45,849 nucleotides of DNA, filler included, from Jimgerdemannia flammicorona (GCA_003990765.1; 2 parts of 2 records of this genome joined end to end with filler, not necessarily neighbours in it), one strand, 5' to 3'; positions 1-45,849 are shown, counted from the first letter of the whole stretch. The notes: a model not told the origin generated them from the sequence alone. Made by a program: numbers and translations.

Positions 1-290
1 CCCCTATCTGATCTCCCTAGGGCCCCCCCCCCTCCTCCTCCACTCTCTCTCGATAGAAGACCACTTTGTCAACCACTATCTCCACCCTCCCACCACTCTG
101 GCTACAGATCCCTTCCATCAGACAGTAATGTCACCCACCCTGGGGACCCCAACCAACCCACTACCCAGTAAGAAGATCACCCATCAACTCCTCCCATCTC
201 ACTAACTTCTCCTGCATCTCTGTCTATCACCCTTCCTTAAAAACAAATAGCCAATGTCCAGCCAATCCTACCCACACTACAATTACCCAG
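1..290 (-). mobile_element. 5'-truncated 3' part of an L1/Tx1-like LINE (same family as 36899-42817)
   Basis: Aligns by eye to 37000-37290 (accactttgtcaaccactatctccaccctcccaccactctg vs actactttgtcaaatacaatctccatcctcccaccactctg). Translation GLAGHWLFVFKEG matches RLTGHWLFVFEER. Confidence 0.85.
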
Positions 291-299
291 AAGCAACTT

Positions 300-1431
300 G
301 TTTCAGATAATTGAAGATTTATTTTTAAAAAAAAACAAAAAAAGCCAATAGATTCAATGGTGGCTGCTGACAAGGAAATATGAGCTGAGGCTCTAGGTGA
401 AAGTGAGTGAGATATACTTAGAAATGTTGTCAGAGTTTTGGAAGTAAGTGGTGATTGCTCTGGCTCTATACTCATTTTGTCTGCCTCCATACTCATTTTG
501 TCTGCCTCCACACTCATTTTGTCTGCCTTCATATAACTGCCAGTATTTCGATGCTTGTACAAAGGATATAGTCAAACAAATGACCCTGATAATAAGCTTG
601 GCAATATCAGTATACAACCTTCTGATTGACTAGCTAGAGGATAAGCTCAAGGACAGGCTGGAGGATTGCAGTGATTTACGGTTGAGCCTAGATCAGAGAG
701 ATGCCATAGAGATTGCTCTAAGCAAGCTCAGAAAATACTACTCTCAAACAGATACCACTGTATACTCAATCAGTACAGGTATATCGATGTCAGCATGTGG
801 CCATTGCCCCTTCCAAAACAGAGAAACCCCCATAAAAACTCACTCTTTCTTTTCTTTAAACAGTGCTGAACCTATGCTTAAAGCTACAATACTATAAAGA
901 TCAGGGCTGGGAGCAGCGCTTCATTGAGAGAACCAAGCAGGCTATAATTGAAGTATACTGGGAAAACTATATGCCACTGTAAGGTTCCAGCTGAAGTCCA
1001 GATGAATATACCAAGGGATTCCTCCTGTCCCACATTTATCTCAGCAGAAAGAGGAAGAGAGAGTTGTCAGTAGAAGAGCTGCTGTCAATAGATGAACTTA
1101 CCATTTACCTCACCAGTGACCATATGATCCTGCTGGAGAGTACAGAGGTGCTCAACTGGTAGAAGGTGGGTTGTTAGGCAGATGTTGGGCCAATTTAACC
1201 CACCAATCTAACCACTGCTCTATCTACTGGGGCATTCAGCTACATCAAACAGACTTCCCCAGCCTGTATAGTATGGCTCAGGACTACTTGGCGATTCCTG
1301 CCTCCAGTACTCTCATCAAGTGGGTGTTCTCAGATAGGGTGGACCTTGTTGCCCCAAAGAGATATACACTGAACACTGAGACAATCCAGGTATGTATATG
1401 TCTGAAGTCTTGGTGGGGCTCAGGCTACTAA
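300..1431 (+). pseudogene. hAT transposase, family 1, C-terminal part with introns, decayed
   Basis: AIEIALSKLRKYYSQTDTTVYSIST, then hAT dimerisation domain FPSLYSMAQDYLAIPASSTLIKWVFS...LNTETIQVCICLKSW. In-frame stops are present; introns near 444-543, 779-862 and 1166-1239. Confidence 0.9.
471..533. repeat. 21-bp tandem repeat x3 in a transposase intron
   Basis: ctcattttgtctgcctccata repeated three times with small variants. Confidence 0.9.
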
Positions 1432-1584
1432 AATTTGGCAGATCCTGGGGGTTCATGGATAAGTTGGTTGGCCTTGTGGAATATTTAATATTTTTCAAAA
1501 AAAATAAAAAGGTTAAAAAAGCTGAGAACTTGGCCCAGAGTTTGCAGCTTGAGTGGGGCAGTGGTCGGCGGTGTTGGCAGCAGC

Positions 1585-2160
1585 AGCAGAGGGAGCACAC
1601 AGTATTTGCAGCCCTCCACCAGCAGCAAGGGGCAGCCTCAAGCTATCAGTACCCAGGTTGGTGAGCAGGTTAGTGGGTGGGTACAGGGTTGGCAGAGGGA
1701 GCATGCAAAATTTGCAGCCTTCTGCCAGCAGCAAGAGGCAGCCCTAAGCCACAAGTGTCCAGGTTGGGGGGTTGGCAGAGGGGGGATAGGCAGGAGGGGG
1801 GGTAGACAGAGGGAGCATGCAAAATTTGCAGCCCTTCACCAGCAGCAAGGGGCAGCCTCAAGCTGTCAGTATCTGAGTCAGTGGGTGGGATCAGTCAGCA
1901 GAGAGAGCATGCAAAATTTGCAGCCCTCTGCCAGCAGTAAGGGGCAGCCTCAAGCTGTAAGTGTCTGGGACAAGCAGGGCAGGCAGAGGGAGCATGCAAA
2001 ATTTGTGGCCCTCCACCAGCAGCATAGAGACAGCCCCAAGCCACCAAGGAGTCTGGATCAGAGGGTACTTCTAGTGGTCAGAGGGTACTTCTAGTGATTG
2101 GAGGGTGCTTCTGGCAGTTAGAGGGTGTTTCTGGCAGTTGGAGGGTACTTCTAGCAGTTG
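1585..2160. repeat. Internal repeats of hAT family 1: ~55-bp unit x5, then 20-bp tandem x5
   Basis: gagggagcatgcaaaatttgcagccctccaccagcagcaaggggcagcctcaagct recurs in 1585-2025; gagggtacttctagtggtca-like units occur in 2060-2160. Confidence 0.85.
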
Positions 2161-2432
2161 AAGTCCACCACAGATTCAGGCCCCATCACCAGTTCAGGTC
2201 CCATAAGCACCCTGGCCCTGTGCTGCAGCACTGCACTGGCGGCACTGTAGAGCAGGGCCAAGGGGCCAGTAGGGCCCTGCATAATGGCTAAGCCAGTGCT
2301 ACAGAAGAGGTGCCCAGCCCAACCCTCCACATAAGACCACCCAACCTATACAAAATGACTGCCTAACTCTCACGAAAGACTGTCTATCCCTTATGAAAGA
2401 TTGTCTAACCCTTACAAAAACTGCTCCACCTA

Positions 2433-4410
2433 TCAGTCCCAGGCCTTGATGAGCCTATCATCTATTGTGAGTACAATGACTATTGTGTCCAAGCTCTCCT
2501 TGAAGGTAATAGTGCTATAGTGGCTATGTGGTTGGAAGAGGATAGCCATATTGGCCACAAATGGGACCTCAAAACCATAGGTGAGGTTGTACCAGACTCC
2601 TCTGCTATCCTCCCAGGTTGGGCCCTTCCTTTCTGGGATGTAAAACATTACTGGGGTGACATTGTTATCTGTGTGTATGGGCAGAGAAACATTGCACCTA
2701 ATGTATCCTGATGTGACATGAGTATACAGTTGGGTGAACCCTTGGCCCAGGACCTCATACTGCCAGGCTGTACTGGTGGATACCTGCTCTTAGTCCAGCC
2801 CTGAGAGCCCCAGCTTGGAAACCTGCCAAAACAGATGGCAACTGGTCAGTTCTTTTTGTATATAGAGGGGCAGAAACCCCCTGGGCTGCAGAAACCCCCT
2901 GGGCTGTAGCACCCCAAAAAAGTGGAGCTCCTCACCTTATACAGCATGCTAAATTGCACCAAGAATGTATGTACAGCCACACTGAGATCACTACCAAGCT
3001 GGCCTGCTGTATGCTCTACTAATCAGCTTAAAGAACCCCAGATCATAGCTGCTATCACCATACAGGCCATGTCATACTTGTGTGCAGTTTGCTCTTCAAC
3101 AGCACTTCTAAAGTTCCAGTAGGGGTACAGAATCTTGTACACCTCTGGAATTGTATCAAAAAGAGTATGTTAGTGAAGAGTGTGATTTATCTAGGGAGGA
3201 GAAAAAAAAAAGAGAGATGAGTGTAGAGGATTTCAGAACTCTGGAACCCAACCTTCACCAGTATTGCAGTATACCCAATTTCTGTCCAAACCCCCCCTTC
3301 TTGCTTTTTTCACTCCCTCTTTCCTGCCATCCAGTATTTGATACAATTCTTACAAATCTCATTGATGTGGCAGCAAAGCCTATTACCATAGAGATTCCTT
3401 ATCACCATCACAACCACCTCTCTGCATTCATTAATAATGGTATGGCTCTCTTCATTGTTGGTTACTCCTGCTGGCCAATGGACCCCTTGGTTAAGAATGA
3501 TTGACTCTAATTTGAATATAGACCCCCAAGCCTTGATGACAATACTGGTACTGCTCAAGCTGAACATCTTACCCTCAAATTTCTCTATTTGATCAGATAC
3601 TAGATATGGTTGAACTTCCAATGGAACTGAGCCCTGATCTGAGGGATTGAGATAAGTGTGCAGATGGGTTATGTACAGATGGGTTATGTACAGATGAGTT
3701 GCATGCAGACAGATTTCATGCAGGTGGGTTGTGTGTGGGTTTGGGTGTTTTTTAGAGAGAGACCATGTAAAAAATGAAATTAAATAAAACACAGAGATGG
3801 GTATTTCCAAAAAAGAGTGTGAGTGAGTGAGTGAGTGAGCTGCATGCTGATGAGTTGCATGCCGATGAGTTGCACAAGTTGTATAAGATTGCTCACAAAG
3901 GCTTGCTTCTATTCCTTTTGAGACCTCTATTATGTAATACATTGACTCAATAGCTCAGCCACCAAAGGCATGTACTACAATGTCTGCCAGCCTTTCTTTA
4001 TCTTAATCAGATGTTGCAAATAAAGTTGGCAGATCTTGCCATAGAGCTGTAGACTCTAAGAAAAGTACAAGGTAAATTGAGTTATGCTGGGGAAATTTAA
4101 ATAAATATAAGTAAACATGTGGCAGCCAAGTGAGCAATCTACATCTACTATCGGCTGCTCCAAAAAGGCTGCCATATACATAGCTATGAGGTCTGTAAAT
4201 TCTGAGGTCCAAAGGGCCACCATAAGTTGTTGCCAGAATTCTCCCTCATCCCTGCTATCGTCACCACCATTGCCACCACCATTGCCATCACTATTGCTAT
4301 CACCACCACCATTGCTACCATCATTGCCCCTTTGGCTCTTGATGAGCAGCTTGTGTGCTGCCCATATGAGAAAGAATCTAACATTATCAGTAGAAAGTGT
4401 GTTTCCACCT
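2433..4410 (-). pseudogene. Multi-exon TET/JBP-like 2OG-Fe(II) dioxygenase, cargo of hAT family 1
   Basis: Last exon reads GYIRCNVSLPIHTDNNVTPVMFYIP...SRGVWYNLTYGFEVPFVANMAILFQPHSHYST...IVIVLTIDDRLIKAWD*. HxD is at 2667-2675, followed by a GG-x-aromatic...YG motif and a decayed HGT-like motif. An upstream exon reads SHTIINECREVVVMVIRN. Splice sites lie near 2823 and 2935. Confidence 0.65.
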
Positions 4411-4639
4411 TAAATACTCCCTCTTTTGATGATTATTGTAGGGTGAAAAATAAATAGACTAGACTAATGTACAAATTAAGGGCTGCTGTTTTGTTTGCTT
4501 GTGATATGGCAGAAAGAACAAAGAAAAAGTATAAAGAAAAGAGAGGGAACAAAAGAAAAGGGTGATGTCACTAAAGTACAGCAGGAAAAAAAAAACAAGA
4601 GCAAAATGAATAAAAGAAAGAGTGATGTCACTAAAGATT

Positions 4640-4800
4640 TCAATCCAGATGGATCAATCCAGATAGATCAATCCAGATAGATCATCTGGATGGATCAATC
4701 CAGATCAGATCACAAGACCAATCTAAGTTGATTCAAATCCATCACATAATGAACCTGAATTAAATCTTATCTGGATCCACTCCATCTGTTTGAAGCACTA
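4640..4800. repeat. Subterminal repeats and putative right TIR of hAT family 1
   Basis: ggatcaatccagat-type repeats end in ...tttgaagcacta at 4800. Its reverse complement TAGTGCTTCAAAC resembles the family-2 terminus TAGTGCTCTGCAAAC. Confidence 0.6.
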
Positions 4801-5759
4801 TCTAATAGTAAGGAGTGGAAAAGACTATGGGTGAATATGGCTCTCATTGAGAATACTACTTCTTGAAAATAAGAATAGGTATATCAAAGGAACAGCAAAA
4901 CTATATAGTCACTCTGTGTGGCAATGGAAATAATAATTTATTAAGTGAGAGTAGTATATAGTTATCCAGCTCCTGCAATGCCAATTGGGATCTTGATGAC
5001 TAATGTTATAATAAGTTTGAAGACTATAATAAGTCTGATAGTAAGTCAGAATACTATAATGAGAAATATTGTAATAAGTAAATGAAACTTTTTAAAACAT
5101 TATGAGATAATACACTATCTATATCAGTATTTTGGCAAAGTCTAGTAATTAATTATGTGATATTTTTCAGCTTATGAATATTCCTTAGATATAGAATTTT
5201 ATATTAGTTTTTTGGGTTATATACAGTTCTAGTTTTTTATATATATTATATATTGCTTTTTATTCTAGTTTATATTGTTCCTTCTTTTTTTTTATTTTGA
5301 TATACATATATATCTTCTTGAGTGGGAGTATTGAAATTATAAGTTGATATATATTTATATGACTTTATACTAATTTGTTTATATCATTTATATGTTATTA
5401 TTTATAGTATCTAAAAGTATATAATTTATATAATAAATAAATTACTTCTTCTATTTATCACAATATACTATATAGTTACATATAATACTTCATATAGTTC
5501 TGATATAGTAAAGAGATTTATCTTAATCAAGATCATGTTCTGCTTTAGAGACTTAATTAAGATATATGCTCTCTTGGTACTAATGCTGTTATCTGAATAT
5601 AAATAGAGAATAGATAAGTAATATATATAAATTATTAGCTTGATTCCACTATATAGTTATATATAATACTTTATATAGTTGTGAGATACTATAGAGATTC
5701 AGGTTGTGTTTTACTTCAGAGACTCAGCTAGAGAGTATATACTCTTATTACCATACTCC

Positions 5760-7586
5760 ACTCACCTACATTCCTCTACCCACTCTGCCCATCTGTAATT
5801 CTTTATCTGCCTCTAATATGTTTCTCCAAAAACCAATCATACTTCTATCTGATGATACTACTTAGACTATTCTATGGAGATTTCCACCATTACTTACTAC
5901 TCTCCACTCCACTATATAGATATATGAACTCCAACATTATTCTGATCAGTCTATCTCTCAGTCTACCATTACCACTATTACTCAAGGTGTACTTCTCAGT
6001 TTTGACAGCTCTCAGTACTGCCTCTTAGCTCACAACCACTGTTCTGCTCTAGACTATCAGATGCCATCATCTCAAACATTATACAGAAATTTATGGTGGG
6101 TTGGGTCTGTGGTCCATTTTTAGTCTCTCTATTTGTCAACTTCCACTCATTCTCCCTCAGTGCTGTGGCTAAGATAAATTCTGCCACTACTTAGCAATAT
6201 ATTCATGATCTGTCCTGGCCCCATAACAGTGGATCAGTGAATGTAGGTATTGATCATGATGCCTTTATATTGTCTTATATTCATTTCAATAATATATTGA
6301 CTTTAATCTACCAGTTCAGCTAAGATTATCTGCTATCAAAGATTGATCTCACTGATACCTATCACTACATACTCATTTACTCTGCTGATTGGGAGCTGCT
6401 TGGTTTTGAATAGTCGGGTCTGTTCTATTTTAACTACTTTACTTCTTTTGGCATATCTTCCTCACTATTTCTCTTTACTTTTTCACTGAGCTCCTCACAT
6501 AGATAGTACTTCAGCATAGTCTCTAGGCTCTCATATATTATATAGATAACTTTTTTCTGGTCTCTGAACTGATCATCAGAGCAGTATCCACTGATCTCCA
6601 ATTATTCCTATCTCTTAGCTGAGACCTCAGCTGGTTTATTCAAGAGCAGAAGGTTGAGAGGCTGTTAATATCTCTAGTTTTCCTAGGCATTGAGCTCAAT
6701 TTAGTCATAATGGAAGCTCATCTCCCTATAAGCAAACTTGATGCTATCATAATACTTCTTCATCAGTGGTCTATGTAGACATTTTATACAAGGCCCTAAC
6801 TTCAATCTCTCATCAACTCCTTGGCCTTCATTAGTAAAATCATCCTGCCAGGACAGCCCTTTCTCTGGTGTTTTATCAATCTACTCTCTGGTAACTCTAA
6901 CTTCTACATCTCTTTATCTGATATATTCTATACTAACATTCAGTAGTGGCTTACTTTTCAACTACTTTGGAATAGCATTTCAGTCATTTACTCAGTTGAG
7001 TGGTCTAGTTTACCTAATGCCCATCTATGGATTGATACTAGTAGTAACTTAGACTTTAGGGCATATTATGAAGGATTGTGGTTTTTGGCCCCATGGTCTC
7101 TTACTTTAATGCTATATGATATTTAATTCAAAGAGCTCTATGCTATTGTAGCAGCTACTGCTACTTAGGATACTCAGTGGGCTTTCTATTGGATCCTTCT
7201 TCATGTGGATAATCAAGCAGTTATTGTTATTATCAACTTGGGTACTATATACAACTCTCTTCTACTTGAGCTTCTTCACTAACTTTATTTCCTCATAGCA
7301 TCACATGCCTTCCAACTTTATACTACATATATCTCTATCTCTGATAATGGCATCACTGATGCTTTGTCCTGCTCTGACCTCTCTTACTTCCACTGTCTTA
7401 CCCCCTATATACAGATATATCTGACAACAATTGGTATCATCTGCATACTATTCTTCCACTCATCATTACCTTCTTTCTGTAGTTTGAACTAGCAAAATCT
7501 ATATGTCACTTATATTTTTTGGAACAATACAGCTTTCCTCAATTCTGCACCCTTTACAGTAACTATAGTTCCAGCAATACTCTATC
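5760..7586 (+). mobile_element. Degenerate DIRS/Ngaro-like retrotransposon (RT-RNase H)
   Basis: IHDLSWPHNSGSVNVGI, KIDLTDTYHYILIYSADWELLGF and LLFGISSSLFLF (RT); KELYAIVAA, LLHVDNQAVI and DNGITDALS (RNase H). Many stops; truncated by the hAT end at 7587. Confidence 0.8.
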
Positions 7587-7621
7587 TAGTACATTGTAAA
7601 CTGAGCTGACCTATATATATA

Positions 7622-8010
7622 TTTAACCTGACCCAGAATTATACATCATCTATCTTTAACCCAACTCAGAAATATACATCACCTATCTTTAACCTGACCC
7701 AGAATTATATATCACCCATCTTTAATCTAATCTAGAAATGTACATCACCTATCTTTAACCCAATCTGGAATTATACATCACCCATTTTTAATCTGACCTG
7801 GAATTAAACATCACCCATCTTTAACCTAGCCTAGAAACATATATCACTCATTTTTAACCTGACCCAGAATTATATATAATCTGTCTTTAACTCAATCTGA
7901 GAAATATATGTAACCTGACCTGAGAAATATATATGACCTGATCTGAGAAATATATGTAACCTGACTCTGACCTATATTTAACCTGATGTAGACCTGTCTT
8001 TAATCTGCCT
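7622..8010. repeat. 33-bp subterminal tandem repeats of hAT family 2 (5' end)
   Basis: About 8 copies of tttaacctgacccagaattatacatcacccatc plus shorter units; same unit as at 18390-18740. Confidence 0.9.
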
Positions 8011-8133
8011 TTAAGCTACAAGGTACCAAAAAATATATATATTACACATCTAAGATCTATATTTAAAATAAACAAACAGAAATAAATTAGAAGTAAATCA
8101 AAAAAATAAAAAACTTATCAGTGTGAATAGATC

Positions 8134-9295
8134 TTACTCTTCATTACTATAAACCAACTGATCCTCCTCCTTCTTATATTCTGAACCATCTTTCTCTATA
8201 TATTTCAAACCACTTTCCTCTATATCCTCCTCCTCCATATCTTTCTCTGTGTCAACCTTCTCTATGCTAACCTCTATTTCGTCCTCTATGCCAACCTCCC
8301 CATGTTTCTCCATACCAACCTCCCCCATGCCAACCTCTCCATATTTCTTCATACTGACCTCCCCTGCACTAACCTCCCCTACACTGACCTCCTCCATGCC
8401 AACCTCTCCACTGACCTCTCCACTAGCACTGACTCCTCTACTGATACCAACCTCTCCCACTTCTCTATCTCCTCTACCACCACCCTCCTCAACAAAATGC
8501 ACAAGCCTGCCATCTATCAGTTATATATAAAGCATTTTGTCATTGTTCACTGGTACTCATTCAAATAGGGCCAGCAGTTTTTCATATACATCTATAATGA
8601 CCATTCTACCTAGACAATCTCACTTATTCCACACTTTGATATTCATCTTGAAGCTAGTGTAGTATGATGAATGTTCTATGATTTTTGTATAGTTTTCTAT
8701 TACTCTTATGACTTCTTGCCTCAGTTGGTTATCATGTACTTTCTTAATGCATTTATTGGCTACAGTAAAAGCATGTCTAATATCTGATTTGTAAGGCCTT
8801 TTCTCTGTGAGATTTGGGGCATCCAGGAAATTGGTTTAGCAATACTTCCAGGTAGTGCTTGAGCAAACTTGATGGCAAAAATAGCAATTGTAGCAAGATT
8901 TGCACTCTGGCCCAGACTTAGAAGCTAGAGGATATATATATTTAAAAAAAAATTTGGACATTGATTTTAAAAGAAAAAAAAAAAAACTAACTTTTTTGAG
9001 CTGCATTATTGAGATCTGGTGCGGGGCCTTGTGCTTGTAGACCAGTGGCAAGCTAGTAGTCAAGCTGGAGATTGGGGAGCTGAGAGTCAGCAAGCTGGAA
9101 GTTGATAAGCTTAGCAACCTGGGTATCAGCAAGCTTGGCAGACTGGGTATCAGTAAGCTTGGCAGGCTGGGTGTCAGTAAGCTGGGCATCTTTAGGACAC
9201 TAAGCTTTGAGATGGTAAGCTGTAGTGTGTCAAGCTTGAGGGGGGCCAAGTAAATACTTATTGGCTAGGTGATCATATCTACATGTTCTCAACAT
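8134..9295 (-). pseudogene. Unknown two-exon cargo gene of hAT family 2, copy A
   Basis: ATG at 9295 is equivalent to 22535. Exon 1 has LADTQPAE-type repeats; intron ~8925-8992. Exon 2 reads NFLDAPNLTEKRPYKSDIRHAF...QEVIRVIENY and is followed by a Glu/Gly-rich repeat tail. Confidence 0.5.
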
Positions 9296-9569
9296 AGCAG
9301 TGAATTAAGTGAGGCAAAGCAAAGGACAAAGTGAAGTAAAGGATAAGATGAAAAGAATGAGAGGTAAAAGTAAGCTTTCAATATCTTAAATATTCAAAAG
9401 CTATAACATCTTTCAAAAGCTCTTTTAGAATCTCTCTGAAATCTCTTTCAAAAGCTCTTTCAGAATCTCTTCAAAATCTCTTTTTGAATCTCTTTGAAAT
9501 CTCTTTTGAAACCTCTTTCTAAATTACATATTGTTTGCAATCTGAGGAATGAGGGTGAGGAAGGTGGAG

Positions 9570-11632
9570 TGTAAGAGGGTTGCTTTTTAGGGTAACCATT
9601 ACATAGTTCTGGAAGGGTTTTCTGGAGGTTCTGGATATTCTAGAAGACCATTTTCTTATGGTCAAGATCAATTTCGTATGGAGTACATCCTCTACGCTTA
9701 TTGATTTCAAGATCGGGTTGACGTCTCAACCAAAGTCCTTTCTCGGACTAGTTCTAGGTGTTCAGGATTTTCCATATTTCAGGAAGTTCAAGAAACTAAG
9801 ACCAGCTTAGTTGAATTGGTGTATCGCTGCAGACAATACCCAATTAGGAAATTTCGTGACGGGGTTAGGAGTGGGACCTAACAGAGAGCGGATTTACTTA
9901 AGAGTGGTTTGTGGGTTATGGAATAGATTTATTTGCTATTCATGATATTGCTATACTAGGAGTAGTTTGTGTGAAGGGATATTGTGGGGAAGTATTCAGG
10001 AATGTTCTTGTGTATTCGAGTCTGAGATTCTGAGGTCTGGGGGAGGGGGTATTTATACTAGTGAGAGGCTATCTGGACTATGCTAGATATGGATGTAGCA
10101 CTAAGTGCCTTGCTGAGTTGGAATGCAGTTACATAGTACAAGTGTGATCTGATATGTCAAGAGATCATCTGACTGCTGAGTCAGTTCACAGTTACATCAT
10201 ATGAGGCTAATCTAACTATACTATGACTGCTAGTCTATTTATGGGTTTAGGCACTGTCTGGGTAGTCTTCGATGACATCACTATCGATTGCATCATCTCT
10301 GATGAAGTAGTCATCTAGGAAGAGTGGTTTGCGGATTACTTCTCCTTGTTCGCTGAGGTAATAGTACATTGGAACTTCATCTCCGTCCTACAAGATAGCA
10401 CCATCTGTTTTGTATGCTAGATAAGGTGTTGGTGGGCGAAGGATGGGTGTATTGTCTTCGCTTTCATCAGATTCACTATCTGCGTACCTTCTATAGATTA
10501 CAGCACTATGAGTTGCGGGGTTGTAGTAAGCTGGCAGCTGTGGTTCATGTCGCTCATACTCAGGTGGTGGAGTGGTTGGTTCAATCTCGAGGGTTGTCTG
10601 GAGGTACAGGTTGTGTTCTCCGGTCTCTTCATTGTAGTTGAAGTAGTTGGGGGTGAACGCGGGTTGGTATTCGTGCCAGTGGTCATTGTTCCAATAAGTC
10701 TTGTATGCAGTTATGAACTGTTGTAAGTTCATTGGCAAGGTTGGCAGTGTGATCAGGGTTGGCAGAGATCCTTGGCTAGAGGTCATGTCGGCGTCAGAGG
10801 GATCATTGTCTTCTGCTTCATCTTCATTGAAGTAGATTATATCGTAGACATCCTTCATGGCGTATCCGACTTGAGGCATTTGCAGGATATGGTCACCAGG
10901 GTGCGGGAAGGTTCTATCTGTGGTCTGGACGTATTCGAGGTACTTGTGGTTGAGTTCTTGTATCATGTCATCGATTTGGCTATAGAACAGGGTAGCAATC
11001 ATTTCACTGATAGTGACTCAGAGGCAGGGAATAAAGGTGCTATACTCATAGAAGAGTTCTTGATGTTTGCGGGCGATGAGCTTCTGGTGTTGAGACATCT
11101 GGGTAATGTTTGTATCATGGTGGTGTTCAACCATGTCTTCCAGGAGGCAGCCAATCTGGTAGTAGCTTGAGATTTGTCCGATTTCGTGAGCCTTGCTAAG
11201 CATGTTCAGGGCATTCCATTGGGCTTCTATGAAGTAGAGGGGTGCCAGGCTATGGATATTCATGAGGGGTAGAGGGGGTGTGGCTCGGTTGACAATGGCA
11301 TTCCAAATGTCAGCGCGGATATGGTTATAGATCTCGGTGGTCATATTTGTGTATTTGAAAGTTGTAGTTGTTGTTTGTTTTGGTTCTCTGTTTTGATGCA
11401 TCTCAGTGCTCGATATATATGCATTTAGTCCTGATTGGTAAGATTCTGTTTGTGTAAATCTTGTATTCCGTGACTTCGTATTGACTCAGCTTTGTGTGCT
11501 GTGACTTCGGTTTGACTCAGCTTTGTGATCAAGCAGGTGATTTCCAGATTCATTTGGAGGTCATGTGAGATTTCAGTGGCTTGTTCAGAGGGTGACGTAT
11601 AATTTCGGTGGCTTAGAGGTTGTATGCTTACA
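9570..11632 (-). mobile_element. Solo LTR1 (2063 bp)
   Basis: TGTAAG...CTTACA termini with a perfect 5-bp TSD tggag (9565-9569, 11633-11637). The empty site is visible in hAT copy B (~22140). Minus-strand TATAAATA at 10050-10057 and AATAAA at 9928-9933. Confidence 0.92.
10388..11344 (-). pseudogene. LTR-encoded (U3) ORF, ~318 aa, one in-frame TGA
   Basis: ORFs 11018..11401 and 10388..11002 are in the same frame, separated only by TGA at 11018-11020. Homologous to the ORFs in LTR2 and LTR3. Confidence 0.8.
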
Positions 11633-12697
11633 TGGAGGAATATGTGCAGATTGTGCAAGAGGAGTGAAATGCAAGAGGAGTGGAATGTAGTGAGGAAAGC
11701 TTCAGATTATAAGTATAAGTATAAGTATAAGTACAAGCTTTGCTCTGCTCAGCTGATAGCTGATATCACATAATATCAGCTTATTATCAGCTTGTCAGAC
11801 TGAGTGGAGCAAAGCTTATACTTACACTTATACTTGCAATCTGGAGCTTTTCTCACTACATTCAACTCCTCTCTGTATAATTTAGCAGGTTCTACATAAG
11901 CCTTAATTGAGTGAGGTTTGTAACAATGTTTAAGCAAGGTTTATAGTACATTTGAGTAAGATTTGCAGTGAGATTTGCAGTAAGGTTCAAGTAAGATTTG
12001 CAAGTAAGATTAAAGTGAGATTTGTATAAGCCAGGCTTTATAAGCCTTGTACTTGTAAGCTCAGCTAATAGCTGATATCACAGATATCAGCTTATATACA
12101 TATTATATTAGCTTGTAACTAAGCTTGTTCAGGCTTGCAAGCACAAGGCTTGCAAAGCCTAGCTTATACAAATCTTGCTCAAACATTGCTTGCAAATATC
12201 ACTTTAATCTTGTTTGCAAATTATGCTTTAATCTTGCTTACAAATCTTACTCAAACATTATTACAAACCTCACTCAATCAGGGCTTATGTAGAATATGCT
12301 GAATCATATAGAACACACTGAATTATACAGAATATGCTGAATTTTCAAAGTATATTTACTGTTTACAGTTATGTAATAGGTACTAGTTCAACACCTATAT
12401 ATATTTATTCATCCATCCTTTGTCCATAATTGATCATTAGCTATTGCACCTTATACCACCACCTCACTGCTCTCTATCTCACTGCCCCCCAGCTCACTGA
12501 CTCTTGTTCCAGGCCCCACAGTTTCTGGCTTTCCCTACTGCTTGCCACTCCCCCCCAACTCTCTGCCCCCTAGTTCACTGCCCCCCCAGCTTGTTCTCCA
12601 GTTTGTCACTCCCTAGCTTGTCACTTCCTAGCCACTTTCCAGCTCTTGGCCTCCCACTCAAGCTCCCAGTCTCCACCATCATCAAATACTTTTTAAA

Positions 12698-14420
12698 ATA
12701 TCTAAAGATCAAGAAGTATATTTAGGAGAAATCTCAGAACTGTCAGATGATATATTAGAGGATATATTGGAGAATATATCAGATGATATATCAGATATCT
12801 CCACCAGTTCATTATCATTAATGAGTATAAGAATAAAAATAAAAACAAAACCTAGTGATAGCTGAGTGTAGAATCATACAACAAAGATAGTTTTATATAT
12901 TGTTCTAATGGTTGCATTCATAGGGGTGGTTGGTCTCATCAGTCATAAGGGTAGTCAGTTATAATGGTGGTCAGTTGTAAGTAGTTGAGGTTCTAATATA
13001 GTCTCATATCTCTCTATTTAAATAGAATTTACAAAGTAAGCTCATCAGTTGTAACCATTGCACAACTTGGAGCTATATATTAAAGGATGGCAATATCAAC
13101 AATCTTAAATGATATCTCTGGAAGTATTATAATGCTATACTCTTATCTCTCCAGCATGCTGATCTAAGAAAGATGATATTATGAGTATAGATAGAATAGA
13201 ATTCAGAAAGTACTTAGGAGGTTATTAGAAAAATAATTTATCAAATTTTATTATTACAAATAGGAATACACTAGCAAGACTTTAAGTGATGAAAAATTCT
13301 ATTGATTAATTGCCAACTTCATTGTCACTGGATATCAGCCATTTTCCACTATCAAAAATACTGGCTTCAAATATCTCCTTCACATATTATACTCTGATCT
13401 GGTCCTTCTATTGGCTGATATGATTTTTCAAATTATTTGAAAGAAATTTAAACTATTGTAGACTCAAGTAAAAGTAAGGCTAGCAGGGCTCAAGTTAAAG
13501 GTGTCACTTATACTTGATTGTTGGACATTAGATATTAATGTCAAGGCCTTTCTTGGAATAATAGTCCATTGGATTGATAGGAAATAACAGCCCATTGGAT
13601 TGATAGGAAATAACAGCCCATTGGATTGATAGGAAATAACAGCCCATTGGATTGATAGTGATTAGAAGATATATGATATTATCTTAGACTTTGTGAATAT
13701 TATCAAAATAATACACATGGGGGCCAATCTTGTGAAATGTCTAGAGCTGGTAATAGATGATTTATTGCCTAGTAACAATCAAATCATTGCTGTTGTATGT
13801 GACAATACCAGTAACAATAATACTCTGTTTGAGAATCTCTATCATCTGCTCACTCATATATACTGTTTTAGGTATACATATATTAAATCTCATTGTTCAT
13901 GATACTTTTGGTTCTCTTAGTGAGCCCATTGGAAAGCTACAGAAGTTAATAAAGAAGATCAAAAATTCAGCACAATGATAAGCACAACTGGCAAAGATCT
14001 TTAAATCCTCCAGAATTCCCATTTTGAAGCCTCTCTTAGATATTATGATGAGATAAAGTTCTATATATGAAATATTAGTACATGCTCTGGAGATTCATAA
14101 GGTAAGATTTTGAATCTATTTGTATAGATTTTGGAATATGATTCAGAAGTATTTTGGTACTAAATAAATTGATATTACATCCAAATAGGGCTTGGATATA
14201 TTGTGTACCATGGATAAGCAAATGAGCAATATATCTGAAGATGCATGGCAATAATTTGAATTAATTTGCCAATTTCTTGAGCCTTTTGCCAAAGTAATAA
14301 CCATGATGTTAGCTTCAAAGTATTCTACAATAACAGCTGTTATTCCACTATTTAATTAGCTATATGATCACTTTGAAGATATCATTAATATATATCAAAC
14401 TGGTGAATATTTTAATCAGG
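12698..14420 (+). pseudogene. hAT transposase, family 2 copy A (BED finger and DDE core, decayed)
   Basis: Start codon mutated to ATA. SCNHCTTW...NNLK, LILDCWT...AFLGIIVHWID, VVCDNTSNN. A 27-bp triplication lies at ~13565-13660. Confidence 0.9.
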
Positions 14421-15284
14421 TATATTGTGGCATTTGGTTTGTATCCCTAGTTGCTTCTGGCATGGCTCAATGTGCTACTTGGTGAAGCACACGATGTATA
14501 ACTGAAGGCATTAGTGATGTTCACGGGTTGATGGTCATGTGACAGGTCATTCAAAACATGCGATAATAGTAGGAGATCATTTGTTTGTTGGCTCAGGACA
14601 TCGATGGCTCAATTGTTTAGTAGAAAAGGGCATTTCCTGGTGGCGATTAACTTGGCGGCGATGGTCTTGAATTTATGTGGCGACAATGGGCTTGCTCTTT
14701 ATGTGGTCAATTAAAGCAGTCTGTGGTGCAGTAGGTCAGAAAAAACAGAGGTTGACAGCTCGCTCGTCCGTCTTGACTTGTTAACTTGAAAGGTTCCTGG
14801 CGGTCATTCAGGTCTTTGGCAGTGGGTTGGTCTTTGGCAGTCTAGTATCCTTTGGCTGGGTATCCTTGGGTTTCTGGGTCTTGAATCTCGAATAGCGGTG
14901 GTTTGAATGGTGGTCTGAATGCATGGCAGTCATAGTCTTGAATCCTTGGCTGGGTCTCTGGTCTCGAATGGTAGCAGTCGGGTAACATTTTCTTTCCATG
15001 GCAAGAGAAAATTCTTTAACTCAAACTTCCAAGCAATCCGTTGCTCTAGGTTGTTATCTTGTTCTCAGAATTTATCCGGTCTCTTGGAGGCAGTGTGTTT
15101 TCTCTGTAAAACTGTCTGACTGAGGCTTTATTCACTCTAAGAATATGGGTTATTTATACAAGTTTGCTAGCTATGGGGGGGGGGGCGTGACTAAGGCTAA
15201 GGTATACTACATTGTGGTGAACTTATGCTATTGGTTTGCATGATGCGAGGTGCAGGCTTTTGTTTACTACAGATTGGGTTGTAG

Positions 15285-15500
15285 GGGATAGCAACGCTGA
15301 ATTCGGATCTGCTGACAAAATGCTGAAAACGGTGGTACTGGGTAGCAATGCTGGATTCGGATGAGCTGATATGATACGATGATTGTTGCCAGAAATGGTT
15401 GTGGAGGGTGGCAATGCTGAATTCGGATCTGCTGACAAAAGTGCTGAAAATGGTGGTACTGGATAGCAATGCTGGAAACGGACTTGCTGACAAAAGCTGG
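15285..15500. repeat. Tandem enhancer-like repeats within LTR2 U3
   Basis: gcaa(c/t)gctg(a/g)attcggatctgctgacaaaa...ggtggtactgg repeated 3-4 times between the ORF stop and the TATA box. Confidence 0.75.
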
Positions 15501-15525
15501 GTTCTTACAGCTGATGGGCGGTACT

Positions 15526-16512
15526 CTAGAGGAAATAGTACCCTTCGTCCATGGCGGGCAAATCTTGCTGGGTTGTGATTTCTTCTTCATCATATCTCTC
15601 CTCAAAAGGGGGAAGCACTGGCCAAGAGGTGAGGGGGTAGAAAAGTGGCCAGTCATCTTCAACAACATTCTCCAACCCTTGAACAGCTTGAATATGGACA
15701 GAGGACTGGTAGACTCTCTGTTGCTCCTCCTCTTCTTCTGAAGACTCATCAGTTTCAGTGTCAGAGGGGGTTTCTTCAGGGGCAGGGCCTTGGAGTTCTT
15801 GGGCCTCCTCTTTAAAGACAGGAACTTCTTGGGCTTCTTCTTGATTTGGTTCCCAAATGATGAGGTGTGAATTGTGGCTGACAAGGTGGTGGGTGGTTGG
15901 GGTAGCTCCAATGGGTGCTTCTATGGTAATGGGCGGTCCTTCAAATATCTCCATAAGACTTATTAGGTGACCTTGATGGTTGTCTCGGAGTGGGGTGGTG
16001 TGGAAACCTGGCTGAGTAGGTTCGGTTTGTTGGCTTCCTACGGCGATGCAGTTGCTGCCAATAGTGTTGGCTACTTCAGATTCTATCCAGTCAGCATCTT
16101 CAGTTGAGAGGTGGGAGAGGCTGCCAGCTGTTACTCCTTGCAAGTGTGCTATAGCCCAGGGAATATGGCGGAAGATTTGATGGACATGGAGGGCTCTCTT
16201 GATTAGCCGGCTGGTGGTTAACATTTCGGCAATGAGGTCTTCCTGGTTGTCTTCTTGAGTCTCATTGTGAAGGCGGTGTCTGATTTCATAGTCATGCCAG
16301 AGGGTCATTCATTCAGTAGTATCTTTGAGCTGTTGGGTCATTATATACCAGTAGTTGATGAAGTGTCCAAGGTCCTCGGTGTAGAAGTTCAAGTGTTTGG
16401 AAGTGTCTGGGCACCAGATGGCCTTCTTGATAGCTTCAAAGATCAGGGTCTTTGGGCCAGGCAAAGGGGTAGAGCGGCAGGAGGTCTGGTTGGATCGGCG
16501 AATGGGAGGCAT
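15526..16512 (-). pseudogene. LTR-encoded (U3) ORF, ~328 aa, one in-frame TGA
   Basis: ORFs 16309..16587 and 15526..16308 abut in frame across a single TGA. Core reads WHDYEIRHRL...ALHVHQIFRHIPWAIAHL, with an acidic tail. Confidence 0.82.
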
Positions 16513-16719
16513 TGTGTGGTGGGTACTTGGTTCTTTGGTGCTGATCCCTGAGACAGAGTATGGTTCCTTAAATAATGTGGTCTTCATTTTGGCTCAGATT
16601 ATCTTGTCTTCTTTTGGGATGATCACCTAATGGGTCAGGCTGTCTATTTGATTGTCACGCCATTATGTTGTCTGATCTTAGCAGTCACTGGTACTCCGTT
16701 CTCAATTATGTACGTCACA

Positions 16720-17242
16720 ATATATTCTTAGTGCAATTTAGTATACTATATGAGATAAAGAGCTTGACTTTTTTTTTATATAGCTTAAGGACTTCTGTCT
16801 CCTATATATAAAAAGAAAGAATTTAACTGAATGCTGTCTGTTTTAGTAGATTTCTAAGCTAGAGCTCTCAGGGCTGGATGAAGGGTAGGTATTCTTTAGT
16901 ACTATCTAGCAATATGAGGTTCTGAGCCAAGAATTCACCCAATTATATACTCACATCACATTGGAGTACATTAGGTATAATATTTCTCTACCTATATATA
17001 TAGACAACAATATCACTCTAATAATATTTTATATTCCAAAAAGAAGAGACCCAACTTGGGAAGACAGTAGTAGTATCTGATATAATCTCATCTATAGTTT
17101 CAGGATCTTATTTATAGCCAACATGGCTATTCTATTCCAACCACATACCCTCTATGGCACTGTTACTTTTAAAGAGAGCTCAGATACTACAGTTGTCACA
17201 CTTATAATAGATAGTAATAGACTTATTAAGACCTGGGACTAG
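16720..17242 (+). pseudogene. Second copy of the TET/JBP-like gene (last intron and last exon)
   Basis: Inverted homolog of 2433-2970: QYEVLSQEFTQLYTHIT...PIYIDNN...FIANMAILFQPHTLYGTVTF...LIKTWD*. Confidence 0.75.
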
Positions 17243-18357
17243 CAGGTGGAGCAGTTTTATAAATAAGTACCTTTTATATAGATTAGATAGTCTTTTGTGA
17301 GAATTAGACAGTCTTTTGTAAGAGTTAGGTAACTGGGCACCTCTTTTGTTTTATAGTACTAGTTTTCAGCTTTTAGCTTTTTTCTGAGCTTTACTAACTC
17401 CTTGGCCCTGCTTTGTAGTACCACTGATACAGTACTATAGTATAGAGTAAGAGTACTCATACTCTAAATCTGTACTAAAGTCTGATCTATACTAGAGTCT
17501 GATTGCTTGATGTTGCTTTTCATAGTGAGTTGGTGGGCTGCAAATTCTGTGTACTCTCTCTGCTATATCCTATTCTTGGGGCTACTCCATACTGCTGACA
17601 GAGGGCTACAAATTTTGTATACTCCCTCTGCTGACCTGGTTGACCCCTACTCTGCTCCTTTTTTATTTTGCAGTACTAGTTTTTGCTTTTACTGAGTCCT
17701 ACTGGTCCCTTGGCCCTACTGGTCCCTTGGTTCTACTTTGTGGTACCACTAGTACAGTACTAGTATAGAGCCAGGGTGCCTATGAGATCCAAATCTATGC
17801 TAAAGTCTGACTACTTGAAGATATTTCTTACAGTAGATCATTGGGCTGCAAATTCTGCATACTCTCTCTAACCCAGACTTTTATACTAACTTATAGCTTA
17901 AGGTCATCCCTTGTTGCTAGCAGAGGGCTATAAATTTTATATACTCTCTCCACTGACCCTACTGACCTCCACTGATCCTCTACTAATCCCACCAACCTCC
18001 ACCCCACTTAGACTGGCAAGGGACCACAAATACTGATATACTCTCTTTACTGACCACTTTGTACCCTGAGCTGAACTTCCTCTTTTTTTTTTTTTCTTTA
18101 AATAATTTATAAAAAATAATTTATTTCTAACTCTTTTTTGTTTAAAACTACAGGACTTGCTCAATTTTAGCAGCCCATACCCCACCAAGACTTTAGACAC
18201 ATATAGGTCTAGATTGTCTCAGTATTCAGTATATATCTCTTTGAGAAAATGAGATCCACTCTGTTAGAGAACACCTACTTGACTGAAGCACTGGTGGTAG
18301 GAATAGCCAGAGAGTTCTAAGCCATACCATATAGGCTGGGGAAGTCTGTTTGATGTA
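17243..18357 (-). mobile_element. Second copy of hAT family 1: internal repeats and transposase 3' end
   Basis: 18162-18357 is the reverse complement of ~1240-1440 (HQTDFPSLYGMA...); same ~55-bp repeats and palindrome. Cut by the family-2 terminus at 18366. Confidence 0.85.
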
Positions 18358-18777
18358 TCTGTGACTAGTGCTCTGCAAACTCGACCCGATTAACCTGAAA
18401 CCTGACCTGTAAAACAGCCAACCCGGAATTAGACGTCACCCATCTTTAACCCAACCCGGAATTATATGTCACCTGTCTTTAACCTGACCCGGAATTATAT
18501 GTCACCCGTCTTTAACCTGACCCGGAATTATACGTCACCTGTCTTTAACCCGACCCAGAATTGTACATCACCCGTCTTTAACCTGACCTAGAAAGATACA
18601 TTACCCATCTTTAACCTGACCTGGAAATGTATGTCACCTGACCCATTATTTACCCTTAACCCAAACCTGAACCCGACCCCTGAACCCGACCCTGAACCTG
18701 ACCCCTGAACCCGACCCTGAACCCAACCCTCTGAACTCTGCTCTGAAAAAATGATTCGGAAAATATTTGGATAATAT

Positions 18778-21134
18778 TCAGAGTAATTGAAAGTGAAAAA
18801 TATCTGAAGACCACCAAGAATCCAAACACATGCATGCACGAATTGTATTTACATACAAGCTGTTTCGATATTCAGTCACTAGCTCACCAGCAATAGAAAA
18901 AATACATTCAGATGGAACAGATGTTGCCGAAATAGCAAGATAATTGCGAGCCATTCGTGAAAGATTAGAATATACCAACTGATTTCACCATCACCAATCC
19001 AGTATATCTATACGAGGATCAGCTGGATTCTCTGACAAATAACTGAAACAGAGAAATATGAGTGAAAATTAACCAAGCCAATCAAAAAACATAAAAACAA
19101 CACCCACCATTCAAGCTCATCATCCACATCAATGCACTGTTTCTTCTCATATATTGAGTTGATAAAATCATCAGCATCATGAGATATTGAGGGTATAATG
19201 ATAGCATTAACAGGCTTATACTCCTTTTCCCAGATACGTTCCATCTGATTCTTCCATTCATCAATTAAGGATTTTTTCCATTGCTCACAATGGAAATAAT
19301 GCATATTGATACGTGAATCTAAGGCCGAAGCTATGCTGTATAATAGTGTCGTCTTGCAGTAATACTTTAGAAGTTTCGTACGTGCATTCTCAGCAGCGGT
19401 AAGCATTATCTATAAAAAATAAAAATAGACACATATTACTTTCCAATTACTTACTAAATTAGTTCCTAAATTCATAAATAAAATTACTTTCAAAATCATA
19501 TATATACCTGATTAAAATGTTCACCAGTTTGATATGTATCGATGACATCTTCGAGGTGATCACATAGCCGATTAAATAGTAGGATAACAGCCGCTATTGT
19601 AGGATACTTCGAAGCTGATATCACAGTTGTCACTTTGGCAAAAGGCTCGAAAAATCGGCAAATCAATTCAAATTGTTGCCATGCATCTTCAGATATATCG
19701 CTCATTTGCTTATCCATAGCACACAATATATCCAAGCCCTATTTGGATGTAATATCAATTTATTTAGTACCAAAATACTTCCGAATTATATTCCAAAATC
19801 TATACAAATAGATTCAAAATCTTACCTTACGAATCTCTAGAGCACATGCTAACATTTCATGTGTAGAACTCCATCTCATTGTAACATCTAAGAGAGGCTT
19901 CAAAATGGGAATTCCGGAGGATTCACAGACCTTCGCCAGTTGTGCTTGTTGTTGTGCTGAATTTTTGATCTTCTTTATCAACTCCCATAGCTTTCCAATG
20001 GGCTCGCTAAGAGAACCAAGAGCATCATGAATGACGAGATTCAACACATACCCAAAACAGCATACATGAGCAAGTGGATGATGGAGATTCTCAAACAGAG
20101 TATCGTTGTTATTGGTATTGTCACACATAACAGCAATGATTTGATTGTCACTAGGCAATAAATCATCTATTACCAGCTCCAGACTTTTCGCAAGATTGGC
20201 ATCCATGTGTGTTATTTCGCTGATATTCACAAAGTCTAAGATAATGTCATGCATCTTCCAATCACTGTCAATCCAATGGGCTGTTATTCCAAGGAAAGCC
20301 TTGATGTTAATGTCTGATGTCTAACAATCAAGTGTAAGTGACACCTTTGACTTGAGCCCTGCTAGCCTTGCTTTCACTTGAGTCCACAATAGTTCGAATT
20401 CCTTTTGAATAACTCGCGAAATCGTATCAGCCGATGGAAGGGCCAGATCAGGGCGTAATATGTGAAGGAGATACTTGAAGCCAGCATTTTCGATAGTGGA
20501 GAATGACTGATATCCAGTGACAATGAAGTTGGCAATTAACCAATGGAAATTTTCATCACTTAAAGTCTTGCTAGTGTGTTCCTATTTGTAATAATAAAAT
20601 TTGATCAATTATTTTTCTAATAACCTCCTAAGTACTTCCTGAATTCCATTCTATCTATACTCACAATATCATCTTTCTTAGACCAGCGAGGATTCTCAGC
20701 ACGCTGGAGAGGTAAGAGCATGGCATTGTGATACTTCCAGAGATGTCGTTTAAGATTGTTGATATTTGCCGTCCTTCGATATATAGCTCCAAGTTGTGCA
20801 ATGGTTGCAACTGATAAGCTTACTTTGTAAATTCTATTTGAATAGAGAGATATGAGACTATATTAGAACTACAACCGCTTACAACCAACCACCCACCCTT
20901 ATGACTGAGACCAATCACTCCTATGAATTCAACCATTAGCACAATGTATAAAACTACCTTTGTGGCATGATTCCACACCCAGCTATCACCAGGTTTTGTT
21001 TTTATTTTTATTCTCATGCTCGTTGGTGATAATGAACTGGTGGAGATATCTGATATATCCTCTGATATATCCTCCAATATATCATCCGATGGTTCTGAGA
21101 TTTCTCCTAAATGTACTTCTTGATCTTTAGACAT
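18778..21134 (-). pseudogene. BED-finger hAT transposase, multi-exon, nearly intact
   Basis: SWVWNH/CNHC...LKRHL; LDC*TSD...FLGITAHWID; CDNTNNN; CFGYVLNL; DVTMRWSST; LSRMARNYLAISATSVPSECIFS. Has a 1-bp frameshift near 20765 and a TGG>TAG change. Confidence 0.93.
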
Positions 21135-21487
21135 TTCGAATGTTTGATGATGGCAGGAACTGGGAGCTTGAGTGGGAGGTTGAGAGCTGGAAAGTGGCTA
21201 GGAAGTGGTGAGCTAGGGAGTGGCGAACTGGAAAACGAGCTGGGGGGGCAGTAAACTAGGGGGCAGGGAGTTGTGGGGAGGCGGCGAGCAGTGGGAAAAG
21301 CCAGGAACTGTGGGGGGCAGCGAGAGGGAGAGCAGCGAGGTGGCATGCGATAGCCAATGATCGATTGTGGACAGAGGATGGATGAATAAATACGCATGGG
21401 TGGTGAACTGGTACCCATCATGTAACTGCAAACAGCAAACAGCAAACAGCAAACAGCAAACATACTTTGGAGATTCAGCATGTTCTG

Positions 21488-22090
21488 CGTTGAGCAAGGT
21501 TTGCAATGACATTTGAGCAAGGTTTGTGGTGCATTTGAGCGAGATTTGTAGTGAGGTTCGAGCAAGATTTGCAAGTGAGATTTGTAAGTGAGATTTGCAC
21601 GTAAGATTAAAGCGAGATTTACATAAGCCAGGCTTTGCAAGCCTTGTGCTTGCAAGCCTGGACAAGCTCAGTCACAAGCTGATATGACGTATATATAAGC
21701 TGATATCACATGATATCAGCTATCGGCTGAGCTTGCAAGCGCAAGGCTTGCAAATCTCGCTCGAACCTCGCTGCAAATCTCGCTCAAATACACCACAAAC
21801 CTCGCTCAAACGTCATTGCAAATCTTGCTCAATTGGGGCTTACGCAGAACCCACTGAATCATACAGAGAGGAGTGGAACGCAGTGAGGAAAGCTCCAGAT
21901 TGCAAGCATAAGCGTAAGCATAAGCATAAGCATAAGCATAAGCTTTGCTCTGCTCAGTCTGACAAGCTGATAATAAGCTGATATCATGTGATATCAACTA
22001 TCAGCTGAGCAGAGCAAAGCTTACACTTGTGCTTATGCTTACACTTATGCTTGCAATCTGGAGCTTTTCTCACTGCGTTCCACTCCTCTT
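21488..22090. repeat. Two adjacent long inverted repeats
   Basis: Arms ~21488-21665/21728-21835 and 21869-21960/22003-22090. Both centres contain agctgatatca...tgatatcagct-like palindromes. Confidence 0.85.
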
Positions 22091-22534
22091 GCATTCCACT
22101 CCTCTTGCGTTCCACTCCTCTTGCACAACCCTCACATATTCCTCTACCTTTCTCACCCTTATTTCTCAGATTGCAAACAACATGCAATTTAGAAATGGGT
22201 TTCGAAAGAGATTTCGAAGAGATTCCGAAAGAGATTTCGAAGAGATTCAGAAAGAGCTTCTGAAAGAGATTTCGGAGAGATTCTGAAAGAGCTTCTGAAA
22301 GATGTTATAGCTTTTAAACATTTAAGATATCAAAAGCTTACTTTCGCCTCTCATTCTTTTCGCCTTGTTCTTCGCTTCGCCTCATCCTTTGCTTTGCCTC
22401 GTCCTTCGCTTTGCCTTATCCTTTGCTTCGCCTCATCCTTCGCTTCGCCTCATCCTTCACTTCGCCTTGTCCTTTGCTTTGCCTTGTCCTTCGCTTCACC
22501 TCGTCCTTCGCTTCACCTCACTTAATTCACCGCT

Positions 22535-22878
22535 ATGTTGAGAAAATGTGGATATGACTGCCCGGCCAATAAGTATTTACTTGGCCCCCCCCAAGCTCGA
22601 CGCACTTCAGCTCGCTGTCCCAAAGCTTGGCACCCTAAAGATGCCCAGCTTGCCAACACCCAGCCTGCCAAGCTTGCCGACACCCAGCCTGCTGAGCTTG
22701 CTGACACCCAGGTTGCTGAGCTCGCCGACTCCCAGCTTGCTGACCCTCAGCTCCCCGATCTCCAGCTTGACCGCCAGCTCGCTGCCGGTCCACAAGCACA
22801 AGGTCCCCCACCAGATCCCAATAATGCAGCTCGAAAAAGTTAGTTTTTTTTTTTTTTTTCTTTTTAAATCAATGTCCA
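22535..22878 (+). CDS. Exon 1 of the hAT family-2 cargo gene (LADTQPAE repeats), truncated by the gap
   Basis: ATG-initiated ~101 open codons, then a gttag donor near 22839; homolog at 8992-9295. Confidence 0.5.
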
Positions 22879-22978
22879 NNNNNNNNNNNNNNNNNNNNNN
22901 NNNNNNNNNNNNNNNNNNNNNNTTAATTAATTAANNNNNNNNNNNNNNNNNNNNNNNNNNNNNNNNNNNNNNNNNNNN
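22879..22978. other. Assembly gap or artificial contig linker
   Basis: N runs flanking ttaattaattaa, which has stops in all six frames. Confidence 0.95.
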
Positions 22979-23678
22979 TTTTTTTGGGCCCTTGTCATCT
23001 AGACCGTTTTCGGCCTTGGCTCGGTGACCACCGCAGAAGTAATAGGTGGATATTTAATTATGGAGCACAGTTTATTCGATATGGAATAAATTTTGATTGT
23101 TTTCTTGCAATTCGATTAGTAGTCGAGTGTTCCGATTGGTTTCGTTTCCGAATCCAAATGTCTGGATATTTAACAAGCGTAGCACAAATACGAAATCAAC
23201 TGGAGTATAAAATTGAGTAGGATACAAAATGAACTCGAATGCCAGAAACAAAACCGGGATAAACACCTCATTGGTTTTTGTCATCAACTCGTAACAATAT
23301 TTAATCCAGGGAACAAGCACCATATGAACAAATAATCGGATATACTAACTATATTAGATATTTTATTGAAAGAGATCTCTACCAGATACATATGTAAGAT
23401 ATGTCAGGCTAATAATATGTTATATTACAGATACATTCATTGGCCAAACCATCAATCATTTACCTGATACATTTATTTTCATATCTCTGGCTTAGGCGTC
23501 ACGAGGTACAATTATGCTGAACACAAAGAACAGGTTTACTTTCATTCTAAAATAAACTGTGCCACTCGCAATAAGGTGTGAAAACGATTTGTCTTGCTGC
23601 GTCATAGATCACGTGCTCGCCTCTACCTAACCATAAAGACGTAAAACCAGCCACCTGTTTTCCGGCCAAGCTACAAAC

Positions 23679-24074
23679 ATGCCCGAGCCCGTTCCATCCC
23701 CCGCCCATCTCTTCAAGATCATCTTGCCGAGCCCGCAACTACTGAAATCGTCCCCAGGGACCGTCTTTCCGCCTGCCCCCCTAGACGTCGCGTCGGGCTA
23801 CATCCACTTCTCGACAGCCGCGCAGACTCCGGTGACCGCCGAGCGGTTCTTCGCGGACTCTAGCGAGATCTGGGTGCTCAAGGTGCGGTACGCTGGCGAA
23901 GTCAAGGATAAAACCAGGTGGGAGGGCGTGGTGCACAAGGAGGACGGGAACGCAGGGATCGAGTATTTCCCGCACGTGTACGGTGATTTCAGGATGAAGG
24001 ACGTGTCGGATGTAGCGAAGTTGACGAAGAATGCTCAGAACGTGTGGGTATTCCCGGATGGATGGTTAGAATGA
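23679..24074 (+). CDS. DUF952 domain protein
   Basis: HLFKII...LDVASGYIHFSTAAQ...AERFF...RWE...FPHVYG; intact, single exon, CpG-rich. Confidence 0.9.
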   Translation: MPEPVPSPAHLFKIILPSPQLLKSSPGTVFPPAPLDVASGYIHFSTAAQTPVTAERFFADSSEIWVLKVRYAGEVKDKTRWEGVVHKEDGNAGIEYFPHVYGDFRMKDVSDVAKLTKNAQNVWVFPDGWLE

Positions 24075-24753
24075 CTGTATATACGTATCAAGCAATGTTT
24101 ATTACAGAGGAAGCCAAACTATCATTTGTATTCAGCATTTTTTTCATCTGACTACTTGAGATGAATAAGGTAAATAGTTAAATATTAAAAGAAGAATAAA
24201 CTAAAATATCAACAACAAAATAATGTACAAATAATAATGTGAGCTTCAGAGTGAAACTGGAGATATAGAAATTTAGAGAGTGTTTCTTATCTGTAAAGAT
24301 TTGTTATTTTTCTAAAAAAAAAAAAAAAAGCTGTTCACTACTAAACGAAATCCTTACGACCTCGCCCGTTTACGTGCTTCGTCATTGTTGTTCTTCCTTT
24401 CCCAATAACCCCTGCATTAACAAATAGAATTCTGTCATTTCCAATCTACGTTCATTTTTTTTTAAAAATAGTACATTGGAGAAGAATCTGCATAGAGAGG
24501 TTTTAGCATAGAGGGATTGAGATCATAGGCATAAAGATTCTCGTAACACGTGCCTAATTAACCAAAGATATTTTTGGCTATTGTATGGACAATAGCGCGT
24601 CGTAAATGTAGCTTCTATATGTATACCCAATTGAATCTATATCGTCTAATAAAATTTCTTACAATTTTCAACTTATTTTAACCGTTGACGCAGTTACGCA
24701 GTATATTGTGGGTAAATGGCCGAAATACTTGATGGTTGACCTTGGCAGCATTA

Positions 24754-25225
24754 TTATTTACGTCCATAGTGACGCCAAATATACATCGTCGCACGATTTT
24801 CGTTGTTGCGGTAGCTGAGCTCTTCCTCGATCTCTTGGACGGTTTCTTCGTATTCATCGTTACCAATTCCTAGCGCAGCAGTTATCAATGGCCTTGTCGC
24901 CCTCGAGACGGTCACATAATTCTGTGAATAAAAACAGATACCGGATGTCAGTCAGCGAAGAACGCAGCTGATTCACAAGTACACTTGTCGTTGTGACATT
25001 ACTAACCTTAGCGAGCGCCTCACCGAGTGCGTGATCAGGGTCCCAACCAAGCCGCCACATATCTGTCGCTGTCACCACATTTTGAATTCCGGCCTCGGAC
25101 AATACGCTGGGGTCTGACATGAATTGGTCATTCACACCTCGAAAACAAGAAAATGTCAAGACTGTATTTTATGGAAGACAAGAAAAAAAAAAAAAAAAAA
25201 AAAAATAAAAAAAAATTTTTTATGG

Positions 25226-25262
<37 letters not shown>

Positions 25263-26179
25263 ATTGTCAGTTTACGCATTTCTAATGGCGGCCCTCAATA
25301 ATTTACCCAGGCTGGGAAATCGTAGTGTACATACGCCAATCGACCTGCCTTGTCGTTGCAGGCCCGCCGTTGCGCGGAAAGGAACCTTCCACTAGACAGA
25401 TTGATATTAAAATTAGGATCATTGTAGGGGAATTTACCGTTTGACAAAACCCGACGCATCATTAACTTTACTTACGTAGCTCAATATACCCTCCAGGTTT
25501 CGTAACCCGAACGATCTCCCTCAAAACGCGAGGCCACATTTCCGCTGTGAAGCACATCGACTGGGCCCTTTGAAAGACGAAATCGAATGACCCGTCTGGG
25601 AATGGCAGTCCCTTGAAGGTGTCAGCTTTCAGAAACGAGCAGTTGGGCGGGATAGTGCTGGTTTCGTTTGCGAAAATATCGATAATGTCGGTACCGATGA
25701 AAGTAGAATTGGGAAACTCTCGAGCGAGGTCCTGTAGATCAGGCATTAATTTAGTTAGAGCCGTTTTGACGTGATGACAAAATCGGAGACTTGTATATAC
25801 AAATGAGGTTGGGCAGAATACTCACGATAGACCATATTCCTGTACCGCATCTGTGTTGAACATTGAAGGGTTAGTTTCCTAGGCCGTAAGCTAGTTTGGA
25901 ACACTGCCATTCCTGACCCGCAAAACCTACCCCACATCAAGGACCTTGATTCCCCGCTCTAGATCGTTGGTGACTGGCGACAGATAATTGCTACGTAAAC
26001 GTAATTAATACAATTAATTAATTAATTAGTTACGTATTACAAGAACACGAGGAGAAAATGGGGTTCATAAATTCGGGGGCGCCTTACCATTGTAACTGGT
26101 AGCTGGTGAGAGCAAAAATACGGGCGAAAATTATTAGTCTCAATGATAATATGTTGTCATATCATTTTTTTTTTTTTTT

Positions 26180-26211
<32 letters not shown>

Positions 26212-26595
26212 CACTACAATTTATATCTAAAATGTTGTGATATAAAAAAACTATGCACGTGCAAATGAGTGTATGACAAAATGTCAGCAAGATGGCTCTT
26301 ACCGAAGTAAGTAGTGCTGTGTGTTCAACCGAATGTATTCTGACTTATCGTTTGGCAGAGGGTAGATGGGATTTCCTGATTTTTTAAAAACACGTCCGTC
26401 GTTGAGCTCAGTGTCTGACGGAATGGGGTCACCAAACTCATCGGTTGTAGGGCGTGTAAATTGCATATCAAGAGTGGTCAGTTCGAAAGATATTTTCCAG
26501 AACTTCTCTGACGGGCTTGAGTTCTTATATCTTGAGGATCGTCGTGGATCTAACGTTGGGCTTGGCTTTTGAACTCCGAGCCGAACAGGCTGCAT
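24754..26595 (-). CDS. SAM-dependent methyltransferase (fungal LaeA/TAM-like class I), ~7 exons
   Basis: YPLPNDKSEYIRLNTQHYLLR / NYLSPV...KVLDVG / CGTGIWSI / DLAREFPNSTFIGTDI...GLPFPDGSFDFVFQR...RVTKPGGYIEL / ...RHYGRK*. GT-AG introns, including a ~15-nt microexon near 26089-26103. Confidence 0.92.
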
Positions 26596-28644
26596 AGCCG
26601 AAACCCTTAATGGAAACACGCGCAGCCACGAGGGCCACGCGTAAGCGTCGTAAAATTCAACTTTTTCTCCGAGCGTATGGATTTTTTTGACGATTGAGGA
26701 ATAACTTCCCAAACTAATATGGAGTCGAGACCACGTCGAGGCCACGCCGAGATCACCAGAAATTCGTTGTAAGACTTCGCTTTGGTGCCGAGTGTCACGC
26801 GAAATAGCGTCATAACACTAGCGAATGCAAAAACCTGTTCAGGGGCGTTAGGGGGAGAGACAAAAACTATAACTTGACTTATTATGTCACTTAGGAGAGT
26901 AAGAAATTCCTTTTTGCGTTAGCCAGTAAGGAGTACTCGCCGTCAATTCGTGCTGCCGATTACGAAATCATCACAGCAAATCTATTTGGCTACCTCCATG
27001 ACCGCAATTGTGGGACAATTCGATTTTGTTGTGGACTGATCAGTGAATTGGGATCGACAGTAACTCGGTAAAATGAATAATAATAAATTGCCTTTCGGCG
27101 AACTTCGGTTTGCTTCATTGCTTATCCATAATCCATAGACTGTCTTGATTTCCTCCGACGTCGCCGGCTGCTTTTGAAACTTCTCAGCCTCAAATCATGG
27201 GATGATTGCCACCAGATTATCGCGGAATCGCTTGTTGAAGAATAAAATATCTCATACGCTTGTTACATGTTACTCACGGTCTCTTCCCATAGGTATCGCC
27301 GAAAAGCAATTTTATTTATAGGCCGTCTTATGAGCCGTTTGTGGGGGGAGGGATCCTAGATCCGGAGTGTGAGGGGTCTTCAGAGTGAGTGTTAGTGCAC
27401 CCACTGTTGGTTGGTAGGAATGTTTCGCTTACAAAAGGACGGCAGACGGGATTGAATAATTGTTCACCGCTCTTAAATTAGATGGGAACACTTTATTCAT
27501 CGGTATCAATGTGTTCTGAGATGTCCACATTATATCACAAATGTGAACTTCGCAAAAAAATTGAGAGTTCACGTATCATTCGGAACTGTCCAAAGGTGGC
27601 GCGCAATCACATGAGATTGCAACCAGCAGCGCAGTGGCGACAGGTGGCATCCTGGGTATTGTACCAATTGTCTTTGTATCAAATGGAAGTGGAAACTGCT
27701 GGCCATCCTGACGTTCAGTAGCGAATCGTCCATTCGTCAAAGAATTTTTTCAGGCCGATACTGATTTGGTAATGACTCTGTTTGAGGAACTAATTTCACC
27801 CAGGATATGACGGACGCTCACGGTCATGAACGTCGAGGAACTCTATTTCAGCGACGCATAGGCAGTCCTGCTACACGACATTCAGAAAACTCCAAATTGG
27901 CATACGAGGTACAAACTGCGTTGGCGCAGGAGCGTATGTCGTGCACACCTTTCCTTTGCTGACAGTTGTCTTCATCTTCATCTATATGGAATGCTTTCAG
28001 GTTTTTATCTCTTGACTGTTGGTACTTGACTTTTGTAGCACTTATGTCACCTCTCTGGGAAGGATCACGCTTCCAGCCTTCGTGCTCCAAATAACCTTTT
28101 GTGGCCTGTGCCGAACGTGTCAGTGAGGCTTGTGAGGGTTCCACTGCCACCAAAAACCGGTTAGCATGATAAGGTAAAATCCCCCAGCTGCATGATATCC
28201 CGGTTTGGCCAAAATTTAATTACACGATAACTCTAAGTCGCACGTTCGTGAGGTTGAAGTTCCTCTTACATCGTAGAAACAGTGTTGCGTGAAACTCGAA
28301 GCGCCGTTATTGGTTTATGGGAGAGCGAGGAACCGAGCTCGTATGTTGTTTATTAATAAAATACAACGAAGTCATAATTATGCAGTCTGGACCATGGAAA
28401 TTGAGTCATAACTGTAATCAAACGTTACATGTTTATGTAATTACAAAGAGTGAGAACACCAATGCCGTACTGGCAAAGTGACTGGCAACTGGATGTTGCG
28501 ACAAACCGATAGTGGGCATCCACGTCAATATCTTCAGGCGACTTAATTAGAAGTTCTGCAAGTTTTCTGTAGATGGGCTCTGAGTCAGGCTAGCAGTTTC
28601 CGAGCCAATGGGTCTGTCTTAGGCGTTGATTTATTGCAGGAGTC

Positions 28645-28703
<59 letters not shown>

Positions 28704-28707
28704 GTTT

Positions 28708-28756
<49 letters not shown>

Positions 28757-29831
28757 GAGGCGGGTTTAAATATGTTGATTTTCCGGCTCCCTTTTCTCTT
28801 CTCTAACGAAGGGCGCTGCCTAGGAAGTTGTCAGTACATATCTAGTAAGTAGATTACTAGGTAATTTTGTCTATGAGGATGATAAAAGATTTCTCTCTAA
28901 TGGTCTTTATCTTTTAGTTATTTATAGATATCTACAGATAAATATAAAGATATAAATATAGATTATAGATACAAATTTGATTTTGGCTGCAAGATTAATA
29001 TACTTTTACTATATATTGTTATATCTATATTTACTATATCTATAATTATTAGTTCTGTTTATGGCTTTACTCTCTTTACTTATCTTATTAATTTTTATAT
29101 ATATACAATAATAAGGTTTACTTACTAATTAGATAGATTTTTATAAAATACTAATATATTTAAATATTTATAATTACTTACTATTTAATTATTTTAGTTT
29201 ATTACTTTTAAGAGAACATTAGTTTATATTTTATTTAATATTAGATAAACTATAAATAACTACAGAATACCTATCTCATATTAATAAAATTGTAGTTTCT
29301 TAAGTGATTTTTATCTACAAAATATCCACTTATACTGATATTTGTTTGAAATGTTTGACTGTTTAAAGGATGTAATATCAGTGGACGTTAAATATATTAA
29401 ATTATTGATTAAGAAATCGTGGCAAAAACGAGAATGACACTTGCCGAGTTGCAGACCAACGAGCGATTGCTGGTTGGATCTCGAATAGTGGACGGGATGA
29501 TGCGAATAATGCGGAATTGCAGATAATGGGGATAATGTATGCAGCTAATTGTTATGTTCGTTTGGAGCACTATGGCCAAGTCACATGATCTTGTCGGGTA
29601 GGTTTATTTTCAAAGCGCAGCTTTTGACTCTCTCGACCTCTGCACCCTCGATCTTCAACATACCTCGGAAATAAGATTTCCAAGGTATGTTGGGGTGGCG
29701 GGTCCCTTTATTTCAGAGATATGTTTATTTCGATTTCAGATTAGCACAAAACGTATGCAGGCTGAATGTTGCTGTCGTGCAAGTAGTACTCTAACAACAC
29801 TAGCCTTATTGAAGTAACCCACTGCACTCAC

Positions 29832-30425
29832 TTAAAACATTCCAAGCTCAAACTGCCTTCGACCCCTGCTACTGAGGAGGGTCGAACTTTTTGTCGGATG
29901 CCTGAGGCTCGCGATCGAGAGGGGACTGGCCCTGAGAAGGAGAAGAGTAAAGCGAGGAAGGTTCGCTGGTTTGCAGGTCGTGTGGGTTGCGGACCGGGAG
30001 GAGGTGCGGGTTGGTGGTGTGAATGTGTGTTTGTAGCTTGCGTGAGGATGTGGAACAGAGTACAACAGATTCCCTTTCCTTACACATGCAGATCGAGGAC
30101 TCGCAACGCCATCTCGCACCCGCGGAGAAGGCGATGGGTCTTCGTTGACCAAAACGGGATTTCTGTCCTGGTATGCTGGGTCTTTCGGATTGCCGCGTTG
30201 GTCGATGATTACAATGGGTTTCGAGCGGTTGATGCGATGATCGATAATAACGGCGCTGTTGCCGTTGCGCTCCCCGCGGAAGAAGATCACGGGCGGGTCG
30301 CCCAGCGGCGCCAACTCGCGGTTGACCAGGATTATGGGGGCAGGGCGCAGGTGGTGGATGTTGACGGCAAGCACAGGCGGGCTGTCATAGCCATCGAAGG
30401 TGTCTGACTCTGAAACGGCGGCCAT
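29832..30425 (-). CDS. Hypothetical protein with repeated P-x-hydrophobic stretches (3' part may be spliced)
   Basis: ATG-initiated, CpG-rich island like the neighbouring host genes; PVLAVN, PIILVN, PVIFFR, AVIIDHR, PIVIIDQR, PVLVNE. Confidence 0.5.
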   Translation of the reverse strand: MAAVSESDTFDGYDSPPVLAVNIHHLRPAPIILVNRELAPLGDPPVIFFRGERNGNSAVIIDHRINRSKPIVIIDQRGNPKDPAYQDRNPVLVNEDPSPSPRVRDGVASPRSACVRKGNLLYSVPHPHASYKHTFTPPTRTSSRSATHTTCKPANLPRFTLLLLRASPLSIASLRHPTKSSTLLSSRGRRQFELGMF

Positions 30426-30887
30426 TCGTGTTGTGGGTGGGGGGAATGGGTTACACGTTAAATAGTTTTGTTATGCAGTAGCGGTGGTGCGGTCATTGTT
30501 AACTCACCCTCCACCCTAGAGATTCATAAAAGCAGCAACAATTGATTGTCTTATTCATGCTGCAGCATTTCATCTTGTTTTTGTTTTGATCAAACCCTTT
30601 GCTTAGATTAATCCTGTATTAAATTTACTCAGAGCCGTTAACAATACTAATATATAATGCATTTATTGCGCAAAATGGGTGGGAGAAACTACTTTTTTAA
30701 CTATTTAATAATTTCCATTTTGTTATTTTGTAAACTATTTTCTGCTCTTATAGCTTGACAACGCTAATGCGATAAAACCCCCGACTATACAAAACTTTTA
30801 ATACGAGAACCATGTAATTATAATCCGCCCGCGAAATTCAAATACATCGCTCACTCACGCGTGCACAACGCGATCGTAATCACCCAT

Positions 30888-31536
30888 CTACTGGATGATG
30901 ATACTCCTACCCCCGGTAGCCTCGGTCTTGGGCACGCGAACCTCGAGGACGCCCTGGTCGAATTTTGCTTGGGTGTCGTCGGCCTTGATGTTTTGCGGTA
31001 GGGGGATGGTGCGGGAGAAGGCACCGTAGCGACGTTCACGAACGCGGGCGCTACCTTGGTTGTAGTCTTGGTTCTCCTCGTGGTTGCCGGAGATGATGAG
31101 TTGTTGTTCGCGGATGTCGAGCTTCACCTTATCCTTGGGGACACCCTGTTGAGAGAGAAGAAAGTATGAGGAGAGAGTCCAGAGCAACGCAAAGAAACTA
31201 TTCTTTGATAATAAATCTCGCAAACATAGGCAATAGACTGCGTACCGGTAATTCGGCATGGATGACCAGATCTTTGTCGGTCTCAGTTACATCGATAGAA
31301 GGAGCCCAACCACTAGCCGTGGCGCCACGACCGAAGATACTGCGAGGAGTGGCATTGAGGTCTTGGAAGAAGGCTGCATGTAACGGACGGGGAGACCGAG
31401 GATAAAACGTGAGTGATGTTAAACAATTATATGTGTTTCCGGATGCAAATACTTGAGTGAAAAACTAACCATCGAAGATGTTGTTGACGCCGCGCTCAAG
31501 GCGGCGGAAGTCAGGATCATAACCAATGATGGACAT
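30888..31536 (-). CDS. Small heat-shock protein (HSP20/alpha-crystallin), 3 exons
   Basis: MSIIGYDPDFRRLERGVNNIFD / AFF...WAPSIDVTETDKDLVIHAELP / GVPKDKVKLD...RERRYGAFSRTIPLP...AKFDQGVLEVRVPK. Confidence 0.96.
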
Positions 31537-31629
31537 GTTTGACGTGTAAGCGGTGGGGCAGAGAGTTGTTTTAAGATGGGTTTGCGTTCAATGCTTGCTG
31601 GGTGCTGGTTGAGAAGGCAAGGCGTCTGG

Positions 31630-31765
31630 TGATTTATATATCTACGCTGCGTCAATGCCACATAGGCTTGGACTTTCGAGGGCTCCGATCTGCAGAAATG
31701 GCGTGATCTGCTTCTTGCCAAACGCCAGATTTTTTCTCGATATGTATATATTTCTCGGAACTCTA
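31630..31765 (-). promoter_or_regulatory. HSP20 promoter: TATA box and possible heat-shock elements
   Basis: Minus-strand TATATAAAT ~100 bp upstream of the ATG; imperfect TTC..GAA units at ~31730-31762. Confidence 0.5.
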
Positions 31766-33353
31766 TGCCATTACGTATGTGCCTCATCACTCTGACGTCA
31801 TGGAGACGTCTGCAATTTATTTAATTATAAAAAACTGTTAAATTCATATCCCTTAGATCGTTTAATATTAAATTTGAACGAAATATAATGTTAATTATGA
31901 ATTTATAAATATATATATTCATAAAAAATCGAAAAAGAAATTTTATTAAGTAACTTAAATATAAAAAAATTATCAAGAATATACATATATAATAGCATAC
32001 AAATTTATATGTTGTGCTAATGATCTAGGGGATATATTACATAAAAAATTAAAATATATTTTATAACAAAACTGGATATCTATTATAATAAGAATAATAG
32101 TAATAAATAAGATTAAAAAGTTCGGAGTTTGGTACTGTAATAATGTTATAGTAAAGTATATAAATATAAATATTAAAAGTGACTGATGAAAAGCCAGAGC
32201 AAATAAAATGTACAAAAAACATTACGAAAGCCGATATAAATAATTGAGACCTACCCTAGTGTGGGTATTTGTGCTGCCAATCTTCATGAAGATATATTGA
32301 TTGTCCAATACGCCCCTTCATTCGCTGGGTGCCACATATCTAGGTTGCGCTCCAAGGCTCACAGTCAATTCATTCAAATTATATCTCGATGCATACGCGC
32401 CGTTTGGCGAATATTCACGACAAACCGGAAAAATAACTTGCCGTGATGAAAAGTTACAATATGCAGCCAGCCGAAAATTGGGTAATGGCGAAATGATATC
32501 TCACGATTCATACTCATACGCAGATCTGCATACAAAAGATGATTGAGGGGCCAAAAGTGATAATCCTCCTAGTAGGCTGTAGGCTGGTTTCTTCATCTTT
32601 CGTGAAAACTCAAATGCACTTTTAGTCTGTAGGTAGCGCTGCTATCCAATGATCTTAACGAACGAAGGAGAGACCACACATTTTCTATTTGTAAGAGTCC
32701 AAATAATTATACCACAACCCCCACAAACCCCCAAATGCAAAACCAAACACACCTCGCAGGTTTAATTGGTTTGGACATTGACGGTGGTGTCGAGTTGTTC
32801 CTTCAAAATCTTGATACTAAAGGCATACACACTCCGAGTCATAAGAGAAATTCGATCCGCCTTTCGACGAGCGCTGGCAATGCCGTCAGAGAGCTGAACG
32901 ACCTCCCTCCATAAGGCTATTATCTCCTCGGCGGTCGTCAGTTATGTGGTGGCCAACCACCTCCATGACCACGTCATTATTGTCCTCGGCTGTCGAGGAT
33001 TATGTGCCCAACCCGTTTTAGAAGAGGTGGCTCATGACTCATAATTAGTAAATTGATACCAATTTTCTATTTTGGATTTTGCCATTATGCTGCTCCATCA
33101 TGCAGAATCCATTAACCATTAATTAACTTTCGATCGAGATTCGCCTTCTTCATGGTTGGTGTTTTGTTTCGCAGTAGCTCTTATGTTTTTTTTTGTATAT
33201 TTATTCGCTCGTTTTATTATACAAGCAAATTTTGCATCGTTGAGAACATACTTTCATATGCGGAGAATCTTTTAAGTAACGGGGTTTGAATGATAAAAAA
33301 TAAGACTGTCAGGGATTCACTGCGATATTCGATGTTGATGCAATTTTTCGAAG

Positions 33354-34882
33354 TCATGCTCCGAACTTCACAGCTTCCTCACCACCCGCTTCTGCGCGCT
33401 TCAACGTATCGGCATGATCAAGGAGTAACAAACATGCTGGATAACCCACAAATTCTTTGATGATATCCTCTTCCAAACGCTGAACGTCGCCGCCGCCGCC
33501 ACTCTGAATGTTTAACCGGGACTGGACTTCCTCCGGAAATACGACCTCAACTAGAGGCCTAAGATATTCAATAAACGACATCCCCATGCGATTGAATTCC
33601 AAGCGAGGATCCCACCGGGTAGAGATGAGCCGTCCGTTTCAATGTTTCCATTGCCAGCTCCATATTCCCCTCCCCGTTGATACCCTCAATGGTGAATATG
33701 CGACAAAATTGGTTTCCGCGATTTACCATACGTCTCAAAATGCTGTTCACCTCAACAAGCTCTTTTTTATGTCCGGAAAATGTCGACGTGGAAAAGATTG
33801 ACTCGAGAATGTTGGGGAGAATGTAGAGTTTGACCGTAGACTTGCCCTCTTTGCACTTGAACGCGGACAAGTAGAGTACCATGCCTCCAGGGATTGCCGC
33901 ACGTCGTCGTGATCCTGGAGGGATACGCGTGCCCTCCACATCGCCATTTCGACTGTGACCGGTGAGGAACTGGTATAATTTGGACTCGAACTCGCGCGCG
34001 AGATCGTCTGGCAAGCAGTTGGAACCGATAGTGTATGGGACGCCGTTCTCGTAAAGGGTTCGGGCAACATCGAAGGCGAGCTGCATGTTTTGAAACATGC
34101 TGGCAAGGCGTAAAATATCAATTAATTCGTGTTTTCTATTCTCGTTATGAGGGCTTTTGCATTGTCCTTCTTCCCAGTGTCCCACGAAATGAAGCACTAT
34201 GGTCTCGGAATTGTTAATAAGTAACGCGTACATTTGATCGACGGTTGGCGGGAACGCGCGCTCCAATATTACCTTTTTGTTGTTGGTGTAGTAGCTGTTG
34301 ATAAAGTTCTGGAACTGATCGCGCAAATGCAAGTCGGGAAGATTCGCATCGGAATCATTTAAGATGATGGGATCCGGTACAATGGCGACAATGTGTGGCA
34401 GAAGTTTCGGTAGCTGAAGCTCCCTCCGTTGGTGCACTCGTGCAAAAATGCACATGTATTCCCAAGGGATGATGTCGAGGTCGCCGTCGCCGTTGAGCTC
34501 GGGCAGGACCCGACCTTGAGCTGGGGTATTTCCTTTAGCCGCTGCCGAGCGAGGCTGGATTTTTTTTGGCGCTAAACAATGTCTTGGCATACTTTCTGAG
34601 GTACCCTTTTGGAGAAGACGTCGATTGCGATAGGTCGACCGTTTTGGCATTCTCTCAGGTCAAAGGAGTGACAGTCAACTCTTTCGGACTGGGTATCGCT
34701 GCAGACGGATACGCGGACGTAGGCTCTGATCTGGCTCTCGTTGTTGCGCTTGGTGTACTTTGACAAAGATAATTGCATGTATGATGAAGGTAGGTGATCT
34801 TTGGTGGCAATTTTGAAAGTCTCGGTGCGGATACCTGTGGTAAATCGCGTTCTACTAGCATTCTATCCCACCCCACCATCAT
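33354..34882 (-). pseudogene. CHAT (caspase-like) domain fused to NB-ARC/STAND P-loop; NLR-like, frameshifted
   Basis: CHAT: GDGDLDIIPWEYM, IVLHFVGHW, GVPYTIG...DDLAREFESKLY. NTPase: FSGHKKEL, RIFTIEGINGEGNMELA (decayed Walker A) and LLLLDHAD (Walker B, after a frameshift). Confidence 0.75.
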
Positions 34883-35418
34883 CCTTCAACACACATTTGA
34901 GCAATTTGATGCAATTGTTATGAGTACGAATAATTATCATATATATATGTCCGCATCCAGACAGAACTCAACACTGTGGTAAATCTCTTGATAATCATAA
35001 GTGTGCATTTTAATTTCACTATATTGTTTTGGTGCTGCCAAAAAATACCTCCTATAATTGAATACTTTTATTAATAGAATCCTTACATACATGAGTAGAA
35101 TGATCAGTATTAAGAGCATTTTTTGGCTGATATCATAATTATCTAAAACTACTATAATATTTTAATATTGGCAAAGTTAATTTTATAATACTCAAATATC
35201 CGCAGAAGTTCAAAGTCATCAAGTTTTACATTCTATTAATATATATACTTTGGAATTATATAAATAAAAAAAGAAATCACTTCTTTTATAAATATTTTTC
35301 TTATATTATTATATCAAATTAAAGAACTCCTAATTTAATATATATATATATATTCTTTCTCTTATATTGTCTGTAGTCTTGACTAACCTAATTTAATCTA
35401 TCTTTTATCTAAAGATCG

Positions 35419-35775
<357 letters not shown>

Positions 35776-36630
35776 TCTTACCCATCTAGCCCATCTTGCC
35801 TACCTATGTTGCTTGTGTTGCTATCTTGCCATCTTGTCCATCTTGCCCATCTTACCTGTCTTGCCCATCTTGCCTGCCTATGTTGCCCATGTTGCCTGTG
35901 TTGCCCATATTGCCTATATTGCCCACCTGTATTGTCTGTGTTGCCCATCTTGCCCATCTTGCCCATCTTGCCTGTATTGCCCATCTTATCCATCTTACTC
36001 ATCTTACCCATCTTGCCCATCTTGCCTGCCCATATTGCCTATGTTACCCATATTGCCTATATTGCCCATGTTGCCCATGTTATCTGTTTTATCTGTTTTG
36101 CCTGTTTTGCCCATCTTGCCCATATTGTCTGTCTTGCTGTCTGCCCATCTTGTCCATATCACCCTTCTTACTATCTTATCTGTCTTGCCCATCTTGCCCA
36201 CCCATGTTGCCTATATTGCCTGTGTTGCCCATGTTGTCTATATTGCCTGTATTGCCCATGTTGTCTGTTTTGCCTGTGTTGCCTGCCTGTATTACCCATA
36301 TTGCCCATATTGCCCACCTATGTTGCCTGTGTTACCTGTGTTGCCTATATTGTCCACCTATGTTGCCTGTGTTGCCCATGTTGCCCATTTTGCCCATTTT
36401 GCCCATTTTGCCCATTTTGCCCATCTTGCCCATGTCACCTGTCTTGCTGTCTGCCCATCTTGTCATCTTGCCATCTTGCCCATCTTACCCATCTTGCCTA
36501 TCTTGCCTGCCTGTATTGCCCATGTTGCCTGTGTTGCCAATGTTGCCTATATTGCCTGTGCTGCCCATATTGCCCATATTGCCCATATTGTCCACATTGC
36601 CCATATTGCCCATGTTGCCCATGTTGCCTG
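35776..36630. repeat. 9-bp-unit minisatellite (ttgcccatN / ttgcctgtN), ~850 bp
   Basis: Directly visible tandem units. Confidence 0.95.
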
Positions 36631-36897
36631 TGGACTACCAAACTATTGTGACCAGTAAGGTAGCAGAGAAAGGGGCATCAAACTTCTTATCTTTAACTGT
36701 CTTGTTATCTCTTAGATTGCTTGTAAGGAAGTGTGTATAAGTAAACTTAACTGACTTTATTTCAGAGGAAATAAGATGGATATTTATACAAAATATAATT
36801 CAATGGTTATTAAGATATAAAGTTAAATATAAATTCCAATAACTAAAATAAAATGCCAGGACAGGAAAAATTACTAAGTTTCAGAGTCGGCACTGAT

Positions 36898-36943
<46 letters not shown>

Positions 36944-36989
36944 GTCACTTGGACTCTTCCTTTATTATACCCATCTATCTCATATAATT

Positions 36990-39900
36990 ACAGTGAACCA
37001 ACCCCCTATGCAATCCCCCTAGGGGGGCCCCCCACCCCTACCCCTTCTCGACAAAAGACTACTTTGTCAAATACAATCTCCATCCTCCCACCACTCTGTT
37101 CACAGATCCTTGCTACCAAACCTCAATGTCGCCTCACTGAAGGACCCCCAACCTATCCACCATCCAGTCATCAGATCCCCCAACAGCTCCTCCCACCTTA
37201 AAACCTTCTCCTGCAGTCCTATCTGCCATCTCTCCTCAAATACAAAAAGCCAATGACCTGTCAATCTCACCCAAACTGCTAACACCCACCTGACAGTGAG
37301 CCAACTATCACCCACCCCCCTCACTAGCTGAGATCTCAATTCTTCCCAGCAGTTCCCCTCACCTGCCAGTATTTGCTCCACACCCAGTCTATTCCCTATT
37401 TCTATCCAAAAGTCTCCCAAAACCTCACACTCTACCAGCCAATGTTCCAGCATCTGCACAAAACCCCCAGCTTGCCCTACATTGTAACACTCCTCACAAT
37501 CGAAACAGCCACCATCCACCAGATGCCCAGTGCAGAAATTTAGTATGACATTTCTCTGCAGTATTCGCCACCACACCACCCAAAACTTGGGAGGAAGCCA
37601 TTGCTATACCTCAGTACTCCAAGACCAGATACCTGCCCAGTCCCACTCCTCGCCAATCCCTACCACCTGCCAACTGCTCTGCCAAAGATCCCAGCCAAGA
37701 CTCTGCTGACACTCCACTCTATCCCCAATATCAAAATCAGCAAGTGGGGCACCCCCCAGGAGCAGTCTATCCCATCGCCACATACTAGGTCCCCACAACA
37801 CCTCCCCCTCATTGCCTTGTCAGTGCAGACCAATTCTGTGTGCTCTATCGACCACTCCCCACCAAAAGCCCCTAAACCACAGCCACCAATTTCCATTGAG
37901 CCCTACCAAAGAGAGTAGATCTCCTGAGAACCCTTCGGGGGAGGTTCTCATCTTCCACACCTTCTGCAGCAGAGGCACCCAATCCCCTCCTTGCAGTTCA
38001 GCTGCCCTCTTCAACCACCAGGCTCACAAGCAGTACAACCTCTTAGGGAAATCTATAAGGCCAAGACCTCCCCTGACCACCAGTGTCACAAGAGTATCCC
38101 AACTGATCTGGAACCTCCTCCCTGTCCAAATCCAATCCCTAGCCACCTTCATCAGCCTCTCCACTACCCAAGCTGGGAAGTTTAGGTGGTAGGCCACATA
38201 CCACAGCTTGGGGAATCAGTATACATTCAGAATTGACACCTGCCCTACTAGAGAGATATGGCAGCCTCCCCAACCTCAAAGGACCTCCCCCCAAATAGCC
38301 ACCCTGCTCTCCCACCACACTCGTGGCAAGACAGAGCCATATACAGAGAGGAAGATGCCCAGATACTGTACCACCTCAACAGTAGGGACAATTGTTCCAA
38401 TGACATCCCCACCCATCAGCCCATTCCCTAGCACTATAGTCACACACTTATGCCAGTTGAGCTTTGCCCCAGAGTGATCCTCATACCATTCCACTGTCTC
38501 CTTAAGTGCCTCGACATCTGCCACAGACCCAAGTCCAACCACCATATCATCCACAAAGGCTCCCACCTTCCACACTATTCCATAAATAGAGAGCTCTACC
38601 ACTTTCCAGTGAATCCTATCCATCAATGGTTCTAATGAAAGGGCATAAAGCATAGGGGACAGGGGGTCCCCCTGAGGAACTCCTCTTCTCAAGATAAATG
38701 CCAGACCACAGTGACCATTACACATCAGTGCTGCCCGACTGCCTTCTAGCAGATTCAACATAGAAGCCCAAAATCCTGGGGGAACACCAATACGATCCCA
38801 CACCTTGCTCAGCCAAACCTACTGGACCTGGTCATAGGCCTTCTTCTGGTCCAAGAAGACCAATCTTCCATCCAGTCCACAAGCCCAGGCCCCTTCAATG
38901 ACACCATGCACTCATGCAGTCCCATCTCTTATAAGTCTGCCTCCAACAAAGCCCCACTGCTCCTCCCCAAGCACCTGTTGGGCAACCTTCTGCAGCATTG
39001 CAACAACCACCTTAGTTACCATCTTTCTGTCCATATCCAGAAGCATGATCAGTTACCAGTTCTTCAAGTCTTTCCTCCTCCCCTTATCTTTGTACAATAA
39101 AGCCACCAGCCCAAGGTCCTGCTCTCCAAATCACTCACCACTCAGAAGAACATGGTCACAGAGAGCAGTCATCTCACCCAAAATGCTGGAGACCTTTATC
39201 ATCTTCTTCCAGAAGTCCCACAGTAATCTATCCTCTCCTAGTGCTGTTCCAGGTTTCATTGCTGCAAGGACACTCTGGACCTCCTTGCCTTGCACCGGCA
39301 AGGCCAAGTCACCCAGTCCAGCCACTTGTAGTGGCCTCCATTCTCCTAATGTATCTTCAATAGCTGCCTCATCAGCACCCCCTTCTTTCTCACTCCACAA
39401 ACCCTGCCATCTCTCTTTCAAAACCCTTAAGATTTGTTGTATGTCATGTACCAGGTCCCCATTGGCATCTAGGACTCCATCCCACTGATGTCACACCCTC
39501 CTAGCTTTAAGCAGACATGATAAATATCTAGTAGACCACACATCCTCCTCAAGCCCCTGCCACCTTAGCCAAGCAGCCATACCTTGCATATGCATCTCCT
39601 CCTCTTCTCTCAACACCTGTTACAGTTCCATTATCTCCAATTTAACCCATGCTAACCTCCAATCCTCCACCCCATCAGAAGTAAGCAAATCTGCCCAATC
39701 TATTTGCAATCTCCCCAACCTGTTGGAAGCACACCCCCTGCACTTCCTCCTCTGTCTCCCAGCTTCTCTCCCAGCCCCTCCCCAATAGACCTTCGCAGCC
39801 TCTTTCAATCTCATCCAACGGACACCCACTGACAAACCCTCACACCTCCAGCAAGAAACTTTTGCCTGAATGTCCTCCACCCACAAATCCCACAACTCCT

Positions 39901-40667
39901 TCTCAGCCAGCAGAGAGGAGTTAAGATGCCAATGTCCAGGTCCATCTCCACTCCCCCCAAACTGCCCCTGTCCCAACAGTCCCCAGTGATCAGATTATGG
40001 GCACCACTCTACCTCCAATGCCTTCCAAACATTGGACCCCCAGCATTCTGCCATCAGAATCCAGTCAATCCTTGTACCTAAGCCATTCACCCAATGCATG
40101 TAGACCCTAGTGTTGCCCCATCATGTTCTGCCTATATCTCCTGAGAAGCTCAGCCACTCCACCTCCTCCCATACATCCAGACCTCCACTTCTCCCTCCTG
40201 CACTCATCCCACCATCAGTTCTGTACAGATGCTGATCCCAAACCATATTAAAGTCCCCCCCCAAGTACATCAACCCCTTCCTCTAAGAGAATACCCTCCT
40301 CCAGCAGCTCCTTAATCCATGTAATCCTCTCACCCCCAACTGCAGGGCAGTAGCAAGAGCCAACCCTCACCAACTCCCACCCTGGCCGATGCCAATCTCC
40401 CCAGACCAAGCGATCACCCCAGCTCCCAATACCCCCCAAGTCTTCTCTACCCTTTCTCACTAGAATCACCACTTTTCCAAACCAAGCAGTAGCCCCACCC
40501 CATTCCTTAGTCCACTCTACCTGATCATCCTCGTCCTCACACTGAACATTCTGCAGTAAAAAGAGATCAGCCTCCAATCCCTTGAGCCAAGTAAAAATGT
40601 TCTTATGCCACCCAGATCCCCTTAGCCCATTTACATTCAAAGAGAAAATGTTGGTTGTACTGTTCAT
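36990..40667 (-). pseudogene. LINE ORF2: APE endonuclease, reverse transcriptase, C-terminal Cys region
   Basis: IFSLNVNGLRG, WHLNSSLL, LVFLDQKKAYDQV, RRGVPQGDPLSPMLY, AFVDDM, QYLGI; several frameshifts and stops. Confidence 0.95.
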
Positions 40668-40697
40668 AAGAAAAATGTTGTATTGTGATCCCACCTT

Positions 40698-42734
40698 CTA
40701 CAATTCCACATCCCACTCCTCCTGCAATAAATCTAAGTCATGTTTAGCAGCTAGTTCCCTTTCACCAGCTTTCTGTACCTCCAACCCTCTCAGAAGTTCT
40801 ACCATCACCCCATCTTCTCACTCCTCGAAGTCCTCATGATATTCCAGACAGGCCTCCTGCCAGAGCCACAAACCATGCCACTCTGCCCAACAGTATGCTG
40901 CCTGCTCACCAGCAACCACTGCCAACTTGGCCTTCCTCACCTCATCATCCTCATATCCCTCCTCCTTCAGGAAAATCGAAAGAATCTCCCCCTTCAGTAT
41001 CTCCACCACCCCCTTGTCATGCAAAATCTGTGCCCAATGCTCCTTAGGCATAACCCACAGGTCCACTTCCCCCAAAGTCTCAGCTGTGAGGTTATCCATC
41101 ATCTTACTCATCCACAGCAAGTTCCACACCTCCTTCCCTCCTGGAGTCCCTGGCCATCCTATGACTAGCATCATGGTATCAGCCCCTACACTGGTAGCCT
41201 CATCCCACTCCTCCTCCAGGACATCCACCGGCTCATCCTTGCCAATCACCACCACCTGACCCCCTTTTTCCACATCAGGGACCCCAAAGTGCACTTGCTG
41301 GGCCCCCTTTATTGGTATATTCTCTGTTGTCCATCTCTTCCCAGCTGGGTCCCTCTTGATAAGAGGGGGGGGGATAGCATCCAGCTCCTGCTCCCAGACC
41401 TCAAAAATTCCATCAGTATAGAGGTCCTTGCTCAGCATCTTCTCAGCTTCTTCCTTGCCTGCCTCCACCTCCCCAACCACTTTACTTGCCCAAATACTAG
41501 CTTCAATGCCACCAGATATTTCAGCTCCAACTGTCTTCTTTGTTGCCTCTACTTTCATACTCACCAGTAGCTCTCGCTGCCTCCTATGCCCCTGTGCCAG
41601 CTCCCACTGCTTCCTGTCAGTGCGGACGTGCTTTCCATCTATAACCTCCAGATGCATTGACTCCTCATACATCTTCCAGGCCCTTGCCCTCCTCTCTACA
41701 GCTCTACTCAACTTCTCCAGCACCTCCAACAAGTCCTCCTCCTCCTCCTCACTCCCCTTCACCCTTGATACCTTACAGATGAATGCCCCCCACATCAGTA
41801 CAGAAGGCCAGTCACTTGTCTTCCCCATGGCCTCCTTGCCCACCAGCCGAATCCTGACATCAATGTTGCCTATTCTGATCATTGTCCCCTCCCACACCTG
41901 AAAGCTGATGTCCACCATATCACCATACCCAATCATCACCTCCTCCACCCTCCTCCTAGTCTCCTCCTTAGTCACCATGGGCACCCCCCTCACCAGAAGC
42001 TACATCACCCTGGGGTCCCATCGCAAGCACTGCACCATGGGGACCACCACCTCCCTAACTACAACTCCAGTCTTCAGTGCGTCGTCTAGTGGGCCTGCCT
42101 CCTCAAAGCCCACCTCGACCCCCTCCAGATTCTTCAAGAACTTCACTGAGGCTGCCCCAGCCACCTGCTTTAAAATAAGCCCCAGAACCATCCTCGCCAT
42201 CACCACCAAGCCATGGAAGCACAAGGTCGCCATGAACTCCAAAATTGACTTCTTGAGCAATGGGGCCACTGCCAGTCCCATTATACCATCCATCAGGTCC
42301 CCCTTCCTCATCGGGAACCCCTGTCCCCCCTGACCATCAGCTCTCACATCTCTTTTTTTTTCCTTCTGATTCACCATCACACCACCATCAGCAGTCCCAC
42401 CACTACCCCCAGCAGCTACTCCACCTCCACCACTTCCTACTGCTGAAGTCCCAGCTCCCCTAGCACTTCCAACCATCTTCTTCCCCTTCCCTCCTGTCTG
42501 TCCACTGTGATCTCCAACTGGCCAACCTCCTGACCTCAGTGTATCTACAAAGCTCCTCCTCTGCTGCCCTCCAGCCCCCCCACCAGTATCACTTCCACTA
42601 TCCAAGCTGTCCTGCTCACCTGGGTCACCAAAAGACCTCATCCCCAGTCCATACCCTCTCCTGACATGCTGTCAGTTAAAGGTCCCAGGTCCACCTGACC
42701 TAGTACACATGTCAGCTTGCTTGCTGGTTGACAT
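40698..42734 (-). pseudogene. LINE ORF1 (Gly-rich N-terminus, RRM-like region)
   Basis: ATG at 42734 is in frame with ORFs 42000..42641 and 40818..41993, upstream of ORF2. Confidence 0.8.
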
Positions 42735-42911
42735 TGTCTTAATATCTTTCTTCAATAAATGACTTGAAAGTGTGTTATAAAAGTGTGTGTAACATGAATT
42801 ATAGCAGAGAAAGATGGGTCAGCACTGATGTTTGTACAGGTTCAGGATGCTGGTATAATTCAGTGTTATATTAAAATGCCAGTGCTGGTATTATCTAGTA
42901 TAACAAGAAAC

Positions 42912-43713
42912 TTAGAGCAGAAAGTTCAGGACTATCAGGGCTTCATCCTCATCATCAGAGGTCAGGATATCTTCAAGGGAGATGAGGTCCATGAATTCAT
43001 CTTCATGCATTTTATGTGCTTTGATGATGCATGGGATGACATCATTGTTGATGATATCATCATGTTTGGTGGTGGGCTCTCTAATCTATGAGGTTCTCTT
43101 CTACAAAATAAGAGACAAATGTGGGTTCTTGGGGAGGTCTAACCTGGATGCTCAGGCCTTAGAATACTGAGATCAATCCTTGCAGGAATTGGTCTGGATT
43201 GTCCTGAAGGATTGAATGCCAGAAGTCTTCTACTTTATCACTATTGAGAGTGATAGTGGACTGGGCTTCTGTAGCCACTCTGGCTTCTAGTGCATTGATA
43301 CAGCAGAATGACAGGTCTCTGAAATCTGAGACTCAAACATACTCCAAGTTGGGGATTGATCATGGTGTATGTCTGAAGATCTGATAGATCTTCTTAGCTG
43401 TCCTCATTTTGCATATATCCATGGGAGTGGTATCTTGTAGCTCTTGAGTGCTGTTCTGTGGGAACTTCTGGTAGAGGAGATTTCCTATTTCATACTCCTG
43501 CCACATTTAGAGGCATTCAGTAGCAATAGTGATCCTTGTTTCCATTTCATGGTAGTAGAGGATATTGTGATAAGGGTCATCAGTACCGAGGTTGATACTA
43601 GGAGTCTTTCTTGAGCAGGTCCTCATGGCTCTTCTGATGTCTTGGAACATCCTTTCTTTGACTGAGATGCCTTGGTGGTTCCTTGACCATGAGGTTTGGC
43701 AAGTAGCAGGCAT
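42912..43713 (-). pseudogene. LTR-encoded (U3) ORF in the Gypsy 3' LTR, decayed
   Basis: MPATCQTS...MFQDIRRAM...ATECL*MWQEYEIGNLL...AKKIYQIFRHTP*SIPNLEYV*VSDFRDLS...LEARVA with an acidic tail; aligns with the LTR2 ORF. Confidence 0.8.
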
Positions 43714-43954
43714 TTTATTTATGGTAAGTCTTTGAGCTATTTTGGGATTGATGGGTCTTGTTGATTGCTGCTACTGTAGTTCCTTGATCCTTCTTTTATA
43801 TTTCTCAAGATACCATACTGTGGACACAATGACTCACAGTTGGTCATTATTGCTCATCTCATATGCCATATAATCTACTTGTACTTCCATCTGGTGACTT
43901 GTAAGAAAAGGCTGTCTCCTGTGCTAATGTCATCATTCTGGAGTCACTGTTACA

Positions 43955-43964
43955 TCTTTCTCCT
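43955..43964 (-). other. Polypurine tract
   Basis: AGGAGAAAGA directly before TGTAAC on the minus strand. Confidence 0.75.
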
Positions 43965-44149
43965 GAATAAGGATCTTCTCAAGCATCCTTATTCATTAGT
44001 CCAGTCCTGAAAAATTTGCTGATCCTATAACCTCTGGCAAGTGGTCAAAAAGTGGTGTTAATGGGCTAGTATCTTCCCTTTGTATTTTGGCATAATGGTG
44101 AAGAGTCGCTCCCTTCATATAGAGCAAGGGCCTGATCTGATCTTGACTA

Positions 44150-45697
44150 ATCAGTTGACAGTTTGAACTCCTCTGACTTCAAAAGTCTCACAGATAAGTA
44201 GTTGCTGGTGCCATATCTCTTAGAGAATGGTCCAGATAGATAGCCTGCTGGTCACAGGACATGCTGTTATAATTCATGGACTAGAACCTCACAGGTGGTT
44301 ATCATGTTTTGCTTCTCTTGTATAGGTTCATGATACTTCTTGAGTCTGTTCCTATGTACTGTGGTAGGCAGTATGGTCCCTGAGATTTTTCTAAGCCAGA
44401 AGGTAGTAACCTTGATATCTTATACATAGAAGGGTCCTTCCCATTTGGGCTCCAGTTTTTGTGACCATGAGGCTTCTACCATATTTCAATACAGCAGTAC
44501 CTTTTCTCCAATTCAGATGGGTTCTAGGGTCTTGTAATTCTTTTCCACATTCTTCCTTATCAGTGCTTATGACTTAATGATGTAATCTTCAGCCTTCTTC
44601 CTGATTTGGTGTAGTCTCTGGATTTCTGCATCAACTTGTCTCCAAGTTAGGTCTAGATTTGTAGCTGAGGTTCCATCAGAATCTTCTTCTCTGAAGAGCA
44701 GTTCTCTTGGGGTAAAGTGGGTGCTCTGTAACTATATATCTCATAGGACAGAGAGGGCAGTTGGGAGATGGTTATCCCAATACTCATATGTCTCTGAGAT
44801 CTTTGCCATAATATTCTTGAGGGTCTTGTTGGTGCTTTCTATCTGTCCATTTCCTTGAGGATGGTATGTGGTGGTCTTGATTTACTGGATCTTGTATTTC
44901 TGATACATTATCTCATAGAATCCATTGACAAATTCTGTACCATGGTCTGTTGTGATTTGCCTTGGTATCTTGTAGTGGCAGATGATTTCTTGGTATAGGA
45001 AGTTGGCTATAGAGAGGGCATTGGCTTCTTGTAATGCTCCTGCCTCTATCTATTTGGTGAAGAGGTATACAATAACTATAATATAGTGGTTTCCTGATAG
45101 TGTTACTGGTAGTGGCTCAATAATATCTATTGTGATGTGGTGGAAGGAGATAGGCTCAATTCTTTATGATTCAGGTGCCTGGTCTTACTGATCTTGTTTC
45201 TGTTTTTGACACTTATCACACCCTTTGACAAATTGGCACAGGTCTTCTTCTATCTTAGGCCACCACATTGTTCTTCTGACTTTATTGTATGTGTTGTTTC
45301 CTCCTAGGTGTTCTTGCTCATGTACTTCCTTCATTACTTGATACTTCTTGTGTTCAGGTATTACTAGCTTTCCTTCTTTTCTGAGTGTAGTGTTGTCTAG
45401 TTCAAACTGTTTCTAAGTCCAGTTGATGATGGTGATTGTCCAGGGTTCAAGGTGGTTGGGCATCTTCAACAGCCCAAGATAGCTGATTAATCCATAGTAT
45501 AGCTCCTTATTCATGTTGAATAGTCTTGATGGGGGTGTTTCAGAGTATCCTTGAGATTGCATCAGCATTAGTGTTGGTTCTTCCAGAGTGGTGCTTGATA
45601 GTACAGTCATACTCTTGCAGTCTGTAGATCCATCTGGCATATATTCCTTTGGGGTTCAGAGTGTGGAATAGTCAGGTGAGAGTGGAATGATCTGTTT

Positions 45698-45699
<2 letters not shown>
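44150..45699 (-). pseudogene. Ty3/Gypsy pol, integrase region
   Basis: HEQEHLGG...WWPKI...CDKCQ (HHCC); ITIDIIEPLP; ITTDHGTEF; TTYHPQGNGQIE; KLEPKWEGPF. Confidence 0.95.
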
Positions 45700-45739
<40 letters not shown>

Positions 45740-45849
45740 GTCTCTTGGACTGCCCTTTATTACCGAATCTATAGTGTTTACAATATAAGTCACCCACCCA
45801 TTCAACCAATGCCCCGGGGGCCCAACCCCCCTCCTTCTTTCTTTCTCTT
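45700..45849 (-). mobile_element. 3' end of another copy of the L1/Tx1-like family, inserted in Gypsy pol
   Basis: Poly(T) then atagtctcttggactgccctttatta, matching atagtcacttggactcttcctttatta at 36941. Confidence 0.88.

Follow-up and report, generated by a model that had tools for sequence, protein, structure and literature searches.

The question raised by this locus is whether the hAT transposase remnant at its left side and the convergent minus-strand gene next to it once formed a single mobile element, and whether this gene encoded a DNA-modifying dioxygenase. Transposons with their own DNA-demethylase-like enzyme have recently been recognised as a counter-defence against methylation-based silencing in fungi. 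The whole 45,849-nt stretch analysed here (the window) is from Jimgerdemannia flammicorona and consists of two parts joined with filler. We put the probability at roughly one half that positions 290-4800 are the right-hand part of a dead hAT transposon whose cargo was a convergent gene encoding a Tet-like Fe(II) dioxygenase. The features are collected in Table 1.

Table 1. Coordinates of the features in the window
Feature	Position	Strand	Basis
Flanking LINE fragment, 5'-truncated, from the 3' end of the LINE at 37-43 kb	1..289	-	blastn
hAT-A transposase, C-terminal ~300 aa only	530..1430	+	Dimer_Tnp_hAT match and tblastx; decayed, with stops and frame changes
Spacer between the convergent genes, tandem repeats	1580..2160	.	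repeat finding, self-blastn, TRF, tblastx and alignment
Last exon of Tet-like dioxygenase pseudogene, copy 1	2436..2819	-	phmmer, tblastn, codon reading
Probable middle exon (helical, precedes the DSBH core)	3026..3169	-	weak collinear profile match; by-eye match to P0005 185-210
Upstream exon with 'G-x-[YW]-x3-G-Y-T' motif region	3253..3483	-	tblastn, family profile, tblastx
Putative 5' part of the gene as first drawn	3484..4410	-	open frames with low-complexity Gly/Asn/Asp runs only
13-14-nt subterminal-like repeat GATCAATCCAGAT, five copies, one inverted	4638..4705	.	pattern search, TRF period 14
Candidate hAT terminus TAGTGCTTCAAAC...	4777..4800	-	first 7 nt and CAAAC as in the hAT-B terminus at 18366
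Second, inverted copy of the block (copy 2): transposase end, repeats, last exon	16716..18365	-	repeat finding, blastn, tblastx, alignment A3

The hAT fragment and its edges

The hAT transposase named in the initial annotation was confirmed by its C-terminus on the plus strand. ORF 1120-1428 matches the Dimer_Tnp_hAT family (PF05699) with an E-value of 8.7e-12 (45.1 bits; cut-off 21.4), and the dimerisation domain is located at about 1225-1413. The frames upstream of this ORF, back to about 530, look like a hAT transposase by eye, and the hAT-A frames match the second hAT of the window at 19328-18805 (tblastx). The fragment corresponds to the C-terminal third of a hAT transposase; the RNase-H-like DDE catalytic core of hAT-A is absent from the window, and a search for longer protein relatives of the fragment found none. 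The rest of the transposase was cut away at about 290-530 by a repeat array and the LINE fragment. The LINE fragment matches 37003-37288 at 72% (self-blastn), and the LINE at 37-43 kb has minus-strand matches to RVT_1 and Exo_endo_phos (38279-38818 and 40251-40697). The junction with this 5'-truncated copy near 290 is the left edge of the hAT fragment.

hAT transposons end in short inverted repeats and are flanked by a target-site duplication of 8 bp (or 5-7 bp). The TAGTGCT-type terminus previously placed at 4800 was recovered in part. The 7-mer is present at 4794-4800, but with 12 occurrences in the window, where 6.5 would be expected, it is not rare, and no mate for the 24-mer at its position was found in the whole window with up to three mismatches. 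Likewise, no target-site duplication for this end was found in the window. The TAGTGCT..CAAAC sequence and the adjacent 13-nt repeats (4638-4800) resemble the proven end of the other hAT of the window. All five window matches of the repeat fall in this short tract, and 5 of 100 shuffles reached five matches. These features may mark an element boundary at 4800. A complete element, with paired inverted repeats and a target-site duplication enclosing both genes, was not found in the window, its 5' part having been cut off by the LINE.

The pseudogene and its second copy

A pseudogene occupies 3483-2436 of the minus strand. It is collinear with a small family of fungal proteins that has no annotation. 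ORF 2789-2436 matched P0001 with an E-value of 2.8e-52 and 71% identity in a phmmer search of 1.84 billion representatives, which confirms a gene convergent with the transposase. The other relatives were P0002 (7.7e-24), P0003 (6.4e-9), P0005 (5.9e-8), and P0006 (1.1e-6); the remaining three of the eight matches (P0004, P0007, and P0008) were dropped as repeat proteins. Further upstream, 3474-3253 aligns to residues 92-166 of P0005 (tblastn, E=8e-5), 3420-3268 aligns to exon 1 of the gene in contig L001 (tblastx, E=0.005), and ORF 3313-3954 is matched by the family profile (E=1.7e-4). The block between these regions and the last exon, 3169-3026, matches positions 172-203 of the profile HMM weakly (E=2.4) and in collinear order. 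Thus, of the spliced gene drawn earlier from 4410 to 2433, the part 3483-2436 stands by homology blocks, whereas 4410-3484 matched no relative in tblastn or profile searches.

The HTD, WY..YG-like, and AILF segments reported for the last exon are all present, as HTD at 2667-2675 (with the His codon of HxD at 2673-2675), 'RG..WYNLTYGF', and 'AILFQPH..Y'. At the site of the distal His, copy 1 (2517-2519) and copy 2 (17153-17155) both have a TAT codon for Tyr, as had been read before, whereas all six intact sequences that cover the site (P0001, P0002, P0003, P0005, P0009, and L001) have His. Copy 1 is further interrupted by two stops in frame, at 2790-2792 and 3310-3312.

Copy 2 consists of the hAT-A C-terminus (18361-18151), the repeats, and the Tet-like last exon (16862-17257 on the plus strand). 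Its ends are set by the hAT-B terminus, which cut it at 18366, and by a younger insertion with CpG, which cut it near 16716. The two copies are 72-75% identical in well-aligned blocks. Copy 2 is more decayed: its last exon has three internal stops, and both the His of HxD and the distal His are Tyr. The spacer of copy 1 contains four copies of a ~106-nt tandem repeat at 1580-1981, with self-matches to about 2044 (self-blastn 1575-2044), and five copies of a 20-nt repeat at 2061-2160. These repeats are also found in copy 2 at 17530-17990 (tblastx and alignment). Transposase end, repeats, and last exon are contiguous in both copies.

This second, inverted copy suggests that at least one move took both genes along, and their contiguity in two diverged copies argues for co-mobility. 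The match of copy 2 ends near 2975; therefore, only 1237-2975 is proven to have moved together. Position 2975 itself was considered as an element end and rejected, as copy 1 continues there with homologous exons and copy 2 with younger CpG-containing DNA.

It should be mentioned that segmental duplication could also yield two linked copies. The dioxygenase-like gene would then have been next to the landing site of the hAT, as a separate gene or within a different transposon, and the copies would be duplicates of this junction. We regard this explanation as fairly unlikely. The copies are only 12 kb apart, in a nest that contains long inverted duplications (8971-14425 versus 19502-22859), and the His-to-Tyr change at the distal site, which is common to both copies and is not a CpG change, is as expected in duplicates of one locus. 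The missing inverted-repeat pair and target-site duplication described above are in keeping with it, and the relatives in contigs L001 and L002 also have no nearby transposase: no such domain was detected in the eight ORFs scanned, and none lies within 3.7 kb of the gene. As these two contigs are almost the same in sequence, their comparison shows no element boundary. On the other hand, the copies are 25-28% diverged and have different flanks on both sides, and a single element fits both the spacer of tandem repeats and the terminus-like end at 4800. Moreover, published TET+ transposons carry exactly such cargo (PMC12730594).

The protein family and its fold

The family has intact members in P0001, P0002, P0003, P0005, and P0009, and as a three-exon gene in L001 and L002, which are 99% identical, AT-rich contigs of fungi. 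P0001 is an intact protein of 136 residues, and a full-length relative of 374 residues is collinear with the pseudogene over three blocks. With these matches, the idea that we are dealing with chance ORFs in decayed repeat DNA, suggested by the stops and frame breaks in both copies and the absence of Pfam matches, is refuted for practical purposes.

The iron-binding family proposed in the initial annotation is supported by the HxD/E...H triad of the intact relatives. The first motif is HxD (HTD or HVD) in P0001, P0002, P0005, P0009, and L001, and HxN in P0003 and P0006. Its His is invariant in alignments A1 and A2. The TET/JBP identity, by contrast, received nothing from profile searches. Pfam, including Tet_JBP (PF12851), gave no family for the window ORFs at E≤1 and none for P0001, P0002, P0003, P0005, and P0006 at E≤10; Tet_JBP itself matched none of the 142 window ORFs. 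Sequence searches of the PDB with A1, A2, and P0009 gave 0, 1, and 1 chance-level matches at E≤10, respectively. PHROGs and NCBIfam gave nothing meaningful for the family, and tblastn of P0005 against phages gave matches at E≥7 only. In the 5.8-billion-protein set, P0005 and P0001 were among the matches listed for the A1 profile. PF12851 was sought in bacterial genomes for an hhalign profile and was found in 0 of 5, then in 0 of 401 of one phylum, and in no control genome; DUF952, used as bait for bona fide bacterial Tet_JBP proteins, yielded nothing.

A DSBH/TET fold is suggested by the ESM Atlas. The top cluster for P0005 is basidiomycete, with PF20515 in 15% of its members (score 0.96); further down the list, Tet_JBP has rank 11. 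P0001 falls to a 'Tet-like 2OG-Fe(II) oxygenase' cluster with PF20515 in 72% of its members (feature score 0.91). The Atlas model of P0001 (pLDDT 0.69) has structural neighbours with TM values of 0.54-0.63, and all named or labelled rows among them are 2OG-Fe(II) oxygenases, one with Tet_JBP in 28% of its members. AlphaFold2 models of P0005 (6 rows, pLDDT 36.9) and P0001 (8 rows, pLDDT 38.8) were too low in confidence to use; Foldseek with the latter gave no PDB match at E≤0.001, and the generic jelly-roll chains at TM≤0.32 were given no weight.

By motifs and model features, the family comes closest to the TET/JBP-like dioxygenases of transposons. These have been catalogued as PU, AG, and PE types with 11 carrier lineages (Kojima 2025, PMC12730594). 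The PE type, whose hallmark is HxE in place of HxD, was tied to TET by HHpred and AlphaFold DB structure only (PMC12730594), which fits the lack of Pfam matches for the present family. By manual reading, PE-type rows and the family have the same order of '..VVIRN..', 'SAG', 'DG.G', and Arg followed by H-x-acid, and the same pattern 'GG.F[FY]...[YH]G..V....N[TS]....[WF]......HG[TS]'. When P0001 was compared with one PE row, 17 of 37 positions of the GG...HGT block agreed, by a manual count that carries no tool score. Both are missed by Pfam-style searches, are found in or next to DNA transposons, and occur in Basidiomycota. In contrast to the PE type, the family has HxD, is carried by a hAT in the window, and also occurs in AT-rich contigs of fungi (L001 and L002). 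In addition, manual alignment to the PU and PE motifs places Thr at the Arg of 'SAGSRS' in all four sequences covering the site, and H, N, or T at the Arg of 'QRGL' in all five lineages. Canonical 2OG binding by the family is doubtful because both conserved Arg appear to be replaced. Other Arg residues are conserved within the family, in 'GRCA' before HxD and '[KE]R.G' after it.

Of eleven family motif strings sought in Table S1 of that source, ten were absent; the remaining one, 'FYNL', had a single match, which lies ahead of the HxD motif of a PU-type row and is not at a homologous position. The view drawn from this search, that the family is unlike all three published types, was reversed by shorter motifs and the PE rows.

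A DSBH Fe(II) oxygenase outside the TET/JBP clade, such as a prolyl-hydroxylase-like, AlkB-like, or 2OG-independent enzyme with another substrate, seems somewhat less probable still than a gene unconnected with the hAT. It would account for the missing Tet_JBP match and for the loss of the two Arg conserved in the PU and PE rows compared, and the Atlas neighbours of P0001 include 2OG-FeII_Oxy_3, 2OG-FeII_Oxy_5, and a HIF prolyl hydroxylase at TM values similar to that of the Tet_JBP-containing cluster. However, the nearest named clusters by language-model features are Tet-like (PF20515) and Tet_JBP, not P4H. The PE-type motif order also extends over the whole domain of the rows compared, including the N-terminal 'SAG', and the transposon context fits TET/JBP.

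Possible role and relation to known elements

According to the passenger reading, this was a hAT-superfamily transposon, now dead and decayed by deamination, with the gene downstream of the transposase. While this element was live, its enzyme would have bound Fe(II) via HxD...H and might have oxidised a methylated base in the DNA of the element itself, 5-methylcytosine being the likeliest candidate. Such oxidation would blunt methylation-based silencing and the ensuing C-to-T decay. This decay-countering idea of the initial annotation matches a published hypothesis (PMC12730594), but it does not apply to the locus in its present state. Both copies are inactive fossils with the distal Tyr, stop codons, and almost no CpG (observed/expected 0.03-0.06 in the two 3-kb bins of the element versus about 1 in neighbouring host genes), which bears out the earlier caveat that the protein may be inactive. 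Therefore, nothing at the locus counters decay now. The locus represents an end state, in which carrying a passenger whose active site was dead did not rescue the element. As a single fossil with no present function, its value is that of a lead for a genome-wide survey.

The KDZ (Kyakuja/Dileera/Zisupton)-associated TET/JBP genes of Basidiomycota were reportedly described by Iyer et al. in 2014. Like the present family, they are said to be lineage-specific, multi-copy, and linked to DNA transposases, whereas their transposase belongs to another superfamily and their enzymes are reportedly detectable as Tet_JBP.

The earlier statement that no hAT association was described is outdated. TET/JBP genes on transposable elements, including hAT, have been published with a proposed anti-methylation role, and twenty TET+ hAT7 families of Puccinia were described in December 2025 (PMC12730594). 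Like the proposed window element, hAT7 combines the hAT superfamily with a TET/JBP-like passenger in a fungus with methylation-linked transposon decay. hAT7 has a 7-bp target-site duplication, CA[AG]CG[GA]TGGGC termini, and a PU-type enzyme (PMC12730594). The five hAT7 consensus sequences compared from Table S1 start with CAACGGTGGGC or CAGCGATGGGC, unlike the candidate end at 4800. The hAT7 enzymes are of PU type (GG.MW..GWRK and FxRLGxS), unlike the window family, whose motifs are absent from the hAT7 PU rows compared. Furthermore, in three hAT7 families of TET lineage P4, the TET gene is upstream of the transposase and in the same orientation, whereas in the window it is downstream and convergent. 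The window hAT is thus probably an uncatalogued version of the pairing of hAT and a Tet-like gene, with other termini and another type of dioxygenase.

A further step, which is tentative and rather doubtful, would be to add the family to the known types of TET/JBP-like enzymes borne by transposons, as a fourth lineage not yet catalogued and as sister of the PE type. Such a lineage would have HxD but lack the two 2OG-binding Arg, would be carried by a hAT unrelated to hAT7, and would also be present in AT-rich, possibly non-Dikarya fungi. If so, the catalogue would be incomplete, and the range of carriers and hosts of such genes would be widened. It would also mean that hAT elements gained such genes more than once, from different enzyme lineages, and that one lineage has an altered co-substrate site.

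In TET enzymes, 2-oxoglutarate is bound by two conserved Arg, R1261 and R1896 in TET2 and R224 and R289 in NgTET1, and the algal TET homologue CMD1 uses vitamin C (PMC7854593). CMD1 is among the solved structures closest to the PE type according to Kojima (PMC12730594). CMD1 has an HxD...H DSBH fold, belongs to the TET clade, and has a co-substrate pocket that departs from the two-arginine 2OG site; the present family may resemble it in these respects. CMD1 keeps both Arg in its sequence, one of them pointing away, whereas the two seem to be missing from the aligned motifs of the family. Owing to this apparent loss, the intact members (P0005 and L001) might depend on a co-substrate other than 2-oxoglutarate or introduce a different DNA modification, as CMD1 does.

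Convergent gene: relatives, extent, and loss of function

A search of 1.84 billion representative proteins with the last-exon ORF 2789-2436 matched eight proteins at E<=0.001, five of which are true relatives (P0001, P0002, P0003, P0005, and P0006). The others (P0004, P0007, and P0008) were long repeat proteins and were discarded. The best relative, P0001 (136 aa), shows 71% identity to the ORF (E=2.8e-52), and P0005 has 374 residues. An additional relative, P0009, was found by a word-based search, and the metagenome contigs L001 and L002 contain an intact family gene with three exons. Because the full-length relatives align further 5', the window gene reaches upstream of its last exon; the matching segments are collinear, that of the middle block being weak (see the table). 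The initial annotation drew the gene as far as 4410, and the stretch 4410-3484 is without support from any relative.

The family gene contigs (L001, 1-3666; L002, 1-2870) are AT-rich (GC 0.34-0.35) with normal CpG (1.2), and their downstream ORFs at 2320-2945 have no Pfam match. P0003, a last-exon protein, represents 28 proteins clustered at 90% identity and spread over many short contigs, some of them degenerate (P0006), which looks multi-copy.

The catalytic motifs had been read correctly from the last exon: HTD, 'RG..WYNLTYGF' (GG at that position in the relatives), and 'AILFQPHSHYST' are all present in copy 1. The distal Tyr reported there is indeed TAT in both copies, and this site is His followed by G[TS] in all six intact sequences covering it. 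Both copies of the gene are dead: copy 1 carries in-frame stops, and in copy 2 the last exon is broken by three internal stops and the His of HxD is lost as well. The His-to-Tyr change requires C-to-T outside CpG and is common to both copies, which suggests that both took the Tyr from a shared ancestor in which the gene was already inactive.

Coordinates of the features in the window
Feature	Position	Strand	Detail
LINE 3' end, 5'-truncated copy	1-289		copy of LINE at 37-43 kb
hAT transposase, C-terminal third (hAT-A)	~530-1430	+	reads as hAT
ORF matching the hAT dimerisation domain	1120-1428	+	E=8.7e-12
Dioxygenase ORF, copy 1	2789-2436	-	last exon
Distal Tyr codon, copy 1	2517-2519	-	TAT
His codon of HTD, copy 1	2673-2675	-	
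In-frame stops, copy 1	2790-2792; 3310-3312	-	
Middle block	3169-3026	-	family profile, E=2.4
Match to L001 first exon	3420-3268	-	E=0.005
Match to P0005 residues 92-166	3474-3253	-	E=8e-5; family profile, same ORF, E=1.7e-4
Candidate element end	4777-4800	-	TAGTGCTTCAAAC...
hAT-B (second hAT family), first copy	7587-14425	+	ceases to match at 14425
33-nt subterminal repeat arrays	7565-7946; 18355-18703		after each hAT-B terminus
Segment only in + copy of hAT-B	9569-11655		~2.1 kb; - copy arms resume 22108-22142
ORFs of 93-209 aa	10391-11706	-	no Pfam match
Insert between hAT-B and copy 2	14426-16715		ORFs of 217-260 aa (-), no Pfam match
Copy 2, inverted	16716-18365		transposase end, ~106-nt tandem repeats, dioxygenase last exon
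Distal Tyr codon, copy 2	17153-17155		TAT
hAT-B, second copy	18366-22859	-	
LINE	36878-43200	-	reverse transcriptase and endonuclease domains
Integrase zinc-binding domain	45188-45412	-	separate LTR element, window's end

Probable relationship to TET/JBP dioxygenases

The TET/JBP-like reading of the initial annotation was not borne out by Pfam, which matched neither the window ORFs at E<=1 nor any of five intact relatives at E<=10. PHROGs and NCBIfam gave no meaningful match for the family either, leaving it undetected by all the curated profiles tried, and PDB sequence searches returned nothing or chance-level matches. AlphaFold2 models of the family had pLDDT values of 36.9 and 38.8 because the shallow input alignments lacked depth, and Foldseek on such a poor model was uninformative.

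By features, the ESM Atlas cluster nearest to P0005 (score 0.96) is a basidiomycete one in which 15% of the members have PF20515; a cluster that contains Tet_JBP comes at rank 11. For P0001, a cluster named "Tet-like 2OG-Fe(II) oxygenase", with PF20515 in 72%, has a score of 0.91. When the Atlas's own model of P0001 (pLDDT 0.69) was compared, all structural neighbours carrying a name or family label were 2OG-Fe(II) oxygenases (TM 0.54-0.63), and one neighbour cluster has Tet_JBP in 28% of its members.

Kojima (2025; PMC12730594) described three types of transposon-borne TET/JBP dioxygenases, PU, AG, and PE. In Table S1, ten of eleven motif strings of the family were absent and one was a chance occurrence; this initial absence was overturned by manual comparison, in which the PE-type rows were collinear with the family over the whole domain. 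The shared features are the '..VVIRN..' strand (MVIRN in copy 1), followed by the 'SAG' motif and 'DG.G', an Arg shortly ahead of H-x-acid, and the core block 'GG.F[FY]...[YH]G..V....N[TS]....[WF]......HG[TS]', in which P0001 and one PE row are identical at 17 of 37 positions by hand count. In the same paper, the PE type itself was tied to TET by two routes only, HHpred (E=1.4 to CMD1 and 19 to NgTET) and structural similarity in AlphaFold DB (E<1e-5), which explains the failure of ordinary profile searches for the family. The Atlas and the literature comparison are two independent leads that point in the same direction. The window gene very probably belongs to the dioxygenase superfamily and seems rather likely to fall in the TET/JBP clade; its predicted action on 5mC is tentative.

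The family differs from the PE type in having HxD in place of the hallmark HxE. By manual alignment, the Arg of PE 'SAGSRS' and PU 'GWRK' is replaced by Thr (four of four sequences covering the site), and that of PE 'QRGL' and PU 'SRLG' by H, N, or T (five of five lineages). Both carboxylates of 2-oxoglutarate are held in TET2 and NgTET1 by a pair of strictly conserved Arg residues; CMD1 cannot position one of the pair and uses vitamin C instead (PMC7854593). The motif arginines missing from the family may be those holding 2-oxoglutarate. Other conserved Arg residues are kept, in 'GRCA' before HxD and '[KE]R.G' after it, and these could be substitutes.

Linkage of the gene to the hAT transposon

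As a LINE copy occupies the first 289 nucleotides, the hAT is broken on its left side, and its remainder, if existing at all, is outside the window. Identity between the two copies is 75% over the transposase block and 72% over the exon block, and the exon blocks differ by 115 transitions and 21 transversions, mostly additional C-to-T or G-to-A in copy 2 (GC 0.33 vs 0.48 in copy 1). Between 16716-17257 and 2436-2975, 91 of 136 differences are such changes outside CpG in copy 2, and TpA numbers 71 vs 32. A second layer of change in copy 2, RIP-like or by non-CpG deamination, is suggested on top of CpG decay. Copy 2 is interrupted at 18366 by the hAT-B terminus TAGTGCTCTGCAAAC, followed by 33-nt subterminal repeats, and near 16716 by DNA that is CpG-containing and therefore younger.

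The transposase end and the dioxygenase gene are contiguous in both old copies, and two linked copies could also be the product of a local segmental duplication. The flanks of the copies differ, and contiguity in differing flanks is the best evidence in the window for joint movement. That the gene was cargo of the hAT is the reading we favour, with moderate confidence.

The candidate end at 4777-4800 has TAGTGCT and CAAAC in common with the hAT-B end, and a 13-nt repeat absent elsewhere in the window stands before it in five copies. The window contains TAGTGCT at 12 places (6.5 expected). No mate of the 24-mer with <=3 mismatches was found in the window, nor an inverted partner within 290-5000, and no TSD is readable in the window. 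An element boundary at ~4800 is plausible.

The initial annotation knew of no described hAT association; this is outdated, since twenty TET+ hAT7 families are reported from six Puccinia species (PMC12730594). Judged by the hAT7 families compared here, the window locus is none of these. The hAT7 enzymes are PU-type, and the five hAT7 consensus sequences compared start with CAACGGTGGGC or CAGCGATGGGC, whereas the window end is TAGTGCT. In three hAT7 families whose TET gene is of lineage P4, this gene is upstream of a transposase that shares its orientation, whereas the window gene is downstream and convergent. The kind was first reported in 2025, and the locus is a variant of it, not a new kind. 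The earlier observations stand in their main points, their interpretation only in part. For the whole chain, a fossil hAT that carried as cargo a Tet-like Fe(II) dioxygenase gene, now dead, from an uncatalogued lineage that resembles the PE type, we estimate a probability of about 0.5.

Composition and neighbouring elements

The window is eukaryotic and rich in repeats, with a sharply divided, two-state CpG pattern: observed/expected CpG is 0.02-0.09 in the transposon-rich 1-9 and 36-46 kb vs 0.97-1.24 in the gene-bearing 24-36 kb, where a domain scan of ORFs found DUF952, a methyltransferase, and HSP20. The boundary between methylation-decayed and protected DNA, flanking these host genes, is very sharp.

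The hAT-B copies make up inverted arms, at most 548 nt long and 84-91% complementary, and the terminus at 7587 is a decayed TAGTACATTGTAAAC. The 9-12 kb region has a GC skew of about +0.25 and observed/expected CpG of 0.40. The insert beside copy 2 contains CpG and is hence younger; acidic runs are abundant in its ORFs, and it starts with TGTGACGTACA at the copy 2 break, which may be an LTR end. The plus strand of the LINE at 36878-43200 is strongly C-rich, with a GC skew of -0.3 to -0.5.

Follow-up and report, generated by a model that had tools for sequence, protein, structure and literature searches.

Three LTR insertions in the window

The window analyzed here, a stretch of 45,849 nucleotides (filler included) from Jimgerdemannia flammicorona (GCA_003990765.1) in which two parts of the genome are joined end to end, carries three long terminal repeat (LTR) units, each containing the remnant of an open reading frame (ORF). 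These units are mobile LTR-type insertions, the third of which lies directly after a pol gene and a polypurine tract. LTR1 (9570..11632, minus strand), delimited from sequence and read depth, is a 2063-bp solo LTR with the ends TGTAAG..CTTACA, and a 5-bp target duplication, TGGAG, can be read on both sides of it (9565-9569 and 11633-11637). In metagenome runs, depth edges were sharp at 9570 and 11632, with a mean word depth in run X1 of approximately 800-2800 inside the unit versus at most 14 just beyond its high edge. Moreover, an empty-site joint (9564->11633), skipping 2068 nucleotides with TG..CA ends and five shared letters, was recovered in one contig each from X1, X3, and X4, i.e., in three of the four soil runs. 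In brief, LTR1 is a separate insertion of high copy number, bounded by TG..CA and by target duplications of 5 bp. LTR1-type sequence runs on at 11632 into a 12-nt purine run (a single metagenome contig) and at 9570, after 3 nt, into TGGTAGCAG... (one X3 contig), which may resemble a primer-binding site for initiator tRNA; such junction evidence consists of single metagenome contigs matched at 80% likeness, among 24 of 299 loose ends.

LTR2 (14426..16719, minus strand) is a 2294-bp solo LTR with the ends TGTGGC..GTCACA. Its high end is backed by a single metagenome contig of 330 nt (X2) that departs from the window precisely at 16719 and runs into purine-rich sequence; the LTR2-type edge at this position continues as AAGGGGCAGA. 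The low-coordinate end at 14426 is uncertain and weakly supported, since depth in X1 was 95-300 across 14922-16678 and just 3-26 across 14420-14921, and the flanks, which lie in AT-rich DNA, have just the 4 bp ATAT in common, a weak duplication signal. Among the boundaries originally predicted, those of LTR1 (target duplication, depth, and empty site) and the start of LTR3 after the polypurine tract were borne out, whereas the low edge of LTR2 was not securely placed.

LTR3 is interrupted. Its first part (42818..43954, minus strand) begins with TGTAAC directly after the polypurine tract AGGAGAAAGA (43955..43964, minus strand, read from the sequence) and extends to the insertion point of a LINE (36901..42817, minus strand), which encodes an endonuclease and a reverse transcriptase, carries a 40-nt poly-A, and lies between the two copies of a 15-nt duplication that differ at one position (42818-42832 and 36886-36900). 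The second part (36647..36885, minus strand) contains a TATA-like 9-mer (36781-36789) and AATAAAG, and tentatively ends in ..GTCACA at 36647. The decayed 3' part of a Gypsy pol (44267..45683, minus strand), comprising the RNase H end and integrase, was recognized from a domain match (Integrase_H2C2 at 45188-45412, E 2.9e-17) and the ORF list; on its upstream side it is cut by the 3' end of another LINE, identified by a LINE tail match. The 3' LTR order of pol (integrase last) and polypurine tract is thus seen in the window for LTR3, and for LTR1- and LTR2-type copies this context is represented by a purine-rich junction on one metagenome contig each. The 5' end of the LTR3 element, and with it the far side of any target duplication, falls beyond the window.

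ORF layout and decay

The original prediction of an ORF in each LTR held. All three ORFs lie on the minus strand of the window and are sense to their elements, as judged from the Gypsy integrase next to LTR3, which is encoded on minus too. In each LTR, the ORF lies between the LTR 5' end and a common TATA-like 9-mer, which occurs three times in the window (0.52 expected). Each LTR contributes one of these matches, and every one lies on minus, downstream of the ORF. In LTR1 this word (10050..10058, minus strand) stands approximately 190 nt downstream of the ORF, with AATAAA a further 110 nt or so downstream. In LTR2 it (15151-15159) forms with AATAAAG a module at 15127..15175 (minus strand), delimited by word search and metagenome contigs; contigs of all four runs matched this module and diverged on both sides, with loose ends at 15127 and 15175, and the LTR3 module at 36740-36800 looks like it. 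Two direct repeats of about 94 nt, 86% alike (15277..15490, minus strand), separate the p2 stop from the TATA-like word. In agreement with the little DNA similarity originally noted, none was detected among LTR1, LTR2, and LTR3 at E<=1e-3.

The remnant in LTR1, p1 (10249..11344, minus strand, read 11344->10249), spans 365 codons and encodes an acidic tail, whereas p2 in LTR2 (15526..16512, minus strand, read 16512->15529 without the stop) comprises 328 codons plus a terminal stop; both solo LTRs accordingly carry a copy of the gene, as had been proposed. A single internal TGA had been claimed for each, which is correct for p2 (16309-16311), where the intact relatives P0001, P0003, and P0007 (324-331 aa, 77-80% identical to p2) have Arg; p1, however, has a TGA (11018-11020) plus a TAG (10388-10390), the latter read through by P0008, a relative 65% identical to p1 over the C-terminal 64%. 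The third remnant, p3 (42912..43650, minus strand, read 43650->42912), is interrupted by multiple stops and by one or more frameshifts, and its relative P0009 is intact at 247 aa.

The window copies p1, p2, and p3 are dead, given these stops and a frameshift, and the stops fit CpG decay. The CpG observed/expected ratio was 0.01-0.53 in the transposons versus 1.15 in a host block, and differences between the window and metagenome contigs were almost all transitions (589 versus 46 other changes in X1). In the metagenome comparison, 20 well-supported differences in p1 fell on codon positions 1, 2, and 3 as 6, 7, and 7, a lack of coding bias expected from decay private to the p1 copy.

Protein family and predicted fold

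A sense protein family inside Gypsy-type LTRs, upstream of TATA/AATAAA, is real, conserved, and previously unnamed. The original prediction had aligned all three proteins. This stands for p2 and p3, which at 49/181 identical residues (BLASTP E 1e-17, far above chance) are clearly homologous by sequence comparison and can be placed in one family, but p1 matched neither significantly by BLASTP (best E 0.68 against p2 and 0.49 against p3). Against a shallow profile, p1 gave E 0.17 in the same register as the original alignment; against a 17-sequence family profile (hhalign) it reached E 5.9e-4 over 122 columns, with a probability of 29%. The profile score of 29.4 exceeded all of 200 column-shuffled controls (maximum 22.3) and the reversed control (13.8), and the match covers the N-terminal ~120 residues collinearly. 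From this profile evidence, p1 is probably a distant relative of the LTR2/LTR3 family. Among the conserved motifs originally listed, the second and third were reproduced, while the register of the first differs between the shallow and the 17-sequence profile alignments.

Relatives at E<=0.001 amounted to 12 representatives among 1.84 billion, all from metagenome data. Intact members measure 247-342 aa, none of the 12 representatives being longer than 342 aa, and no longer homologue of non-LTR or host-like type was found among the 1.84 billion. ORFs have stayed intact among members that are 20-57% identical to one another, with a conserved N-terminal domain and divergent tails. Furthermore, no match to a described gag, env, or accessory family emerged in the Pfam, PDB sequence, and fold searches: Pfam gave no family at curated cut-offs for six window segments and 17 family members, PDB sequences gave none at E<=10, and Foldseek against PDB and BFVD, a viral library, gave no match at E<=0.001.

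Intact members are predicted to consist of a confidently folding, all-helical N-terminal domain of about 130 residues (core model from 16 sequences, pLDDT 93.9, pTM 0.85) and a disordered, strongly acidic tail. The acidic tail originally described for each protein was confirmed in 10/10 sequences examined, whose final 80 residues carry a net charge of -10 to -20; the helical domain is approximately neutral, not basic. Helix-turn-helix (HTH) domains of the ParB family occupied six of the best 50 rows among 48,161 chains (SopB twice, VirB, P1 ParB, KorB, and Spo0J). Aligned to the core model with VIA-align, these five proteins gave Z 2.8-3.8, against a caution line of Z 8, with rmsd 3.4-4.5 over 75-79 residues, and SopB and VirB also matched the full-length model. 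All six of these HTH rows align to core-model residues 50-134. In contrast to ParB, the family protein has no N-terminal CTP-binding domain, besides its nearly neutral charge, and hmmscan of 17 members listed no ParB, KorB, or DUF3102 profile at E<=1; two DUF3102 proteins appeared weakly in Foldseek (E 0.68 and 0.80). The model-based likeness to a ParB-like HTH thus appears weak, a resemblance rather than membership.

Known systems and competing explanations

Several retroviruses have genes in or overlapping the U3 of the 3' LTR, namely sag of MMTV, nef of HIV/SIV, and bel/bet of foamy viruses. This layout, with a protein gene inside the LTR, is known from a few retroviruses but is not known to be standard among retrotransposons. 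The likeness to sag, nef, and bel would lie in a sense accessory ORF in U3 that is duplicated with the LTR and dispensable for reverse transcription itself. However, the present proteins match no Pfam family, Foldseek links them to no PDB or viral-library entry at E<=0.001, their host is a retrotransposon without env, and the whole ORF, not part of it, lies within the LTR and is carried by solo LTRs. The LTR-borne gene is a real, new form of a layout already known from retroviruses. Among LTR retrotransposons, Cer1 of C. elegans reportedly has an additional ORF, CERV. Additional ORFs (aORFs) have also been described in plants (PMC7264820), and ORF0 of rice Retrosat2/RIRE is a further example (PMC3485330). 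Like the present family, these are additional proteins of Gypsy-type elements that evolve fast, are confined to particular lineages, and have a regulatory or unknown function, but those ORFs are situated either in the interval from LTR to gag or in that from pol to the 3' LTR; in the main text of the plant review, none of five wordings for a location in the LTR or LTR region, or for overlap, occurs (PMC7264820).

The best explanation, which we consider fairly likely, is a Ty3/Gypsy-type LTR lineage with a whole accessory protein gene inside the LTR. Its structural part, the gene inside the LTR, is the firmer one and quite probable, whereas regulation of the element by the protein, such as the transactivator or anti-silencing role originally suggested, is a tentative and rather doubtful proposition. 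The ORF would lie in sense orientation between the LTR 5' end and the conserved TATA-like/AATAAA module of elements that are CpG-depleted in this host, and a position in U3 would place a copy in every LTR, whether 5', 3', or solo. Expression could be driven by a small promoter within the LTR's initial 150-290 bp together with the LTR's own poly-A signal, or the protein could be made from a subgenomic RNA spliced from the 3' end. As a regulator, the protein would most likely bind DNA or a host factor through its helical domain, while its acidic tail may act as an activation-type or chromatin-facing module.

The U3 location originally assigned agrees with an ORF upstream of the TATA-like/AATAAA block, but a second TATA-like word stands 55-130 nt upstream of the ATG in LTR1, LTR2, LTR3, and L001, so the ORF could sit in a long R instead. 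With a very long R (or R-U5), this upstream element would be the promoter, every LTR-initiated RNA would have the ORF as its first cistron, and the downstream block would serve as a bipartite poly-A signal; a kilobase-long R has been proposed for rice Retrosat2 (PMC3485330). TGAGTCA, found twice before p1 and once before p3, would suit such a promoter, although the window as a whole shows no enrichment (10 found versus 8.0 expected). The downstream 9-mer with AATAAAG is, on the other hand, the most conserved piece of the LTR, common to LTR2 and LTR3 and matched in 4/4 runs, and its distance of 140-730 nt to the LTR end is typical of a conventional core promoter, which leaves the long R unlikely. 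Somewhat less unlikely is that the LTR1 ORF is unrelated to the LTR2/LTR3 family, two acidic-tailed proteins having been acquired independently at the same place; the non-significant BLASTP, the low hhalign probability, and the C-terminal 250 residues of p1, whose sole match is P0008, speak for it, but the collinear N-terminal match above all shuffles and the shared position, orientation, TATA-like word, and purine-tract style argue for kinship.

A lineage of Gypsy LTRs carrying the gene also accounts better for LTR1 and LTR2 than the view that they are LTRs of a different superfamily or some other short mobile element bounded by TG..CA, with LTR3 alone linked to Gypsy. Neither unit is joined to gag-pol in the window nor similar to LTR3 in DNA, yet the 5-bp target duplication, the inverted ends of 6 bp, and junction contigs that resemble purine tracts and a primer site, as well as the homology of p2 to the ORF in an LTR behind a Gypsy integrase, make a non-Gypsy origin very unlikely. 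Hardly more probable is a passenger without a role for the element, either a piece of a host gene that was captured or a relic that formerly coded and now drifts: all three window copies are broken and p1 lacks a third-position excess, but intact ORFs of 247-342 codons kept across divergent lineages, the conserved N-terminal domain beside diverging tails, the confident domain model, and the lack of a longer host-like homologue in the database argue against it.

Within the preferred reading of an accessory gene inside the LTR, a bolder and decidedly speculative extension would see the LTR as a complete gene, with enhancer/promoter, ORF, and poly-A signal, whose product might be a sequence-specific HTH regulator with an acidic activation-type tail, activating the family's LTRs in trans or shielding them from the CpG-methylation silencing observed in this genome. 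If true, any LTR, be it 5', 3', or solo, could serve as an expression unit, and the solo LTRs, in their hundreds, would make up a dispersed family of regulator genes that amplifies itself.

Decayed reading frames inside three LTRs

The LTRs of the three Gypsy-type elements, LTR1 (9570-11632), LTR2 (14426-16719) and LTR3 (from 43954), have no DNA similarity to one another at E<=1e-3, and each carries a decayed ORF between the LTR start and a TATA-like word, on the minus strand of the window and in the sense orientation of the elements; the divergence and the placement put forward in the original prediction were both borne out. The ORFs are p1 in LTR1 (11344->10249, minus strand, 365 codons), p2 in LTR2 (16512->15529, minus strand, 328 codons) and p3 in LTR3 (43650->42912, minus strand), the last with several stops and a frameshift. 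A single internal TGA had been proposed for LTR1 and LTR2, which is correct for p2 (16309-11), whereas p1 has a TAG at 10388-10390 besides its TGA at 11018-11020. Only these three loci were recovered when p1, p2, p3 and eight database relatives were compared with the window by tblastn.

The proteins had been said to align with each other. This was clear for p2 and p3 (49/181 identities, E 1e-17), whereas p1 gave no significant BLASTP match to either (E 0.68 and 0.49) and reached E 0.17 with a shallow profile. A 17-sequence family profile matched p1 plus its metagenome relative P0008 along 122 N-terminal columns in collinear order (E 5.9e-4). On a rerun of this comparison the score was 29.4, and the best of 200 column shuffles reached 22.3, so that p1 is probably a distant family member. 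For LTR2 and LTR3 the observation is real and exceeds chance; for LTR1 it is probable.

Intact relatives of p2 (P0001, P0003 and P0007; 324-331 aa) are 77-80% identical to it, and P0008 is 65% identical to p1, in the C-terminal part only. Of 1.84 billion representatives covered by an exhaustive profile search, 12 matched at E<=0.001, including P0009, an intact 247-aa counterpart of p3; since none of the 12 exceeds 342 aa, no pol-fused form was seen. Every source of the relatives is of metagenome type, with contigs of 659-19,434 bp. Moreover, scanning metagenome contigs with the relative P0011 identified a 1535-bp contig (L001) with an intact 291-codon member. The same kind of scan with a family alignment gave 131 pattern matches, none confirmed; viral contig scans with this alignment, P0009, P0008 and an integrase piece gave no match, and the ESM Atlas no usable one.

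Intact ORFs of the family are kept at 20-57% mutual identity, and conservation covers roughly the N-terminal 190 residues and not the tails; the persistence of intact frames together with this conserved part argues for a real protein. Positions of the stops in the window copies are Arg, Gln or Trp in intact relatives, which fits decay by transitions. In p2 and p3 alike, a stop precedes an ATG at almost matching positions; termination-reinitiation or an intron was considered and rejected, because the corresponding residues of intact relatives are Arg-Met and Gln-Met, and these are decay stops as well.

LTR boundaries and the putative U3 position

LTR1 ends in TGTAAG..CTTACA and is flanked by TGGAG on both sides. 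Contigs of four sequencing runs (X1-X4, soil or other) were aligned to 9400-16900 of the window at 80% likeness; in X1 the mean word depth was about 800-2800 inside LTR1 and 14 just past 11658. In one contig each of X1, X3 and X4, a joint 9564->11633 skips 2068 nt, with TG..CA ends and five shared letters, and is the empty site of LTR1. Furthermore, among the 24 of 299 loose ends listed, an LTR1-type end at 11632 runs into a 12-nt purine run (one X4 contig), and the opposite end, after 3 nt, runs into TGGTAGCAG... (one X3 contig), which we take to resemble an initiator-tRNA primer site, the tRNA identity being assumed. These two junctions, of one contig each, suggest that LTR1-type copies serve as both 3' and 5' LTRs, oriented as the ORF is. 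Sequence from the window was present in six runs among the matches listed, each with a small share and none of them RNA.

LTR2 ends in TGTGGC..GTCACA with 4-bp ATAT on each side, and in an X2 contig the LTR2-type sequence is left exactly at 16719 into the polypurine-like AAGGGGCAGA; its low-coordinate edge is less certain because 500 bp there show low depth. LTR3 begins with TGTAAC at 43954, immediately after AGGAGAAAGA and about 300 bp beyond the end of the integrase frame, whose Gypsy-type zinc finger lies at 45188-45412 (minus strand; Pfam E 2.9e-17). It is split by a LINE (36901-42817) flanked by a 15-nt duplication with one mismatch, with a 40-nt poly-A at 36901-36940; LTR3 continues from 36885 and probably, if tentatively, ends with ..GTCACA at 36647. 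A TGGTAG six bases past this proposed end was considered as a tandem second element and tentatively set aside, as a tandem array and a poly-A-tailed insert were found there. The array, of 9-bp units, spans about 850 bp (35800-36640, minus strand) and adjoins the proposed end; beyond it, some 280 bp lead to a poly-A run roughly 100 nt long (35420-35520), possibly another retroposed insert.

The window has exactly three copies of a TATA-like 9-mer, one in each LTR, all of them on the minus strand and downstream of the ORF (0.52 expected; three reached in 2/100 shuffles); those of LTR2 and LTR3 have an AATAAAG about 20 nt further on. The 49-nt LTR2 block with both words was matched in 4/4 runs by contigs that diverge on either side. 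The block is consistent with a core promoter whose poly-A signal immediately precedes the start site; the ORF would then belong to U3. Alternatively, the ORF could lie within a very long R region, as a second TATA-like element is found 55-130 nt ahead of each ATG, and likewise in L001; the same element may instead give an ORF inside the LTR a promoter of its own. Altogether, an accessory gene inside Gypsy LTRs, putatively in U3, is the best-supported reading.

Ahead of the ORFs, TGAGTCA, presumably an AP-1/Gcn4-type word, forms a 31-nt tandem of two copies upstream of p1 (11482-11519, minus strand) and occurs once before p3 (43830-43836, minus strand). Three of the window's 10 copies fall in these two short stretches, with no enrichment window-wide (10 found vs 8.0 expected), so that the sites are no more than a lead. 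In L001, the intact ORF lies between two imperfect direct copies of a roughly 35-nt sequence (168-205 and 1478-1513), which may represent an enhancer repeat or have arisen in assembly.

Predicted fold and comparison with known accessory genes

No described family was matched, either by Pfam at cut-off (six window segments and 17 members), by a PDB sequence profile search (0 matches at E<=10) or by Foldseek against PDB and BFVD (none at E<=0.001). The model of whole P0009 was mediocre (pLDDT 63.7, tail below 50); that of the core domain (L001:439-840 with 15 relatives) reached pLDDT 93.9 and pTM 0.85, with seven helices. An exhaustive structure aligner gave best Z of 4.3-4.9, under the tool's own caution level. 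ParB-family DNA-binding domains (SopB twice, VirB, P1 ParB, KorB and Spo0J) recurred on core-domain residues 50-134 (Z 2.8-3.8), a predicted resemblance that is a lead and not a finding, and two DUF3102 proteins were weak structure matches in a viral library. The acidic tails of the original prediction were recovered, with a net charge of -10 to -20 over the last 80 residues in 10/10 sequences, and the helical core is about neutral. A helical, possibly DNA-binding domain with an acidic tail might make a transactivator-like regulator, a role that we regard as conceivable but rather doubtful.

Retroviruses place the genes sag, nef and bel/bet in U3. The window ORFs would have this putative placement in common with them, and no homology to them was found. 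The CERV of Cer1 is reportedly an additional ORF with which they can be compared. Additional ORFs of LTR retrotransposons have been described in the stretch from the LTR to gag or in that from pol to the 3' LTR, and none of five phrases for a position in the LTR occurs in the main text of a plant review (PMC7264820). ORF0 of Retrosat2 lies upstream of gag-pol (PMC3485330), unlike the window ORFs, which are inside the LTR; a figure legend of a fungal survey mentions an "additional ORF" with no LTR placement given there (PMC2864245). Across full-text literature with few subscription journals, no report came up of an ORF that lies entirely within a Gypsy LTR. If true, a conserved, foldable LTR-internal gene would bring to Gypsy retrotransposons the sag/nef/bel layout known from retroviruses, and the few accessory factors described for retrotransposons would be joined by a new protein family that has no known relatives. 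Retrotransposon LTRs are usually regarded as non-coding control regions and masked by annotation pipelines, and solo LTRs are usually counted as dead remnants; under this reading, solo LTRs could still be protein-coding. Repeat-masking ahead of gene calling would conceal such LTR-internal genes, and the relatives all come from unmasked metagenome gene calls.

Transposon decay and other content of the window

Scanned with Pfam as 86 stop-to-stop ORFs, the window proves to be eukaryotic and rich in transposons, with a hAT fragment (1120-1428), host-like genes for DUF952 (23637), a methyltransferase (25471) and HSP20 (30891), and LINE endonuclease and reverse transcriptase (about 37100-42700, minus strand). 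The transposons have a CpG observed/expected of 0.01-0.53, vs 1.15 for the host-gene block (23000-32000), and related metagenome contigs of X1 differ from the window by 589 transitions vs 46 other changes; therefore, the transposons are decaying by C-to-T changes at CpG. No TpA excess accompanies the depletion, which favours cytosine methylation and deamination targeted to transposons over ascomycete-type RIP. With host transposons so strongly CpG-depleted, LTR-internal genes would offer a testable handle on the response of elements to methylation-based silencing.

The LINE at 36901-42817 (minus strand) is near full-length, with a Gly-rich ORF1, endonuclease, reverse transcriptase and 40-nt poly-A. 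A related LINE 3' end, 72% alike, lies at 1-289, and a second at 45684-45849 cuts the Gypsy pol. Between repeats and the HSP20 gene there is an open 363-codon frame (33571-34659, minus strand) that gave no Pfam match. Finally, a 33-bp tandem repeat forms two arrays (7565-7946 and 18355-18703; 62-81% alike) 10.6 kb apart, with the region of LTR1 and LTR2 between them.
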